Source: Bryobacterales bacterium (GTDB taxonomy: Bacteria; Acidobacteriota; Terriglobia; Bryobacterales; UBA6623). From it: a DNA stretch of 64,000 nt. Location: NCBI GenBank assembly GCA_965206775.1, contig CBDBKU010000002.1:2182898-2246897 (forward strand). Direction: 5' to 3'. A program made the translations under genes and the position numbers. Of this stretch, positions 1 to 64,000 are shown in pieces (positions within the stretch are counted from its first letter, which is position 1; each line of letters begins with the position of its first letter). The notes beneath the pieces are model-generated. The model worked only from the letters and a program-made list of their open reading frames with translations. It was not told where the DNA came from and made no database searches.

Positions 1-284
1 GCTTCTGCTCGCGTGCCGATTCCGGACAGGCTGGCGTGCGTGGACAGCCCCACGGGGCCACGCGACGGGGCCTCCTCCTCCCGGGGGCCGTCTCGTTCTG
101 AGACCGGGCCTACTCGCGCGCGATCGGGAGCTGCCCATGCTTGCGTCATGCTGAGTCCCTGCAAATGTGGAGTCGGGTACCGAAACCCTTGCGGCAGCAA
201 GTCTCTGAAGGATTCCAACTCAACATAACCAAGCTCGTGACCGGGGTACCGCTGCTGGCACCCTTCCATGACAAGGAGGTCACG

Positions 285-845
285 ATGCTCATCGACTTGT
301 TCCCGCCGGCCCACGTCCGCTACACCTGCCTAGCCCTGCTCGGCACTCAGTCGGACGGGCTCGCCCGCTGGCTTGAGGCCCGCGGCTTCCCGGCCGAAGC
401 GATCCGCGAGCGGATCCGCAAAGCACCCGCCCTGGAGGCTCTGCGGCTGCCCCTCGGCAAGGGCGGCCTGGGCCAGCTCTCGCGAGAGCAGCTGCTGGCG
501 CTGGCACCGCGACCAGCCCGCGATAGCGCGTACCTGCCGGCACTTCTGCGGTCCCTCCCCGCCTATCTCGACGAGCTCGGCCTGCTCGACAGACTGTCGC
601 CACGCCGGGCGCACGTCTCGTCAGCGCCTATCTCGAATTTCTCGGTCAAGTGCGCGGAGTCGCCGCCTCCACCCTCGGCTACCACGGCTACACCGCGCGG
701 GAGCTGCTCGCCTTCCTGCGCTTCGACGACGAGCCGCCTGCGTTGCAGACGCTGGCCGCGCCCCGGATCGAGGCCCTCGTGCAGGCGGTCGCCGCACGCT
801 GCGGCCGAGGAGACGTTCAACATTCGTCACCGGCATGGCTTGTAA
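285..845 (+). pseudogene. tyrosine recombinase (phage-integrase family) 5' fragment, frameshifted and truncated
   Basis: AAGGAGG 5 nt upstream of ATG 285. Starts MLIDLFPPAHVRY...GFPAEAIRERI. Sense continues only after a frame change near 600 (RLVSAYLEFLGQVRGVAASTLGYHGYTARELLAFL...APRIEALVQAVAAR, core-binding/SAM-like wording, frame of ORF 650..1012). No catalytic domain follows. Confidence 0.45.
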
Positions 846-1380
846 GGACATCGGGCAGCGCGGCATCCCAGGGGATCCGCGGGCGTCCGCTGCCCCGCGC
901 TTCGTGGAATCTGTTCCAGGCGATCTGCAGATTCCAGAAGCCCACCAGGATTCGTACGCGCATCGTCACACCAAAAACCCAGGGAGCCTCTGCGGGCTCC
1001 CTGGGGACATAGCTCCCGGTAGCAATGCGACCGGGGGAGGTAACGAAATTCGGTGTATACGTCGATCTGCAGCAGGTCAACGCATCTCGAAGTCAACATG
1101 CATCGACCAGATCGGCATCGGTCGACTGGGCACGCGACAATCGGCACGATTGCCCAGGACCGCCGTCGAGACGCGGCGCGGGGCTTGCCGTACCATCCCG
1201 CGGGGTGCCTTCGCGGCGTGGTCACGCCTGCGCTTGGGGCACGACTGACCAGTCCCGCGATCGTTCATGGCGCTGACCGCTCCGCCGTACCGGACGCCCG
1301 ACCACTACCGTGCTCCCCATTTCGCACGGTCTTGGTCAAGCCAGTTCCGCGGCCACAACAGATGCGCGACCGCACCTGCC

Positions 1381-1898
1381 TCACCAATTCCCGTTTCTCT
1401 CGGCCAGAACCAACTCGACAAGCGTGCTCTCGTGCCATCGCCTTGTGTACGCGTTGCGCAGGGCGGTTGCCGGCCGATGGCCGACGTCGTCGAGCAATCC
1501 TTCCATCGATGCCAGCCTGTCGCGCAACCCCAGTCTGACGCCGCAACGGAGACTGGCCTCTTGTCCGGCCCGCACAGGATCCACTCGTCGTCGCGGCCCA
1601 ATGCGTGTGCCCAAAGCGAAGCTTCGCCCCGATCCAACGCGATGTCGCCAGCCCTGATCGCGAGCGTGGACCGTTGTAAGTCCGCCACGGCACGAGCGGT
1701 TGCCAGCCTGCTTCGCAATTCAGTCTCGTCAACCTGCCGCTCGGGTCGGCGACGCTGGAAACCCGTTTGGGTTTCTGTCACGCAATCCTCCACGGTCTCC
1801 ACTCGGTAGCCGCCGGTCAGCGCCCGCCACGATCCTGTCCAGTGCGCCTCCAGGATGACATTCGTATCGACCAGAACGGTGCCGCGATGCCTGGGCAT
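1381..1898 (-). pseudogene. PIN-domain (VapC-like) nuclease with an apparent 1-nt frameshift near 1553
   Basis: N-terminus TVLVDTNVILEAH...LDRGEASLWAHALGRDDEWILCGPDK (PIN acidic residues). After ~1553 the plausible continuation ASLRCGVRLGLRDRLASMEGLLDDVG...ERNGNW* is in the frame of ORF 1381..1614. Lies 7 nt downstream of the XRE-ImmA gene. Confidence 0.5.
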
Positions 1899-1904
1899 GA
1901 CGCC

Positions 1905-3026
1905 TCATAGATCGGCCGCATGCGCGACGTCATGTGCCGCGAAAACATCCGCGAGATCGTCGACCGTCACATCCAGCAATGCAGCGGCCCGGCGCACCGA
2001 AACCAGGCCATTCCCGATAGCAAGCCCGATCACTAACATGAACGTTCTCGAGAACAGCGGCGGGGGGACATCCTCCGCATCCTCGCGTCCGTTATTGCGC
2101 AATGCCGCTTCCGGCACTGCCCGCGCTGTTGCCGACGTCAGGGCGCCCAGTGCAACCAGCCGCCATTTCAGCGCCGAAGCCGTCACGTGCAACTCGTTTG
2201 CCGCCGCATTCAGCCGCCCGACCAACGCATCCTGTGTGAGACGCGACCAATCGGCGAATCGCGCCAAGGTGCCTGCAGGCATCAGAACCGCTGCCGCAAA
2301 ATTGTTGGCGAGCTGTTCGACGCGATTGCCGCCGGTCTCACTCGCCTCCTCCAGGTGCTTCGGCGGCATCGCGTCCCAGGTCAGGACATGAAACAGCTCG
2401 TGAGCGAGATCGAAATGACGGCGACCGACGACCTGGTGGCGGGAAATCAGCACTGAATCCAGTTCCGGGAGCCGGCATGCAGCACCGGAAATACCCGGAT
2501 CGGCGTCGACCATCAGAACCAAGATGCCCAGCTCCCTTTCCATGACTTCCGCGAGGCGCGGCGCCGGCGCATCGCCTAGACCGTACTCGACGACGAACCG
2601 GTCGCCAGCCTGCATCGCGTCCTCAAACCGGGAATGGCGCACAAGGCCGAGCGCGCGGCGCATCAGCGCCGCCTCCCGTCGGACCTTCGGCGCAAGGATT
2701 CGGAACGCGGCAATCCAGCGACTCGCCCTCCTTTCGCAGGCTTCAAGCCGCTCCACGCCGATACCGGTCTGGCGCCATGAGAACCGGCCTTCCCCAGCGA
2801 GCAGGAAAGGATCGGTAAAGTACTCCAGCGGGGTGCCCAGCCTCTCGGCCGCGAGCACCAATTCCTCGGCCGTGACGCGTCTGGCGCCGGTCTCGATGGC
2901 CGAAATCGTCTGCCGATCGTTGAACCCAAGAACCTCTGCCAATTTCTCTTGGGAGAGCTTGCGTTCCTTACGCAACGCCTTGATCCGTTTTCCGATGAGC
3001 TGCGTCACGATCCGACCTCCCCTCAT
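1905..3026 (-). CDS. XRE-family HTH fused to an ImmA/IrrE (COG2856) zinc metallopeptidase domain
   Basis: HTH: LIGKRIKALRKERKLSQEKLAEVLGFNDRQTISAIETGARRVTAEEL. Peptidase: RRHFDLAHELFHVL (HExxH) ...EQLANNFAAAVLMP. Start uncertain: ATG 3026, or GTG 3008 preceded by AGGGGAGG. Confidence 0.8.
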   Translation of the reverse strand: MRGGRIVTQLIGKRIKALRKERKLSQEKLAEVLGFNDRQTISAIETGARRVTAEELVLAAERLGTPLEYFTDPFLLAGEGRFSWRQTGIGVERLEACERRASRWIAAFRILAPKVRREAALMRRALGLVRHSRFEDAMQAGDRFVVEYGLGDAPAPRLAEVMERELGILVLMVDADPGISGAACRLPELDSVLISRHQVVGRRHFDLAHELFHVLTWDAMPPKHLEEASETGGNRVEQLANNFAAAVLMPAGTLARFADWSRLTQDALVGRLNAAANELHVTASALKWRLVALGALTSATARAVPEAALRNNGREDAEDVPPPLFSRTFMLVIGLAIGNGLVSVRRAAALLDVTVDDLADVFAAHDVAHAADL

Positions 3027-3820
3027 ATTCTTGCATCTTTTGATATGCAATGAAAACATGCGCTTTGGTAATTGTGTACAACACCGAAGGTCAGCACCCG
3101 CATTCCGCAGTACCGATCATGAGTCCACCGCGGACGCACACGCGTTCACCGGGCTTTCACCAAGCGGCGCTCCCGACCCTGGTGCTGACCGGCGCGCTGT
3201 CGCACCTGCCGTCCACGTATGGCCCTCGGCCCCCGTTCTCGTTACCCTAGCGCACGACCCAAGGGCGTGCCTGCCGTGCACATACAGCCCTTGGCCGACG
3301 CCACCGTCCGGCATTCTCCAGACCTAGTGGCCGTTCATCTTCCCGTCCACATACGGCCCTCGCCGGACTGATCTGGCCGCGGTCCCGGACGAAATCGAGG
3401 GTCGTGGTCCCGAGATCACCGACAAACGCCGTGCGTTGAATCGTCCACCCATCCTACGAGGCAGAGTCGTGATAGACTGCATAGGCTGGCTGGAAAAATC
3501 GAGGCGAAGGGACCGAGGAACGTCGTTCCGGCTTGGAATCGCCACGCATCGCAACCATCCAAGGACATGCTGATGGTGCTTAGTGTCCTCTTGGCCGGCG
3601 TCCAAACAAGGTCGGCTGTTCCATGAAGTCCGGAAACCTTGGCGCGAGGGGCACATGGGCCCACTTGAACCGTCTAGCGCGTCACCCACATCCGGGCCTC
3701 GCCTGCCGAGGGCGTACTGCAGGGCGGATAGAATCGAATTCGAAATATTATGGAGCAAGGTCATGGACCGTCATACCATGACTAACGACGATGCCCCTAG
3801 TTCCAGGGAGGGTCGGCGAG

Positions 3821-4522
3821 ATGCGGATTGAGCCGGAGATCAGCGGCGTGAGTGTGGTGCTGCTCGGGAACTTCAATCCAGCGATTTTCACGCCTGCTTG
3901 GTTTGCGCTCCACGGACTACTGCCCCAGAGCGCTGCGGAGAGTGCGAAGTTGGCGGTCGCCCACGAGCAGATTTCGGCATTTTCCACGGACTGGCTTCGT
4001 CTGGAGGTTACGGTCCAGCGTTTTAGCGCCCAGACCTTGCAGGCACCCTACGTACGCCTGCGTGACCTCGTCACCGCCGTGTTCAACGAGCATCTGTACC
4101 ATACGCCCATCAAATCGTTCGCTATAAACCGTACTGTTCATTTCCAGGTACGGAGTCTGAATGCAAGGGATCGAATTGGTAGGACGTTGGTACCGGTGGA
4201 ACCATGGGGTGCATGGCGGAATGACCTAGGGGCGACGGGTGAGCAAGGAGGAATGACTTCCGTGACGATGTCCCAAATCGACCCCGAGGGAAGAGCACCG
4301 GGAGGACGGATCAACGTTAAAGTGGAGCCCTCCAATCAGATCGGTCAGGGACGGCTCGGAGTCTTCGTTGATGTCAACGATCATTTCGTGATCGCTGACA
4401 AGCCGCCGCAGACGGGGAAGCAACTCGTGGGACTCATCGAAGGCAACTTTGATAAGTCGATTGGTCGAAGTGACGGTATCATTGATCACATCATGTCTTT
4501 GGCATCTGGTCTGGAGGTTTAG
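3821..4522 (+). CDS. hypothetical protein, first gene of a lower-GC three-gene operon
   Basis: GGGAGGG SD upstream of ATG 3821 (MRIEPEISGVSVVLLGNFNPAIFTPAWF...). Its stop lies 3 nt before the next start. Composition visibly less GC-rich than the flanks. No family recognised. Confidence 0.6.
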   Translation: MRIEPEISGVSVVLLGNFNPAIFTPAWFALHGLLPQSAAESAKLAVAHEQISAFSTDWLRLEVTVQRFSAQTLQAPYVRLRDLVTAVFNEHLYHTPIKSFAINRTVHFQVRSLNARDRIGRTLVPVEPWGAWRNDLGATGEQGGMTSVTMSQIDPEGRAPGGRINVKVEPSNQIGQGRLGVFVDVNDHFVIADKPPQTGKQLVGLIEGNFDKSIGRSDGIIDHIMSLASGLEV

Positions 4523-4525
4523 GTT

Positions 4526-5140
4526 GTGCTGGGGATAGATCAAGAGCAATTCGCAGTTATGACGCACAACAATGAACTCGGATCGCTCAGCAATATTGAT
4601 ATGAATTCCAGTCAGAATCTCAGCATTCCTGATGTGGGACAATCCATTACAATGGCGATGGAATCTAGAGTAAATGCACAGACAGAAGGCGTAATTCTGT
4701 TTCATTGGGACCATTTCGAGATCAATCAGCCGAATCTGGACAGCCGAGGACAGAAAGAATATGACCTCGTCGTGGCTCTTGCACTTCCGAAAATCGAACC
4801 GTGGTTGGCACCAACTTTTCACGCACTACAGGAGTGGGAGGGATATGTCATAGAGATTAGTGATACGAGCTTTATGGCACGGTTAGTCGATTTGACAGCG
4901 GGATTGGACCAGGCAGAGGAAGAAGCAGAAATTCCCATGTCCGAGGTGTCGGCTAAAGACGCGGTGAAAATGTGCCTGGGTAGCGTATTCCACTGGGTCA
5001 TTGGCTACGAGCGATCCTTGGCGGGAACAAAACGGCGTGTTTCTGAGATCGTGTTTCGTGATGTGCCTCCTATTACTGAGAAAGACTTACGAGATGGGGA
5101 GGCATGGGCACTTGGAGTGATCCAGTCATTCAATCTGTGA
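4526..5140 (+). CDS. hypothetical protein, second gene of the operon
   Basis: GGAGG 8 nt upstream of GTG 4526. Overlaps the next gene by 37 nt. C-terminal half reads LQEWEGYVIEISDTSFMARLVDL...GSVFHWVIGYERS. No family recognised; start uncertain. Confidence 0.5.
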   Translation: MLGIDQEQFAVMTHNNELGSLSNIDMNSSQNLSIPDVGQSITMAMESRVNAQTEGVILFHWDHFEINQPNLDSRGQKEYDLVVALALPKIEPWLAPTFHALQEWEGYVIEISDTSFMARLVDLTAGLDQAEEEAEIPMSEVSAKDAVKMCLGSVFHWVIGYERSLAGTKRRVSEIVFRDVPPITEKDLRDGEAWALGVIQSFNL

Positions 5141-6216
5141 CGAACTTGGCGAAACGTCCGAACCGAGACGAGTTCGAGTTCACTCTTTTCGGTCCAGGGT
5201 ATGGAGAAAGCGCTGTGCTGCATGTCGGCGGAGGCCGTTGGGTCATTGTTGATTCATGTGTAGACAAGGACGGAACACCGCGAGCTCTGAAGTACTTGGA
5301 AAGCATCGGCGTTGATCCGGCCGAGGCCGTAAGTCTCATTGTGGCAACTCACTGGCATGATGATCATATCCGTGGAATCGCAAGATTAGTTGATGTCTGT
5401 AGCCAAGCTGCCTTCTGTTGTGCCAGCGTTCTCTGCAAGAAGGAATTTCTCACGGTTGCCTATGCGCTGGAAGGCCGTAGTCTCTCGGTCGGTGGTTCGG
5501 GCCTGCGAGAAATCCACCGAGTTATTTCGCGGTTGGCCCAGACGGGATCACCTCCCAAGCTGGCATTAGCTAATCGTCGGATTTTTGTACGTAACAAGTG
5601 TGAGATCTGGTCGCTCTCACCCAGCGATCTAGCTTTTCATGCGTTCTTGAAGTCAATTGGCGGGTTGGTGAGTGGTGCTCGTGAAGGCAATATCAGAGTT
5701 ACAGGTCTGTCTCCCAACCTGGTCGCTGTTACCCTCTGGGTCAGGGTCGATGATGTCACGGTACTGCTTGGGTCGGATTTAGAAAAACGCGGTTGGATCG
5801 ACATTCTTCAGAGCGCAGAGCGCCCGATGGGCAAAGCGTCGGCATACAAGGTGCCTCACCACGGATCTGACAGTGGCCATGAGCCAAGGGTGTGGGACTG
5901 CATGCTAGATACTGATCCCTACGCGCTACTCACACCTTGGAGAAGGGGCGGTCACTCCTTGCCTAACCAGCGCGATGTGAGGCGTATTCTCTCGTGCACT
6001 CCGAACGCCTACGCAACCGCACGGATCAATTCCATTAGGCGAGCCCCCTTACGTCGGAGCAGTATGGTCGAACGGACCATCCGGGATTCCGGGGTCAAGC
6101 TTCGTCAGCTTTCGATGTCGCCGGGTTCCATTCGATTACGGTATTCACTGGGATCGAGCATGCAATGGAAGGTTGAGACGTTCGGACCAGCGTGTCACCT
6201 CAGCGATCTCAACTAA
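5104..6216 (+). CDS. metallo-beta-lactamase-fold hydrolase, ComEC/Rec2-type
   Basis: GGGGAGG SD before ATG 5104. ESAVLHVGGGRWVIVDSC...LIVATHWHDDHIRG (HxHxDH) ...YKVPHHGSDSG (ComEC-type HHGS motif). Confidence 0.75.
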   Translation: MGTWSDPVIQSVTNLAKRPNRDEFEFTLFGPGYGESAVLHVGGGRWVIVDSCVDKDGTPRALKYLESIGVDPAEAVSLIVATHWHDDHIRGIARLVDVCSQAAFCCASVLCKKEFLTVAYALEGRSLSVGGSGLREIHRVISRLAQTGSPPKLALANRRIFVRNKCEIWSLSPSDLAFHAFLKSIGGLVSGAREGNIRVTGLSPNLVAVTLWVRVDDVTVLLGSDLEKRGWIDILQSAERPMGKASAYKVPHHGSDSGHEPRVWDCMLDTDPYALLTPWRRGGHSLPNQRDVRRILSCTPNAYATARINSIRRAPLRRSSMVERTIRDSGVKLRQLSMSPGSIRLRYSLGSSMQWKVETFGPACHLSDLN

Positions 6217-6304
6217 GTGTTGTCAAACGTCACCGAACTCGCCTGTGTTACCGTATCGACACGCGACATTCGCCAGATCGAGTGAGCACACTCAATTGCA
6301 GGCC

Positions 6305-6883
6305 TTAGTGAGGAACGTGCACGAGGGTCAGGTCCGTTGCAAGTGAAGTGGCTACGGAATGAAGAGCGTATTTCGGCAGGTGCCCCAGCTGGGCCAGCGA
6401 CTTGAATCGCTTGAAGACCAGCTCGACTTGCCAGCGCAGCCGATACCATTCCAAGACCTTCGAGGCTGGGAACTGCGCTGGCGGATAGGTCGTGAACACG
6501 GTCACGTACCAAGCAAACCGCAGGGTCTCCGGCTGCACCTGCTTGCCCTTGCGCCGGGCCACCTTATGGATCTTGGCGTGCGCGACCTGGATCGCTCCCT
6601 CGGTCTTGCGAATCGCGCAGACCCTGCCTGCGAGGGTAGGACCGGTCTTGGCGACCGCGCGAGCCGACCACTTCCCCACAGATCCGCGTTGTTGCAGGGA
6701 TTCAACCGTCGTCAGCAGGTCGATCGGCTTGTCGTCGGTGGTTTCGAGCAGCGGCGACCCGGTGTTCACGCGCACCGTCGCGTGGGCACCCGCAGCGGCG
6801 ACGTGCTGATTCCCGACAGTAGTCGAGTGGCCCCGGTCGGCCAGCACGCAATCGCCGCCCGTGTCACGGTCTCGCTCATGCCC
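6305..6883 (-). pseudogene. IS4-family DDE transposase fragment (N-terminal half missing, C-terminus degraded)
   Basis: DTGGDCVLADRGHS ... VLEWYRLRWQVELVFKRFKSLAQLGHLPK (DDE_Tnp_1 YxxRWxIE block). TAG immediately upstream at ~6886. Confidence 0.65.
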
Positions 6884-6980
6884 ACACTATGCAAAATGAC
6901 GGCCCGGGAAACAAGTTAGCGCTTATGGGGCGCAGGTGTTGGCACACGCGGGGGCCTGATCGGGGGCCAGCTGCCCTTGA

Positions 6981-7487
6981 TCACTTCGTCGGTATCGGGC
7001 ACTCCGCATCCTCCCCGCTCAATTCGGAATCCACGAACCCCTCCCAGCGCGCGGCCGCCTTCCGATCCCAAGGGGCTCCCGAGCTGGCGAGCATCCCGAG
7101 ATCGTTAGCCCGACGCTGCAGCGCGTCGAACTTGGCCGTAGCGCCGTCTGCGTACCAGTTCGACCACAGGTCGCTGTACTCGATGCGCAGACTCTCCCAG
7201 GCAGTCCTAAGCGTCACGAGCGTCGAGTGTGTCTGATTCAGGTTCGTGGCCGTCGGCCAGATATTCGCAGCCGCGGCGACCAACGCGAACACGGCGGCCA
7301 AGAGCGGCCACGGCTCCCGGACCAGCGTGACGAATGCACCGGACGCGAACCCTAGGGACAGGCCCTGGACCCACTTCAGCCGCCTCGCGTAGCGCGCCGC
7401 CATCTCGCCGAAGTAGAGCGACCGCACTCTTGCCTCGCGCATCGCCTTCCAGACCTGACCGGACTCGCTTTCGGGAATGCCTGCCAC
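6981..7487 (-). CDS. hypothetical two-TM membrane protein (SLATT-like layout, unverified)
   Basis: RVRSLYFGEMAARYARRLKWVQ, then two hydrophobic helices (GLSLGFASGAFVTLV / WPLLAAVFALVAAAANIW), then a helical tail. Confidence 0.45.
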   Translation of the reverse strand: MAGIPESESGQVWKAMREARVRSLYFGEMAARYARRLKWVQGLSLGFASGAFVTLVREPWPLLAAVFALVAAAANIWPTATNLNQTHSTLVTLRTAWESLRIEYSDLWSNWYADGATAKFDALQRRANDLGMLASSGAPWDRKAAARWEGFVDSELSGEDAECPIPTK

Positions 7488-7572
7488 GAATTGAATTGCA
7501 GTGAATGTGGATCGATGACCGAGTCAGGGACTCGTCCCGCAAGCGATCCCTCTTTCGGGCACCGACCACAAG

Positions 7573-7899
7573 TTGCCGGGCTTCGACCAGGCCATCGCGC
7601 CCCAAGATATTGCGCTCCCCGCCCGCCGCGAGCCGGACGACAGGCGCGTCTTCGCCGTGCTGCTGAAGCTTGGCCTGGAGCCGGCGGACGCCTATGCTTT
7701 CGTCCAGGACCCGCAGGACTTGGCCGCGGAGTACCTCATTGTTCGCTTCGAGTCCAAGCTGGAAGCCCAGGCAGCCCGCCTCGAGTCGAGGCTTGCTGAG
7801 CAGGCGGGAAACTCAACGAGCTTAGAGCGGAAGCGCGGAGCATTGACAGGACCATCGGCCAAGCCGGCGTCGGGCTCGGCCTCTTCCTGGCCGCACTGA
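7573..7899 (+). CDS. hypothetical protein (weak call)
   Basis: High third-position GC between ~7630 and 7800 (VFAVLLKLGLEPADAYAFVQDPQDLAAEYLIVRFESKLEAQAARLESRL). The signal decays afterwards, so it is possibly truncated. Confidence 0.3.
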   Translation: MPGFDQAIAPQDIALPARREPDDRRVFAVLLKLGLEPADAYAFVQDPQDLAAEYLIVRFESKLEAQAARLESRLAEQAGNSTSLERKRGALTGPSAKPASGSASSWPH

Positions 7900-8061
7900 T
7901 AAACGTGGCTCGCCTCCTGCAGTGATCCGAGCCCTTCAGCCAGCTCGAAACGCTCCGCCCCTAAGTGGATGAGCTTGCGGGGAATCTTTGGGGCCCCGGG
8001 GAGCGTACCTGCAGCCCCGTCCCGGAAACGATGCAATTCACCGCAGTTGGCGGGACGAATC

Positions 8062-9890
8062 GTAACTGCCCAGGTAGTCTTCAGATACAGGAGCCCCAAT
8101 CGATTGGATGAATAGAGGGGCTCACTTGGAGTGCGGTCCGCTCAGCATGCGTGCATCCGAACCGGGTGTAGTGTGGCGGCTAGGGTTCCACCCTCGCCAG
8201 CAGAGCGGCCGGCCCTTGCAACAAGGCCTCAACGCGGTTCAAGCCCTGCTTGCGCGCCGTCGAGAGCACACTACGCAGCGTGGCGAAGTCCTGCGCACCC
8301 TGCTCGGAGCGGAACCCGCCCGAGATCTTCATCCGCAGCTTCATCATCCGCAAATCCTGTTCGGCTTGGTTGTTCGTGAACGGCACCCTCTCGTCCCTGA
8401 GAAATCGCAACACCGACTCCCGCCTGTCCCTCAGCCGCAACGCCAGATTATGTCCCGGCCGACGCTTCTTGCGGCCCCGCCGTCCCGGCTTGGCCGGCCG
8501 CAACGGCTCCAACCTCTCGTGATACGCCAACGCCTCCCGCACCAACTCGTCGTAACGCCGCTCGATCCTCTCCAGTAGCAACCGCGGCAACGCCACCCCC
8601 CGCTCCCGCACGCTGTCCACCGCCCGCTTCGCCCGCCTCAGCAACTGCTGCATCCGCCGCGCCCAGTCTTCCCCGTCGATCTTCGCCAACGCCTCTAGCT
8701 CCCGCAAGTGGTGAATGTTACACAGCGCGTGCAGCACTCCCGGCACCTTGAAATACGAGGCCCAGTGGTCATGCACCAAGATGCCTCGCAACCCCTCCAA
8801 CACGCCACCCCGCTGGCGGCTTGTCCGGTAGTAGGTCAGCTTCGCCGTGCTCAGCACGTGCAACCACTGCCCCTGGCCCGCAATCCGGAATCCCGTCTCG
8901 TCCAGATGCTTCACCCCGCTCGCGCTTACCAGCTGATCCCGTACCCGCTCGCTCCAACTCCGCCAGATCTGCGCTGCCTTGCGGCTCATCCCCGCCAGCG
9001 TCGCCGCGCACAATGCCACCCCGAACAGGTCCCGGAAGATCTCCGCCAGTCGATCCTCGGGCAGGCAATGGGCGTTCTGCAAGTACACCGCGGTGGCCGC
9101 GATCCGCGGCCCGTACTGCACCGGCGCGCTCACTCCCTCCGGGAACGCGGCCCGCGTCAGCTGTCCGCACTGCTGGCAACGACAGCCCCAGGCCTGGTGC
9201 TCGGTCACCTCCGGCGCTGTCGGTGCGGGCAGATCATAGACCTGCCGACGCTGGGGCTCGCCCTCCACGTCGGCCGCCGACAGGGCCGCTCCGCACTCGC
9301 GGCAGCCTGACGGCAGGTGGACCTGGGTCCGCTCCGGTGTGTCCGTCTGGCTCAGCGTCGCGCCCTTGTGACCGGGCTGCCCACCCGAGCGCTTGCCGGA
9401 CCGACGACGCTGGCTGCGCGTCCGTTGCGCTGCCGCTGGCTTGGCCGGCCCATCGCTCGAGGGTGGTTTCCCGCTGTTGCTGCTGTCGAGGCCCAACCGC
9501 CGTTGCAATGCCTGCACTTGCTCTTGCAACGACTGCAACTGCCTCGTCAACTCCTCATGGAGGGCCTGCAACCGGGCGTTTTCGGCTCGCAACTGCGCGT
9601 TTTCGGCCTCCAATTGCGCCAGACGCTCGTGCCAGTCCACCGCACGTGGCTCGCTGTTGGCTCGCTCCACCTTCATCCCGCTGACGCCGGCACTGCTCGT
9701 CGCGAGCGCATCGGCTTGCCCACAACGGTCCGGAGGCCCAGAACATTACTATTGCTAACTGGTTTCCCAGCGGAAAGTCAAGTGCTGCCGAATTCTGGCC
9801 ATCCCGGTGAGCGGTTCCCGTGGAACCATCCGGCCTCCCCCTTTTCAGTACGCATCACCCGCGTATGAGTGGGGGTACCTGGGCAGTTAC
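8062..9890 (-). mobile_element. IS66-family insertion sequence, copy 1 (single-ORF type)
   Basis: Terminal IRs GTAACTGCCCAGGTA (8062..) / TACCTGGGCAGTTAC (..9890). Perfect 8-bp direct repeat GACGAATC at 8054..8061 and 9891..9898. Confidence 0.9.
8180..9676 (-). CDS. IS66-family transposase
   Basis: N-terminal leucine-zipper heptads. Cys pairs CRECGAAL...CRCQQCG. HLDETGFRIAGQGQWLHVLST; LCNIHHLRELEAL; VPFTNNQAEQDLRMMKLRMKISGGFRS. Confidence 0.9.
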   Translation of the reverse strand: MKVERANSEPRAVDWHERLAQLEAENAQLRAENARLQALHEELTRQLQSLQEQVQALQRRLGLDSSNSGKPPSSDGPAKPAAAQRTRSQRRRSGKRSGGQPGHKGATLSQTDTPERTQVHLPSGCRECGAALSAADVEGEPQRRQVYDLPAPTAPEVTEHQAWGCRCQQCGQLTRAAFPEGVSAPVQYGPRIAATAVYLQNAHCLPEDRLAEIFRDLFGVALCAATLAGMSRKAAQIWRSWSERVRDQLVSASGVKHLDETGFRIAGQGQWLHVLSTAKLTYYRTSRQRGGVLEGLRGILVHDHWASYFKVPGVLHALCNIHHLRELEALAKIDGEDWARRMQQLLRRAKRAVDSVRERGVALPRLLLERIERRYDELVREALAYHERLEPLRPAKPGRRGRKKRRPGHNLALRLRDRRESVLRFLRDERVPFTNNQAEQDLRMMKLRMKISGGFRSEQGAQDFATLRSVLSTARKQGLNRVEALLQGPAALLARVEP

Positions 9891-9898
9891 GACGAATC

Positions 9899-10365
9899 TT
9901 ACTCCGGAATCCAAATGAGGTCGACGCCGTCGCGGGGCGCACGACCCTCCCCGACCTGGATTTCGACGAGGACAGCGTAGCGGTAGCCATGATCGCGCTT
10001 CATTTCTTCGAGCGTCTGCTTGTCTTTAGCACGGTTCTCGGGGTTCGTACTCTTCTTGCACTGCAGGGCAAGGAGGTTGTTGTCGGTTCCCCTCTCGTGA
10101 ACGACGAGATCGGGGAATATCCGACGGGCTGGCTGCCCGACGGTCTTGTACTTCTTCGCCCTGTTGCGCTGCCGGTTGTATTCCACGTCCACGGCATATA
10201 TCCGTCGAACCGATCGTTCAGGTAGCCTGCCAGGTGATGAACAAGCGACCGTTCGTTGACTTCGTCAAACAGGAGGACCTGATCGTTCTCTTCGAGTTTC
10301 CGCATGGCGGCCCTCAATTCAGACTCGGCATGATCTCTCTCCATCACGATCACCGAGCGTGCCAC
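9899..10365 (-). pseudogene. PD-(D/E)xK nuclease-like protein with a 1-nt frameshift near 10190
   Basis: ORF 10000..10365 (...SLVHHLAGYLNDRFDGYMP) continues in ORF 9899..10192 (VDVEYNRQRN...IFPDLVVHERGTDNNLLALQCKK). This gives a D ... PD-x(n)-(E/Q)xK pattern. IS66 copy 1 sits directly 3' of its stop codon. Confidence 0.5.
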
Positions 10366-10619
10366 CTAGGAAACGGAGTGCCCGTTCGACGTCGACGCCG
10401 GTCCAGCATGGGCCGGTAGCTGCTGCACGGGAGACAGACCCGAGTCGGCGGCACGCCCGGCCGTCCCGCTGGAGTTCCGGTCAGCCGTTCTGCGGCTCGA
10501 GTTCAGGCGGCCGCAGCCGAGGCATCCCAGGCGAAGCGAGGGCTTGCCCACGCCCTGAACCCGCAGCCGGGGCACCTGCAGGCGACATTGGCTTGTGGGT
10601 GCGGCTCCGGGCGGGGCGG

Positions 10620-11148
10620 CTAACGGGGCTTCCCGGCGGCATCCGCGATCCGCAGGGCGGCGTCGGACCAGCTCAGCTCGTATCCATCGCCGACGAGCTT
10701 GCGCGCGGCTTCCTCGAAGGGTCCCCCGGGCACGATGAAGTGGTCCATCTGCTGGCCCGTCTGCTTCCCGCCCGGCCCGCCGGGGTCGGAGGGGACCAGG
10801 CCGACACGCCGCATGAGCGCCCCCCACCCCCGGTTGTGATATCCGGCCCGCGAGGGCGATCCGAAGCGAGCCGTGCACCAACTCGTGGACGAGCGTCGAG
10901 AGGACATCCTCGGTCGGGAAGTTCCGGAAATATACGGGATTCATGGCGATCTCGTCGGCCACGGCCCCGTCCGTCCGGCTCCAGTGCTCCGGGCCGAAGT
11001 GGCCCAGGACTGCTGGCCTGTGCGTGTACGTGAGCAGGACGCGTGGAAGGGGGCCGCCGAAAAGCGCCGCGTTGAAGTGGTCGAACGCGGCCCGGAGCCC
11101 GCCCAGCGCCTCGCGCGTTGGATCGATGGGGGCGGGTGTCGCAGCCAT
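10620..11148 (-). pseudogene. SprT-like zinc metalloprotease of the ICE/plasmid-associated type, frameshifted at the HExxH motif
   Basis: MAATPAPIDPTREALGGLRAAFDHFNAALFGGPLP...DEIAMNPVYF...STLVHELVH. Then a frame change (~10870) to ARFGSPSRAGYHNRGWGALMRRVGLVPSDPGGPGGKQTGQQMDHFIVPGGPF. Confidence 0.7.
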
Positions 11149-11260
11149 ATCTGTATCGTCCGATACAAATCATTTGCGAGCAGTCTGGCAAGGACTGAGC
11201 GACCCCGCGATTCGTTGAGGGTTTTTGCGAGAGTGAAGCCTAGACTCCCCGCAAGCCTAG

Positions 11261-13021
11261 CCCGGATATCTCACCACTGGGAGTGGACATGAGGCGTCAA
11301 TTCGTGGTAAATTGTTTGTTATCAAGCAATTGCAATCCCCACGAGGAGAACGCCTCATGCCAGCACACTGTACCACAATCGAGCTCCCCAACAACGGCCG
11401 TCGCAAGGTGATCGCCCGCTTCGACGGGGGTCGCATGTCCTCCGATGGGGGCGCCTTGCTGCTGCAGGCCGCGGACCGCGCGCTCGACCAGACCGGCCGC
11501 ATGGCCGCCTGCTTCAGCGATCACCGCAATCCCGCGCGTTGCGAGCATTCCCTGCACGATCTGGTCGCCCAGCGCCTGTATGGACTCGCGCTCGGCTACG
11601 AAGATGTCAACGATCATGACACCCTGCGCGACGACAGCCTGCTCGCGCTCGCGCTCGGCCGGCCGGACGTGACCGGACAGGGCCGCGTGCGCGAGCGCGA
11701 CCGGGGCCATCCGCTGGCCGGCTCGAGCACGCTCAACCGGCTCGAGCTGGGCACGCCCGAGCAAGCCGAAGAGGACCGCTACAAGCGGATCGTGGCCGAT
11801 CCGGAGCGGCTCGACGCGCTGCTGGTGGACCTGTTCCAGGAGCAGCATGGGGAGGTTCCGGACGAGATCGTGCTGGACGTGGACGCGACCCATGACCCGC
11901 TGCACGGGGAGCAGGAAGGGCGCCACTTCCACGGCTACTACGACTGCTACTGCTACCTGCCGCTGTAGGTGACCTGTGGGCCGCACGTGCTGTGCGGGCG
12001 GCTGCGGCCATCGAGCGTGGATCCGGCGGAGGGGGTGGTGGAAGAGCTGGAGCGGAGCGTGGGGCGGATCCGGCAGCGCTGGCCGGAGGTGGCGGTCATC
12101 GTGCGCGGGGACGCTGGGTTCTGCCGGGAGGATCTGATGGCGTGGTGCGAGAGGCAGGAGGGCGTGCACTACGTGTTCGGGCTGGCGCAGAACCCGCGGC
12201 TGAAGCGAGCGGTGGGGCAACAGCAGGAGCGGTCGCGGCGGCGGGGGCTGGCGAGCGGGCGGAAGTCGCGGCGGTACCGGGATTTCCGCTACCGCACGCG
12301 GGGGAGCTGGAGCCGGACGCGGCGGGTCGTGGGCAAGGCAGAGTGGTTGCCGGGCGAGGCGCGCAACAACAACGTGCGCTTCGTGGTGACGAGCCTGGGC
12401 CAGCGGGCGTGGGGAACGCGCGAGCTGTACGAGAAGCTGTACTGTGCGCGCGGGGACATGGAGAACCGGATCAAGGAGCAGCAGCTGGACCTGTTCGCGG
12501 ACCGGACGTCGGCGGCGACGCTGCGAGCGAACCAGCTGCGGCTGCACTGGGCGCTGTTTGCGGCCGCGCTGCTGGAGGTGCTGCGGGGCTGGGCGCTGGC
12601 GGGGACGGAACTGGCGAAGGCGCAGTTCGGAACGATCCGGACACAGTTGCTGAAGGTGGCCGCCGTGGTGCGGGTGAGTGTGCGGAGGATCTGGGTGTCG
12701 TTGTCGTCCCTGTTCCCGCGACAGGAGCTGTTCGCGCACTGCGTGGCCCAGCTGAGGGAGGCGGCGGCGAGCTAGCCGTCGGAGCATCGGATCGGGCTGT
12801 AGCCCGCCGCAGGGGAGGGGTGCGCGCGCAACGTGCCGATTCGCCGGCCCGGAGAGGCGGGACAACCCCGGAGCCGGTTCTGACAGCAGGACCACGCGGC
12901 CACAGGGGAGGATTCGCAGGAGGAGGATCGCCAACTCCGCTGACAAGCGTCTCTCTCAGGTCCAGCTTCTGGGCTGTTGTACTGCGGACCCGCAGTTGCC
13001 CACTGTTGGTGAGATATCCGG
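11261..13021 (+). mobile_element. IS1380-family insertion sequence
   Basis: 16-bp perfect IRs CCCGGATATCTCACCA (11261..) / TGGTGAGATATCCGGG (..13021). Flanked on both sides by CTAG (11257..11260, 13022..13025). CTAG is palindromic, so it could be either a TSD or an IR extension. Confidence 0.85.
11357..12775 (+). pseudogene. IS1380-family transposase interrupted by an in-frame TAG (11966..11968)
   Basis: AGGAGA SD + ATG 11357. ...GRHFHGYYDCYCYLPL*VTCGPHVLCGRLRPS... then continues in the same frame to 12775 (ARGDMENRIKEQQLDLFADRTS). Confidence 0.85.
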
Positions 13022-13541
13022 GCTAGGGGTAGTCGAGCGTCGTATCGCGCCGACATCTCTCCTAGCGAGTGTTGATTCTCTGTTTATTTCGGCGAAAATC
13101 GGGGGTTTGTCCCCACATTAAATTGCCGTCAAACTGCTTGGAAATCAGAATATTGTGAACACAAACGAGCAGATCAGACGGGCGTCACTCCTTTGGATAC
13201 ATACCGAATTCACAGCCTCTAGACCCTCTCTCTTCCGGCAGGAGTGGATTAATGCGAGAAACCGGCCTATCCTCCCGCCGGAATAATTTGAGGATCTGCC
13301 GTCAAAATAAACCGAACGTCAACACGAGGCCGGCAGCTTGGTGGGCTTTCGCCTGCTGAGGACAGACTAGCGCGAGACCTCTTGCGCTCATGCCCTATCC
13401 GGCCCAACACTTCTTGACGGCGGCCGGGAAGGACCTCGCTGCCCTCCTCCATGTCCGATAATCGCCTCTGTCGTGCGTTATCCGCCTTGGAGCGCACGGA
13501 CAGTTCGGCGGGAACGGGGATCATAGATTCTTCGTAACTAC

Positions 13542-15017
13542 TCAGGCGTCTGTTGGGATCGGGCCATAGTGTTGCTTGAGCGTCTCGACTGCATTGCCGG
13601 CGAGCGCGATTTGGATGGCAACGAGGGGATTGTAGCCGAGCTCGGCCATCGACTGCAGGTAGCTGGAGATGCGGGCATAGGCCTCGCCGAAGGCTCTCGT
13701 TCGAAAGCAGCCCGACACTTTTATTTTCACTTTGGCCATTCTCAGTCCGCGCTCTCCGGCGTTGTTGGTAAAACTCACAGGCGGATCGCGTAGGAAGCGC
13801 AGCACGGCGTCTTCGTGCTTGGCGAGCCGCTCGTGCAGGTTGTGGGCATCGGATTTGGCGATCCGTCCGCGCTGGCCCTTGGTGCGGGGCGGGATCGCGG
13901 GCAATGCCTTGCCGCCCTGGGTCAGGATCGTGCGGTAGCGCTTGCGGAAGGCCTTGAATGCGGCGGCGCTGACGGCCTTTTCCTGGCTGCTGTTGAGCTT
14001 GTGGCAGGCCTGTTGCAACAGGGCTTTCAGCAGGCGCGCCCAGCGGTAGTGGTTGGACTCGACCAGGAAGGTCAGTTCGCGGATCAAGTGCGCGCCACAG
14101 AGAGCGTGCGTGCATTGCTCGTAGCAGAAGTAGGAGGCCCAGCAGTCGTGCACCAGAGTGCCGCGAAAGCGGGGGATCAGGCCGATCGCCTCGATGGCTT
14201 CCTTGCCGCGCTGGCGATGCAGGAACTGCAGTGTCAGCGACCCATTGGTGAGGATATGCAGCCAATGGTTCTTGCGGTCGACTCGCAGGCCGGTTTCGTC
14301 GGCATGCAAGGCCGGAGATGCCAGCAGGTGGGCGCTGGCGGCCGCTTCCCAAGCTTGCAGTGCCGCGTGCAGGCGGCGGATGTAGCCGAGGCAGGTGGCT
14401 TCGGACAAGCGCAGGCCGGAGAGCGCCCGGACCAGTTCGACGGTCCGGCGCAGGGAGAGCATATGGGCCACCAGCAGGTTGATGATGAACGCCTGCAAGC
14501 CGACGCCATACTGCACCGGCCCTGGCATGCTAGCGGGGAACTCTCCCTTGTTGCGGGCCTGACAGTCGGGGCATTGCTTGACCTCAGCCTCGACACGCTG
14601 CTCGATCACCTGAAACACGATGTCGTACAGGACCCGGCGTTCCCGGTCGCTGGGAGCGACCTCCGACAGATCGGCGCCACAGCGATCACAGGCCTCGACG
14701 GTGACCGTTTCCTCGGTGGTGACTTTCTGCAGATTGGGGCTGGTCCGGTCGTGGGCCTTGGCGGCCCGCTGGGCCGGGCTGGCCCGCTGCGCGGTTGCGT
14801 CCTCCTCCACCTGCGAGGGCGGGATGCTGGAGTTGCGGCTGGTCTTGCGGGTTGTCTTTTCGAGCAAGACCGCCAGCAGCAGGGTCAGCAAGGGCATCAG
14901 GACCCGGAACACGGCGTCGGCTTCGGGCGACACTTTGCCGCTCTTGCGCAGAGCCGCGATCTGCTGCTTGGCCGCCTCCAGTTCCTCGCGCAGGAACTTC
15001 TCGTTCACCGTCGCCAT
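13542..15017 (-). CDS. IS66-family transposase (divergent from copies 1-3)
   Basis: MATVNEKFLREELEAAKQQIAALRK...; CDRCGADL...CPDCQ; HADETGLRVDRKNHWLHILTN; LCGAHLIRELTFL; VSFTNNAGERGLRMAKVKIKVSGCFRT. Its ATG overlaps the upstream stop (TGATG). Confidence 0.85.
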   Translation of the reverse strand: MATVNEKFLREELEAAKQQIAALRKSGKVSPEADAVFRVLMPLLTLLLAVLLEKTTRKTSRNSSIPPSQVEEDATAQRASPAQRAAKAHDRTSPNLQKVTTEETVTVEACDRCGADLSEVAPSDRERRVLYDIVFQVIEQRVEAEVKQCPDCQARNKGEFPASMPGPVQYGVGLQAFIINLLVAHMLSLRRTVELVRALSGLRLSEATCLGYIRRLHAALQAWEAAASAHLLASPALHADETGLRVDRKNHWLHILTNGSLTLQFLHRQRGKEAIEAIGLIPRFRGTLVHDCWASYFCYEQCTHALCGAHLIRELTFLVESNHYRWARLLKALLQQACHKLNSSQEKAVSAAAFKAFRKRYRTILTQGGKALPAIPPRTKGQRGRIAKSDAHNLHERLAKHEDAVLRFLRDPPVSFTNNAGERGLRMAKVKIKVSGCFRTRAFGEAYARISSYLQSMAELGYNPLVAIQIALAGNAVETLKQHYGPIPTDA

Positions 15018-15712
15018 CACTCGGCCTCGACCGCCAGCAGGGCGGCCAGCACCGCCAAGCGCTCGCCCGGCTCCATCGCCGCATAGCGCTGCGCCCAGTT
15101 CGCCGCCTTGCGCTTGATGCACTGGCGGTGCGTGAAGTTGTGGCCCGCATAGCGGTGCCAGTGCAGGCGCCCCGGCGCGAAGTTGCACCACAGCTTCTCG
15201 GTCACCACCCCGGCCTGGTTCATCACCTGCAGAGACAGGCTGTGCCAGTCCGGCAGAGCCCGCTCGTACAGTTCCGAGGGGTAGCCGGAGAGCATCACCG
15301 CACAGGGCAGACCTTGGAGCAACGCCAGCAGTTCCTCGTGATCGGCCTGCGTGTAGTCATAGCGGTAGCGGCGCTGCGATTTGCGGGCGCCGTACAAATA
15401 GGGTGGGTCGCTGTAGACCAGTTCGTCGCCCGCAAACGGGAACTCGGACAGAAAGCGGTGGCAGCACCCGTGCACCAGTTCCACCTCGTAATCGCAGCGA
15501 AACGCCCGGATGGAGCGGGCGCTACGATCAATGCCGATGTTCCTCAGGGCCGGCGGTTTGCGCTGCATGATCGCGCCGCCACCGAGATGGGTCTCGATAT
15601 AGGTGGCATGCGGCGGCATCGCTGCGATCAGCGGCTGGCACAGACCCGAGGTCGCCTTCGATCCGTACCAAGATCCCATCGCCGCGTACTCCGCCGAACG
15701 CTCCGTTCGCAA
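15017..15712 (-). CDS. D12-class (Dam-like) N6-adenine DNA methyltransferase, no cognate nuclease seen
   Basis: WYGSKATSGLCQPLIAAMPPHATYIETHLGGGAIM (motif I region) and LVYSDPPYLY (DPPY motif IV). Start could be ATG 15712 or the Met 11 codons later. Confidence 0.75.
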   Translation of the reverse strand: MRTERSAEYAAMGSWYGSKATSGLCQPLIAAMPPHATYIETHLGGGAIMQRKPPALRNIGIDRSARSIRAFRCDYEVELVHGCCHRFLSEFPFAGDELVYSDPPYLYGARKSQRRYRYDYTQADHEELLALLQGLPCAVMLSGYPSELYERALPDWHSLSLQVMNQAGVVTEKLWCNFAPGRLHWHRYAGHNFTHRQCIKRKAANWAQRYAAMEPGERLAVLAALLAVEAE

Positions 15713-15927
15713 GCAGCATAGGCGGTCACAACGAGGTTGTCAAGCAAAAAACCCGCTGGGTCCGCAATGCCGCCGATTGCCGGTCAGGACGGTTCCCGCT
15801 CAGCGACAGATCCCCGACACGAACAACCGTTCGACACCCGACCGGATACAAGCGCAAGCATTGAGCCGAGTGACGTCAGGCGAAAGGACAAATAGTCAAA
15901 AAGGGGCCTGAGTAGTTACTGGAACCG

Positions 15928-16422
15928 TTGCAGTGCTTCCAGTTCATTCCCCAAATCACGCTAGGCCAAGCAGTCCAGACGGCTGCGCTGTTGTTGATAT
16001 TCGTGACGGCTCACCGCTACTACGAGAAGGCTCACGATCGCAGGAGGAAGAGAATCGAGATCCTGGCAAATCAGGTCGACGGAATTCTCGTTCGCGTCGA
16101 GGAGTCGCACGCCGTGTTCCTCAGATGTGCTGATAGCGGGTCAGTTACGGAAGTCATGCGCTTCCGCTTGGATAGCGCACTCAGAGAATACAGCAACGCG
16201 GTCTGGGGCCTCGAGGATGTCCTCAAGCAGTCCGGGCACCTCGAAGGGGCTACAGGCTTGGCGCGGGTGAAAGATGATCGGTCAGCCTACAAAGACCTAG
16301 TTACTGAAACACCCTATCCCAATCGAGTGCCGCGGGACCGAATCGCCCAAGAATCCAAGCTCCATTCGGAAATCCGTTCCAACCTAGTGAGTCTCCAGCT
16401 CGAAATAACCGAACTCGGCTAG
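15928..16422 (+). CDS. hypothetical protein with one N-terminal TM helix
   Basis: 164-aa ORF (non-ATG start) of lower GC. AVQTAALLLIFVTAH hydrophobic segment followed by a helical region. No family recognised. Confidence 0.4.
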   Translation: MQCFQFIPQITLGQAVQTAALLLIFVTAHRYYEKAHDRRRKRIEILANQVDGILVRVEESHAVFLRCADSGSVTEVMRFRLDSALREYSNAVWGLEDVLKQSGHLEGATGLARVKDDRSAYKDLVTETPYPNRVPRDRIAQESKLHSEIRSNLVSLQLEITELG

Positions 16423-16575
16423 CGCCAATCTAGATGCTGAAGGAATGGAAGACCAGAGACCGCGAGTGGAGGGCTCCTAGAGGATCCTCGATCACCCGCA
16501 CCACCGCTGTGCGACAAAGCAAGTGTCAACTGGGTGCGACAAGGCAGCTGCTGTGATCCGGTTCTCCATGTCAGC

Positions 16576-17109
16576 TTACAGCTCCTCGTACAGCTCCTGC
16601 GTCCCCCACCGGCGCTTGCTCAGGCTGTCACCACATCGCGCACTATCCGCCGCGTCCGGCTCCAGCAGCGTGCGGTAGCGGTGTCGACTTCCGCCCGCTT
16701 CGGACCGCTCCTGCTGTTGCCCCAGGCACTGGGCCACATCGCGCGGGTGTCGGCACGTTCGGATGTCCTCCAGCAAGGGGGGCAGCTGACCGCTCAGCAC
16801 GTGCGAACCGCGTCACGTACAGCGGCAGGTAGCAGTAGCAGTCGTAGTAGCCGTGGAAATGGCGCCCTTCCTGCTCGCCGTGATCTCGGTTGTACGGCCT
16901 GCTGTCCCGACGCCAGGCGGCTGCCGGCGCGGCCCGGCAGGAATGCACTCCTCGGACAGTAGCGGCGCCAGCCGCCGCCGCAGGTGCCATTCCACGTAGT
17001 ACGCCAGCATGCATAGCAGCACGTGCCCGCGCACGTGGTCCTCGCTGTAGAAGAAGACTGGCCGGACTTGCAGTTGCGTGTGCTTGAGCGAGCGGAACTC
17101 CAGCTCCAC
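16576..17109 (-). mobile_element. patchwork of transposase remnants (internally deleted IS1380 copy plus an IS4/IS1634-like C-terminal fragment)
   Basis: EQEGRHFHGYYDCYCYLPLYVT and QQQERS...RRWGTQELYEEL match the IS1380 protein at 11357..12775. LEFRSLKHTQLQVRPVFFYSEDHVRGHVLLCMLAYYVEWHLRRRL is a DDE C-terminal block of another family. Confidence 0.6.
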
Positions 17110-17779
17110 TTGTGCCAGGCTCTTGTAGGCCTCAACGGTCCCTGCCCGGCCCAGAGAACAAGGCCTTCTAGTACGCCTTCCGGACTTGCGTACGTCAAGT
17201 ACCGCTTGCGGCCGGCCTGCGGCACGATTCTCACGGAAACCCGCTGCGGCTGCACCGCAAGACCGGCATTCTCCGACATTCTCACGAAGCGATCGAACTG
17301 GGCAGCCACTCCCGCATCGACGGCACGCTGACGAATTGCCTCGACGGTGAGCTCACGGGGCGGGGGAGGCGGCTCGGTCCGTTCCTTGATCGAAGAGCCT
17401 CGGGCCGCCATCCAACTCGAAGACCTCGAAGCTGACAACGCTGATCGGCTCGCCGAATCCGCCTAGGAAGTCCATCATGCGCTCCAACCGTTGCAGAACT
17501 GTCCCTTTCTTGATCCGTCGAGATCGGGAATCGCGAGGGTCGGTGCATCGACAGCGTCATTATGGCCGCAGTGCCGATCCTTGCTTGCCAAGGCAAGGTT
17601 CGCCTCGCGCGATTGGACCGTAGCGCCGGTCGACTGCGGGAAGCCGTGCTGCAAAGATGTCAATCAAGCCGACTCCGGACCAGGCTGCCGGGGTTCCGCA
17701 TGCTCGAGCAATCGAGGTCCGCTGAAGCGACGCGCACCGATACACCGCTCTAGCGCAAGGCGTAGCGGAACATGCTACA

Positions 17780-17935
17780 TTGCAACTAGTGCCGATCAAG
17801 AGTTTCAGGCACAGCGGCTTGCGGAGATTCTTTCTGAGCGGCAACGCCCAGCGGCTGCATCCGGAGCACGTGGCGCGAATCGCCGATATCCTTGTTCGGC
17901 TCAACGACGCCGACCCGCTGGCTGCGCGCCATCTG
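17780..17935 (+). pseudogene. higB: HigB-type (RelE/ParE superfamily) toxin, 3'-truncated; no HigA follows
   Basis: PIKSFRHSGLRRFFLSGNAQRLHPEHVARIADILVRLNDA matches the HigB 'killer protein' N-terminus. Sense is lost at ~17935, where AT-rich sequence preceding the next transposase begins. Confidence 0.55.
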
Positions 17936-18172
17936 ATATCACTCCTTCCTGATGTAGTACATATATGTCCAAGGTATTATAATTGTTTTCCCCGAAATTC
18001 CCAGCACCCCCGGAAGGCACCCGCGGTATTTACGTAAGTGATTGTTGTGTAACTTCTTAACGCCGAATCCAAGTGCCGGTCCGCTCCTCTTCCCACCCCA
18101 CTGCCACTTCAGCCGTTGACTTATCAATACATTTATGATAGAGTGTGTATTAGTGCAGGTCTAGATTTCTCC

Positions 18173-19939
18173 ATGACATCTCCCCTCGACGTCTTCCTCC
18201 AGCCCGCCACGCCCACCATGCGCCGCTATGAAGCCCTGCGCGCCCGCTTCGTCGAGGGTTGCTCCACCTCCGAGGCCGCCCGCCGCTTCGGCTACGCCCC
18301 CGGCTCCTTCCGCAACCTCTGCTCCGACTTCCTGGCCCATCCCGACTGGAGCTTCTTCCAACCGCAACCGCCCCAGCCCCCCGCGCCTGCCCCGACCAAG
18401 CCCCGCAACTCCGCACGCGACCGTCGCATCCTCGCCCTCCGCGACCAGCGCCAGCTCTCGATCCACCGCATCGCCCGCTCCCTCGACGCCGCCGGCTTCC
18501 CCGTCAGCCCCTCCACCGTCGCCAATGTCCTGCGCCGCGCCGGCCGGCCCCGCCTCCCCCGCCGGCCCGCCCACCTGCTCGCCGACATCGTCCGCCCCGA
18601 CACCGCCGAGGTCGCCGACGCCAGGCAACTCGACCTCGCCCCCCGCCGCCTCCACACCCCCTTCGGCGGCCTCTTCCTGTTCCTGCCCTGGCTCGAGCAA
18701 ATCGGCCTCGACCCGCTGCTCGCTCAGCACTCCCTGCCGGGCTCGGCGATGCTCCCCGCACCCTGCGCCTTCCGTGCCCTGCTCGCCCTCAAGCTGTGGG
18801 GCATCGGCCGCCCCTCCCGCGCCATGGCCGAGGTCTTCGATGACGGCCTCGCCCTCTTCGCCGGCCTCAACGCCTTCCCCAAGCGCGCCACCCTCACCGA
18901 GTACAGCTGCCGCGTCGACCCCCGCTCCGTGCCCGACCTGATGCGCGCCTGGGCCGACGCCGCCCACCAAGCCGGCCTCCCCCGCGGCACCAGCTTCGAC
19001 CTCGACTTCCACACCATCCCCTACCACGGCGACGACGCCCTGACTGAAAAGCATTACGTGGCCAAGCGCTCACGCCGCCAGAAGGGCATCCTCGCCTTCC
19101 TCGCCCGCGATGCCGAGGCGCGCCTGTTCTGCTACGCCAACGGCACCCTCCGCAAGCACGCCCAGAACGACGAGATCCTGCGCTTCGCCGAGGACTGGAA
19201 GCAACGCACCGGTGCCTGGCCCGGCGAACTGGTCTTCGATTCCAAGCTGACCACCTACGCCAACCTCGCGCGCCTCGACCAGCTCGGCATCCACTTCATC
19301 ACGCTCCGTCGGCGCGGCCCCAAGCTGCTCGCCGCCATCGCCGCCGAACCCCCCGCCGCCTGGCAGCGGATCACCCTCCACAACGTCGGCCGCGCCTACA
19401 GGAACCCTCGCATCCTCGACCAGCAAGCCACCCTCAAGCACTATCCCCACCCCATCCGCCAGATCGCCATCACCGATCTCGGCCACGACAAGCCCACCCT
19501 GCTGCTCACCAATCAGATGCACGAAACGCCGACCCGGCTGGTCGACCGCTATGCCCGGCGCATGCTGATCGAGAACGCCATCGCCCAGGCCATCGACCTC
19601 TTCCACATGGATGCGCTGTCCGCCGCGGTGCCGCTCAAGATCGACATCGATCTCCAGCTCACCGTCATGGCTGCCACCCTGTACCGCCTGCTCGCCGACC
19701 GGATTGGCCATGGCCATCAGCACCAGGCCCCGCGGACGCTGTTCCGCAAGTTCATCCACGCCAGCGCCGACCTCACCATCGACGAGCACGCGATCACCGT
19801 CCAGTTCGGACGGCGCGCCAACAATCCGTTCCTCGTCAAGCAGGGATTCGCCGAGCAGCAATGCCGTATCCCATGGCTCGGCAACCGCCTGCTCCGCTTC
19901 GCTTTCGACACGAACGGCAAGCAAAATGTCACATCATGA
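18173..19939 (+). CDS. DDE transposase of an unclassified IS (N-terminal HTH); intact copy
   Basis: MTSPLDVFLQPATPTMRRYEALRARFVEG...DLDFHTIPYHGDD...LVDRYARRMLIENAIAQAIDLFHMDALS. Paralogue of 45620..47358. Element ends not resolved (about 17936..19975). 3'-flank homology with the second copy extends ~35 bp past the stop. Confidence 0.75.
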   Translation: MTSPLDVFLQPATPTMRRYEALRARFVEGCSTSEAARRFGYAPGSFRNLCSDFLAHPDWSFFQPQPPQPPAPAPTKPRNSARDRRILALRDQRQLSIHRIARSLDAAGFPVSPSTVANVLRRAGRPRLPRRPAHLLADIVRPDTAEVADARQLDLAPRRLHTPFGGLFLFLPWLEQIGLDPLLAQHSLPGSAMLPAPCAFRALLALKLWGIGRPSRAMAEVFDDGLALFAGLNAFPKRATLTEYSCRVDPRSVPDLMRAWADAAHQAGLPRGTSFDLDFHTIPYHGDDALTEKHYVAKRSRRQKGILAFLARDAEARLFCYANGTLRKHAQNDEILRFAEDWKQRTGAWPGELVFDSKLTTYANLARLDQLGIHFITLRRRGPKLLAAIAAEPPAAWQRITLHNVGRAYRNPRILDQQATLKHYPHPIRQIAITDLGHDKPTLLLTNQMHETPTRLVDRYARRMLIENAIAQAIDLFHMDALSAAVPLKIDIDLQLTVMAATLYRLLADRIGHGHQHQAPRTLFRKFIHASADLTIDEHAITVQFGRRANNPFLVKQGFAEQQCRIPWLGNRLLRFAFDTNGKQNVTS

Positions 19940-19974
19940 ACTGCCGTGGGAATTCAGGCTAGGGCTCCGATGAG

Positions 19975-21346
19975 CCGGCTGCCGGGCCCTACCGCGGCGC
20001 CGGGCCGCACCGCCACGGCGGGTTCTGGAGCGGCGTCGTGCCGGGCGAGGCGGTCACCGTGGAGTACCGGCCGGCCGACGCCGTGCCCGCCATCGAGGCG
20101 CTGCCGTTCCGGCTCGCCGCGCTCGCCCGCATCACGGCGCCGCTGCTGGAGCCGCCGGCCAAGCCGTCCGGGCCGCGGCCCCGCGCGCTGGCGAGTTGCC
20201 ACCTCGACGTGTCCTGCTTCCCGTGGCTGGAAGACCGCGAATCCCCGGCGGTGGCGCTGCTGCTGGTCACCGAGCCGCGGGGCTCCTACACGTGCAGCGG
20301 CTTCCTGCTGGCGCGCAGGGAGCCCAATGACGAGGAGGTGCTGATGCTCACCGCCGGACACTGCGTGAACACCCCGGAGCAGGCCCGCGACCTGGCGCTG
20401 CTGTGGCGCTTCCAGACCGAGACCTGCTACGGCGATCCGGACTGGGAACACTGGCGGAGCCGGTCCGTGTTCAGCTACGGCGCGAAGCTGCTGGAGAGGG
20501 GGAGACGACGCCGCTCATGACTTCGCGCTGCTCGAACTGGACGGGCGGGCCCTGAACCGGGTGATCTCCAGCTGGTGGAACCTTGGCTGGTCCAAGGAGA
20601 TGCCCCGCGACGGGGACGAAGTGCACGTCGTGAGCCATCTGGACGCCGAGTACAAGCGGGCGGCCTTCGGCACGGTCGTCCCGTATGAATGGGTCGGCCT
20701 GGATGCCGGCAGCTTCATGACCGCCCAGTGGCGGCTGGGGACGACCGAGCCCGGATCGTCCGGCGCGCCGGTCTTCGTGACCGAGAACGGGCAGCAGTAC
20801 GCCGTCGGCGTCGTGACGAGCGCCACGGTGGAGGAAGACCTGGACCACGAGGCGGTCTGGGGGCCGTACTGCGATCCGGTCCTGCGGACTTCCTTCATGG
20901 GCCTGGAGGTGGTCTACGAGCGGATCAAGCGGCACGTCGAGACAGGGTCGCCGCCGCCGCCCGACCCCGACCGGCCGAGCGCGAGGGTCACCCTCGGCCT
21001 GAGCGGGGAGATTGTGACGCTCGTGCAGGACACTGACGGGACGTGGCGGCTGGCGAACGGCGACGCCGTCGTCAGCGGCGTCACCACGGTCAGCGCCAGC
21101 AACGGGAACTCCTACCGGCTCGTGCAGGAGGCCGGCACGTGGGCCGCGCGCTTCGTGCCCCACCCGGGTGAGCGTGCAGCTCGGGACCAGCACCTACAGG
21201 GTCGTGCTCACGCGAGCCGAGGACGGGTCGTGGTGGCGAAGCTCGATCGAGGTGACCGAGGGCGCGACGGTGACGACGCCGGCCAGCAAGCGCTACCGGC
21301 TGAACTTCGTCAATGGCGTGTGGGTCGCCACGGAGATCACCGGATA
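19975..21346 (+). pseudogene. trypsin-like serine protease with two C-terminal copies of the 60-aa 'lipoprotein' repeat; 5'-truncated with two frameshifts
   Basis: LMLTAGHCV (His), DDAAHDFALLELD (Asp, reached only after removing one G of the G5 run 20488..20492), TEPGSSGAPVF (Ser). Then RVTLGLSGEIVTLVQDTDGTWRLANGDAVVSGVTTVSASNGNSYRLVQEAGTWAARF and, after a shift in the C4 run 21158..21161, VSVQLGTSTYRVVLTRAEDGSWW...KRYRLNFVNGVWVATEITG*. Confidence 0.65.
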
Positions 21347-21362
21347 GGAGAGTTCCGCGCAG

Positions 21363-22031
21363 CATAGGCCCACCCGGCGAACTGGCCGCCCTGCTCAAGC
21401 GCCTGCATCTGGCCAACGTCCGTCGCGCCTCTCCCGCTCTCATCGGGTGCGCTACGCGCGCAAGGCCCGCTTCCCCGTGCTGAAGACCATCGAGGAGCTC
21501 GACTCCTAGGTCCATCCCGCGCTGCGTCTCACCCTGCTGGGCACCTGCTTTTCGCCCGAATTCGTCCAGCAGGGCTGCACTATGATCCTGGCTGGGCGCA
21601 GCGGGCAGGGCAAGACCCATCTGGCTACGGCCATCGCCTGCAAGGCCATTCAGCACGGCTACGACGCCCTCTTCGCCACCGCCGCCGCTCTCATCGATGA
21701 CCTGGCTCTCGCTTCTCGCCAGGGTCGCTTCCGTGACTGCCTCAAGACGTACGTCCAACCCCACGTGCTGTCCATTGACGAGTTCGGCTACCTGAGCTAT
21801 TGCGACTCGGCCGCCAACCTGCTCTTCCATGTCGTCATCGAGCGCCACGTCAAGCGCCGCTCGATCGTGTTCACGACCAACCAGGCGCTCGCCGACTGGG
21901 GTGTCGCGTTGCGCGACCGCGACCTCGCCGCCGCGATCATCGACCGCGTGCTGGAACGCAGCCGCTACGTCCCGCTTGAGGGACCCTCAATGCGCACCCG
22001 CCACCTGGAGGGACTCGACTATGAGGGCTGA
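21363..22031 (+). pseudogene. istB: IS21-family IstB helper ATPase remnant (N-terminal deletion, in-frame TAG); no istA upstream
   Basis: LAALLKRLHLANVRR...ARFPVLKTIEELDS*...ILAGRSGQGKTHLATAIA (Walker A)...LSIDEFGYL (Walker B)...SIVFTTN. Confidence 0.75.
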
Positions 22032-22364
22032 GCGAGCACCTGCCCCCCGGCTGCTAGCATGGAGCGCCGGACTTGGAAACAAACGAAGACCATGGGAAAA
22101 CAGGAGCCCTACTCTGTTCCAACGATCTCCGACCCGCCAGAATTCCCGAAAAACACCCGCCAGAATAAGCGGAACCCCCACAAACCAGTTGACGCGTGAT
22201 TCCGCAGGCCGCGCGGTGAGGCCAACCGCTTGTCGCACCTCCCCGCTAACCAAGAGCGGACATTTCAGCTGGGGGTTGACAGTGAATTGCGAGGAGGTGA
22301 CCGCAAGGCACCTATAGAGTGATCCGGATAGGTTCGATATTTGGCGGCCTTCATCGATCGAGGC

Positions 22365-22620
22365 ATCTCTACGCGTGTCAGTAATTGGTGCATTCGATGC
22401 ACGAACGCATCTGGCGGAACTTCTGCGGCGAGTTCAAGAAGGCGAACGAATTCGTCATCACCCAGCACAATCGGCACGTGGCCGAACTCATTCCGTTCAG
22501 GCAGCGGGACACGGTCAGAACCCGCGCTGCGATTGATCGGTTGGTGGGGTTCCGGAAAACACACACCCTGCGCGGCCTGTCCCTCCGCCAATTGAGCGAG
22601 GACGGACGTGTGGATTCTGA
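22365..22620 (+). pseudogene. Phd/YefM-type antitoxin, frameshifted
   Basis: VSVIGAFDARTHLAELLRRVQEGE, then (shift ~22440) EFVITQHNRHVAELIPF...GLSLRQLSEDGR. A TGATG stop/start junction with the downstream PIN gene at 22618..22622 is reachable only in another frame. Confidence 0.45.
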
Positions 22621-23029
22621 TGGCCTTCGTGCCGGACTGCGTCGTGACCCTAGCGTGGGCCTTCTCCGACGAGACCGGCGAAGAGACAGATCGCGTGAGA
22701 GAGTCACTGGTTGACGACGGTGCGTACCCGCCGGGGCTCGGGCCGGTCGAGACGGGGAACGTGCTGGTCATGGCGACCCGAAGGGGACGCATCGCCAGGA
22801 ATGACTGGCGACGGATTCGGGAAGACCTCCGAGGCTTGCCCTTAGACATAGATCCCGTCTCCATGGACCGAGTGTTGGGTGCGGTGCTCGACTCGCCGGT
22901 ACGCGCCGAATCTCGGCCTGCGGAGCGATGTACCTCGAGTTCGCGCTGCGGCTGCCGCTCGCAGCACTGGTCCGGGCGCTAGCAACCGCAGCACAGGCTT
23001 CCGGTTCCGAAACGCCATGGATCGCGTAG
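22620..23029 (+). pseudogene. vapC: VapC (PIN-domain) toxin, frameshifted near 22925
   Basis: MAFVPDCVVTLAWAFSDETGEE...LGPVETGNVLVMATRRGRI...LPLDIDPV. The C-terminal ..GAMYLEFALRLPLAALVRALATAAQASG.. is only in another frame. Confidence 0.55.
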
Positions 23030-24090
23030 TCTATCGCTGTCCTGCGTGAAATGAGCAAGGGACCGGACGGGCACGCAGCTGCCGACCCGCAGATCGGCAA
23101 CGAGCTGGCCTCGGAAGGCGCACTGTTTCCGCTGGTTGAGAACTTGCGCCGCCTGTGTGTCGGGACAATAGTCGAGAACTGGATGGACTGACGCCACCGC
23201 ATCTGCGTCATCCCGGCGGGGCTCCCTTGCCGGCGCTCGCGACGCCGTCCCGTGCTCGTCGATTTCGCCTGAGCGCCAACGTACCACTACGTCTAGCTTC
23301 GGCGTATTCTGGAGTTCCCGCAGTAGGCCGCTGATCATCGCTAGCGACAAGGACGCCTCCGACTAGCATCGAGTGTCAAGCTGGCGTAGAGCTGCCGAAG
23401 CCCGATTTGAAGCAACCAGCGCGATTCGCCCAATGGCGGGGGCCGAGGCGGAGAACCAGAGCCGGCTAGTTCGGGTGATCGCAGCCCCTTGCGAGATCAC
23501 CGCCGAAAGCTTCCGATCGTCCAAGCGGTCTGCGAGACCTAGTGGAGTTCAGGTTGAGCGACGAGGATCGCGAGGTGCTGCCGGAAGTGCTAGGGGGCAG
23601 CGGGAGGGTATTCGAAGAGGGTCCGGGCGGCACCGCAGATCCGGTGGCTAGGGAACCGGGTACGAGAGAAGGGTGGTTCAAGCCGCCCGAATCAGAAGCA
23701 CCAACCGCTGGCACCACCGGCTGATGTCAAGACATCGGATGGAAGCCAGACTGCCGGACGGCATCAGGCCGTTCCAGGTGTCGCGGGAAGGCGAGAAGAC
23801 CACTCCGAAGCAGGAGAATCCCGGTAGCAAGGCCGGACTCGCAGCAAGCAAAACCGCGGTGGCAGTGGGAATGCTTCCCGGTGCAAAGGATGCTGGACCA
23901 CGCATCTTGGCGAACAGGCTCGGAGCTTCGAGGAGGATCCGCACAGTATTTATATAGTGCCCGTGACAAAATGCGGATCGGATTGAAAACAAAGCGCTTG
24001 TAGTCGTTTTCAGACATCGAAGATCCGGCCTGCCGCCGCCGATTCACGCGGTTCGCCCCGATTGGTTAGAATCTTCGGGTAGGAACACCC

Positions 24091-24640
24091 GTGAGAACCG
24101 TTTGGAGCACCCAAGGAATCCTCGGCCAAGTCGCCATCGAAGACATCGAGTTCGACCCGAGATCGCGCGACGATATTCCGGCAGTTCTCAAGGGAATCCA
24201 GTTCATCCATTCCAGCGACGAACTGCGCGCCAAGGTCTTCGACCTGCTCGAGAGCCATCTGCTGGCCGGAGCGGATGCCGAGGACGTTCCGGACGATGCC
24301 GAGGACGATACGCCGGACGGAAGGATCGATGCCGGGGTCGGACGGCCGGGCATGCAGCTGTGGAACATTCTCGTACTGGGTCTGTTGAAGCAGGGCCTGA
24401 ATTGCGATTACGACCGCCTGCATGAACTGGCTTGCAAGCACGCGGACGTGCGCCGCATGCTGGGATGCAGCGACATCTGCGGAGAGCCGGGCTTCTCCCA
24501 TCGCACGCTGGTGCGGAATGTGGCGCTGCTGACGCCGGAGCTGCTGGGGGCAGTGAACCGGCTGGTAGTGGAGGCGGGGCATGAGCTGGCAGGGCACGAT
24601 GGGGCGGGACAGCTGCAAGCGAGATGCGACTCGGTGGTGG
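24091..24640 (+). pseudogene. IS5/ISNCY-like DDE transposase, 5' part
   Basis: IEDIEFDPRSRDDIPAVLKGIQFIH...GRPGMQLWNILVLGLLKQGLNCDYDRLHELA...QARCDSVVV, then runs into inserted DNA. Confidence 0.7.
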
Positions 24641-24649
24641 TAGTGAAGG

Positions 24650-24665
24650 CATCAGACTGCTCCTT
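24650..24665 (-). promoter_or_regulatory. orphan SD (AAGGAG) + ATG at the element's left end; becomes the 5' end of the DUF5372-like ORF only when the element ends are joined
   Basis: Minus strand: AAGGAGcagtctgATGCCTTCACTA | element boundary. Joined to 27894 this reads in frame into CCACCAAGAGCAGAT... Confidence 0.6.
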
Positions 24666-25249
24666 CTATTGAATCACGTTTCTCCAATACCCGTCCATCC
24701 CATGCAACTCATTGATGTAGAGGATGTTACGAGCGTTTGAACGGTAATGCGGCCGATGTCGCCGGATGGGCCGACATCGTGCGAAACACCATCCAGGTCC
24801 GTTTCCGGGACACTTCGGCTTTCTCCCGCCTGAGCCCCCTGTCATCGCTCCACTCTCGTCGCGGAACGGGCCAGGCTGGAAGCGTTGCAGGAAGCGGTCC
24901 GGACTGCGGAGCGAGACATCGCGTCGCTGGAAGCGCTGTCGGCCAGGTCGGAGCAACGCGTCAGCCCGGACCGGTCCGGAGCGCCAGGCCTGCGGACAGG
25001 CAACGCCATTCGATGGGTCATCGCAACCCGTCTCCTGGCATGGCGTTACCCGGCCTCGCCCGGGCGCCGGCGCGCCTGTCCGGCCCGGTAGCGGGCGATG
25101 TCCGGTTCCGGGATCACAGAGTGGCGCACCATCCGAACGACCGCATTCCAAGGCCTTGCGCTTGCGCGTCGAACTTCGCCGCCTCGTCTCTCCTCGTGTT
25201 GACGCCGCGTGACTCCAGCCGCCGACTCCCCGATCTGTTCCGAGCCGGT

Positions 25250-27439
25250 TCACGTTCCCGCCCCCCAGTCCAGCAAGCGCTGCCGATCCCAATCCCGCTT
25301 CACGTACAGGCCCTTGTGCGTGCCGCGCACGATGCGCTTGGCATCCAAGGCCCCCTCGCGAATGCGTTGCCACAGGGCCTGTCGCGACAGGCCCAGCTCG
25401 CGCCGCGCTTGCTTCGCCCGCACATACCCCTCCGGCGGCGACTCGCAGAACCGCGCCCGCACTGCCGGGCTCAGACGCACCTGCAGGGCGGCGCCCTCCA
25501 CCGCTGCCTCCGCAGGCACGAAGCCCTGCTGGATCCAGCGATAGAGCGTGCTCGCCGTCGTGCCCAGCTCCCGCGCCGCCTCGCTGACGCTCTGCGGCGG
25601 CGCCTCTGCCTGCCGCTTCCCGCCCCGCAAGAGCTTGATGCCGTGACGCTGCCGCAGGCTTGCCACGATCCCCCGGCTGAATTCCATCCCGCGCGCCGAC
25701 CGCAGCCCCTGCCGGTTCAGCGTCTCCGCGATCCGCTCGTCCGCGTGCAGCAGCGCCAGCCCCCGCACGATCTCCACCGTGGCGGGGTCGTCTTGTATCG
25801 GCGGCGGCGTCACGCGCGCAGGCAAGGGCAGGTCGGTCTCGTCGATCCAGCCGCCGCGCCAGCGCAGCAGCACATGCAAATGGCCCGCTGCCCGCTCCAC
25901 CTTCAGCACGACCTCTTCCACCAGCGCCGCCAGCAGCCGCTTGCGATCCCGCGCACTGACTCGAGGCGATTCCCACAGACTGCGCACCCGCGCCCCCAAC
26001 TGCGCGAACACCTCCCCGGACACTTCCGGGTCACGCCGCGGCTCGCGCTCCGCGGCCTGTTCCAACTCCCGCTGCGCCCGCTCGACCTCGCGCAACGCCG
26101 CTTCCCAGTCCCGCGCTAGCGTCCGCGTGACCAAGCGGTTCTCCGGATCCTCCGCCTTGTACCTCCTCTCGGCCAGCTGCGCTGCGTACGCGCAGCGCTC
26201 CAATTCCAGCTCGTAGCTGCGCAATCGCCTCGCTTCCCGCTCCTCCGCCTGCCGCTCCGCTCGCAGCGCCGCCTCGACGCCGCCCATGCCCGCCGCTTCC
26301 AGAAACCGCTCCGAGACCCACCGTTCCAGCTGCGCTCCGCCGACCGACTGGCACCCGCGCTTCCCCGTCCCGGACTGACTTGCCAGACACACGTATCTCA
26401 CCCCGCTGCCGTACAGCACCTGCATCCGCCGACCGCACACCCCGCACGCCACCAGCCGTTGCAGCAGCGCCCTCCCCTCGCGCGGCGCTCCGCTCCCCAC
26501 GCGCAACGAATTCTCCGCCATGCGCTCCTGGATCTCCAGCCATTCATGCCACTCGACATAGCCCTCGTGATGCTTCTCCAGCACCACCGTCCACTCCTGC
26601 CTCGGCAACCTCAGCACCTTCTTGCTCACCTCCCCCCGCCCGTCCACCCGCAACTCCGTCCGCTGCCGCTGGTACACGTACGCCCCTCCCATCAGCGGGT
26701 TCGTCAGCACTTGGTACACCCGCGCGTAGGTCGCCTCGCTCCACTCCATCTCCCTGTTTCCGCGCTTCCCCGGCAGCTTCGTCCCCGCCTCCCGCAGCTT
26801 GCGCACCGTCTGCCGCGCCGAACCCGTCTCATGGAATTTCGCGAACACCTCCGCGATCGCCTGCCGCACCTGCTCGTCGGGGTCCTTGCGCAACTCCGTG
26901 CCGACCACCACGTACCCGCTCGCCACGCTCCGATACAACTCGCCACGCTCCGCCTTGCTCCGCAGGCCCTCGTCCATGCGCGCCTTGATCCGGAACCGCT
27001 CCTCCTCCGACAACGTCCCCTCGATCCCCAGCACCACCCGGTGGTCGCCCTCCCTCAAGTCGTACACCTTGCCCGCCTTGACGAACAGCGTGTCGGTCAG
27101 CCGCAGCCAGCGCAACAAGCCGAACCATTCCGCCGTGTCGCGCGCCAAGCGCGACGAATCCAGGCCCAGCACCACCCCCACCCGTCCCCGCGCCACCAGC
27201 CGCGTCAGCTTCGCGAAGCCCGTCCGCTCCGTATCCCCCGCCGCCGAAACCCCCAGGTCGTCGTCGATCACCTCGACCCGCTCCGCCGGCCAGCCCAGAT
27301 TCCGCGCCACTTCCCGCAATCCATACTGCAGCCGCGTCGATTCCCGGTTCGTCAGCACCTGCTGCGGCGTCGATTGGCGCACATAGACCACCGCCAGCCG
27401 CTCAAGATGCCGTTCGCGGATCGTCGTCTCCCGCTTCAT
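25250..27439 (-). CDS. large serine recombinase with two extra C-terminal HTH (MerR/excisionase-like) segments
   Basis: LAVVYVRQSTPQQV (catalytic Ser region), GLDSSRLARD, recombinase and zinc-ribbon (CGVCGRRM...YVC) regions, coiled coil. C-terminus has ARELGTTASTLYRWIQQG and ARRELGLSRQALWQRIREG. Confidence 0.85.
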   Translation of the reverse strand: MKRETTIRERHLERLAVVYVRQSTPQQVLTNRESTRLQYGLREVARNLGWPAERVEVIDDDLGVSAAGDTERTGFAKLTRLVARGRVGVVLGLDSSRLARDTAEWFGLLRWLRLTDTLFVKAGKVYDLREGDHRVVLGIEGTLSEEERFRIKARMDEGLRSKAERGELYRSVASGYVVVGTELRKDPDEQVRQAIAEVFAKFHETGSARQTVRKLREAGTKLPGKRGNREMEWSEATYARVYQVLTNPLMGGAYVYQRQRTELRVDGRGEVSKKVLRLPRQEWTVVLEKHHEGYVEWHEWLEIQERMAENSLRVGSGAPREGRALLQRLVACGVCGRRMQVLYGSGVRYVCLASQSGTGKRGCQSVGGAQLERWVSERFLEAAGMGGVEAALRAERQAEEREARRLRSYELELERCAYAAQLAERRYKAEDPENRLVTRTLARDWEAALREVERAQRELEQAAEREPRRDPEVSGEVFAQLGARVRSLWESPRVSARDRKRLLAALVEEVVLKVERAAGHLHVLLRWRGGWIDETDLPLPARVTPPPIQDDPATVEIVRGLALLHADERIAETLNRQGLRSARGMEFSRGIVASLRQRHGIKLLRGGKRQAEAPPQSVSEAARELGTTASTLYRWIQQGFVPAEAAVEGAALQVRLSPAVRARFCESPPEGYVRAKQARRELGLSRQALWQRIREGALDAKRIVRGTHKGLYVKRDWDRQRLLDWGAGT

Positions 27440-27605
27440 TCCGGGCCTCCTTCTCCGCGATCCGCAGCATCAGCCGCGCCAGCTCTTCCAGCAGTTCCTC
27501 GTGCGCCGCCTCCGGAAAGCTGTTCCACAGCGCCAGACGCTCCTCGTGTTCCAGCAGCCCCGGCAGAGACGCCTGCCAGTTCGCCGCTCCCTCCTTCTCC
27601 GCCAT
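27402..27605 (-). CDS. small helical protein of the recombinase operon (unknown function)
   Basis: MAEKEGAANWQASLPGLLEHEERLALWNSFPEAAHEELLEELARLMLRI... This frame has much higher third-position GC than the overlapping continuation of the upstream ORF. Overlaps the annotated recombinase ATG by 38 nt. Confidence 0.5.
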   Translation of the reverse strand: MAEKEGAANWQASLPGLLEHEERLALWNSFPEAAHEELLEELARLMLRIAEKEARNEAGDDDPRTAS

Positions 27606-27609
27606 GCGC

Positions 27610-27846
27610 GTCCTCCAGCACCTGCACCAGTTTCTGCAAGGCATGATAGTCCGCCATGCGGCCCTGCGTGCGCGGCGCATCGTCCGCAGGAGCCTCCCAG
27701 CTGGTCCACGCCGCAGGGATGCTCTTGCGCTTGCCATCGGGCAGTTCGACCCACAACGCCAGACTACCGTCCGAGCGCCGTTTCCGAGCCAGCACCGCCA
27801 GCTCCTGACCGTCGAGGGGGTGTCCGAGGCGCTTGATCAGAACCCG
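27610..27846 (-). CDS. Y4bD/Y4pK (DUF5372)-like small protein; no start codon inside the integrated element
   Basis: RVLIKRLGHPLDGQELAVLARKRRSDGSLALWVELPDGKRKSIPAAWTSWEAPADD resembles the 'THPFHPL.G...iP..WT' small proteins found next to serine recombinases (from memory). High GC3. 3' end unclear. Confidence 0.5.
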
Positions 27847-27894
27847 CTCAGGCCCGCAATCGCGGAATGGATTAGTTTGATCTGCTCTTGGTGG

Positions 27895-28838
27895 AAACGG
27901 ATGTACATTACCCGACGGACGTGAGCCTGCTGTGGGATGCGTTGCGCTGCCTGATCCGGGTGGTGGCAGCGGTATGCCAGCGCAGCAACGTGGGGGGATG
28001 GCGTCAGGCAAGGCATTTGAGTCTGCGGGCGAGGGGGCTGTTCAACCGGGTGCGGTCCTCGCGGCAGCGAAGCAGGAAAGGGACGGGAGCGCAGCGAGTG
28101 AGGAGGTACCTGCAATTCGCAGGGGAGATCGCAGGGAGAGCGGAGGGGACGCTGGAAGAGTTGGGAGGGAAGGGTGCGACGGAGGCAGAGATCCAAGAGA
28201 TACAGTGGTTCCTGGACTTGGTGAATCGATTGGCGGACCAGGTTAAGCGGCGAGTACTGGAAGGAGAGAGGATCGCGCAAGAAGAGAAGATCTACTCGAT
28301 CTACGAGCCGCATACGCGATGGTGCTCGAAGGGGAAGGCCGGGAAAGCGGTGGAGCTGGGAGTGCCGGTGAGCGTGGTGGAGAGCGAGCATCAATTCGTG
28401 ATGCATTACAAGGTGATGTGGAGCGAGCAGGACGTGGATGTGGCACCGTCCATGATCGAGGAAACGCAGGAGTTGCATCCGGGCCTGACGGGATGCAGCT
28501 TTGACAAGGGGTACTCCAGTCCGGGGAACCGGACGCGGTTAGACGGGATGCTGGACTTGAACGCAATGCCGAAGAAAGGGAAGCTGGCGAAGGCGGACAA
28601 GGAGCGGGAGACAGCGCCGGAGTTCGTGGAGGCAAGGCGGGCGCACGCGGCGGTGGAGTCGGCGATCAACAACCTGGAGCAGCGGGGGTTCGACCGGATA
28701 CTGGCGCACGGGGCGGATGGGTTCGAGCGCATGGTGGGACTATCGGTACTGGCAGCGAACATACACCGGATCGGGACGATACTGCAACGGAGAGAGCGGG
28801 AGAAGCTGAAGGGCCTGCGCCTGCCGCTGGCGGCATAG
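27895..28838 (+). pseudogene. IS5/ISNCY-like DDE transposase, 3' part
   Basis: ETDVHYPTDVSLLWDALRCL...IYSIYEPHTRWCSKGKAGKAVELG...CSFDKGYSS...RRAHAAVESAINNLEQRGFDR. Confidence 0.75.
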
Positions 28839-29052
28839 CATTCAAGGGACACAGCGGAGCATCCTGGGAATGACCTCAGGAAGGGAGAAGTGTGCGACAT
28901 CGTGAAAGCGGAGGTTGGCACGCAAGTGATCCCGGCGCAATTCGGCCATATTGAGGATTGAGATGACAGGATTGCCGGTCCGTTACCAGCCCAGAAACTG
29001 GCCCCTCTGCTGCCGATTCGCCAGAAAAGGGGGTTTTGTCACGGGCACTATA

Positions 29053-29321
29053 TAGTGCCTGCGTCAAAACCCCCGAAAATCCTAGCGAAGCGTGATCGCA
29101 TACTACATCATGGTATTGATGAGGTATAGCGACCCAATATTTAGTATCCCGACCCGACGAGTTGCCAAGCATAAGGTGGCGAAGATTGGCGCGATCACTC
29201 AGGTAATCGCAGGATTTCAGCCCAATCCGGATGAAACCATCGGATCTTCATCCGGGGATTTTGGACCTAACACCCTTGATTTCAATAAGATACGAGTTTT
29301 GTCGCGGCCACTATATAGGCT
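29053..29321. mobile_element. 269-bp MITE derived from the adjacent IS5/ISNCY-like element
   Basis: Ends AGTGCCTGCGTCAAAAC / GTTTTGTCGCGGCCACT resemble the IS inverted repeats. No ORF. Flanked by ATAT on both sides. Separated from the IS right end only by ATAT. Confidence 0.65.
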
Positions 29322-30642
29322 CCAGAGAGCGGGTATTCGATGAACGGCGAACCGGCGCCTTGCGAAAAGCGAGGTCAGGTGCCGTCGCGCACCATCCCGG
29401 CTCCCGCGACCGCAGACGGGCAACTCCCAGGGCTGCCCTGCCGACCGATTCAACAAGGAGTACGAGCGGCGAGTCTCTGCCATTTCACCTCAGGCCTTGT
29501 CCAAACAGCGCCTTCGCGAGCGCCCCGCTTGAAGAGTCGTCGCCCCCTGCGTCCAGGTCCGTGCATACAGGCTGCCGGTTCAGTGCTAAGAGACGGTGCC
29601 GTAGTCCGCCGAGCAGCCCCGCTACCCTCTCCCCTTGGGAATCACCGCCCCGAACTCGCGTCCGGGATGTCCGCTTTCCAGCAGTTTCGGCGGCACCGTT
29701 CGGGCTCCTCTTGTTCGGGGCGGCCCTGCCGCACCGGCCTCTCTTTCCCTTTACCTTGCGAGTGCATGGTTCGGCTGCCGCTTGGCCCTCCGAGATCGAG
29801 CGCATGTAACCGGCACCGACGGCCAGCCATGTCGACCTGCATGCCTCTGCCCTTCCGAAGGGGCGGCTCTCCCACTTTGAGCCCGGGTGTCTCGCGCCAT
29901 TTACTCCCGTGACAGTGCCTGACGGAACCGATCAGCCATGGTTCCGGTGGGAATCGCGTCCCCCCGGCCTCTTCGGTGCATCATGCCGGTCCCCGGTTTC
30001 CGCCCGCACCGGACAACGGCCTCCAACGAATCGCCGGCTCGGATTTGAACGAGCCTGTCTATGCGCTGTGACGATTGCCCGCATGAATGAACAAGCCCGA
30101 CCGGAGAGAATCGAGTCCCGCTGCCGAACTTCCGGGCACGGGCGGACGATGCACGAGCTTGTGCCCCGGGGATCGATATCCGGCGGGAGTGTCTGTCCTG
30201 CAGCTGTGGTTCTGGGGGGGCCTGTGGCGCGCTTCGTAGAGGGCGTGACCGACAGCGTTGGGGTTGAGAAGGGCAGAACGCCAACCCGGTGCGGATCGGG
30301 CGGGGACCGCGCGAGTCGTTCCAGGCCGAGGCCTGGACAGTGAATCCGAGCAGTTTGCCAGGGCATTCGTACTGCCGGGCCCAGCGCTGCGCAAACCGAT
30401 CTGCCCCGTGCTATGATCAAGCACGAGGCACACCACGGTCCGCAGGAGAAGGAGTGCGTCCCTGAAGGGCGCGGCCAGAACTAACAAAAGTGTTTTCGCC
30501 CCCTTGACATGTGCCAGCGGTGCGTGAGAACATTACATCTGATTCCGTCTGCGGGCCCGTTCGGGCCTCGGGTAGGCAAGGCTTGAGTGAGGCGCCGATG
30601 TCTTTCGAAGGCCACAGAAAGAGAGCAAAGGAGAAAATCAGC

Positions 30643-33600
30643 ATGTTTCGCAATAGAGTCAGTTGGGGCATCGGTCTGATGGCGCTGCTGCTGACGCTGG
30701 GCATGGCCGCTTGCGGCGGTGCCGAGCCAGCACCAGTGGTTCAGCCGCCGGCACCGCCGCCGGCACCGCCGCCGTTCCAGCCTCAGGCCGTCGAGGTAGC
30801 CCTCGGCGAGAGCGGGAATATCACATTCATGACCACCGCGGACGGTGGGTTCACTCTCTCGGGCGAGAAGTTCGAGAGTGGCGGCACGGTAGCCGCAGAG
30901 AACGGCAACATGTACGTTCTGAACCTGGCGGACGGCACTTGGGCCGCGGTCTACCAGGCAATGGAAGAGATGGTCACCCTCGGCATCACCGAAGAGGTCG
31001 TGACCCTGACGAAGGCCGAGGACGGCACCTACTGGCTCGGCGACGACCTCGTGACCAGCGGGGAGACGACCGCGACGGCGACGAACGGCAACATGTACAC
31101 GCTGTCGATGAACGAAGAAGGCATGTGGATGGCCGCGTACCAGAAGGTGATGGTCTCCGTCGGTCTCGGCATCACCGGCGAGATGGCGAGCCTGGTACGG
31201 GCCGAGGACGGCACGTACTGGCTCGGGGACGCGCTGGTGACGAGTGGCATGACCACGACAATGTCGATGAACGGCAACGAGTACACGCTGATGATGGACG
31301 CGGACGGCATGTGGACGGCCTTGTACATCGAGCCCGTGCAGGCCGTGATGCTCGGCGAGCATGGCGGGTCCGTGATGATCAAGAAGTCCGAGGACGGCAG
31401 CTACTGGATCGGCGACGTTACTGTCGCGAACGGGTCAACCGTGATGGTGGGCAACAACACGTACGAGCTGATGATGGACGCGGACGGCATGTGGATGGCC
31501 GCGTACCAGCAGGTCATGGTGTCCGTCACGCTCGGCATCACCGGCGAGATGGTGAGCCTGGTGAGGGCCGAGGACGGCACGTACTGGCTCGGCGACGCGC
31601 TGGTGACGAGTGGCATGACCACGACAATGTCGATGAACGGCAACGAGTACCGGCTGATGATGGGCGAGGACGGCATGTGGATGGCCCACTACGTGCCTGC
31701 GATGGGCACGGTCGCGGTCGGAGGCAGCGGGATCGCGGTCTCGGCCATGCGCGACGAGGCTGGCAACTGGTCGGCGGTGCATCCGCAGACGCAGGAGACC
31801 ATCGCACTGACCGAGGGCGGCATGCTCACGGCCGTGAACCTGGCAGGCTATACCAACACCTACACGCTGTCGAGCGACGGAGCCGGCACGTGGACCGCCT
31901 CCTACGTGGCGGTGAGCACGGCGGTCGTGCTCGGCACGAGCGGAAGCAGCGCCATGCTGGTGCGGGCCGAGGACGGCTCGTATGGGCTGGGCGAAGACGC
32001 GGTCCTGAGCGGCGATAGCACTCTGGCTGACAACGGCAACAGGTACATCCTGACGATGGTGAACGGTGCCTGGTCGTCGGCATTCGATCCCGACATGATG
32101 GAGATCAAGGGCGCGGGCATCAACGTCTACACGCGCGAAGACGATGACATGTACGACATCGGCACGGCAGGCAGCGACGTCACGCTAGCCTCGACCGGCG
32201 CGGGGGACATCACCTGGGAAGGCGCGATGTACCGTGTGCGGATGATGGACAGCATGCTTGTGGGCACACGAATCGACACCGCGGTCGTCGAAGACACAGC
32301 GCACATCACGGTTGGATTGAGCGCGCTTCCGACCTACATCGGAGACGACCGCGACACCGAGGAAAATGAGGCGAACACGATGATCGTGGTCGCTGGCGAG
32401 GAAATCTCCCTGGGCGCGCTGTTCGGTCCGACCGGCGCGGCGAAGCCGGCCAAGGAATCCGACGGGCTGGCGGGCGAGTTCGTCCAGGCGGCGGTGGATC
32501 TGCTGATGGATCTGCGCACCGAAGCCGAGCTGTACGCCAAGTACCAGGCGGCGTCGGAAACGCCCACCGAAGAGTTTGACGATCGTCTCGACACCATCGC
32601 GGGTCGGGCACAGGACGCGGTGGACATGATCTTCGGCAACATCGGGCCGGGGAACAAGAAAGTCGACGTGATCGCCGACGACGTTCTTCCCATGGACGGT
32701 GATGAAGAGGGTGACTATGTCCGGGCCACCCAGACCGTCCGCGGGCTCAACACCCTGCTCGACGCTCTGTCGTCGGCGGACGCCTTTGTCGACGCAACCG
32801 AGGAAGGCAACAACGGTGTTTTCGAGGACACGCTCGGTGAGGACGCTGCCAGGGACGCGTTCTCGGCGAACATGAGCGAGTACGCGGTACATTTCCGCTA
32901 CACGGAGAACACGCGCTACGGCGCGATCACGCTGAAGCAGCGGCTCAGCGCCGACCCGGACTTGACAGCCGACACCGACGATGGTGCCGATGCGGAGGCG
33001 GCAGCGATCTATGGCACGCGGTTCGCGTTCGACGGTACCCCGGACGACGATGACAACGAGGACGTCGGAGCGGTCGGGGCCTTCGCGTACTCGCGCATCA
33101 ACGACACGCTACGGTCCCGGAACCTCCCGCAGACCGGGAGCGCGAAATACACGGGCGGCACGCTCGCGGTCACGCCGGGAGGGACGCTGTTCAGCGGCGA
33201 CATGCGCATCGACGTCAATTTCCGCCAGCAGACCGTCTTCGGGCAGGTGTCCAATCTCAGGGACAAGGACAACAGCCTGTGGCAGTACCTCGACGCCGAC
33301 GTTGATACGATCTACCTGCCGAGCCAGACCTACGGCAGCCTGACCCAGTTCGGCGGCGTCTATGACACCGATGACGGTACCGACGGCGTGCAAGCTCCAA
33401 GCGAGGACGTCCAGCGGACAGGCCTCGGAGACTTCGGCACAGCGACGGTCGTCTACGCGGCCGCCCAGGGCTTCGCCTCGCCGACTCAGCAGGACACGAA
33501 GGCGCGCTTCGCCGGCCGGTTCATCGGCCCGGACGGAGCCGAGATCACCGGCACCTGGTCGCTCGGCCAGTCCGTGGAAGGGGACAACAGGGCCACAAAG

Positions 33601-34074
33601 AGCAATGATCTCGACGTGCTCTACGGCTCCTACGGCGTGACGCGCGAGGGCGATGCCATGCAGCCCGTGACCCAGCTGGACCCGACGGTCGGCGGAGCGA
33701 TCAAGGCCGTGGTGATGTCAGACGGCAGCACGATCCAAGGGGACAAGGATCTCGCGGCCATCCTGCGGCTCGGAAAGGCCAGCACGGGCGGCGACAAGAG
33801 CGCCAACAACGACTTCGCCCTCACGACGATCTTCAACGAGGCCGGCGCGGATCCCAAGAAGACGGTCAACAAGTCCATCACGCACGTGCAAACCGTGGTC
33901 GCCCATATCATGCAGCAGCGCGCGATCTACGTGATCTACGCCGAGCAGGTGGGCGGCGATTCCGATGACCGAACCGATCTCGCCAATGCGGGCCGGCAGA
34001 ACGCGTGGATGAGCATCAACGACTTCGTGCTGGATCACATCTTCAATGTGGAACTGGCGGAAATCGACAGCTGA
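30643..34074 (+). CDS. giant surface-lipoprotein paralogue A (open part): lipobox, ~9 x 60-aa Met-rich repeats, acidic helical region, first TbpB-type barrel signature
   Basis: AAGGAG SD 9 nt before ATG 30643. MFRNRVSWGIGLMALLLTLGMAAC lipobox, then a PAPPPAPPP tether. Repeats such as GITGEMVSLVRAEDGTYWLGDALVTSGMTTTMSMNGNEYRLMMGEDGMWMAHY. Barrel wording: GSAKYTGGTLAVTPGGTLFSGDMRIDVNFRQQTVFGQVSNL...ARFAGRFIGPDGAEITGTW. Confidence 0.8.
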   Translation: MFRNRVSWGIGLMALLLTLGMAACGGAEPAPVVQPPAPPPAPPPFQPQAVEVALGESGNITFMTTADGGFTLSGEKFESGGTVAAENGNMYVLNLADGTWAAVYQAMEEMVTLGITEEVVTLTKAEDGTYWLGDDLVTSGETTATATNGNMYTLSMNEEGMWMAAYQKVMVSVGLGITGEMASLVRAEDGTYWLGDALVTSGMTTTMSMNGNEYTLMMDADGMWTALYIEPVQAVMLGEHGGSVMIKKSEDGSYWIGDVTVANGSTVMVGNNTYELMMDADGMWMAAYQQVMVSVTLGITGEMVSLVRAEDGTYWLGDALVTSGMTTTMSMNGNEYRLMMGEDGMWMAHYVPAMGTVAVGGSGIAVSAMRDEAGNWSAVHPQTQETIALTEGGMLTAVNLAGYTNTYTLSSDGAGTWTASYVAVSTAVVLGTSGSSAMLVRAEDGSYGLGEDAVLSGDSTLADNGNRYILTMVNGAWSSAFDPDMMEIKGAGINVYTREDDDMYDIGTAGSDVTLASTGAGDITWEGAMYRVRMMDSMLVGTRIDTAVVEDTAHITVGLSALPTYIGDDRDTEENEANTMIVVAGEEISLGALFGPTGAAKPAKESDGLAGEFVQAAVDLLMDLRTEAELYAKYQAASETPTEEFDDRLDTIAGRAQDAVDMIFGNIGPGNKKVDVIADDVLPMDGDEEGDYVRATQTVRGLNTLLDALSSADAFVDATEEGNNGVFEDTLGEDAARDAFSANMSEYAVHFRYTENTRYGAITLKQRLSADPDLTADTDDGADAEAAAIYGTRFAFDGTPDDDDNEDVGAVGAFAYSRINDTLRSRNLPQTGSAKYTGGTLAVTPGGTLFSGDMRIDVNFRQQTVFGQVSNLRDKDNSLWQYLDADVDTIYLPSQTYGSLTQFGGVYDTDDGTDGVQAPSEDVQRTGLGDFGTATVVYAAAQGFASPTQQDTKARFAGRFIGPDGAEITGTWSLGQSVEGDNRATKSNDLDVLYGSYGVTREGDAMQPVTQLDPTVGGAIKAVVMSDGSTIQGDKDLAAILRLGKASTGGDKSANNDFALTTIFNEAGADPKKTVNKSITHVQTVVAHIMQQRAIYVIYAEQVGGDSDDRTDLANAGRQNAWMSINDFVLDHIFNVELAEIDS
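30787..32280 (+). repeat. in-frame array of ~9 diverged 180-186-bp coding repeats, with near-identical blocks 180 and 366 bp apart
   Basis: For example, ATCACCGGCGAGATGG at 31171 and 31537, and CTGATGATGGACGCGGACGGCATGTGGA at 31288 and 31468. Confidence 0.85.
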
Positions 34075-35107
34075 CGCCGAACCCACGGAGGTCCAGGACC
34101 TGTCCACCCCGCTCGGGGCGCACCTGTACCCGGCGACGCGCAACGGCAACCCGGACGACGACGAGGCGCTCGCGCGGATCGACAACCTGCTGGCGGCGTT
34201 CGAGGACAAGTTCGCCCTCGAGGATGCGGTCAGGATAACGGCGAAGGCGTCTTCGACTCCCGGGCTGCCATGGACAAGGGAGCGACGGACGACCCCTTCC
34301 CCCTGAATGACGTCGTGACACAGGACCCCGAGCCGGTTGGCGACATCTTTGGCAGGCTGGCCTCCCAGACGCAGCTGTGGTCGCTGTCCACGGAGTACAC
34401 TCGGTTCGGAGTTTGGTACCGCCGGGAGACCGCCTCCGCGGTGCACGACTGGGCGAACCACGCCTCGCCCCAAGAAGATGTCGACGGTACCGATACCGAA
34501 ACAGGGGCAGGCTCGCCGGGCAGCTATGCGTACAGCTGGCTTGCCCAGTCGACCTACCGCACGGACAGGGATGTCCCCACGTACCCGGGCAACGGACTGG
34601 CCACCTACGAAGGCAAGACGCTTGCAGTGCTGAGCAATTACCCATATCTACGTGGGCGATGCCCTGATCCGGGTGAACTGGAATCCGCTGACCCGGACCG
34701 CCCAAGACGCAGTGACCACGAATACGACGGTGGTCCCGATCTTCAGCAACTTCCAGAAGTGGCAGGACAGTACCCTCGACCGGCTCATACACGATGGCAG
34801 GATCGTGGATGAGATCACGATTCGAGCCGGCGTAAATGCTGATGATGCGCTGACGCTGGGGGCTGCGGACGGGAAGCTGTTTGTCAATGCCACTGAAGCC
34901 GTGGCCATCGTCACATATACCGACGGGACTTCCATCGAAACACCCATCGCGAGTTCGGTAATCGACGGAAAATTCGTCGGCTCGAGCAACGACGGACCAC
35001 TCGGCATTCTTGGAAACTATACTGTGCCGGAATTCGCCGGGACAACGGACCTGGAAGGATCATTCGGTGCCGACCTGACCAGCTTCGAGACGCTCTTGAC
35101 TCCCTAG
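34075..35107 (+). pseudogene. frameshifted 3' continuation of lipoprotein A (second TbpB-type barrel)
   Basis: Three frame changes (~34070, ~34228, ~34635) are needed to read ...LSTEYTRFGVWYR...GLATYEGKTLAV / HIYVGDALIRVNWNP...IDGKFVGSSNDGPLGILGNY...LEGSFGADL. This is colinear with the C-terminus of paralogue B. Confidence 0.7.
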
Positions 35108-35163
35108 ACGCCCAGACCTCGCGCGGGTCCGCTCCGACCCGCGCACTGGCGTTGAAGACCTAA

Positions 35164-35192
35164 GGGGAAGCGGAAATCCGCTTCCCCTTTTT
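35164..35192 (+). terminator. rho-independent terminator after lipoprotein A
   Basis: GGGGAAGCGG-AAAT-CCGCTTCCCC followed by TTTTT. Confidence 0.8.
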
Positions 35193-35422
35193 CTGTCTTG
35201 CGCGACCATTTGCAGGTCTCGGAGCGGGTTTCCCCTCGGATCCAGGAAGCTGCGGTCTTGACGTTGGGCTTGAGTCCTATCGCCGAGGATGCCGGACGGG
35301 CGAGATCGGGAATCCGAGCGATGACCATGACCGGCTGGACTGGCCGGCTGCGTCTGGAGTTGCAGCGCCTCGTCGCAGGTCACTCTGTGGCAGACCTGTA
35401 CCTCCGGAACGGCCTTCTCCCC

Positions 35423-36093
35423 TCATCGCTCCGCCATCTGGAAGCGCTCCGCGAAGTGAATGGCCAGTCTTCTTTCGAGCCCGCGAAGGGCACGTTGGCC
35501 GGGTCTTCCTCCGACCACGTTGCCGTCGTCGCCGTTACCACCCGGCAGACCAGCTTCTTGGCTGCCGGTCGGAAAGCGGCCCCTCGGCCCCACCCCGCAG
35601 TTCAGCTCTCGATTGCAATCGCCGGGCAAATCGTCCGCCACACCACCCCGAGTGGCGCAGCAACGGAACCACTTCCCTCCCTGACCGCTGGCGCCTTGGG
35701 CAAGTCCCGGACCCTTTCCCGCTCGGCTCGAACGCTTCCAACTCCGGATCCACCTCATCCGGCGCACGGTAGATCTGCTTCAACGCTGGCGCCAGTCCCT
35801 TGCTCCGCTTCTACGAGGCGTGCCGCACCGAATACGCAACCGTGTTCATCTCGTTCAGAAGCAGCGCGACTGCCTCCTTTGCTTGCCGCCCGCCCTTCAT
35901 TGCCACCTCGCAGTTCCGTTCCGGCAGCGCAAGGGCACTGCCTCCGCCGTGAAGCGATTCGCCCCGCGAACACTCCCCCCGCACCCCGCCCGTGGCGGCT
36001 CCCCTGGCAACTGCGACTACGTCGAACGTTGCGCCCCCCGCGCCAGCATCCGCGTTGCCCGCCAAGACCGGATCGGTTCGGTCCAGGACTCAT
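35423..36093 (-). pseudogene. heavily degraded IS256-family (Mutator-type) transposase remnant
   Basis: Scattered in several frames: ALKQIYRAPDEVDPELEAFE, GRFPTGSQEA.., AIHFAERF. These resemble the C-terminal third of IS256 transposases. No intact frame. Confidence 0.4.
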
Positions 36094-36446
36094 GGAAGAT
36101 CGTGTCCGAGGATGTCACGTACCCCGGCGCACCCTCTGCAGATTCCGCTCGAAAGCGAACTCGCGCACGGCAGATTGTCGATTCGCACCAGCCAAGCCGC
36201 AAAGGAAGGCCCGCACCCATCGCTGATTCCTTGTTGGCTTGGAGGGAGGGATGGCCCAGATAGGGCGTTGGAGCACGGGAAGTGGGGCGGTCTGCCGAGT
36301 GAAATCGGGTGTTGTTACGGTGCTGGGGACGCAGGACGGGCCGGGAATCGCCGAGTGGGGCGCTGGCAGCCGCAACGAGGGCGTGGAGGGCCCGTCCGCC
36401 TGGGCCGCGATGGACCGGACTCCGCGGCTGCGGAGCGGAATCCTCG

Positions 36447-38228
36447 CTAGCCGGGAGTCAGCAGCAGTTGCAGCGCCTCGTCACGGTTGCCGGCGTAGTA
36501 CGTTTGCGCCTCCGGCACGGTGTCCTGCGGCCGCTGCGACAGCAGCAGCGCCAGCGCCAGGTTGTTCAGCGCCGCGGCGTTGGACGGACCGTGACCCGTG
36601 CGGATGCGGCTGCTGTCCTCCCCGAAGGAGACGTCGCGGCGATAGTGGTTGGCGCTCTCCACCTGCCAGTGACCCCGCTGCAACGCCAGCAGGTCCTGAG
36701 CCGAGGCGGCCTGCTCCGACAGCGAGGTGATGCCGTAGCTGTAGCTGCTCGACACCGGCCCGCCCAGCCGCTTGCAGGTCTCGTGCGTGATGCGGTACGC
36801 CTGCCGGGCATGCGGGTAGGGCAGCAGTTTCGGATGGGGCGTGAACACAGCGATCGAGCGCCGCTCCCAGCGCTTGTTGCGCGAGCGCTGCCAGCGCCCT
36901 TCCTGCCAACTGCGCTCCGCGCCCCGCTCCCAGTTCAGGCCCGTCAGCGTCTCGTAGGTCAGCGCGCAGTTGCCCTTGATGCGCACCAGCACCTCCCCGC
37001 CGTGCTGCTCGATGATCGCCCGCTGGATCTCCTGCCCCGCATGCCCCGCGTCCATCGTCACCGTCCGGCCGCGCAGATCCACCTCTTCCAGCAACGCCCG
37101 CAGCGCGCCTTGCTCGCCGCCTTCCTCGCGGTAGCTGCGGCTCGCCACCGGCAGGCCCTTGACATGGCCCACCAGCGTCACCGTCTCCCAGTGCTGCCCC
37201 TCCGCCGCCATCCGATTCGCCCCCCGAATGCGCTTCCCGTCCGCCGCCAGCGCCTGCGGCTGCGGCACCAGCGGCTGCGTCCAGCGCTGGATCACGCGCT
37301 CCAGCGAGGCCGGATCCGTCCGCTCCATGACTCGCTGGAACGTCGTGTCCGAAGGCGTCACGCACCGCCGCTCGCGCTCGTCCCAGCGGCACCCCAGCGC
37401 CCGTAACTCGTGCTCCTTCAGTGTCTTCGAGTACGCTTCCGCCGCCCTCCCGCCGCGCTTGCCCGCCAGCCTCGCCAACACCATCAGCGCCAGCACCACC
37501 CCCAGCGCATGCCGCTTCCCGCGGCGCCCCCGGCTGTCCTCCACATCCTCCAACTGCTTCCGCAACGACCGCAAATCCTCCGCCCCGTAGCGCACATCCA
37601 CCGGCCCGCAATCCCACTCCTCCCGCTCCTGCGGATCCGCCAGCCGCTCCCGCGCTCCCGCCCGCAACTCATACACCAGCATCATCTTCTTCTGCCCGTG
37701 CTTGTCGGTGTACTTCCCGTTCGACCGCGCGTAGCCCTTGCTCAGCCCCAGCTTGATCCAGTTCGACGCCAGATACGCCGTGCCCCGGTACTTGCGCGGA
37801 TCCACGAACGTCTCCGCGAGTTCGAGCGGATGCCCCCAACTCGCCTCCCAGTCCCCGCTCAGCCGCCGCAGGTTCAACCCCAGCACCCGCGAGGCCAGGT
37901 TCTTCACGCCCTGCCCCGCGGGCAGCACCAGGAACCGCGTGTTATTCCCGCACAGGTGCAAGCGCCGGAACTGCACCGCCTTGTGCCAGCCCAGCCAGCG
38001 GTCGCGCGGCCGGCACTGGAACACCCCCGTCTGCCAGCCCAGCAGCGCCAGCCACTCGCCCCGCCACTCCGCCACGTAGCGCAGCCCGCGCCCCGCGAAC
38101 TGCTTGAATCCCAGATAGTGCTGCGCGTCCATCAACCCGTCCCAGCGCAGCCGCTCCTCCGGCCGGGTCGGCCGGACCACCACCTCGCTCAGCACCGGAA
38201 CCTCCGCAGCACACACTGGCATCGTCAT
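36447..38228 (-). CDS. DUF4338 (DruA-like) domain fused to an ISAs1-family DDE transposase
   Basis: N-terminus: LRWDGLMDAQHYLGFKQFAGRGLRYVAEWRGEWLALLGWQ...NNTRFLVLP...ETFVDPRKYRGTAYLASNW. C-terminus: LAADGKRIRGA...VTMDAGHAGQEI...LQRGHWQVESANHYRRDVSFGEDSSRIRTG. Confidence 0.75.
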   Translation of the reverse strand: MTMPVCAAEVPVLSEVVVRPTRPEERLRWDGLMDAQHYLGFKQFAGRGLRYVAEWRGEWLALLGWQTGVFQCRPRDRWLGWHKAVQFRRLHLCGNNTRFLVLPAGQGVKNLASRVLGLNLRRLSGDWEASWGHPLELAETFVDPRKYRGTAYLASNWIKLGLSKGYARSNGKYTDKHGQKKMMLVYELRAGARERLADPQEREEWDCGPVDVRYGAEDLRSLRKQLEDVEDSRGRRGKRHALGVVLALMVLARLAGKRGGRAAEAYSKTLKEHELRALGCRWDERERRCVTPSDTTFQRVMERTDPASLERVIQRWTQPLVPQPQALAADGKRIRGANRMAAEGQHWETVTLVGHVKGLPVASRSYREEGGEQGALRALLEEVDLRGRTVTMDAGHAGQEIQRAIIEQHGGEVLVRIKGNCALTYETLTGLNWERGAERSWQEGRWQRSRNKRWERRSIAVFTPHPKLLPYPHARQAYRITHETCKRLGGPVSSSYSYGITSLSEQAASAQDLLALQRGHWQVESANHYRRDVSFGEDSSRIRTGHGPSNAAALNNLALALLLSQRPQDTVPEAQTYYAGNRDEALQLLLTPG

Positions 38229-38359
38229 GCCCCATCAATACACGATCCCGGCCAAAAAAGCCAGTCCCTCGTCTAACTCTTTGCGACCAAGGTTACTACC
38301 CTCGAACAAGAATCAGCCGTGGCCCGCACCCATCACAACCACGACTAATGACTTTGTTT

Positions 38360-40188
38360 GTAACTGCCCAGGTACACGGCTTCGGTTGAGTTGCGACGAC
38401 GAGGGCGGCGGGCAGTGGGGCATAGGTAGCGGAACAGAACAGGCGGACAGGGGCCGGGGATGGCGGCGATTGGCAAGCGATAGTGGAAGAGTCCGGCGGC
38501 GAGCATGATTGTGGGCAGACCGATCGTGTCGGCACGCAGTTTACACAGACAGACAAAACATGTATATATAAGAATGTTGCAAGCGCACAGGCGCTGGCGA
38601 GAGCATGCCGGGACAGTCCGAGGCAGAGCGGCGACAGGCGGGCGGGGACGTGCGCCTGGAGGACTTGCAAGCCGAGAACGAGCAGCTGCGGGCCACCCTC
38701 GAGCGCAAGGAGGCGGAGATTGCCGGCTTGCGGCAGCGCCTGGAGGAACTGGAGCGCCGAGTGGGGCTGAACAGCAGCAACAGCGGCAAGCCGCCGTCGA
38801 GCGACGGGCCAGCCAAGCCGCCGGCGCAGCAGCGCACGAAGAGCCAGCGGGGCCGCTCCGGCAAGCGCTCGGGCGGGCAGCGGGGACACACAAGGGCTCG
38901 ACCTTGCGCCAGACAGACAGCCCGGATCGGATCCAGACCCACCTGCCGCCGAGTTGTGACGCGTGCTCGGCGCCGCTGGCGGCGGCCGACACGCAGGGCG
39001 AGCCCCTGCGGCGGCAGGTGTTCGACCTGCCCGCGCCCCAGCCTCCGGTGGTGACCGAGCATCAGGCGTTTGCCTGCCGCTGCGGATCCTGTGGCCGTGT
39101 GACGCGGGCGGCGTTCCCGGAAGGGGTGGGTGCGCCCGTGCAGTACGGCCCGCGGATCGCCGCCGTCGCGGTCTACCTGCAAAACGGGCACTTCCTGCCC
39201 GAAGAGCGCTTGGCAGAGGTCTTCCAGGACCTGTGCGGGGTCGCGGTTTGCTCCGCGACACTGGCGGGGATGACGCGCAAGGCGGCGGAGCGCTGGCGGA
39301 GCTGCAGCGAGCGCGTACGCGACATGATCGTGAGCCTGGACGGGGCGAAGCATCTGGACGAGACGGGCTTCCGGATCGGGGGGAAGACGCAGTGGCTGCA
39401 TGTGATCAGCACGCGCTGGCTGACGTTCTACCGCACAAGCCCGCGGCGGGGCAGCCTGCTGGAGGGCCTGCGGGGCATTCTGGTGCACGATCACTGGAAG
39501 CCGTACTTCACCGTCCGGGACGTGCTGCACAGCCTGTGCAATGCGCATCATTTGCGAGAACTGCAAGCGCTAGTCGAGATCGACAGGGAGGACTGGGCGC
39601 GACGGATGCAGCTGTTGCTCAGACGGGCGAACCGGGCGGTGAGGATGGCTCTCGAGCGGGGTGTTCCGCTGCCGCGGGCGCTGGTGGAGCAGATTCAGCG
39701 CCGCTACGACCAGTGGGTCGGGGAAGCGCTGGCTTATCACGAGGCGCAGCCGCCGCTGCGACCGCCGCAGAAAGGTCGGCGGGGGCGCAAGAAGCGTCGG
39801 CCGGGACACAATCTCGCGTTGCGGCTGCGGGACCGCAAGCAAGACGTGCTGCGCTTCGTCAGCGATCCCGGTGTCCCCTTCACCAACAACCAGGCGGAGC
39901 AGGACCTGCGGATGATGAAGCTGCGCATGAAGATCTCCGGCGGGTTCCGGTCCGAGCAGGGAGCGCAGGATTTCGCCACGTTGCGCAGCGTGCTCTCGAC
40001 CGCGCGGAAGCAAGGCCGCAACCGCATCGAGGCCCTCTTGCAAGGGCCGGAGGTCCTGCTCGCAGGACTGAAATTCTAGCTGCCGCCCCGAGTCCCGATC
40101 GTCCGCCCCGGACTGCACCTTGTCAAGGCCGACGCACGCTCCACTCATCTAGTACTTGCGCAGGTCATCGGACCTACCTGGGCAGTTA
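38360..40188 (+). mobile_element. IS66-family insertion sequence, copy 3 (diverged from copies 1 and 2)
   Basis: IRs GTAACTGCCCAGGTA / TACCTGGGCAGTTAC. Perfect 8-bp direct repeat CTTTGTTT at 38352..38359 and 40189..40196. Confidence 0.9.
38605..40079 (+). pseudogene. IS66-family transposase with a 2-nt frameshift in a (CA)n run at 38886..38893
   Basis: ORF 38605..39054 carries the zipper and ...KRSGGQRGH. The remainder (KGSTLRQTDSPDRIQTHLPPSCDACS...DETGFRIGGKTQWLHV...) is in the frame of ORF 38505..40079. Copies 1 and 2 read GGQPGHKGATLSQTD across this point. Confidence 0.85.
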
Positions 40189-40315
40189 CCTTTGTTTTGG
40201 TAAAATCAAACAACTCAGCTAATGTTCCACCAGACACGAGGGATTTCGCGCTATTTGCTTCCCTCCAGCTGTGAGACCATGCTAGACTGCGAATTCAAGA
40301 AGAAGGTACTAGGCA

Positions 40316-43300
40316 ATGCTCTGCAACCACAAAAGCTCACTGAAATGTTTCTTCCTGCTGGCGGCACTTCTCGCTGCCTTGCTGGCAGGTTGCGGCGGCG
40401 ATGATCCCGCTCCGGCACCGCCACCGCCGCCACGGCCGCCACCGCCCGCATTCGTGCCGCAAGATGTCGTTATCGAACTGGGCAGCTCCGGCGAGACCCT
40501 CACCCTGCAGACCACGGAAACAGGGGGATTTACGCGAAACGGCGAGGCCTTCGCGAGCGGAAACACGGTCGAGGCCGAAGGCAATACCTACCGCCTTGTC
40601 CTCGACAACAGCAACTGGGCAGCAGAGTACGTGGCCCCGAGACCTTGGGCAACCGCCTTGGGCACGAGCGGCGACGCTCTGCTGATCACCCGCCGGGAGG
40701 ACGGCCTCTACGAGTCCGGCGAACACGTCTTCAGCAGCGGCGGAACCATTACCGCGTCGAATGGAAACCAGTACATGCTGACCTTTGTGCCCGACGACGA
40801 TCAGGGTACGTGGACCGTGGACTACCTGCCGCCGGAACCCACGGCTATCGCGTTGGGAATGAGCGGTGAAACGGTACTGGTCGAACGTCTCGAGGGCGGG
40901 GGCTATGCCGTGGGAGGCCAGCGGATTGTCGACGGCTCCACCGTTCAGTCGGCGGCCGGGAATACATACCGTCTGAGCATGCAGGACGGGGAGTGGTCGG
41001 CGTCGTTCTCGCCGCCGCCGCCGATCTCGGTGCTTCTGGGCGCGTCAGGGCAGATGGTGACACTGCAGATCCGGGAGGACGGGCAGTTCGAGAAGGACGG
41101 CCAGCTATACCCCAGCGGCTCGACGGAGATGGTCGGGGGCAGCACCTACCGGCTGGTGCTGCAGAACGGCGTATGGACAGCGATGTTCGAGGCGCCGCCT
41201 CCGGTCATGGTACCCCTGGGCACGTCAGGACAGGCGGTGACGCTGCAGGTCCGGGAGGACGGGCAGTTCGAGAAGGACGGGCAGCTATACCCCAGCGGCT
41301 CGACGGAGATGGTCGGGGGCAGCACCTACCGGCTGGTGCTGCAGAACGGCGTATGGACAGCGATGTTCGAGGCGCCGCCGCCCGTAGTGGTGCCTCTGGG
41401 CACCTCAGGTGAATCAATTGTCTTGCAGGTGACGGAAAACGGCCAGTTCACGAAAGACGGGCGTCCGTATACAAGTGGCACCAGCGAGCGAACCGCAGAT
41501 GGCAACACATACCGGCTCACCCTCGCGAACGGAATGTGGACCGCGACGTTCGAGGCGCCGGCAACTGTCCAGGTCCAATTGGGCAGGTCCGGGGAGACCA
41601 TCACGCTGGTTGCTCGGGAGGACGGGACATACACTCTGGACGGGCAAACGTTCGCTCCGAACTCGGTCGTCGAGGCTGGCGGAAACAACTACCGTGTCGT
41701 CCTCCAAGACGGCGAATGGACCGCCGTGTATCAGCGGCAATCGATTCCCGTCGTCAGTGCCGACGGGCTAATCGTTCTCTTCAGGGAGGAGGACGGCAGC
41801 CACACCTACAACAACGAGAGGGTCCGCGACGGGGACACCATCACACAGGGGGGAAACGAGTACGAACTGTTGGAGTTGAGCGACGGCACTTGGCTCGCAA
41901 CTCCCGCCTCGACTCCTGCCCGCGCGCGGGTTCAGCTTCCTGAAGGCGCCGGCACCATCACGCTGACGCGGAACGACGACGGCGACTATACCTACGACGG
42001 CAACGTCATCGACTCGGGGGACGAAATCGTGGTGAGTGGTGTCCGTTACCGCGTGACGCAGAGTTCATCGGGAACCTGGTCCGCGGCTCTAGCCTCGACA
42101 TCGCCCACCCGGCCTCCCGGGGACATCACCGAGGGCGGCATTGGCGGCCCGACGCAGATCGATGAGGCCGAAGACTTCACGAAGGCGCTGTTCGACGGTG
42201 GGACCGATGAAGGTACATACGGAGTCGGATTCCTGTCCAGGGACAGTCAGGCCACCACAAGGGACAGGGGTATACTGATCGTCCCCGCAAGGCTGGATGG
42301 CCCCGATGTCAACAACCGCCACAAGTTCTCGGTTTACCAACTCATGCAGCAAGGCCTGGTTTCGCAACAGCGCACTGCCGCTGAAGTCGCCAAGGCCGAG
42401 ATCGACGAGATTCTCGCCAAGATCAACCTCAAGAAGCCGCTGTACGAGGCCGGTGCCGCCTACCCGGACGATGACATCGAGGGTTCCGGCAACCTATGGG
42501 AGCAGGCGGAAGACGCGGTCGGAAAGATCTTCGGATGGACGCGCGAAGACAATCCGGATGACGTTGGCGGCATCCTCGGGAGAGAACCCTGGAGCGGTCG
42601 GCTTGACACGGACGAGGTCGACGATGTCATCGAGACGTTTCAGGAGATGGTGGCGATCCTCTCCGATGTCAACCTGTTCGAGCGGGAATTCGAGGATGAA
42701 ATTGATGACGCCGGGGGAACGGACAACTATGATGCCGACGACTTCTTCGGGTCCGTCAGCTCAAGAATCCGGTTCGGATCGACTAGCGCCACCCGCTTCG
42801 GGGCCTATGCAGTGACGGACGCCGGAGAGGCCGCAGCGTCCAGCGAATGGGACACAGGCGTTTTCGCCTACACGCCCGCTGACCAGCCGCGAACCGCCGA
42901 CATTCCGACCCGCGGAGAAGCGACATTCCGTGGCAACACGGTGGCCGTTTCCGACGGCTCGAGCGGAACCACGGCGGCGGACGACCCGAAACTCTACGCT
43001 GGCAAGATTGAACTCGTGGCAAGCTTCTCGAAGCGCCAGGTAAGCGGCACCATCACGGAACTGAAAGACGAGGACGGCCGCGCTCTCGAGGTCGAGAGCA
43101 CCGATACGTTTCGCAATGAGACCGTCGATGAGATCGTCCTGCCCGCAGCCGGAGCCAGTGGCACCCTAGGCTTCTACCAGGTTTCTGGTGAGGACAACGC
43201 AACGATTTCGTTCACGCGCAACCTGCGCTCCGAATCAGGGGATTCCACATTCAGGGTGCAACTCGTCGATGAGGCCACGGAAGCGCTCGGGATTTGGACA

Positions 43301-44608
43301 CTTGACAAAACGGAGCTGGATCTGGATCTGGAGGGCTCGTTCGGCGCAACGAGAAGCGGGAGCGTTACGGCCCCCAAGCTTCCGAGACTCACCGATGACG
43401 GTGGAGAGGTAGATGCGGACACGATCGCGCTCCTGCTGACAAGTGACAACGTCGCAATCTCGACCGACGATCCTGATGACGAGAACACGATCACGCTGAG
43501 CAATTCGGCGCTCGGCATGACGCATGGAACCAATCTGCAGGATCTGATCGACTGGTACGACGACAATCCCGACGATGCCTGGGTCGACGACCTCGAAGAC
43601 CTCCACCCCTCCAGGAGCGTTACCGAACGCGGGGACGTTTACTTGACAACAGCGCGGAACGAGATCAGAAGGCTGCGAGACCTGATCAACAGCTCGTCTG
43701 AGCAGGACCGGTTTGACACCCCAGGAGACAATCCGCTCATGACCGGTCCCAGCAACAATCGGGTAGAAGTTGACCGAAGCTATCTGACCAGCAATGCCCA
43801 AGCAGCCTTGGAACTCGTGTTCGGCGCCGGCGAAGCGCCTGCTCTAGACGGCGCCACCGCGGAGGATTTGCACGCCAACTTAGCGAGCATGTATTCAGGC
43901 CTTTCCAGCGAGAGGAACTTCGCGTCCGCATTGGATACAGGTGAAATCTTCGCAGGTGAGGGCCCCTACAATTCCGATGAAATCAGCGACATCTTTGATG
44001 CGCGCGATTTTGATTTTGCGCTTCGATTCGCCAGCACTGAATACACCCGTTTCGGGGTCTGGTCGCAATCGGCGCCGATCTCCGCGGTTGGGACGCTCTC
44101 CGGAAACGACATCGAGCACGGCGCTTTCGGATACAGTCCCCTGGAACCCGAAACGACCAACCTAACCTTTGTCGCGGACTACGAAGGAAAGACGCTCGCG
44201 GTCGATACCCGTAGCGGGGATCTCTACGGCGGCACGTTCGAGCTGACCGTCAATTGGGGTGAAAGTACGGACAACATCACTGCAAGGGTCATCAACCTCA
44301 AGGGCGTGCAGGGCACCAGCGACTACTTCGAGCACGATAGCAAGGATGTAGGAACGATTTTCTTCTCCGGGATGGACATCGAGGGGAGCGGTACCGCAGC
44401 ATTCGCAGGGGCGGGCGCTACCGTTCGATTCCGCTACAGGGACAGTGGTGTCCAAGATGGGGACCTTACGGGAGCAGCGACCCTGAGCGGAGAGTTCGTG
44501 GGCGATGACCACTCGGAAGGCCCCCTCGGAGTACTCGGAGTCTGGTCAATCGCTGAAACCGACGGGCTGAACTTCAGGGGGTCGTTCGGAGCAGACCTGC
44601 AACCGTAG
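40316..44608 (+). CDS. giant surface-lipoprotein paralogue B (intact): lipobox, ~10 x 60-aa repeats, acidic helical region, two TbpB-type barrel signatures
   Basis: FFLLAALLAALLAGC lipobox + PAPAPPPPPRPPPP tether. Repeats such as LGTSGQAVTLQVREDGQFEKDGQLYPSGSTEMVGGSTYRLVLQNGVWTAMFEAP. Barrel 1: TRFGAYAV...GEATFRGNTVAV...LYAGKIELVASFSKRQVSGTITEL...LEGSFGA. Barrel 2: YTRFGVWS...ADYEGKTLAV...GGTFELTVNWGES...LSGEFVGDDHSEGPLGVLGVW...FRGSFGADLQP*. Confidence 0.85.
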   Translation: MLCNHKSSLKCFFLLAALLAALLAGCGGDDPAPAPPPPPRPPPPAFVPQDVVIELGSSGETLTLQTTETGGFTRNGEAFASGNTVEAEGNTYRLVLDNSNWAAEYVAPRPWATALGTSGDALLITRREDGLYESGEHVFSSGGTITASNGNQYMLTFVPDDDQGTWTVDYLPPEPTAIALGMSGETVLVERLEGGGYAVGGQRIVDGSTVQSAAGNTYRLSMQDGEWSASFSPPPPISVLLGASGQMVTLQIREDGQFEKDGQLYPSGSTEMVGGSTYRLVLQNGVWTAMFEAPPPVMVPLGTSGQAVTLQVREDGQFEKDGQLYPSGSTEMVGGSTYRLVLQNGVWTAMFEAPPPVVVPLGTSGESIVLQVTENGQFTKDGRPYTSGTSERTADGNTYRLTLANGMWTATFEAPATVQVQLGRSGETITLVAREDGTYTLDGQTFAPNSVVEAGGNNYRVVLQDGEWTAVYQRQSIPVVSADGLIVLFREEDGSHTYNNERVRDGDTITQGGNEYELLELSDGTWLATPASTPARARVQLPEGAGTITLTRNDDGDYTYDGNVIDSGDEIVVSGVRYRVTQSSSGTWSAALASTSPTRPPGDITEGGIGGPTQIDEAEDFTKALFDGGTDEGTYGVGFLSRDSQATTRDRGILIVPARLDGPDVNNRHKFSVYQLMQQGLVSQQRTAAEVAKAEIDEILAKINLKKPLYEAGAAYPDDDIEGSGNLWEQAEDAVGKIFGWTREDNPDDVGGILGREPWSGRLDTDEVDDVIETFQEMVAILSDVNLFEREFEDEIDDAGGTDNYDADDFFGSVSSRIRFGSTSATRFGAYAVTDAGEAAASSEWDTGVFAYTPADQPRTADIPTRGEATFRGNTVAVSDGSSGTTAADDPKLYAGKIELVASFSKRQVSGTITELKDEDGRALEVESTDTFRNETVDEIVLPAAGASGTLGFYQVSGEDNATISFTRNLRSESGDSTFRVQLVDEATEALGIWTLDKTELDLDLEGSFGATRSGSVTAPKLPRLTDDGGEVDADTIALLLTSDNVAISTDDPDDENTITLSNSALGMTHGTNLQDLIDWYDDNPDDAWVDDLEDLHPSRSVTERGDVYLTTARNEIRRLRDLINSSSEQDRFDTPGDNPLMTGPSNNRVEVDRSYLTSNAQAALELVFGAGEAPALDGATAEDLHANLASMYSGLSSERNFASALDTGEIFAGEGPYNSDEISDIFDARDFDFALRFASTEYTRFGVWSQSAPISAVGTLSGNDIEHGAFGYSPLEPETTNLTFVADYEGKTLAVDTRSGDLYGGTFELTVNWGESTDNITARVINLKGVQGTSDYFEHDSKDVGTIFFSGMDIEGSGTAAFAGAGATVRFRYRDSGVQDGDLTGAATLSGEFVGDDHSEGPLGVLGVWSIAETDGLNFRGSFGADLQP
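40463..42095 (+). repeat. in-frame array of ~10 coding repeats of ~180 bp, including a near-perfect tandem duplication (41041..41220 / 41221..41400)
   Basis: The sequence lines at 41041 and 41221 align with a 180-bp offset. The core 41071..41198 differs from 41251..41378 at one position. Confidence 0.9.
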
Positions 44609-44639
44609 TCGCGCGTTGCAGCCGCAACGACCGGCACTC

Positions 44640-44677
44640 GCGGGCGGGCTCGGGAAACGAGCTCGCCCGCTTTGTTT
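44640..44677 (+). terminator. rho-independent terminator after lipoprotein B
   Basis: GCGGGCGGGCTCG-GGAAA-CGAGCTCGCCCGC (one mismatch) followed by TTTGTTT. Confidence 0.7.
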
Positions 44678-44819
44678 CGCCACGATGCACGCATGGCAGT
44701 GCACTCCTTTGTTGCTCGGGCTCTCGTGTCGCGCTTCCGCACGGAAAGCCTGGATCGAGGCCAACTGCAATGGAATCGCAATCGGGCATCAACAGGGACT
44801 GAGTTCCACTACGGCTAGT

Positions 44820-45130
44820 CGCCGATTGCCGGTCGGCATCCAGACATTCCGCGAAATCCAAGGGACAAACCCCTACTACGTGGATCGGATCGGCATCGCT
44901 CGGCGGCCAGCGAGGAAGCCAAGCACCAACTCCCGTCACGGCCGCGGCGGTTCGGCAAGAGCCTCTTCGCGGGATACGCTGACGCAGCAGCTAGAGGGGA
45001 ACTTGGAACTGTTCACGGGGCTGGAGGCACATCGGCTCTGGGACCGTCAGTAGCCGCCCGGCCGTACGGGTCGACTCCAGCGGTGTCAACGCGAACGTGG
45101 ATGGGCTCCTGGACACAGACAGCGGCGGGT
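44820..45130 (+). pseudogene. fragment of an AAA-ATPase-like / PD-(D/E)xK (DUF1703-type) protein, frameshifted
   Basis: RRLPVGIQTFREIQGTNPYYVDRIGI... then (other frame) SRPRRFGKSLFA.., LEGNLELFTGLE. This is the typical N-terminal wording of that family. No intact frame. Confidence 0.4.
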
Positions 45131-45619
45131 AAATGGATGCCGTTCATCGTTCGACAGGGCGGAGCGGCGTCATACGGCGGCCCGTGGGCGGATCCGAAAT
45201 CTGATCCACAGCCTGCGCCAGCAGACCGGTTGACGGGCCGAGTGAGCTGACGGACTGGCCGCATCAGGATCGCAGACGTTCCAAACGATCCGAACTGGAA
45301 CCCATGGCGCAGTCTCGTCTGATTCGCTGAAGCTCGTGTGCAGACGGGCCGCCAACCCGGAGCGGAACTGGGGAATTCGTTCCCATGCCCTCGTCGAGCC
45401 CCGCTCCCACTGCGGCAAGCTACATACCATTACGCCGCTTCGAATTCTTCGCGTGTGGTTCTAGCCGACGATCTCCCCTGGGCCGAAAGGGCAGTCGCCT
45501 GGCCACTGTCGCCGGAACCGCTTCGGGCCAACCCCCCTTCGGAGTTCTCGGCCGGGTCTCGGCACCCGGAGGACTAGCCTCGATTCCCAACGGTCATCAA
45601 AGATGTGACCGGCCGGCCG

Positions 45620-47358
45620 TCAGAAGAAGCGCAGGTGGAGGGTGCGGTTGTCGAGCCAGGGAATAGGTTCCCGGATATCGGCATAGCCGGCGGCTAGCAG
45701 CAGCGGGTTGTTGGCCCGCCGCCCGAGGCTGACGGTAATCTCGCTGGCGCTGATCTCGATGCTGGCACTGGCATGCACCAGCTTGTGGAAGAGGGTGCTG
45801 GCCTTGGCGACCTCGAAGCCGTTGCCGAGGCGCTGGCCGAGCAGGCGGTACAGCGAGCTGGCCATCACGGTGAGCTGGACGTCGAGATCGACCTTCATCG
45901 GCACGGCGGCCGACAACGCGTCCATGTGGAAGAAGTCGATGGCGTCGGCGATGGTGTTCTCGATCACCATGCGGCGCGCATAGCGGTCGATCAGGCGGGC
46001 CGCCGGCTCGTCCATCTGGTTGGTCAGCAGCAGGGTCGGCTTCTCGTGGCCGAGATCGGTGATGGCGATCTGGCGGATGGCGGCCGGGTAGCCCTTGAGG
46101 CGGATGGTGCGCTCGAGGATGCGCGGCGTGCGGTAGATGCGGCCGACGTTGGCGAGGGTGACCTTGCGCCAGTCCGCGGCTGGCGCGGCGAGCAGTTCGG
46201 CGACCATCTTGTGCGAGCGCCTGCGCAGGGTCAGGAAGGCGATGCCGAGCTGGTTGAGGCGGGCGAGGTTGGCATAGGTCGTCAGGCGGGAGTCGAAGAC
46301 GAGTTCAGCGGGCAGCTGGCCGGTGCGTTCGCGCCAGGCTTCGGCGAAGCGCAGGATCTCGTCGTTCTGGCTGTGCTTGCGGAGCTGGGCGTTGGCCCAG
46401 GCGCGAACACGCGCGCGTCGGCGTCGCGGGCGAGGAAGGCGAGCACGCCCTTCTGGCGGCGGCTGCGCTTGGACACGTAATGGCGTTCCAGCAAGGCGTC
46501 GTCGCCGTGGTAGGGGATGGTGTGGAAGTCGAGGTCGAAGGAGCGTCCGGAGCCGAGGCCGGGGCCGAGGCCATGGGCGGCGTGGTGGAAGGCGTCCATC
46601 AGCGGGGGGCAGAGGCGGGGGTCGACGCGGCCGCTGTACTCGGTGAGGGTGGCGCGCTTGGGGACGGCGTTGAGGCCGGCGAAGAGGGCGAGGCCCTGGT
46701 CGAGGGTTTCAGGCATGACCCGGGCCGGCCGGCCGATACCCCAAAGCTTGAGCGCGAGCAGGGAGCGGAAAGCGCAGCCGGGAGGGATCATCGCGCTGCC
46801 CGGCAGGCCGTGACGCTCGAGCAAGCGGTCGAGGCCGAGACGGGCGAGATCGGGGGCGAACAGGAACAGGCCGCCGAAGTCGGTGCGGAAGCGGCGGGGG
46901 GAGAGGTCGAGAGCGCGGCGGTCGGCGACGGGGGCCGGCTGGGGCTGGGCGCCCTGGGCGCGCTGTGCGTGGGTGCGGCGCCAGAGCTTGGGCAGGCCGG
47001 CGCGCTTGAGGACCCGGGCGACGGTGGTGGCACTGACGGGCAGGGCCTGCTCGGCGGTGAGGTGGGCGGCGATTTCGGCAGCAGAGAGATGGCGCTGCTG
47101 GCGCAGGGCGAGGATGAGCTGGTCGCGGTCGGGGCCGGGCCGGGGCTGGCTGTGGCCGCGACGGTCGGGGAGGAAGAAGAGCCGGTCGGGCTGCTGGAGG
47201 AAGGCGGTACGGAGATTGCGCAGGGTGCCGGGGGCGTAGCCGAAGAGGCGGGCGGCCTCGTCGAGGGGGGCGTTGTCGACGAAGAGCGCCCGGAGGGCCT
47301 CGTAGCGGCGGTGGGTGCTGTTGTGGGGGACGAGGAAGCGTTGGGCGAGGTCGTGCAT
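45620..47358 (-). pseudogene. second copy of the unclassified DDE transposase (see 18173..19939), at least two frameshifts
   Basis: ORF 46282..47358 (MHDLAQRFLVPHNSTHRRYEALRALFVD...DLDFHTIPYHGDDALLERHYVSKRSRRQKGVLAFLARDADARVF) and ORF 45620..46207 (..IRQIAITDLGHEKPTLLLTNQ...RYARRMVIENTIADAIDFFHMDALS) are colinear with the intact copy. Confidence 0.8.
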
Positions 47359-47758
47359 CTATTAGTGCCTGTTAGCCTTTGATACCCACTATACTTCAAT
47401 TGCAATTTCGAGTCAACTGCCGAATGGGTTGCAGGAGCCTGGGCAGCGGAGCCGGCTGGATGGATGGACAGGTCGGGCAGGTAGGGAACGACTTGGGAGA
47501 ACTGCGGGCGAGGGTTTCGGCGAGATTGGCCAGGAGAAGCCGCATAACTGTATATGGTTATTAATGAGTGACTTATATTGAATAGATGCACGGCTTGGGC
47601 CCGTGTGGACGGGAATCGCTGGCAAGGCCCGCGGGAACTCCCGGCCTGCCGTGGGCGAGGCGCTGACGCCACCGATCCAGAAGGCCGCCTGTTCCGGGCG
47701 GTGTGTCCTATAATTTCATGGACACACATTGGAAATCAAATGAAAACAATCACAAATA

Positions 47759-49608
47759 GTAACTGCCCAGGTACTCTTCAGATACAGGAGCCCCAATCGA
47801 TTGGATGAATAGAGGGGCTCACTTGGAGTGCGGTCCGCTCAGCATGCGTGCATCCGAACCGGGTGGAGTGTGGCGGCTAGGCTCCCACCCTCGCCAGCAG
47901 AGCGGCCGGCCCTTGCAACAAGGCCTCGATGCGGTTCAGGCCCTGCTTGCGCGCCGTCGACAGCACACTACGCAGCGTGGCGAAGTCCTGCGCACCCTGC
48001 TCGGAGCGGAACCCGCCCGAGATCTTCATCCGCAGCTTCATCATCCGCAAATCCTGTTCGGCCTGGTTGTTCGTGAACGGCACCCTCTCGTCCCTGAGAA
48101 ATCGCAACACCGACTCCCGCCTGTCCCTCAGCCGCAACGCCAGATTATGTCCCGGCCGACGCTTCTTGCGGCCCCGCCGTCCCGGCTTGGCCGGCCGCAA
48201 CGGCTCCAACCCCTCGTGATACGCCAACGCCTCCCGCACCAACTTGTCGTAACGCCGCTCGATCCTCTCCAGTAGCGATCGCGGCAGCGCCACCCCCCGC
48301 TCCCGCACGATGTCCACCGCCTGCTTCGCCCGCCGCAGCAACTGCTGCATCCGCCGCGCCCAGTCTTCCCCGTCGATCTTCGCCAACGCCTCCAGTTCCC
48401 GTAAATGGTGAATGTTACACAGCGCGTGCAGCACTCCCGGCACCTTGAAATACGAGGCCCAGTGGTCATGCACCAGGATGCCTCGCAACCCCTCCAGCAC
48501 GCCACCCCGCTGGCGGCTCGTCCGGTAGTGGGTCAGCTGCGCCGTGCTCAGCACGTGCAACCACTGCCCCTGGCCCGCAATCCGGAATCCCGTCTCGTCC
48601 AGATGCTTCACTCCGCTGGCGCTTACCAGCAGCTCCCGGACCCGCTCGGTCCAACTCCGCCAGACCTGCGCTGCCTTGCGGCTCATCCCCGCCAGCGTCG
48701 CCGCGCACAAGGCCACCCCGAACAGGTCCCGGAAGATCTCCGCCAGTCGATCCTCGGGCAGGAAATGGGCGTTCTGCAAGTACACCGCCGTGGCCGCGAT
48801 CCGCGGCCCGTACTGCACCGGCGCGGTCACGCCCTCCGGGAACGCGGCCCGCGTCAGCTGTCCGCACTGCTGGCAACGACAGCCCCAGGCCTGGTGCTCG
48901 GTCACCTCCGGCGGTGTCGGTGCGGGCAGATCATAGACCTGCCGACGCTGGGGCTCGCCCTCCACGTCGGCCGCCGACAGGGCCGCTCCGCACTCGCGGC
49001 AACCGGACGGCAGGTGGACCTGGGTCCGGTCCGGTGTGTCGGTCTGGCTCAGCGTCGCGCCCTTGTGACCGGGCTGCCCACCCGAGCGCTTGCCGGACCG
49101 CCGACGCTGGCTGCGCGTCCGTTTCGCTGCCGCTGGCTTGGCCGGCCCATCGCTCGACGGTGGTTTCCCGCTGTTGCTGCTGTCGAGGCCCAATCGCCGT
49201 TGCAATGCCTGCACTTGCTCTCGCAACGACTGCAACTGCCTCGTCAACTCCTCATGGAGGGCCTGCAACCGGGCGTTTTCGGCCTCCAACTGAGTGTTCT
49301 TGGCCTCCAACTGCGCATTCTTGGCCTCCAATTGCGCATTCTTGGCCTCCAATTGCGCCTGACGCGGCTCGCTGTTCGCTCGCTCCATCTTCATCCCGCT
49401 GACGCCGGTACTGCTCGTCGCGAGCGCATCGGCTTGCTCACAACGGTCCGGATGCCCACAACATTACTATTGCTAACTGGTTTCCCAGCGGAAAGTCAAG
49501 TGCTGCGGAATTCTGGCCATCCCGGTGAGCGGTTCCCGTGGAACCATCCGGCCTCCCCCCTTTTCAGTACGCATCACCCGAGTACGAGTGGGGGTACCTG
49601 GGCAGTTA
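47759..49608 (-). mobile_element. IS66-family insertion sequence, copy 2
   Basis: IRs GTAACTGCCCAGGTAC / GTACCTGGGCAGTTAC. Perfect 8-bp direct repeat CACAAATA at 47751..47758 and 49609..49616. Confidence 0.9.
47877..49394 (-). CDS. IS66-family transposase (near-identical to copy 1 apart from an expanded heptad array)
   Basis: QAQLEAKNAQLEAKNAQLEAKNTQLEAENARLQ..., then colinear with 8180..9676. Confidence 0.9.
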   Translation of the reverse strand: MKMERANSEPRQAQLEAKNAQLEAKNAQLEAKNTQLEAENARLQALHEELTRQLQSLREQVQALQRRLGLDSSNSGKPPSSDGPAKPAAAKRTRSQRRRSGKRSGGQPGHKGATLSQTDTPDRTQVHLPSGCRECGAALSAADVEGEPQRRQVYDLPAPTPPEVTEHQAWGCRCQQCGQLTRAAFPEGVTAPVQYGPRIAATAVYLQNAHFLPEDRLAEIFRDLFGVALCAATLAGMSRKAAQVWRSWTERVRELLVSASGVKHLDETGFRIAGQGQWLHVLSTAQLTHYRTSRQRGGVLEGLRGILVHDHWASYFKVPGVLHALCNIHHLRELEALAKIDGEDWARRMQQLLRRAKQAVDIVRERGVALPRSLLERIERRYDKLVREALAYHEGLEPLRPAKPGRRGRKKRRPGHNLALRLRDRRESVLRFLRDERVPFTNNQAEQDLRMMKLRMKISGGFRSEQGAQDFATLRSVLSTARKQGLNRIEALLQGPAALLARVGA

Positions 49609-50012
49609 CCACAAATACGTGATTCCAATCACGGAAACACCCTGGAACGAATAGACTTTGAGCCCAGGAGGTCCCCGATCTCTCACATCAGGAACTTAGT
49701 TGGGTATCGAGGCTAGCAGACTTGGAAGTCGGTCCTCCGCGTCCGGACCGTTCTGCACGTAGCAGTACAGCTCCTCGCGGAACACCCGGTTCTGGTGGGA
49801 TGGGTGGCTGGCGCTGTCGTGGGACCCCTGGGACTCGGTCACGCTCGTGCAAAGCGACACCCTGTTGGCGGGAATGTAAGACTGCACACTCGTGGGCATC
49901 GGAAATGGCGCACCTGAGGGCCGGCGCGGACCGCGAGTTCTGAGCCGGATTGGGAGCGGGGAAGTGGGAGGATCAGGGCATCCTAGCGACATCACTCAAC
50001 AAGGGGGGCGCA

Positions 50013-50717
50013 ATGTTCGACAGCGACAAGAGGGTGCTGGTGCGGCACTATCTGGAGCAGGGGGTGGCCCAGGCGGAAATCGCACGCGGGCTGAGTGTCG
50101 GGAGGCGCATCGTGTACAACTGGATCGCAGCAGACGGGAAGTTGGGAAAGGGGGCCTGCGAGGGCGAGTACGGGCCGAGACCGTCGCGAGCTTCGAACCT
50201 CGACTGCTTCAAGGGGATCATTGCAGCCCGCTTGGTGGCCTATCCGCAACTGAGCGCGGTACGGCTGTTTGATGAGGTCAAGGCGGCTGGCTACACGGGG
50301 GGATACGACCAAGTCAAGCGGCCTGTGAGGGAGGTGCGGCCGCGGGAAGCGGAGGAGCCGGTGGTGAGGTTGAAAACAGCGCCAGCGCATCAGGCCCAAG
50401 TGGACTTTGCCGTATTCCGGTTGCCGTGGGGCAAGCGCCAGGCGCTGATGGCGGTGCTGGGCTACTCGCGCCGGATGTGGCTGAGGTTCTACCGGCGCCA
50501 GACGAGGATGGTGGTGATCCGCGGGCCCGAGGAGTCGTTCTCGTATTTGGGCGGCGTGCCCGTGGAACTGTTCTTCGAGCAGATGAAGGCGGTGGTGATC
50601 TCGGACCGGCGCGCTTGGGACGGGGGCCTGATTGAGAACCCGGAGTTCCGAGCGTTCAGCGACTACTGGGGCTTCATGTCAATGGGCATCGAAAATGGCA
50701 CACCCATCCGTGCGTGA
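50013..50717 (+). pseudogene. istA: IS21-family IstA transposase, 5' half only
   Basis: MFDSDKRVLVRHYLEQGVAQAEIARGLSVGRRIVYNWI (HTH)...QAQVDFAVFRLPWGKRQALMAVLGYSRRMWLRFY...FSDYWGF, then sense is lost (~50680). Confidence 0.7.
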
Positions 50718-51074
50718 CGCACTTGACGAGGCCCCCAATCTCCGCGATCACCATCTCCCGGTTGATCGCTCCGTTGCCTTGGCGACTTAGCGCGTCCTCC
50801 CACTGTCGAAATCAAGTCCAAGCGTCCTCTTCGTAAGCCTTAAGGGCGTGGTTTGGTCCGTCCGGCTGTCCGGCGAGTGCTTCAACTGACGCTACCCGGC
50901 GCATGCCCGCATGAATTCGCGACCGAGAGAAGCCGATCGCGAAATCGCAGGCTTCCTGGCAGCTCGTTGCCAGGCCGGATCCCCGAGAATTGCGGCCTCT
51001 GGTGATTAGCTCGCCCGCTATTCTGTGGTGTGGACCCAAGGGCACTCCATCTCGCTTGGGAGGTACAGAAGGGG

Positions 51075-52646
51075 TCAAAACACACGGACGAAACCGCCTT
51101 CGACGCGGTAGCGCTGGTAAGAGTAGAGCGATAGGTTCGCTATCCTATCTTCGCGGATGAAAGACACTGATGGCGAGAACCCGCCGAACTGGATCAGGCG
51201 GTTGTGGACCTGAAGCCGAGAGAACCAAAGGCGAGTATTCGGCGGGTCAGGTCCGAACAAGGGCAGAGGCTGTTCGAATTTCGTCAGGAAGAGCTGTTGT
51301 GCCGCGGCCATCGTGAAACCTAGCGGCAAGTCGTAGGTGCCCATGACGCCGACCCACCTCGATCGGTGTCTGGTCGATAAACGGTCGGTCTTCTCACGTC
51401 CGCTTCCGCCCATGAACCTCAGGTTCAGGGACGGCAGGAGCGTGTAGTTGACGAAGGCCTGGCTGTTCCAGCTCAGGCCCGCTTCGCCGATCGGCCCTTC
51501 GGTCGAGAGCGCTGTCTGGCGGGATAGCTCCACGCTGCCGCCTGCCCAAATGCGAGGCATCACCAAGCGGAGAGCCTCGACCTGCAGCCCGTACTGCCGG
51601 CTGTAGGGCCGGCCGTTGACGCCGCGCCGGTCCGCCTTGAACAGCACGCTGAAATGCCCTCGGTTGCTGAGAAAGCGAGGACCGGCGTAGACGCCATAGT
51701 TGTGATCGTCGAACTCTCCCCCCGAGTATTCCCGGCGATAGACGAGTCCTCCGACACGAAGGCGAGTGGCCACGCCTGGAATCCATTTGAGGTGGGGCAG
51801 CGGTTTCTGGATCTCGGCGGTTAGAGTTCCGACGACTCCGATACCGCTCTTTGCGCGCGCTTGGTCGTCCAGTTGGAACGGCAGGCCAAAGATATCGACT
51901 GTTTGCGCCGACGTCGAGGTGTTGACGTTCGTATCGGGGGCGAGGGCTAAGCTCAGACTCCCTGACGCACGTTTCCGAGCGCGGCATATCTGGATGAAGC
52001 GTCGGACGTTCATCATCACCTGGGGGGGGACTTTCGCACCCAGTACACGCAAGAAATGCTGCTCAGCGGCCCAACAGTCGTCACCCAGCATGTGCTTAAT
52101 GAGATTCGTCGGTGGTGCCTGGCAGTGTCCCCGGGAAAACAGGCCGCGGGCCAGCTCGAGCCGTACTCGCAAATTGTCCGATTCTTTGACGAGAATTCCC
52201 CTGAATGAACGAACTGCCAGGTCGAAATGCTCCTTTGCAGAAGGCTCTGCCGGCTTGGATCCCGCGCGCACCGCGGCATCTCCGACGGCGAGTGCTGCCA
52301 GTCCCATAGAGAATGTGGCTTGGGTGGAGTCCGGACGGGCTTCCGCTACGGGTTTGATGACCGATAGAGCTTCCTCACCACGTCCCAGGTTCAGCAGACG
52401 GTCGGCTGCGACCACCGCCGCCATGACCTGATCGTCGGTCGGCGCATTTGAATCGGTGTCGGCAGCCCGGACGGGCGCCGGTAGCGTTAGCACTCCGGTC
52501 AGCACGAGGGTCAGGAGGTGACTCGTCCGCGACAGGAGAACCGACAACGCCTGGGATAGCGTGCCGCCCGACTTCGGCTGACAGTTGGCCACCTCAGCGG
52601 CTCGAAGTGCCGCCGGAGGTATCACTTGTGCGTGTAACATGGGCAA
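51075..52646 (-). CDS. Slam-like (DUF560) outer-membrane surface-lipoprotein translocon
   Basis: Signal-like LLTLVLTGVLTLPAPVRA|ADTD. Helical/TPR-like N-terminal third. C-terminal two-thirds shows alternating beta pattern (LSLALAPDTNVNTSTSAQTVDIFGLPFQLDDQARAKSGIGV...) ending in an aromatic residue (...YRVEGGFVRVF*). Family call from memory of DUF560. Confidence 0.6.
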   Translation of the reverse strand: MPMLHAQVIPPAALRAAEVANCQPKSGGTLSQALSVLLSRTSHLLTLVLTGVLTLPAPVRAADTDSNAPTDDQVMAAVVAADRLLNLGRGEEALSVIKPVAEARPDSTQATFSMGLAALAVGDAAVRAGSKPAEPSAKEHFDLAVRSFRGILVKESDNLRVRLELARGLFSRGHCQAPPTNLIKHMLGDDCWAAEQHFLRVLGAKVPPQVMMNVRRFIQICRARKRASGSLSLALAPDTNVNTSTSAQTVDIFGLPFQLDDQARAKSGIGVVGTLTAEIQKPLPHLKWIPGVATRLRVGGLVYRREYSGGEFDDHNYGVYAGPRFLSNRGHFSVLFKADRRGVNGRPYSRQYGLQVEALRLVMPRIWAGGSVELSRQTALSTEGPIGEAGLSWNSQAFVNYTLLPSLNLRFMGGSGREKTDRLSTRHRSRWVGVMGTYDLPLGFTMAAAQQLFLTKFEQPLPLFGPDPPNTRLWFSRLQVHNRLIQFGGFSPSVSFIREDRIANLSLYSYQRYRVEGGFVRVF

Positions 52647-53773
52647 ATTGGCCCTGGGATTCGAATGGCTAGCCGCCGCTAAGCGGCGTAGCGGCGCTAT
52701 GGCCGCCCGCCTTGGTCCGGTGCCGGATCGTCTCCGACACCCCGATCGAATTGCATGGATTACTCTCCTTCTGAAGCGGTCCGCCGCTCGGGCGGCGGGA
52801 TCCCACCCCGCTTGAGCGCCTAGAACCTAACTTTCTGCTGACACTATCAGTATATCCACCGGCGGTGCCTCTCTCGTGCGGAACAAAACGTTTCGCAGAG
52901 GCTCCGGCGGGGAGCCTGACAGACCTTCCGCGAGCGCGACAGTGCCTAGCAAGAGCCGGTTGTTCCTAGCGCCCGCGACTGGCTTCATTTCATTGGACGT
53001 GGCTCAGGACGAATCGGTGACGAGTCGTGTACAAGATTGTCTGCAAAAGGCCGACGGCGGTGGGAATGGCCATCGTCCGAATGTCCTGATTCCACAGAAC
53101 CAAGGTGCTGGCTGGAGCTGATAGTCGACTCTCCCCTTGCGGACCATTGGGTAGGCGTGGGGATTCCTCCTGCTCGCAATGGCTCGCGACCAGTCTGGCG
53201 CGTCCGTGGTGACGAGCTAGGGCAGCTATGTCCTGTGTCGTGCAACTGTACCCGCCACCATATGAGCCTCAGAAGGGAATTGGACCGATTCATGGCTCTC
53301 TGGGTAGGACTAGCATGGTTCCGGCCTTCTAGATCCTCGCAGTTGCCACAGCCGTTGTCTCCTGGTGTCAGGGCTTCAGAGCGACGATCTAGGTAACCCT
53401 CACCGACACCAGATTCCGTGTTCGTTGTGAAGCGAATTGTCGGGGGAAAGTGGTGACAAACGGCGATTGAGGCGTGTCTTCCCGCAGTGCCGCAGTTGGA
53501 GGCGGGGCAGCGACTCGACAGTGCGGCGATCCGGGCGGTCGTGCGGCTGTTGTAGCCCGGACTATTTCGCTAGGCAAATCTCACTTTGTTTCTGCAGTTG
53601 AAGCGGAGATTTCTCAAGTAGATTCGCTACTGCAGAAAGGAGTTGAGGGTAGTGGCGGAGATTCCAGTTGGGGGAGTGGATCGGGGGGGATTTCTAGTAG
53701 CAGAGAGGGGCGGGGTGTTCGGGCAGGGTCGAGGAGTGGGGAAGGTAGAGTCGATCGGGGTTGGGAGGAGGGG

Positions 53774-53971
53774 CTAGCGTGTTGGGGAGCGGCGGAGCAG
53801 GTCGTTCCAGTCCTTGGCGCCGACGGGACGGAGGCGGCTGAAGTGGGGGGAGTGGAGTCGGATGGCGTTGGCAGCGAGGTCGCCGGCGGGATCGGCGTCG
53901 TAGGCGCAGATGGTCTGGGGAGGGTGGAAGGGCTGCAGCCAGCGGGGGAGAGCGGAAGCGACGCCGGCGGT
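53774..53971 (-). pseudogene. 3' fragment of a Toprim gene (diverged paralogue of 55434..56186), truncated by the IS21 left end
   Basis: ..LPRWLQPFHPPQTICAYDADPAGDLAANAIRLHSPHFSRLRPVGAKDWNDLL aligns with the C-terminus of the 250-aa Toprim protein. Homology stops at 53971/53972. Confidence 0.65.
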
Positions 53972-54074
53972 TGTCCAGCGACAATTAAAAATTCCGGGTA
54001 GCGACAACTAAAAGTTCCGGGTGAGCCTCGTAGTTGGCGGCTAGACTCGACCCTTCCTCGGGAGGGTTGAGGCG

Positions 54075-55244
54075 TTGATCAAAGACCAACAAGTGAGGCT
54101 ACTGATGAAGGAACTCAGAAGGAACAAGCCGCTGGCAACGGCGGCGGCGAAAGCGGGCATGAGCGAGCGCACGGCCCGCAAATGGCGCGATAGCGGGAAG
54201 CTTCCGAGCGATCCCAGGCCAGCACGGCACTGGCGGACGCGGGAGGATCCGTTGGAAGCGCTGTGGCCAGAGGCGGAGGCACTGCTGCGAGCGGACCCGG
54301 GATTGCAGGCGAAGGTGGTGTTTGAGGAGCTGCTGCGGCGCCATCCGGGGCAATTGCAGCCCGGGCAGTTGCGGACGTTGCAGCGACGATTCCGGGCCTG
54401 GCGCGTGCGGCAGGGTCCGGACAGGGAAGTCTATTTCGAGCAGGAGCGGGAGCCGGGGGCGCAGTGCCAGTCGGACTTCACCGACATGGGCGGGCTGGGA
54501 GTGACGATCCGGGGCGAGCCGTACAAGCACCTGGTATACCGTTTCGTGCTGCCGTACTCGAACTGGGAGAGCGTGGCGATCGCGAGTTCGGAAACGTTCG
54601 AGGCGCTGGTCGGAGGACTGCAGGAGAGCCTGTGGGAACTGGGCGGGGTGCCCCGGGAGCACCGGACCGATAATCTGTCGGCGGCGACGCACGAGTTGCG
54701 CCAGTCCGGCGGGCGGGCGTTCAACCAGGCGTACGAGGAGTTTCTGGCGCATTACGGGCTGGAGGCGAGCCGGAACTATCCGGGGAACGCGCACGAGAAC
54801 GGGGACGTGGAAGCGGCGCACGGGCATTTCAAGACCGCGGTGGACCAGCGGCTGCGCCTGAGCGGGACACGGGATTTCGGCTCCGTGGAGCGCTACTCGC
54901 GGTTGCTGGACGAGATCGCCGGGCAGCGCAACAGTCGGCGCGGGGAGCGGCTGGCGGCGGAGCAGGCGGCGTTGCGGCCGCTGCCGCCGCGACGGCTGCC
55001 GGTGTACCGGGAAGAGCGGCGCACGGTGACGCGCGGGAGCGTGGTGCGGGTGGCGAGCAAGGCGTACTCGGTGCCGTCGCGGCTGATCGGGGAGAAGCTG
55101 ACGGCGCGGCTGTACGCGGATCGCGTCGAATTGCGCTATGGCGGGGAACTGGTGGCGCGCCACGACCGGGCGCTGGGCAAGCAGCTGGGCCGGGTGGACT
55201 ACCGGCACGTGGCGCACGCGCTGTTGCGCAAGCCGGGGTGTTGA
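54075..55244 (+). pseudogene. istA: IS21-family IstA transposase, 5' part (388 codons)
   Basis: HTH (AAKAGMSERTARKWR), catalytic region (QCQSDFTDMG...HLVYRFVLPYSNWE...REHRTDNLSAAT...NAHENGDVE), ...VDYRHVAHALLRKPG, then the TGTTGAATCCCG end of the inserted element. Confidence 0.8.
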
Positions 55245-55433
55245 ATCCCGCAGTATTCCGGCGGCAGATTTTCAGATTGTTCCGGCGGCAGGAGGGGGAG
55301 TTTTTCCGGATTGTTTGTGATGTGTGACAGGTAGGAAGGGTCCTGTCGACAGGGGGTTTGACGGCAGAGTCGGGGCGTTTGCGGGGAGGCCGGAACGGTG
55401 GCGATGGTGCGTTTGGTCCGGGCTGGATGGGTG

Positions 55434-56186
55434 CTAGCAGGGAGCGAGCAGTTGCAACAGGTCGTTCCAATCCTTGGCGCCGTGGGGGCGCAGGCGGTGC
55501 AGGCGGGGATGCTGGCGGCGCAGGGCGCGGGCGGCCTGGTCGCCAGCGGGATCGGCGTCGTAGCCGCACAGCAGGGGGAGGTGCTGGAAGGCGTGGAGCC
55601 AGCGGGGCAGGCGGCGGGCGGTGCCGGCGGTGGAAGCGACGAGGCAGTCGGGGGGCAGGTCGGGGGCGGGCAGCAAGACGGCGGAGAGGGCATCGACGGC
55701 ACTCTCGGTGAGCAGGACGGCGGCGGGCGGGGCGGACCCGGTGGTCAGCCAGAAGCCGCCACGGTCGCGGCGGGAGCCGGGGGCGAGCCCCTTGAAGGTG
55801 GAGGAGTCGGGGAGCGGGCGGGTGCCGACGAGTTCGGCGCCGACGGTCGCGGAGGAGCGGTCGCGGCAGGTGAAGACGGCATTGCGGCGGCGGTCGGCGT
55901 AGAGCGTGCCGGCGTGGAGGTGTTGTTCCAGCAGGGCGGGGTCGAGGCCGCGGAGCCGTACCAGGAAGTCGCGCACGGGCGGCCAGTGGGCCGCGACGGG
56001 AGCGGGCAGGCACAGCGCGGCAGGGGACGGATGCGGGGCGGCCGGGGGTAGCGGCGGGCCGTCAGCGAGGAAGGCGACCGCCTCGCGGAAGCCGCAGCGA
56101 CGGGCGTGCATGACCAGATCGATCGCGCCGCCGCCGCCGTGGCCGCCGGCGTGATCGAAGAACTGGGTGCCGCGGATGCTGAGCAC
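55434..56186 (-). CDS. DUF3991/Toprim-domain protein (left arm, intact)
   Basis: GGGGAIDLVMHARRCGFREAVAFL; Toprim Glu (VLLTESAVDALSAV) and DxD (LLCGYDADPAGDQAA). GTG start assumed. Confidence 0.7.
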   Translation of the reverse strand: MLSIRGTQFFDHAGGHGGGGAIDLVMHARRCGFREAVAFLADGPPLPPAAPHPSPAALCLPAPVAAHWPPVRDFLVRLRGLDPALLEQHLHAGTLYADRRRNAVFTCRDRSSATVGAELVGTRPLPDSSTFKGLAPGSRRDRGGFWLTTGSAPPAAVLLTESAVDALSAVLLPAPDLPPDCLVASTAGTARRLPRWLHAFQHLPLLCGYDADPAGDQAARALRRQHPRLHRLRPHGAKDWNDLLQLLAPC

Positions 56187-56264
56187 CGAGCCGTCCCGCC
56201 GCCAGCGTTGGCGATGGCGCGGATCGCGCTGGTAGCCGAGCCGCTCGGCGAGCGGCTCGAGGGG

Positions 56265-57062
56265 TCACGGACGCAGTTCCTCGCAGGCGCGGCGGACGTG
56301 CTCGGCGCTGACCGTGCGGGCCTGCTCGAGGGCAGCCGCCGCCAGCGCGTAATGGGCCAGCGCGCTGACCTGGCGGGGCAGGCCGTGGGAGGCCTGGAAC
56401 AGCGCCTGGCAGGCGGCGGGCTCGAACAGGTCCAGCTCGCAGCCGGCCCGGGCGAGAGCGTGCCGCAGGTAGGGCTCGAGTTCCTCGCGGCGCAGGCCGT
56501 TGAGGTGGTAGCGCATCACGATGCGCTGGGTCAGGGCCTCGTGATGGGCCAGTCCCAGCCGCCGCCGCAACTCGCTCTGGCCGATCAGCAGCAGGCACAG
56601 CAGGCGCCGCGAGTCGAGGCCGAAGTTGACCAGCAAGCGGAGTTCGTCGAGCACGTCGTGGCGCAGGTACTGGGCCTCGTCGATGATCAGCAGGGGGAGC
56701 TTCCCGGCCTCGCTGAGGCGCTCGACTTCGTGCCGGATCAGTTGGCAGGCCGGAGCGCGGTAGCGCGGCGTTTCCAGCCCCAGGGCCCAGCCGATCGCCT
56801 GATAGGTGTCGATCACCGTGCCGGTCGTGAGTCGCACATAGCCCACGCTGTAGAGGCTGTCATGGAGGTTGTCGGCGAAGCGGCGGCAGGCGCTGGTCTT
56901 GCCGCAGCCGGGCTCGCCGGTGAGCAGGCCGATCCCGCGCAAGTCGAGCAAGTGCCGCAGGCGGGAGTCGGTTTCGGTCGCGTCCTCGGAGGCGAACAGC
57001 TCGGAGCTGCGGGCGGGGGATTCGAAGGGCAGGCAGGCGAGGCCGAAATGCTGGCGGTACAT
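56265..57062 (-). CDS. ExeA/TniB-like AAA+ ATPase (left arm, intact)
   Basis: MYRQHFGLACLPFESPARSSELF...GIGLLTGEPGCGKTSACR (Walker A)...LPLLIIDEAQYL (Walker B). Its ATG overlaps the upstream stop (TGATG). Confidence 0.8.
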   Translation of the reverse strand: MYRQHFGLACLPFESPARSSELFASEDATETDSRLRHLLDLRGIGLLTGEPGCGKTSACRRFADNLHDSLYSVGYVRLTTGTVIDTYQAIGWALGLETPRYRAPACQLIRHEVERLSEAGKLPLLIIDEAQYLRHDVLDELRLLVNFGLDSRRLLCLLLIGQSELRRRLGLAHHEALTQRIVMRYHLNGLRREELEPYLRHALARAGCELDLFEPAACQALFQASHGLPRQVSALAHYALAAAALEQARTVSAEHVRRACEELRP

Positions 57063-57511
57063 CAGGGTTGCTCCCGGGAGTCGGATGGCTGGGAGGCCAG
57101 CTGGCGCAACCGGAGCTGCTGCCTGGCCGGGGAGCGGGGCTGGGCGGAGGTCTCGGGCCGGGCGGGAGTCTTCGGCTGGTCCGCAGCGGGCGGCCGACTG
57201 CGTCGCGCGCGGGCGTTGGCCTCCAAATCGACCCGGGTCGCCTGGCTGGTTTCGCCGTCCTCGTGCAGGACCGTCAGGGCCCGCTCGGGGGGCGCGTCGG
57301 GCTCGACCACCAAGGTGACCTTCCGGCCGTCCAGGCCGGCCACGGTCTCGTACTGGAGGCCCCGCAGGTTGACCGTGCGGGCGCGGCTGACGCGGCGCAC
57401 GAAGCGGTAGCTGAAGATCCACCCCAGGTCGATGTCGGGTCCGGCATAGCGCACGTTGTCACTGACCCGTGCCAGGCGGTCCAGAGGCGTTTCGCCGTCG
57501 AGGCCGCAGTG
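57062..57511 (-). pseudogene. 3' end (~150 codons) of a Mu/Tn552-type DDE transposase (left arm)
   Basis: HCGLDGETPLDRLARVSDNVRYAGPDIDLGWIFSYRFVRRVSRARTVNLRGLQYETVAGLDGRKVTLVVEPDAP.. resembles the Mu-transposase C-terminal domain. No catalytic part is present. Confidence 0.6.
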
Positions 57512-57615
57512 GGGCGCATGGTGACATGTTGCGGTGCGGGGAATGTTGCGATGCGCCGGAATGCGCTTGTCTCTCAGCGGTGAACCCGGACTCTCCGCAA
57601 CATTCCTTTCTGCGC

Positions 57616-58611
57616 TCAGAGTGACCGGAGGAACGCCATCACCCCTCGATCCTCCTTCCACGGCCGCGTCGGTCCCTCCTCGACCGCATCGCAGAGTGCC
57701 ATCGCCCGCGCCTTCATCTCGAGGTCGATCTCGGCGTAGATGTTGGTTGTATCGAGACTGACATGGCCGAGCCAGGCACGTATGGTATTGAGATCGACTC
57801 CGGCGCGTACGAGGCTGCAAGCAGCCGTGTGTCGAAGCACATGCGGGGTTGTCGTCTTCCCGGACAGTTCCGGCACTGCCGCTGCACAGCGCTCGACCAC
57901 GCGATAGATGCCGAAGCGGGTATAGGCCCTGCCGTAGCGGCTGGAGAACACGGGGTCGCCGTTTGAGCGCCCTGCTGTCTGTTCCGCCACCACCCGTTCG
58001 GTTTCCTTCCACAGCGGGCATTGGCGGACTTTGCCGCCCTTGCCATGGAGAGTGGCAAGGGCAGAGCCTCCGTTTCTTTGGCTGAACGCAATGTCGGCGA
58101 TCCGGAGCCCGGAGGCCTCCGAGACGCGGGCACCGGTGTTCACGAGGAAGATCAGGATGGCGTGTTCGGTGCGGCCCCTTGGCGTTTTCCTGTCGGGGGC
58201 GGCAAGGAGGGCGTCCGTCTCCGCCCGGGTCAGCCAGGCGACCGGCTTCGGCGCTGCCCGCTTCACCGGGATGGCGCGGATGTGGCCGCACCAGGCGACC
58301 AGGGCGGGGTCGCGGCTGGCCACGAAGCGGGCGAAGGCGCGAACGGCGGTCAGGCGCCGGTTCCGGGTCTCCACGGAGCAGCCACGCTCCGTCTCGACAT
58401 GGTCGAGGAAGGCGCGCAGCCTTTCGGCGGTGAGATCGTCGATGACCAGCCGGTCGATCGGTTTCCGGGCTCCTGCGCTGATGAATGGCAGCAAGAGGGT
58501 GAACGTATCCCGATAGCTCTGTCGGGTGTTCTCCGCCAGGTTCCGTTCACTGACGATGTGCTCTTCGAGGTAGCGCCGGAGCCACGCCCCCATTGTCCTG
58601 CAATCACGCAT
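57616..58611 (-). CDS. tyrosine recombinase, third gene of the RIT trio
   Basis: LVNTGARVSEASGLR (Arg), TPHVLRHTAACSLV (HxxR), WLGHVSLDTTNIYAEI (His, Tyr). Confidence 0.85.
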   Translation of the reverse strand: MRDCRTMGAWLRRYLEEHIVSERNLAENTRQSYRDTFTLLLPFISAGARKPIDRLVIDDLTAERLRAFLDHVETERGCSVETRNRRLTAVRAFARFVASRDPALVAWCGHIRAIPVKRAAPKPVAWLTRAETDALLAAPDRKTPRGRTEHAILIFLVNTGARVSEASGLRIADIAFSQRNGGSALATLHGKGGKVRQCPLWKETERVVAEQTAGRSNGDPVFSSRYGRAYTRFGIYRVVERCAAAVPELSGKTTTPHVLRHTAACSLVRAGVDLNTIRAWLGHVSLDTTNIYAEIDLEMKARAMALCDAVEEGPTRPWKEDRGVMAFLRSL

Positions 58612-59554
58612 CTTGATCTCCCTTCATGTAGTGTTCATAGCGGAGCGATGCCTGAACGAGCCTTTCCGGGGTCATGCTCAGGTAGACTTGGGTTCCGGCC
58701 GGGTTCCTGTGACCGAGGTCGGTGGAGAGCACCGGCAACAGTCGCTGCACGTCGGCGCCCTGCCGGTACCAGGCGTTCAGCCGTCCGACGGCGAATCCGT
58801 GCCGGAACGAATGCAGGCAGGGACCCCGGCACCTGCTGTCCCCGCCGCCGATCCCGGCATCGCGGAGCAGCTTGGCGAAGACATTCCTGACGACTCCCGC
58901 CAACAGGGGTGTTCCGTCACGGTTCGCGAGGAAGGCCGAATCCCGTCCCTCCGGCTGCGGGCGCCGCAGGCGCCTGGCGGCGTGGTCGCGCAACACATGG
59001 GCGAGCCGTTCCCCGACCGGAACCAGGCGCGACTTGTAGAACTTCGAATCGCGAACGGTGAGCACCGCGTCATCAAGGTCGACATCCGCGAGCGTCAGTC
59101 GGAGCGCTTCGCCGCTGCGCAGTCCGGATCCGTGCAGCAGCAGGATCAAGGTCCTTAGGGTGTCGCCGTCCAGTTGCCTTGCACGGGCGCGGGAGGCTGC
59201 GGTCGAGCCGAGAAGACGCCGAACTTCGTCCCCAGTGTAAATGTAGGGCGGCAGGGGCGCCGATGCCCTCGGCTCGCTCTCCCGTTCGGGCAGCGGAAAC
59301 CGGGTCGCGTGGCCGCGACTGATGGCAAAGCGGTACAATCCAGACAGAGCAGTGTACTTGGCATTCCGATAGCTGGTCGGCGGTCGGGTCCCTGCGAGGA
59401 AGGTACGGACCGCGTCCCTCGTGACCGCATCGCAGGGGGCATCCGCATCGACCCCCTTCAGGAACCGACGCAGTATCCTGGCACCGTCATCGAACTTCGT
59501 GCCGTGGGATCGCCGCCAGAGGATGTACGTGTCGATGGCCTCGCCCAGAGTCAT
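58604..59554 (-). CDS. tyrosine recombinase, second gene of the RIT trio
   Basis: MTLGEAIDTYILWRRSHG...; LLHGSGLRSGEAL; CLHSFRHGFAV; DLGHRNPAGTQVYLSM. ATGA overlap with the upstream gene and an 8-nt overlap with the downstream gene. Confidence 0.85.
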   Translation of the reverse strand: MTLGEAIDTYILWRRSHGTKFDDGARILRRFLKGVDADAPCDAVTRDAVRTFLAGTRPPTSYRNAKYTALSGLYRFAISRGHATRFPLPERESEPRASAPLPPYIYTGDEVRRLLGSTAASRARARQLDGDTLRTLILLLHGSGLRSGEALRLTLADVDLDDAVLTVRDSKFYKSRLVPVGERLAHVLRDHAARRLRRPQPEGRDSAFLANRDGTPLLAGVVRNVFAKLLRDAGIGGGDSRCRGPCLHSFRHGFAVGRLNAWYRQGADVQRLLPVLSTDLGHRNPAGTQVYLSMTPERLVQASLRYEHYMKGDQDA

Positions 59555-60795
59555 GACAGGTCTCCCGGATCGCAATCCGCAACCTCGCGCAGGGCCTTGA
59601 GATCGATTCTTGCGTAGATCGCCGTGGTGGAGGGGCTGCGGTGGCCGAGATAGTCTCCGATCACCTTCATCGACATCCCCTGGTCGAGAAGGTGCTGGGC
59701 TGCCGCATGGCGCAGCGCATGCGCCCCGCGACACGGTGCCCGTATGCCGAGGCGGTCTGCGCGACGCCTGACGACACCGGAGCAAGCACGACTGTCGATC
59801 GCCTGGAACGGGGCCTTGAGGGTGAGGAACAGGGTCCGGTCAGGATGTCGGGGACGGACCTCGCGAAGATAGCGCAGGAGCGCGTGTCCGGCAGCGGGCG
59901 AGAGCGGAAGGAGACGCGTGGTTCCCGGCTTCGGGCAGCGGACGCGAAGCGTCTCCTCCAGCCAGTCGACATCGTCAAGCCGCAGGCCGGCGACCTCGCC
60001 GGACCGGAGACCGTAGGTGATCAACAGCATCAGCATGGCCCGGTCGCGGATATCGGACGGCTGGTCGCCCTCGGTCGTGGCCAGCAGGCGAAGGACATCG
60101 CCGCGGGCGAACCCGCGCGGGATACCGGTCTCCGCATACACCCGGGGCGGCACGATCGCCACGGACAGGTCCGGTGTGCACAAGCCGCGGGATTCTGCGA
60201 AGAGGAAGAAAGCGCGAAGACGCCGCGCGTAGATGTTCCGCGTCCTCCGGCCGAGCTGTCTCTCGGCGTACCATGCGGCGCATGTTCGGTCGATGTCGGA
60301 GATGGTGATTGCAGACAGGACGGTGCCGCCCGGAGCAAGCCGGTCGAAGAAGTCTTCGACGACCCGACGTAGAGCACCGACGGTTGTCTGCGAGAGCCCG
60401 CGGTCTCGGCGCATCCAGTCCACCCAGACATCGAGTTCGACGGCATGGGAGTGGCGCACCGCTCCCGGCTCTTCCAGCCGGCCGAGGAACCGCATCCACC
60501 GCACGGCGTTAGCAACAAAAACCTTGATGACACTGGCCGACGCCTGTCGGGGAAATCCTGACCCGCCCCCAGCCGAACGGACCGCGGCCTCGATCCGGAC
60601 AACGCTGACCGACTGGTCGTCGGTCAGTTCCAGGAGCCGAACCAGGCGTAGCTGGCTGCACGCATGATGCCGCAGGGAGGTTGTCCCGGATCCGGATTCC
60701 CGTAGATGGTGCAGAAAGCTCAGCCGCTCATCGGCAAGCGGCGCCGAGCTGTACGCCTCAATCGTATCGGGACATTTGAACAGATTGTCGAACAT
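59551..60795 (-). CDS. tyrosine recombinase, first gene of the RIT trio
   Basis: AAGGAG SD 8 nt before ATG 60795 (MFDNLFKCPDTIEAY...); ITYGLRSGEVAGLR; GAHALRHAAAQHLL; YLGHRSPSTTAIYARI. Confidence 0.85.
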   Translation of the reverse strand: MFDNLFKCPDTIEAYSSAPLADERLSFLHHLRESGSGTTSLRHHACSQLRLVRLLELTDDQSVSVVRIEAAVRSAGGGSGFPRQASASVIKVFVANAVRWMRFLGRLEEPGAVRHSHAVELDVWVDWMRRDRGLSQTTVGALRRVVEDFFDRLAPGGTVLSAITISDIDRTCAAWYAERQLGRRTRNIYARRLRAFFLFAESRGLCTPDLSVAIVPPRVYAETGIPRGFARGDVLRLLATTEGDQPSDIRDRAMLMLLITYGLRSGEVAGLRLDDVDWLEETLRVRCPKPGTTRLLPLSPAAGHALLRYLREVRPRHPDRTLFLTLKAPFQAIDSRACSGVVRRRADRLGIRAPCRGAHALRHAAAQHLLDQGMSMKVIGDYLGHRSPSTTAIYARIDLKALREVADCDPGDLS

Positions 60796-60947
60796 GATCG
60801 TCTCTCCTTGGAATTCAAAACGACGATCATCGGTCACTCTGAGCGCAGAAAGGAATGTTGCGGAGAGTCCGGGTTCACCGCTGAGAGACAAGCGCATTCC
60901 GGCGCATCGCAACATTCCCCGCACCGCAACATGTCACCATGCGCCCC

Positions 60948-61397
60948 ACTGCGGCCTCGACGGCGAAACGCCTCTGGACCGCCTGGCACGGGTCAGTGAC
61001 AACGTGCGCTATGCCGGACCCGACATCGACCTGGGGTGGATCTTCAGCTACCGCTTCGTGCGCCGCGTCAGCCGCGCCCGCACGGTCAACCTGCGGGGCC
61101 TCCAGTACGAGACCGTGGCCGGCCTGGCCGGCCAGAAGGTCACCTTGGTGGTCGAGCCCGACGCGCCCCCCGGGCGGGCCCTGACGGTCCTGCACGAGGA
61201 CGGCGAAACCAGCCAGGCGACCCTGGTCGATCTGGAGGTCAACGCCCGCGCGCGACGCAGTCGGCCGCCCGTTGCGGACCAGCCGAAGACTCCCGCCCGG
61301 CCCGAGACCTCCGCCCGGCCCCGCTCCCCGGCCAAGCAGCAGCTCCGGTTGCGCCATCTGGCCTCCCAGCCATCCGACTCCCGAGGAGCAACCCTGA
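60948..61397 (+). pseudogene. 3' end of the Mu/Tn552-type DDE transposase (right arm copy)
   Basis: Mirror of 57062..57511, with substitutions (GLAGQK vs GLDGRK) and a 1-nt indel that removes the stop before the ATPase ATG. Confidence 0.6.
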
Positions 61398-62217
61398 TGT
61401 ACCGCCAGCATTTCGGCCTCGCCTGCCTGCCCTTCGAATCCCCCGCCCGCAGCTCCGAGCTGTTCCCCTCCGAGGCCGCTACCCTGGAGACCGAGTCCCG
61501 CCTGCAAGCACCTGCTCGACCTGCGCGGGATCGGCCTGCTCACCGGCGAGCCCGGCAGCGGCAAGACCAGCGCCTGCCGCCGCGTCACCGACCAGCTCCA
61601 TCCCGGCCTGTACCGCATCTGCTACCTCACGACTGACGACCGGAACCGTGATCGACACCTACCAGGTGGTGGGCTGGGCGCTGGGACTCGAAACACCGCG
61701 TTACCGCGCCCCGGCCAGCCAACGTCATCCGGCAACGAGAGTCCAGCGTCTCTGCGAGGCCAAGCAAGCTCCCCGTGCTGATCGTCGACGAGGCTCAGTC
61801 ACCTGCGCCACGAGGTGCTCGAAGAACTCCGCTTGCTGACCAGTTTCGGCATGGACTGCGCGAGCGCCTGCCTGTGCCTGTTGCTGGTCGGCCAGAGCGA
61901 GTTGCGGCAGCGGGTGGCGACTGGCGCACCACGAAGCGCTCGACCCAGCGCATCGTGGTGCGCTACCACCTCAACGTGGCCTGCAGCCGCGACGAGCTCG
62001 AGCCCTACTTGCAACACGCCCTCGCAGCTGGCCGGCTGCGAGCTTGCCGCTGTTCGAACCGGCCGCCTGCCAGGCGCTGTTCCAGGCCTCCCACGGCCTG
62101 CCCCGGCAGGTCAGCGCACTGGCCCACTATGCCCTGGCCGCGGCCGCCCTCGGCGCAGGCCTCGCGCGGTCAGCGCCGAGCACGTCCAGCCAAGCCTGCC
62201 ACGAGGTCCGTCCGTGA
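61397..62217 (+). pseudogene. ExeA/TniB-like ATPase (right arm copy), multiple frameshifts
   Basis: MYRQHFGLACLPFESPARSSELFPSE.., then the Walker A/B blocks appear only in other frames (ORFs 61036..61839, 61775..62368, 61815..62816). Confidence 0.7.
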
Positions 62218-62361
62218 CTCGCCCGGCCGCCGCCTGGCACTCAGCAACTCCGCGAGCGTGCCGAGCGTGTCCGCGACTGCGCCCTGGAGCCGCTCGCCGA
62301 GCGCCTCGGCTATGCCAGCCCGACCCGCGCCACCGCCGGCCGCTGGCGACGCCCCGGCTCG

Positions 62362-63127
62362 GTGCTGAGCATCCGCGGCACCAAGTTCTTCGACCACGCC
62401 TGCGGCCACGGTGGCGGCGGGGCGATCGATCTGGTCATGCACGCCCGTCAGCAGCGGCTTCCGCGAGGCCGTCGAGTTCCTCGCCGACGCCCCGCCGACG
62501 CCCCGGACGAGCCGGCCCCCGCACCCGTCCGCTGCCGCGCTGCGCCTGCCCGACCCCGTCGAACGGCCAACTGGCCGCCCGTGCGGGACTTCCTCGCCCG
62601 CGCTCCGCGGCCTCGACCCGGCCCTGCTGGAGCAGTGCCGACGCGCCGGCACGCTCTACGCCGACTCGCCGCCGCAACGCCGTCTTCACCTGCCGCGACC
62701 GCTCACGGCACCACCGCCGGTGCCGAACTCGTCGGCACCGCGCCCGCTCCCCGACGGCTCCACCTTCAAGGGCCTCGCTGCCGGCTCCCGCCGCGACCGT
62801 GGCGGCTTCTGGCTGACCACCGGGTCCGCCCCGCCCGCCGCCGTCCTGCTCACCGAGAGTGCCGTCGATGCCCTCTCCGCCGTCTTGCTGCCCGCCCCCG
62901 ACCTGCCCCCCGACTGCCTCGTCGCTTCCACCGCCGGCACCGCCCGCCGCCTGCCCCGCTGGCTCCACGCCTTCCAGCACCTCCCCCTGCTGTGCGGCTA
63001 CGACGCCGATCCCGCTGGCGACCAGGCCGCCCGCGCCCTGCGCCGCCAGCATCCCCGCCTGCACCGCCTGCGCCCCCACGGCGCCAAGGATTGGAACGAC
63101 CTGTTGCAACTGCTCGCTCCCTGCTAG
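62362..63127 (+). pseudogene. DUF3991/Toprim protein (right arm copy), frameshifted
   Basis: MLSIRGTKFFDHACGHGGGGAIDLVMHAR in ORF 62362... The rest (GFREAVEFLADAP...LLTESAVDALSAV...GYDADPAGDQAA...LLQLLAPC*) is in ORF 62411..63127. Confidence 0.75.
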
Positions 63128-63321
63128 CACCCATCCAGCCCGGACCAAACGCACCATCGCCACCGTTCCGGCCTCCCCGCAAACGCCCCGACTCTGCCGT
63201 CAAACCCCCTGTCGACAGGGCCCTTCCTACCTGTCACACATCACAAACAATCCGGAAAAACTCCCCCTCCTGCTGCCAGAATAATCTGAAAATCTGCCGC
63301 CGGAAGACTCCGGGATTCAAC

Positions 63322-63519
63322 AGACGGGCGCTGCACTACGGGACGGTCAGCTACGCCAGCATCAAGGCGATGCTGGCGAGCGGGGCGGACCGGCAGCCGC
63401 TGGAGGGCGAGCCCGAGCCGTCCGCTGGCGAGCCGGTCGAGCACGACAACGTGCGCGGCGGCCGCTACTACGGGGAGGCGCCCTCCGGTGGCAGGAGCCA
63501 GGAGGAGCGGAGATGCTAG
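63322..63519 (+). pseudogene. istA: IS21 IstA transposase, last ~65 codons
   Basis: RALHYGTVSYASIKAMLASGADRQPL...HDNVRGGRYYGE..*. The stop overlaps the istB ATG (ATGCTAG). Several dozen codons between this piece and 55236 appear to be missing. Confidence 0.65.
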
Positions 63520-64000
63520 TGCAACCAACGCTGGAGCAGCTGTACGCCATGCGGCTGAACGGCATGGCGGAGGCGTTCCGCCGGCAGCTGGAGGACCCGG
63601 CCGCGAGCGAGCTGGCCTTCGAGGAGCGCTTTGCGCTGCTGGTCGATTCGCAGTGGACGTGGAAGCAGAGCCGGGCGCAGACGCGGCGCCTGGCGCTGGC
63701 GAAGCTGAAGCAGCAGGCGTGCGTGGAGGACATCGACTTCCGGCATCCGCGCGGGCTGGAGCGGGGGCGCTGGATGAGCCTGGCGCACGAGTCGGCCTGG
63801 ATCCGGCGCAAGCAGAACGTCGTGCTGGTCGGCCCGACCGGAGTCGGGAAAAGCTTCCTGGCGTGCGCCCTGGCGCAGAAGGCCTGCCGCGACGGCTTCA
63901 GCGCTCTCTACACGCGGGCGCCGCAACTGTTCCGGGACCTGCAGGCGGCGCGTGCCGAAGGCAGCCTGACGCGCCTGCTGGAGAAGCTGGCGCGCATTGA
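63513..64000 (+). CDS. istB: IS21 IstB helper ATPase, 5'-partial (runs off the window; absent from the ORF track because no stop is reached)
   Basis: My own translation from ATG 63513: MLVQPTLEQLYAMRLNGMAEAFRRQLEDPAASELAFEERFALLVDSQWTWKQSRAQTRRLALAKLKQQACVEDIDFRHPRGLERGRWMSLAHESAWIRRKQNVVLVGPTGVGKSFLACALAQKACRDGFSALY... (Walker A). Confidence 0.8.
   Translation, partial: MLVQPTLEQLYAMRLNGMAEAFRRQLEDPAASELAFEERFALLVDSQWTWKQSRAQTRRLALAKLKQQACVEDIDFRHPRGLERGRWMSLAHESAWIRRKQNVVLVGPTGVGKSFLACALAQKACRDGFSALYTRAPQLFRDLQAARAEGSLTRLLEKLARI

Follow-up and report, generated by a model that had tools for sequence, protein, structure and literature searches.

Ribosome-binding site and start codon of a large serine recombinase operon are located at the opposite end of the integrated element

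The element, its genes and the split orfA

The window, a stretch of 64,000 nt from a Bryobacterales bacterium (contig CBDBKU010000002.1), carries at 24638..27892, core at both ends included, an integrated element with a unique length of 3251 bp. It interrupts the transposase gene of a host insertion sequence (IS) on the plus strand. The upstream part of this gene, encoding the N-terminal half, is located at 24091..24637 and the downstream part with the DDE_Tnp_1 domain at 27893..28838 (both +). Removal of the element gives back an open frame of ~500 codons. The genes of the element run the other way, on the minus strand, and are antisense to this transposase gene.

The boundaries were determined using public contigs. 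An uninterrupted host IS, a search for which had been proposed in an earlier note on this DNA, was found in contigs of 8 public runs. Together with one RNA-labelled run, these 8 DNA-type runs contain contigs that link 24637 to 27889 and skip 3251 bases, with four letters (TGGT) ambiguous, which yields the length of the element. Contigs from the element itself break at 24639 and 27892. The empty host site reads ..GACTCGGTGGTGGTGGAAACGG.., and this site and both junctions have just TGGT/GGT in common; insertion is conservative, without a target-site duplication. The core comprises 3-4 nt, and a second insertion site shares just GGT. At the low-coordinate junction (24638..24641; TGGT on the plus, ACCA on the minus strand), it contains the crossover dinucleotide, and its four letters can be assigned to the left or the right of the joint at the empty site. 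The core at the high-coordinate junction (27889..27892; TGGT on the plus strand) was derived from the contig junctions. Neither a second copy of the element nor an intact host IS, both of which were looked for, was found within the window.

The large serine recombinase (LSR, 729 aa) is encoded by an intact gene at 25250..27439 (-). It displays the N-terminal resolvase catalytic domain with the catalytic serine (PF00239, 62 bits), the recombinase domain (PF07508, 65 bits) and the zinc ribbon expected of an LSR, the latter slightly below the cut-off (PF13408, 24.1 bits vs 25.3), followed by a C-terminal extension with HTH_17/excisionase-like motifs. R21-Q22-S23 are invariant across 32 homologues. 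The best NCBIfam matches are XisF and Ccr, both weak. As the LSR gene has a good Shine-Dalgarno (SD) sequence of its own (GAAGGAGG, 6 nt ahead of the ATG), its translation does not necessarily depend on the upstream gene orfA. The small helical protein OrfB (67 aa) is encoded at 27402..27605 (-) within the 3' half of the orfA frame, in a different reading frame and with its own SD (GGAGG). A jackhmmer search found it conserved in ORFs of 62 loci, and it is annotated as a gene in two of the relatives (L081 and L082).

The body of orfA (27436..27888, -) comprises a DUF5372 domain and a tail that is not conserved in this frame. Its TGA stop codon overlaps the ATG of the LSR gene (ATGA, 27439..27436). 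Residues 25-89 match positions 6-73 of the 78 positions of Pfam profile PF17342 with 32.8 bits (gathering cut-off 25). An NCBIfam search with orfA and orfB gave no match. One homologue (P0146) is labelled 'Y4bD/Y4pK family protein' by NCBI. No function or context of DUF5372 has been described, and the term is absent from the literature searched. The predicted fold is a small beta-barrel with a helix, for which a fold search returned only weak Tudor/KOW/SH3-like matches (E about 0.01, TM 0.4) that are insufficient to assign a function.

A start codon is missing at the head of this gene. Between the boundary and the conserved RVLIKRLGHPL block, its frame contains 0 ATG, GTG or TTG, and the first in-frame start past the boundary is a GTG downstream of this block. 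A stretch of 19 start-free codons is not unusual in itself, with a chance of ~0.4. The weight rests on the pattern across the family. At the far end of the element, an AAGGAG (24660..24665, -) is stranded downstream of the LSR gene. It is followed after 7 nt by an ATG (24652..24650), which together with CCT TCA CT (24642..24652, -) makes up the first 4 2/3 codons of orfA and leads into the core. The LSR stop codon and this start are separated by a spacer of 597 nt (24653..25249, -) with no convincing ORF, Rfam match or sigma-70 match. In the spacer, the block GCACGATGT (24774..24782) is invariant in 4 clade members. A scan of 24400..28200 for sigma-70-like promoters found none, and scans of the element for terminators and Rfam families were likewise without a match.

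Joining both ends yields AAGGAG-7 nt-ATG CCT TCA CTA CCA AGA..., which reads MPSLPRADQTNPF... as a 155-aa ORF, exactly in frame. For the element in the window, the predicted joint sequence is ...GTCTGATGCCTTCACTACCAAGAGCAGATCAAAC.... The crossover falls into codons 5-6 of orfA, which places attP inside a coding sequence. The earlier note had described the start-free frame, the AAGGAG-7 nt-ATG at the far end and the in-frame join. All its sequence statements on the first two points hold, and with the corrected boundaries the join remains in frame, but the joint retains ACCA instead of the CCACCA it had assumed, so that one CCA (Pro) is lost.

The split and the joint in relatives

A search with the joined protein as a single sequence detected only 2 relatives because it was word-limited, and a profile query detected 685. 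Among 72 loci analysed, all have the DUF5372 ORF immediately upstream of the LSR gene. No ATG, GTG or TTG precedes the conserved block in 42 of the 72, and none is present within the last 20 codons in 53. At 64 of the 72 loci, orfA ends and the LSR gene begins within an overlapping ATGA or GTGA, an arrangement that suggests translational coupling. The far-end motif is conserved, too: An SD (AAGGAG, GGAGG or GGGGG) followed by GCA(G/T)T and ATG or GTG is located 6-20 nt past the LSR stop or, in some clades, 150-1300 nt past it. The earlier note had suggested the ~600-bp spacer as the promoter region, a proposal to which the sigma-70 scan lends no support. Since the spacer comprises only 6-20 nt in most relatives, any promoter there must sit inside the LSR gene. 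The split and the conserved SD/start motif occur in dozens of diverged relatives which are inserted in different targets.

At 27 of about 28 loci with both ends fixed, the join is in frame; the exception is L018, where it is out of frame. The ends were fixed independently by the empty site in the window and by a second copy (L013) in the case of L001, and independent evidence was also obtained for L002/3, L082 and L165/166. For L005, L006, L010, L020, L022 and L057, the ends were set by shared cores, and these joins are in frame. At 16 loci, removal of the element restores the reverse transcriptase (RT) frame of a group II intron (RVT_1 + GIIM) and the join is in frame; the relatives with this target have AA as common core. 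The copy on pWW53 of P. putida (L167), whose LSR gene is frameshifted, yields an in-frame join as well. Cultured carriers of other relatives are Mesorhizobium tianshanense NBRC 102499 (L032), Bradyrhizobium sp. 143 (L034), Variovorax sp. WS11 (L066) and Cystobacter fuscus Cbf 10 (L077). The crossover lies about 14-16 nt past the A of the ATG in the window, L082, L165/166, L001, L002 and the group II intron-targeting clade. Indels between clades are whole codons, e.g. 3 nt between the window and L082 or 9 nt in L039.

Some ends required correction or exclusion. A right end of L021/L068 at 7913, where no SD-ATG is present, was rejected; the real end is 6 nt past the LSR stop, and the DNA shared beyond it is group II intron sequence. 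The rule of the longest shared k-mer returned spurious cores in L001, L020 and L057, which were settled by hand or with a second copy. The right-end candidates of L004, L008 and L009 are doubtful, and these loci were excluded from the resolved joins.

Five public contigs (L139, L089, L096, L164 and L163) carry the joint itself and contain uninterrupted ORFs of 165-175 aa that lead from the far-end ATG straight into DUF5372. The first of these, with 2854 bp and an exact terminal overlap of 127 bp, corresponds to a circle of 2727 bp with the order LSR stop, 13 nt including GGGGG, ATG and DUF5372. L163 harbours the joint in a tandem copy within a 142-kb long-read contig, and L164 has the joint and attR on one contig. 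A pattern scan for joints in metagenome contigs yielded 78 matches, 75 of them by chance; 3 encode DUF5372. N-termini of the M-E-S-C type were considered as joints and rejected for two proteins, which stem from integrated copies with a GTG from the host flank. For the element in the window, neither a circle nor a tandem joint was found among the Logan contigs of the 8 DNA-type runs and one RNA-labelled run; such contigs drop rare variants. In the RNA-labelled runs, no contigs of the element were detected, and one run (X15) shows the uninterrupted host IS only.

The earlier note had claimed that the operon has its SD and start at the other end of the element and that joining both ends restores the first ORF. 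This is borne out by the in-frame join in the window, by dozens of relatives and by real joint contigs. Diverging termini of other copies, which would have spoken against it, were not encountered where both ends are fixed, apart from the one out-of-frame locus. Its expectation of circular or joint DNA is fulfilled in relatives, with five contigs including a circular one, and not for the copy in the window, where the data were limited to assembled contigs. Its wording that the ORF is complete only when circular is too strong for a part of the relatives: Some integrated copies obtain a GTG in frame and in the same register from the flanking host DNA, albeit without a proper SD, and one joint is present in a tandem.

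A putative switch and its alternatives

The region is best explained by a cut-and-paste element that is moved by an LSR and has one operon composed of orfA, orfB and the LSR gene. For this explanation as a whole, including the split, the joint and the inferred switch, our confidence is high without being complete. In the free element, attP is part of orfA and the crossover takes place in codons 5-6, so that integration splits the gene. SD, ATG and the first 4 2/3 codons are then left behind the LSR gene at the far end, facing outward, and the remaining orfA heads the operon without ribosome-binding site or start codon. Excision to a circle, or a head-to-tail tandem, would reunite both parts to the 155-aa ORF. 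Furthermore, transcription from the far end, where the location of a promoter is inferred, would be placed upstream of the operon in the joint only. From this and from the ATGA overlap, it is inferred that operon expression is high when the element is excised and lower once it is integrated. High expression of the excised form would drive re-integration, and the subsequent fall would stabilise the insertion. The split is probably an on/off switch set by the integration state. So far, such a junction switch is supported at the sequence level only, by a far-end SD and ATG in frame with the near-end orfA in the window and about 27 relatives. Translation of the joint ORF and a dependence of LSR output on it are inferred.

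The element might belong to a widespread class, not described before, of minimal LSR elements that measure 2.7-4 kb, have the gene order orfA(DUF5372)-orfB-LSR, are parasites of other mobile elements, form a closed gene ring in the circle and have an attP arm that mimics the target; we find the considerations for and against this broader reading evenly balanced. Members of such a class would home antisense into the conserved catalytic-motif codons of group II intron RTs (D.D[IL]...F|D.[IL].H) and, in addition, into IS elements (DDE_Tnp_1, IS3, IS21 ends). In the ring, the gap between LSR stop and orfA ATG would be as short as 13 nt, and integration would open it inside orfA, so that DNA topology itself would be the expression switch. 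The mimicry of the target by the attP arm would reach the start-codon register.

The leader codons double as the presumed LSR-binding arms of attP, and CACACTACCCA is conserved even at third codon positions, which suggests that the conservation is partly at the DNA and not at the protein level. One may hence argue that the leader is non-coding, that translation of DUF5372 begins within the element, at an internal codon or a non-canonical one, and that open frame, far-end ATG and in-frame join are by-products of DNA-level constraint on both arms of attP. The similarity of the P arm to the target sequence fits this view, as does the fact that gene callers start the close relatives P0001 and P0002 from an internal GTG (MLARKRR.../MLSRKRR...). 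We consider it improbable: An internal start would forfeit the most conserved block of the domain, whose Pfam profile begins about at IKRLGH. A canonical SD with proper spacing precedes the far-end start in nearly all members in spite of its varying sequence, the frame is maintained through whole-codon indels, all resolved joins but one are in frame, and the joint contigs have unbroken ORFs.

Equally little weight is given to the possibility that the joint form is a lasting state, i.e. that a persistent small episome or chromosomal head-to-tail tandems are the normal working place of the complete operon. The 2727-bp circle was assembled as a separate contig, a tandem joint is part of a long-read contig, and joint and attR were encountered together. 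However, a replication gene is absent, compact members consist of orfA, orfB and the LSR gene alone, and by far most copies are integrated singly. Least probable is an operon expressed mainly in the integrated state, by a host-flank start or fusion or by read-through transcription, with an incidental joint: L161 and L162 have an in-frame GTG from the flank (antisense of RT motif I-P-H) five codons ahead of the crossover, flank-type starts are seen in many database proteins, and in the window the open frame continues through 65 codons of the flank, where a TTG is found 55 codons upstream, but flank starts lack a usable SD, more than half of the loci (the 42 above) have no in-frame start whatsoever, the flank varies among targets while the far-end SD-ATG is conserved, and wherever the target gene was resolved (L165/L166, the IS in the window and the clade inserted in group II intron RTs), the element lies antisense to it, so that host promoters do not read into the operon.

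If the split acts as a switch, the topology of the element, free circle or integrated, would decide whether its first gene has any translation start, which goes beyond the known joint promoters. Because the DUF5372 gene is without a start in most integrated copies, pipelines truncate it, fuse it to the flank or skip it, and probably no annotation so far shows its genuine N-terminus. The DUF5372 stretch lacks an annotation in 23 of 25 plasmid matches, which is weak support since the gene table omits pseudogenes. The split architecture of DUF5372 and its link to the LSR stem from the present analysis. Its role is inferred: DUF5372 may be an accessory factor of the LSR, possibly one made by the excised form only. 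The relatives make up a large family of compact LSRs whose attP geometry is known and whose natural targets are conserved motifs of group II introns and IS elements. This family is of interest for the ecology of mobile elements living as parasites of other mobile elements and may serve as a source of recombinase tools.

Comparison with known systems

IS607-type elements, which have a small serine recombinase with an N-terminal HTH and often tnpB, are not matched: The IS607 model scores 16.5 bits (cut-off 110), the 729-aa LSR has an N-terminal catalytic domain, and there is no tnpB. A close precedent is Tn4451/Tn4453 with the large resolvase TnpX, where the joint of the circular intermediate is reported to give rise to the promoter of tnpX (Lyras and Rood 2000, ref. 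38 in PMC13023037). Both are elements of a large serine recombinase. Excision as a circle, which for the present family was seen in relatives, and a link of recombinase expression to the joined ends, here inferred from sequence, would be further parallels. In contrast to Tn4451, whose joint assembles a promoter, the joint of the element in the window would reunite a coding sequence with its SD, start codon and first codons, and the split gene is not the recombinase gene but the upstream accessory ORF with DUF5372. Beyond the general family, LSR and TnpX do not resemble each other in sequence.

In SSV1-type archaeal integrases, attP is located within the int gene, which is split upon integration (PMC8371274). 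Similarly, the element in the window has its recombination site within a coding sequence, and the gene would be whole only as free circle. However, SSV1-type enzymes are tyrosine recombinases of archaeal viruses and plasmids, and it is the recombinase gene itself that is split, near the middle or in the N-terminal part. Here, the recombinase is a bacterial LSR whose gene (25250..27439) is left undamaged by integration, and what is removed is merely the beginning of the operon's first gene, so that a split recombinase gene is not a feature of this element.

Junction promoters of the IS3/IS30/IS21 type constitute a third group. Like them, the element has an end-located expression signal that would cross the joint into the recombinase operon only when excised or in tandem, and integration would correspond to the off state. 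Circle-dependent promoters of this kind are Pcirc of ICEclc and P3'end of ICEKp1 (PMC13023037), and circle junctions are also formed by IS110/IS1111 (PMC11187229). Whereas the switches of ICE and IS circles operate at the level of transcription, here the translation start is physically separated from its ORF; in addition, compact members of the family form a closed circle with a gap of just 13 nt between LSR stop and orfA ATG. The split start is a variant of known state-dependent switches such as the joint promoter of Tn4451, Pcirc of ICEclc and the split integrase gene of SSV1.

Boundaries of the element and its split first gene

The serine-recombinase element (about 24638..27892) interrupts a DDE_Tnp_1 transposase gene of a host insertion sequence (IS) on the plus strand and carries its own genes on the minus strand. 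The N-terminal part of the first gene, orfA, matches Pfam DUF5372 (PF17342) with 32.8 bits against a cut-off of 25. The other two ORFs are orfB, which encodes 67 aa in a frame different from that of orfA (27402..27605), and the gene for the large serine recombinase (LSR; 25250..27439). The LSR has 729 aa and comprises Resolvase, Recombinase and zinc-ribbon domains, followed by an extended C-terminus. This extension reaches ~250 aa past the usual coiled-coil (25250..25900, minus strand); an HTH_17/MerR/excisionase-like helix-turn-helix is located at residues 617-643, and the stretch near residues 680-705 resembles it.

According to the earlier note, the SD and start codon of orfA lie at the opposite end of the element, and the gene is complete only when the element is circular. 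The first part was confirmed: In the DUF5372 frame, ATG, GTG and TTG are absent from the element boundary to the conserved block RVLIKRLGHPL, and AAGGAG (24665..24660), 7 nt and an ATG (24652..24650) are present on the minus strand of the opposite end. A start codon 3' of this block would cut into the DUF5372 domain, as the Pfam profile begins about at IKRLGH.

The boundaries had to be corrected. In Logan contigs from eight DNA-type runs and one RNA-labelled run, 24637 is joined directly to 27889, and four letters (TGGT) can be assigned to either side. Since 3251 bases are skipped, the element comprises 3251 bp, not 3254. At the insertion site, the uninterrupted host IS, for which the earlier note had proposed a search, has the sequence ..GACTCGGTGGTGGTGGAAACGG.., translated as D S V V V E T D V H Y. 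Without the element, about 500 codons are open again, and they include the DDE_Tnp_1 domain. Element-carrying contigs break exactly at 24639 and 27892. One of them runs into a different flank (..CTGCGATAGTTTCGC followed by GGTAGTG..), which corresponds to the homologous position in another, diverged IS of this family. Due to this second flank, the element is considered multi-copy and the core could be narrowed to GGT.

All DNA-type runs with a high word share of the element (X1-X8) also contained a second left flank (..GCGATAGTTTCGC followed by GGTAGTG). The element contig has a depth of about 370-430 in runs X4 and X8, ~3x the about 115-140 of the host IS flank. Depth and second flank imply that a genome or community contains several copies. 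In several runs, contigs lack 1345 nt of the LSR gene (25878 to 27224) or connect 26259 with 27528 via AGAACAG; both could be deletion derivatives or related elements with common words. The surrounding region looks like a nest of insertion sequences: It contains many other repeated elements (8055..9897, 38728..40084, 47752..49616, 53798..63329), among them several long direct and inverted repeats with 72-98% identity.

Joining the element ends yields, on the minus strand, AAGGAGcagtctgATG CCT TCA CTA CCA AGA GCA GAT CAA ACT AAT... and a 155-aa ORF (MPSLPRADQTNPFRDCGPERVLIKRLGHPL...) whose stop codon overlaps the LSR start codon (ATGA). The joint predicted in the earlier note is in frame, also with the corrected boundaries; its residues had to be revised, as the shorter element encodes one proline fewer. 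For the window copy alone, 19 codons without a start codon are expected by chance about 40% of the time. Taken by itself, this split is no more than chance, and a one-in-three frame match is weak evidence, so that a comparative test was needed. Among the nine region-matching runs (eight DNA-type, one RNA-labelled), no contig crosses back over the ends of the window element. This is no evidence of absence because contigs drop rare variants.

Split starts and joints in related elements

LSR homologues number in the thousands. A profile-guided scan with one genome per species yielded 80 loci (designated L001 etc.) from Acidobacteriota, Alpha-, Gamma- and Deltaproteobacteria, Actinomycetota, Planctomycetota and others. 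A DUF5372-like ORF is located immediately upstream of the LSR gene in 72 of the 80 loci. In 42 of these 72, the whole stretch from the preceding stop codon to the conserved block is free of ATG, GTG and TTG, and the last 20 codons lack a start codon in 53 (49 of 65 distinct leader sequences). The conserved leader peptide (..R-H/Q-T-T/N-H/P..) extends to the point where copies diverge, i.e. the element boundary. Since a start codon would be expected in each copy of a normal gene, the integrated orfA is, judged from sequence, usually not translatable in the conventional way.

In nearly all members, an SD-like run (GGGGG, GGAGG or AAGGAG), GCA(G/T)T and ATG, sometimes GTG, follow 3' of the LSR stop codon, and similarity between copies ends about 14-16 nt beyond this far-end start codon. 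Mostly, the motif is found 6-20 nt past the LSR stop. In some clades it is more distant: 587 nt in the window, 1297 nt in L082, 677 nt in L001, 665 nt in L002, 320 nt in L005 and L057, 170 nt in L006, 750 nt in L010 and 596 nt in L020 and L022.

Wherever both ends could be fixed, in the window clade, in distant members and in a clade residing in group II intron RT genes, the join is in frame, with the exception of L018. In the window clade, L082 (LSR 70% identical; adjoining an IS21-type element; core GAAAG) gives MQSRLKAVQTNPVHG..., and L165 and L166 (LSR 70% and 65% identical; within an IS3-type element; core AGCGA) give MDSQA(R/K)VNQTDPVR.... From the ATG to the conserved CAG(A/T)TCAAAC, the window and L082 differ by one indel of 3 nt. 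For L001, whose right end was set by the second copy L013, the joint N-terminus is (V)KTNRSEPLQTTPF. Ends set by a shared core yielded MKRSCSEGRHTTPF for L002 and L003, MKPSSPRTSQTT for L006, MPKFPQRSHDT for L010 and in-frame joints for L020, L022 and L057; a shared 8-mer yielded MDESRTSLPTTP for L005.

In the large RT-targeting clade, joining the flanks restores an unbroken RT frame with the motif D.D[IL]...F|D.[IL].H; the crossover AA corresponds to TT in the Phe codon. When the host frame is restored in this way, the far-end start also comes into frame with DUF5372 in L017, L021, L068, L023, L024, L026, L027/28, L029, L036, L038, L039 (9-nt insertion), L046, L047, L049, L051 and L054. The only out-of-frame locus of this clade, L018, has lost the conserved motif from its leader. 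The rebuilt host protein of L046 comprises RVT_1 and GIIM. The copy on the Pseudomonas putida TOL plasmids pWW53 (L167, 73898-83170) and pDK1 (NC_014124.1), located inside a group II intron RT, behaves likewise (joint MQDPRKPRQTTPLHD). Here, the annotation splits the LSR into two ORFs and leaves out the DUF5372 stretch; in 23 of 25 plasmid hits, the DUF5372 match lacks any annotated feature.

Because of shared ancestry, the in-frame cases are not independent trials. Despite this, frame and SD-start are maintained over deep divergence, differing targets and whole-codon indels.

The rejoined gene exists in nature for relatives of the window element. JGI metagenome contigs were scanned for the far-end motif 21-27 nt ahead of the leader motif, and in 3 of 78 matches DUF5372 directly follows the ATG. 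L139 is a 2854-bp contig whose ends overlap exactly over 127 bp; its assembly path is therefore a 2727-bp circle. It contains, in this order, LSR residues 200-736, the stop codon, 13 nt including GGGGG, the ATG, orfB and LSR residues 1-238, and coding starts with ATG AAG CCG TAT CCA AGA AAA CCA CCA CAC ACT ACC.... Contigs L089 and L096 lead from the LSR C-terminus through the joint into DUF5372. Database proteins with joint-type N-termini led to L164, a 3211-bp contig with both the joint and an attR junction to a group II intron RT flank. L163, located terminally on a 142-kb long-read contig, is a tandem of a partial 3' copy, the joint and a full copy, in this order.

That orfA is complete only in the circle is not strictly true of all insertions, as L161 and L162 show. 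In the host flank of the window element, the first in-frame start upstream is a TTG at a distance of 55 codons, which lacks an SD. Many database DUF5372 proteins begin with M/V-E-[SC]-[CN]-[RQ]-R... right before the leader motif. Those of L161 and L162 derive from integrated copies and use a GTG from the host flank, the antisense of the host RT codons I-P-H (ATT CCA CAY), without a usable SD. Comparison of the arms (L161:3990-4020 and L162:2412-2440 vs L161:6728-6750) revealed that this GTG has the register of the element's own far-end ATG (P arm ATGGAACACGATCCAA, target arm GTGGAATCGTGTCGAA). The attP arm thus appears to mimic the target, down to the start-codon register.

Members of the family reside in other mobile elements, in antisense orientation relative to the target gene. 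The RT motif is the target in L017, L021, L023, L024, L026, L036, L038, L039, L046, L049, L051, L054, L068, L161, L162 and L167. In the window clade, targets are a DDE_Tnp_1 IS (window 24091..24637 and 27893..28838), an IS3-type element (L165/L166) and, as neighbour of one end, an IS21-type element (L082). Two diverged DDE_Tnp_1 IS copies were both entered at the homologous site.

Putative coupling, promoter and small-protein function

The orfA stop codon overlaps the LSR start codon as ATGA in 54 and as GTGA in 10 of the 72 loci. The C-terminal tail of the orfA frame is not conserved as protein, yet open to this overlap in 64 of 72 loci. orfB, conserved as protein in 62 loci, lies in another frame wholly within this non-conserved 3' half. 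This points to selection for ribosomes running from orfA to the LSR start, i.e. putative translational coupling, with orfB overprinted. As the LSR has its own SD, its dependence on orfA need not be absolute.

In the circle of compact members, only about 13 nt separate the LSR stop codon from the orfA ATG, so that the joint transcript must have its promoter within the LSR gene. After integration, this promoter would fire outward. The spacer of the window clade (360-1300 nt) contains a few invariant blocks, e.g. GCACGATGT at 24774..24782 (minus strand). A second block, GTT(A/G)C(A/G)T, is located ~55 nt before the far-end ATG (about 24700..24730, minus strand). Both are conserved in the window, L082, L165 and L166; the remaining spacer is not alignable. 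They may be promoters or accessory binding sites. Neither a sigma-70 consensus nor a terminator nor an Rfam match was found in the window-clade spacer, and a promoter there, as suggested in the earlier note, remains possible and untested. The long spacer of L082 holds an extra 167-aa ORF (7219-7722) with repeated Cys-rich motifs (C..W/E..C......RGLC..H), which may be cargo.

For the DUF5372 domain, an AlphaFold2 model (47-sequence alignment, mean pLDDT 77) predicts a small beta-barrel of four strands and, after it, a long helix. A Foldseek search with this model returned only weak Tudor/KOW/SH3-like matches (E about 0.01), and NCBIfam had no match for orfA or orfB. That the small proteins act as LSR accessory factors is merely inferred. 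If produced only after excision, such a factor would more likely aid integration or target capture, or prevent re-excision, than serve as a classical excision factor.

Comparison with known systems

Reconstitution of orfA by joining the ends is supported by the DNA architecture and the joints in relatives; regulatory consequence, promoter and protein functions are inferences. The split start is a clean, testable switch and exposes a systematic annotation failure for the whole DUF5372 protein family. Independently of this, it is notable that the family tends to insert into conserved motifs of other mobile elements. In the literature searched, DUF5372 is not mentioned, and nothing relevant was found on LSR elements with such a split or on LSR insertion into group II intron RT genes.

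In IS circles other than those of IS110/IS1111, expression depends on the joint. The same applies to IS110/IS1111 circles (PMC11187229) and to ICEclc Pcirc and ICEKp1 P3'end (PMC13023037); in Tn4451, the TnpX promoter is reported to be formed in the circle (PMC13023037). All these systems resemble the element in the logic of joint-dependent expression. However, they concern a promoter, whereas here a translation start is separated from its ORF. In physical layout, the element resembles the split integrase gene of SSV1-type archaeal systems, where attP is inside the coding sequence (PMC8371274). In contrast to SSV1, the element encodes a bacterial LSR whose gene is not disrupted; it is an accessory ORF that loses its 5' end.

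Follow-up and report, generated by a model that had tools for sequence, protein, structure and literature searches.

Known Slam systems and the present locus

Work on Slam proteins and type 11 secretion (T11SS) has centred almost entirely on proteobacterial pathogens and on symbionts of nematodes, and the Slam/T11SS surveys searched Proteobacteria only (PMC5449769, PMC8406197, PMC12282271). The closest described systems are Slam1-TbpB and Slam2-HpuA of Neisseria and Moraxella (T11SS cluster 1). Their Slams combine a TPR domain at the N-terminus with a DUF560 barrel, and the cargo is a lipoprotein with a C-terminal TbpB-type barrel, encoded beside the Slam. The locus described here, found in a 64-kb stretch of DNA that was analysed as a whole (the window), is predicted to be alike in these respects, but it belongs to Acidobacteriota and not to Proteobacteria. 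The cargo of Slam1 and Slam2 has at most ~80 kDa, whereas lipoprotein B of the window has ~150 kDa, about twice any cargo shown to pass a Slam, and carries a putative stalk of nine repeats from the lipid anchor to the lobes.

TbpB and LbpB are bilobed, as predicted for lipoprotein B. The lobe handles of TbpB are beta-sheet, whereas those of lipoprotein B are predicted to be acidic helical bundles, and the sequence similarity of the lipoproteins to TbpB_B_D is under threshold. TbpB also has a TbpA-like TonB-dependent receptor as partner, of which this window has none. On both counts, beta-sheet handles and a TonB-dependent receptor in the window, the lipoproteins fall outside the TbpB/TbpA system proper. 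LbpB, a surface lipoprotein with two TbpB-fold lobes and strongly acidic insertions, resembles lipoprotein B by analogy only. Its acidic regions are C-lobe loops, whereas lipoprotein B would have an acidic helical bundle in each lobe, and there is no lactoferrin context.

Among predicted T11SS cargo, multi-TbpBBD and repeat-bearing proteins (Sphingomonas, Psychrobacter, Pls-like; PMC12282271) also have more than one TbpB-type barrel, or N-terminal repeats before a C-terminal barrel, and one Pls-like protein, of 525 aa, has been shown to depend on T11SS (PMC12282271). The repeats in this cargo are short Pro-Thr or PTD linkers, or alpha-helical EEARKA, whereas lipoprotein B has nine folded-domain-sized units of 60 aa and its family is found in Acidobacteriota MAGs. 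A repeat stalk occurs in none of the ten cargo architectures published in PMC12282271, in line with the original prediction that known Slam substrates have no such repeat array. NilB/NilC and HrpB/HrpC of Xenorhabdus share the DUF560 outer-membrane protein, which in this animal symbiont exports host-interaction or metal-binding cargo. NilC and HrpC differ in being small (two domains), stalkless and proteobacterial.

Judged from sequences and models, the locus would be an architectural and phylogenetic departure within the known Slam system, with Slam dependence and surface exposure predicted. We consider it probable that the locus serves Slam (type 11 secretion) display of surface lipoproteins in Bryobacterales-like Acidobacteriota, with giant stalked lipoproteins as cargo. 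The features are collected in Table 1.

Table 1 Features of the Slam and lipoprotein locus, in window coordinates.
Feature	Position	Strand	Description
Lipoprotein A gene, diverged paralogue	30643..35107	+	Lipobox GMAAC, poly-Pro, 7-8 repeats, two lobes; frame broken
IS block, lipoprotein A to B	35108..40315		DruA-like + DDE_Tnp_1 and IS66 transposases
DruA-like + DDE_Tnp_1 transposase	36447..38228	-	In the block 35108..40315
IS66 transposase	38505..40079	+	In the block 35108..40315
Lipoprotein B gene, intact	40316..44608	+	1430 aa; mature 150 kDa, pI 4.1
Type II signal peptide and poly-Pro tether	40316..40459	+	Lipobox LLAGC, Cys26; tether residues 27-48
Nine tandem ~60-aa beta-type repeats	40460..42088	+	Residues 49-591; HMM scan and TRF
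Lobe 1, acidic helical bundle and TbpB-type barrel (predicted)	42356..43354	+	Residues 681-813 and 814-1013
Lobe 2, mixed helical region and C-terminal TbpB-type barrel (predicted)	43355..44605	+	Residues 1014-1232 and 1233-1430
IS block, lipoprotein B to Slam	44609..51074		DDE_Tnp_1 fragment, Tc3-HTH transposase, IS66 copy, rve fragment
Slam/T11SS outer-membrane protein gene	51075..52646	-	523-aa ORF from TTG; Pfam SlipAM; P0151 carries PF04575
Slam DUF560/SlipAM beta-barrel domain, putative	51078..51944	-	Residues 235-523, last residue Phe
Slam TPR-like helical domain, N-terminal, putative periplasmic	51957..52445	-	~Residues 68-230; weak TPR_Slam, TPR_16, TPR_19 matches

The Slam protein

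By its sequence, the product of the minus-strand gene at 51075..52646 has a DUF560/SlipAM domain preceded by a putative TPR domain. The layout described earlier was all present: 523 aa, the APDTNVN motif, a ...GGFVRVF end, and helical/TPR-like and beta-rich halves. Its proposed DUF560/Slam identity was borne out by a Pfam profile check, in which SlipAM (DUF560, PF04575) matched above threshold (26.3 bits, GA 22), with residues 235-515 aligned to profile positions 9-280 of 288. All aligned Slam relatives (31/31) matched SlipAM as well, with a best E of 3.4e-25, and 27 of the 31 matched TPR_Slam (PF24575); the window Slam itself reached 18 bits with the latter, under the GA of 35.2.

The profile of the Slam-family N-terminal region matched TPR structures with an E of 1e-20. 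A PDB sequence search with the Slam gave TPR proteins only, and no Slam structure at the sequence level. The single-sequence AF2 model was poor overall (pLDDT 39.5), with helices at residues 70-227 (pLDDT 70-90), and a crude alignment-based scan of residues 220-521 indicated ~15 beta segments of amphipathic character. Two alternative starts were noted. The ATG at 52640 gives a protein of 521 aa, 100% identical to the database protein P0151, and translation from the in-frame TTG at 52547 would begin with a canonical signal peptide (...LPAPVRA/ADTD).

The search yielded 183 Slam relatives, most of them with precomputed PF04575. One carries the NCBI name 'surface lipoprotein assembly modifier [Bryobacterales bacterium]'. 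Orthologues at 74-77% identity were present on Bryobacterales/Terriglobia MAG contigs, and one of these is adjoined by an ADOP-family permease (555 bits).

Lipoprotein B

The lipobox, poly-Pro stretch, 60-aa repeats, acidic helical region and two TRFG...GSFGA series that had been reported for lipoprotein B were all found. In both lipoproteins the lipobox was called by pattern inspection (LLAGC in B, GMAAC in A). The poly-Pro stretch of B has 22 residues, 55% of them Pro. Its repeats have a 180-bp tandem period with 92% matches (TRF), and copies 4 and 5 are almost identical; the 60-aa unit gave marginal matches only (ARC6-like_IMS, Ca_tandemer, LysM_OapA). Asp and Glu make up 27% of the acidic helical segment at residues 681-813. 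The two TRFG...GSFGA series lie at residues 826/1007 and 1244/1422, and the protein ends in GSFGADLQP. One relative, P0001, also has 1430 aa and is 79% identical. An exact-sequence look-up found no encoding contig for lipoprotein B or for P0213, a second Slam-like protein.

In the AF2 model, residues 621-1430 form two lobes (pLDDT 84.8, pTM 0.71), with the regions ahead of both barrels predicted to be helical. When this model was compared with the PDB by Foldseek, ranks 1-31 were all known Slam/T11SS cargo (TbpB, NHBA, fHbp, HpuA, HphA), at probabilities of 0.99-1.00 and E values from 6e-10 (the best, TbpB) to 3e-3. The TM score on the target was up to 0.68 for single barrels. According to the model, the C-terminal part of lipoprotein B consists of two acidic helix-plus-TbpB-type-barrel lobes, and the TbpB-type barrels of the original prediction are supported.

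A Pfam match to TbpB_B_D, which the prediction also implied, was not obtained at threshold (GA 26), with 13.6 bits in B and 21.0 bits in A. In A, the match spans residues 872-1042 when the 1187-aa ORF is translated from 30511, which are residues 828-998 counted from the ATG at 30643. Lipoprotein B was also below threshold for FHBP_C (15.5 bits, GA 28.1) and slam_lipo (32.7 bits, cut-off 80). The weak slam_lipo, FHBP_C and TbpB_B_D matches at its residues 823-930 are mutually consistent. With the lipoprotein as query, phmmer and profile searches of PDB sequences produced no meaningful match. Its relation to TbpB shows in the fold only.

The lipoprotein family is small, with 150 representatives among 1.84 billion. 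No Pfam domain reaches threshold in it, and its annotation is "hypothetical"; weak TbpB-type sequence matches were seen in just 5 of 35 members. Most full-length members keep a lipobox near residue 26 and the poly-Pro stretch, and the C-terminal motif G[AS][FY]GA[DE]L.P is conserved across the family. A homologue search with the last 220 residues of lipoprotein B gave only 9 close matches, and a metagenome scan with a narrower lipoprotein alignment found one locus only. The related MAGs may be sponge-derived, to judge from bin-name conventions and an ankyrin-repeat neighbour; a literature search gave no confirmation.

Lipoprotein A

Lipoprotein A had been described as a paralogue of lipoprotein B with the same 9-10 repeats. 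The paralogy stood, whereas the single reading frame did not, and the repeat number applies to B (nine) but not to A, for which an HMM scan gave seven clear repeats and one weak. Over the repeats, genes A and B are only ~36% identical. Counted against an intact 988-aa homologue from locus L012, gene A has three frameshifts, with breaks near 34072, 34240 and 34637. The ORF stops at 34074, and the reading continues in frame 2 (34075-~34240), frame 1 (~34240-34637) and frame 2 again (to 35107). P0087 was considered as an intact gene A orthologue and rejected, being only 37% identical; the 988-aa protein was the better comparator.

The source contig stems from a long-read-style metagenome assembly, and the lesions are single small indels, all inside 570 bp, with the translated frames staying 54-55% identical to the intact homologue throughout. 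They might be assembly or sequencing errors, in which case gene A would be a second intact cargo gene of ~1480 aa. However, they lie outside long homopolymers, neighbouring genes of similar length are intact, and clear truncations are seen in other fragments of the family, both in this window and in related loci. We regard such errors as somewhat unlikely.

Linkage of Slam and lipoprotein genes

Giant-lipoprotein genes are convergent with or flank the Slam orthologue both in the window and on three contigs of related Acidobacteriota MAGs (L002, L003, L004). No such gene lies within 10 kb of the Slam in L001, L005, L007, L008, L009 and L011, that is in six of the 10 distinct clade loci, and therefore the linkage is loose. 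In another genome, three lipoprotein paralogues lie ~73 kb from the Slam on one contig. The earlier suggestion of a former adjacency agrees with the three related contigs, where the Slam orthologue is flanked by lipoprotein genes and which make it plausible, by gene order, that Slam and lipoprotein B were once a convergent adjacent pair. The six other Slam loci do not bear it out. Part of the linkage may reflect shared residence in IS-rich islands.

The lipoproteins could also be TbpB-like in fold but independent of this Slam, either facing the periplasm or reaching the surface by another route. The Slam would then have a different cargo, and the proximity would stem from accessory genes accumulating in IS-rich islands. 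Several Slam contexts fit such independence. The orthologues in L001 and L005 have a GSDH-PadR-ADOP-ceramidase context, and those in L008-L011 directly follow conjugation genes with no giant-lipoprotein gene within 10 kb, the ones in L008-L010 preceding a TonB-receptor-like OMP. Two lipoprotein loci (L012, L013) have no Slam within reach, and an identical Slam protein on another contig has different neighbours. On the other hand, no other TbpB-barrel protein was seen beside these Slams, and linkage occurs in 4 of 10 loci, compared with a few percent expected by chance. The C-terminal barrel and motif, the known Slam recognition element, are moreover the most conserved part of the lipoprotein family. 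Independence of the two is, in our judgement, improbable.

The window was correctly said to hold no TonB-dependent receptor partner. None was seen among the ORFs scanned in the window, and tblastn with an acidobacterial TBDR-like protein found none in it. Beside the window Slam, tblastn detected no TBDR, ArdC-like or ceramidase remnant.

Proposed export and display

The Slam-dependent display that we favour draws on domain identities, predicted folds, family conservation and recurrent gene linkage. We infer Slam dependence, surface exposure, stalk function and the ligand of lipoprotein B, within a mechanistic frame of unfolded cargo, a C-terminal specificity motif and a lateral-gate lipid flip (PMC9090332). 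Lipoprotein B would be exported by Sec, lipidated at Cys26 and travel unfolded to the outer membrane. There the Slam would recognise the C-terminal TbpB-type barrel and terminal motif (...GSFGADLQP), and lipoprotein B would be threaded through the Slam barrel while its lipid anchor is flipped to the outer leaflet. On the cell surface, the poly-Pro tether and the nine 60-residue beta repeats may form a stalk. It would keep the two TbpB-like lobes, as a strongly acidic binding head, at a good distance from the membrane. This head could be an adhesin or a capture protein without a dedicated TonB-dependent receptor nearby.

More tentatively, and just short of calling it probable, we propose an undescribed non-proteobacterial class of T11SS/Slam cargo, namely ~150-kDa stalked lipoproteins of (probably sponge-associated) Acidobacteriota. 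In this class the helix-handled and highly acidic TbpB-fold head would stand tens of nanometres clear of the cell on a modular stalk of 60-aa repeats, where it would adhere to the host matrix or capture cationic ligands. Were this true, a Slam barrel could thread cargo of no less than double the size known today, and the TbpB barrel would serve as a portable export tag well beyond pathogens.

A working system in Acidobacteriota would widen the known host range of the Slam route and raise the known limit on cargo size about twofold. Such a system would also add a cargo architecture, a repeat stalk with helix-handled TbpB lobes, and provide concrete candidates for surface adhesins or capture proteins of uncultured symbionts. 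The lipoprotein family, so far hypothetical proteins, gains a name and a testable function.

IS context of the locus

IS insertions broke up this locus, and one of its two lipoprotein genes is frameshifted. Across both gaps the transposases are of the IS66, IS4/DDE_Tnp_1, Tc3-HTH and rve types. The 6.5-kb gap between lipoprotein B and the Slam had been described as IS debris; its IS content was confirmed, but 'debris' does not fit all of it, as some elements look like whole IS copies (IS66 at 47752..49616). That the system is decaying and non-functional here, a graveyard of IS-disrupted genes with lipoprotein B and Slam no longer co-expressed, would suit the three frameshifts of gene A, the IS21 that truncates a third repeat-bearing gene and the dominance of transposases and recombinases throughout the window, but we hold it to be very improbable, as the ORFs of gene B (4.3 kb) and the Slam gene (1.6 kb) are intact, their GC3 is of the coding type and both have intact orthologues, that of B with 79% identity and those of the Slam with up to 88%. 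For P0213, the second Slam-like protein, the longest contig on record equals in length the genome contig of the window. The IS66 copy at 47752..49616 and the stretch 8055..9897 share 95% identity.

The candidate Slam translocon

The gene at 51075..52646(-) translates into 523 aa with the C-terminal end ...GGFVRVF. Its product had been assigned to DUF560, now SlipAM (PF04575), and this identity was borne out by hmmscan, which scored 26.3 bits (gathering score 22) and matched residues 235-515 to nearly the whole profile (positions 9-280 of 288). The N-terminal third gave weak TPR_Slam and generic TPR matches. A database search returned 183 Slam relatives. Most members of the acidobacterial clade (at least 56% identity) had a precomputed PF04575 match, and one acidobacterial relative is already called "surface lipoprotein assembly modifier" by NCBI. 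Remoter relatives, 29-39% identical over 74-95% of the query (mostly at least 83%), combined PF24575 with PF04575. When 31 of the database relatives were aligned, all of them matched SlipAM (best E 3.4e-25) and 27 matched TPR_Slam; the alignment profile retrieved TPR structures from the PDB at E 1e-20. The evidence that supports the predicted beta barrel consists of the Pfam match, ~15 beta segments from a crude amphipathicity scan, and a Phe as the C-terminal residue.

The start annotated for the Slam gene probably lies too far upstream. Initiation at an in-frame TTG at 52547(-), 33 codons into the ORF, would give a protein with a canonical Sec signal peptide, predicted as MSVLLSRTSHLLTLVLTGVLTLPAPVRA/ADTD. 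In the database version, the first codon is ATG 52640. Another Slam-like database protein, P0213, has 449 aa; 71% of the query aligns with it at 74% identity. The longest contig listed for it is as long (2,847,374 bp) as that listed for P0151, the Slam protein of the window, which suggests a second Slam paralogue in the same genome.

The lipoprotein genes

Three long ORFs had been proposed for the system. Two of them stood, the Slam gene and gene B (40316..44608(+), a single unbroken frame of 1430 aa); the third, gene A, stops early, at 34074. The mature lipoprotein B has 150 kDa and a pI of 4.1. Its repeats have an underlying tandem period of 180 bp, with copies 4 and 5 nearly identical, and its C-terminal part consists of two units, in each of which a beta-rich domain comes after an acidic helical region (Table).

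Gene A starts at ATG 30643, inside the ORF 30511..34074. tblastn, first with gene B and then with a 988-aa homologue that is intact in another genome, traced the rest of its product through frame 2 (34075-~34240), frame 1 (~34240-34637) and frame 2 again, which ends at stop codon 35107. Judged from its sequence, gene A is a pseudogene or else carries assembly errors, because three small indels, none of them in a long homopolymer, break the frame.

The 60-aa repeat was also found in a trypsin-like serine protease gene of the window, and is thus a shuffled module that is not specific to the lipoproteins. The protease gene has a frameshift between its repeat copies and is truncated by an IstB gene of IS21 (21582..22031).

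Table. Features of the lipoprotein genes, the 60-aa repeat and the mobile elements, in the window unless another locus is named
Feature	Location	Strand	Evidence or remark
Lipobox LLAGC (Cys26) and 22-residue tether, 55% proline	gene B	+	sequence
Nine 60-aa repeat copies	gene B, residues 49-591	+	
TRFG/GSFGA brackets of the beta domains	gene B, residues 826/1007 and 1244/1422	+	sequence
Trypsin-like serine protease C-terminal end (...EPGSSGAPVF...), then PPPPDP linker and two 60-aa repeat copies	20702..21332	+	frames 2 then 3
1148-aa NHL/TEN_NHL-repeat protein with 60-aa repeat copies	L011, 18046..21492	+	tblastn E 5e-10
Three to four giant-lipoprotein paralogues or fragments, clustered within 24 kb	L012, 4676..7642, 10001..14212, 14405..14986, 19836..23696		among IS and integrase; ~73 kb from that genome's Slam
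Two IS66-family copies, DUF6444 N-terminus	8055..9897, 47752..49616		95% identical
Two more diverged IS66 copies	13542..15191, 38505..40079		
Large serine recombinase, 729 aa	25250..27439		
Transposase: DruA-like (Druantia) N-terminal domain, DDE_Tnp_1_assoc, DDE_Tnp_1	36447..38228	-	
Inverted ~2.4-kb copies	55239..57627, 60831..63322		91-93% identical
Three consecutive tyrosine-recombinase genes between the ~2.4-kb copies	57616..58611, 58604..59785, 59551..60924	-	
DUF3991/Toprim gene	55434..56186		

Lipoprotein family and predicted fold

At the sequence level, the barrels of gene B scored under every curated threshold (slam_lipo 32.7 vs 80, TbpB_B_D 13.6 vs 26, FHBP_C 15.5 vs 28.1), as did gene A against TbpB_B_D (21.0 bits, threshold 26), and a sequence search of the lipoprotein against the PDB found no match. 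An exhaustive HMMER search with gene B residues 621-1430 against 1.84 billion cluster representatives yielded 150 family proteins at E <= 0.001, 53 of them at E <= 1e-30, and many were 1000-1600 aa long. Most full-length members have a lipobox near residue 26, a poly-Pro tether and LG.SG-type repeats, and most end in the motif G[AS][FY]GA[DE]L.P; a few carry an ordinary signal peptide in place of the lipobox.

An alignment of 34 family members was used as input for an AlphaFold2 model of residues 621-1430, which showed two lobes of helices and beta strands (pLDDT 84.8, pTM 0.71). The TbpB-type barrel fold expected in the original prediction was decisively recovered when this model was compared with the PDB by Foldseek, as ranks 1-31 were all Slam/T11SS cargo. 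Intact TbpB from four genera aligned over both lobes at E 6e-10 to 9e-8. The NHBA C-domain (TM on target 0.68), fHbp (0.63-0.64), the TbpB C-lobe, HpuA and the hemophilin HphA also matched, and the earliest unrelated protein appeared at rank 32, with a probability of 0.14. TbpB has beta-sheet handles, whereas the model of lipoprotein B has helical regions ahead of each barrel.

Gene linkage in related loci

Slam orthologues at 74-77% identity were found on contigs of Bryobacterales/Terriglobia MAGs. A duplicated permease of the ADOP family (TIGR03434, 555 bits), which is characteristic of Acidobacteria, adjoins one of them. Bin-name conventions and an ankyrin-repeat neighbour suggest that the related MAGs may be sponge symbionts; no confirmation of a sponge origin was found in the literature.

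Among the acidobacterial loci compared with the window, L002 has a 1309-aa gene B homologue (44% identity) that is convergent with Slam; 2.6 kb and a single IS separate the two. A 1329-aa homologue is placed divergently upstream of Slam in L003, which also has a barrel fragment 1.2 kb downstream. Both loci fit the view that gene B and Slam were once adjacent, as proposed earlier, and convergent. L004 has giant-lipoprotein fragments on both sides of Slam. No giant-lipoprotein gene was found within 10 kb of Slam in L001, L005, L007 or L008-L011; the L005 genome carries three lipoprotein paralogues within 24 kb, ~73 kb from Slam. The linkage, seen in four of ten distinct loci, is well above chance yet loose, and the excess is possibly inflated by a shared stay in IS-rich islands.

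The gene order in L001 and L005 is GSDH-PadR-ADOP-ceramidase-Slam. In L008-L011, which come from larger acidobacterial genomes, Slam (10001..~11570) directly follows VirB8, TraG/VirD4, a VirB11-like ATPase and ArdC-N with MPTase-PolyVal, and in L008-L010 it is directly followed by a TonB-receptor-like OMP of 884-899 aa. These adjoining conjugation-type genes hint that an integrative conjugative element carries Slam along at its margin. A Slam 100% identical to that of the window was found at 4457..6022 of L007, a 27-kb low-coverage contig from another ENA assembly. Its neighbours there (IS91, ISL3 and three integrases) are unlike those in the window, indicating that the surroundings of Slam are rearranging quickly.

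Comparison with published systems and proposed mechanism

Slam/T11SS systems are described as proteobacterial in surveys that covered Proteobacteria only (PMC5449769, PMC8406197, PMC12282271), and a term search of PMC8406197 and PMC12282271 found no mention of the non-proteobacterial phyla looked for. Ten cargo architectures were catalogued in 2025 (PMC12282271), among them multi-TbpBBD proteins that carry Pro-Thr linkers, and Pls-like proteins whose repeats are helical. Neither a stalk built from 60-aa domains nor a helical handle occurs in any of the ten. The names borne by lipoprotein relatives are only "hypothetical protein [Bryobacterales bacterium]", and the cluster records bear none. 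Therefore, the Slam half was already annotated automatically. The cargo family and the pairing had not been described before.

In the Slam pathway, the cargo is exported by Sec, lipidated at the lipobox cysteine and transits unfolded to the outer membrane; its C-terminal specificity motif is recognised, it passes through the Slam barrel and folds outside, and the lipid is flipped via a lateral gate (PMC9090332). Here, the conserved terminal barrel, which ends in GSFGADL.P, would serve as the export tag; a stalk would be made of the tether and the nine repeats, and the acidic bilobed head would act as the binding module. The parts list and the folds are the firm part of this model. We lean modestly towards the model as a whole, in which lipoprotein B would be a Slam-dependent, surface-exposed, stalked ligand-binding protein.

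Mobile elements

Nearly the whole 64-kb window is made up of mobile-element genes. The two gaps between genes A and B and between gene B and Slam are filled by IS66, IS4-type, Tc3-HTH and rve transposase genes, some of which are part of near-identical IS copies. The DruA-matching domain recurs in IS-rich stretches of L007 and L012.
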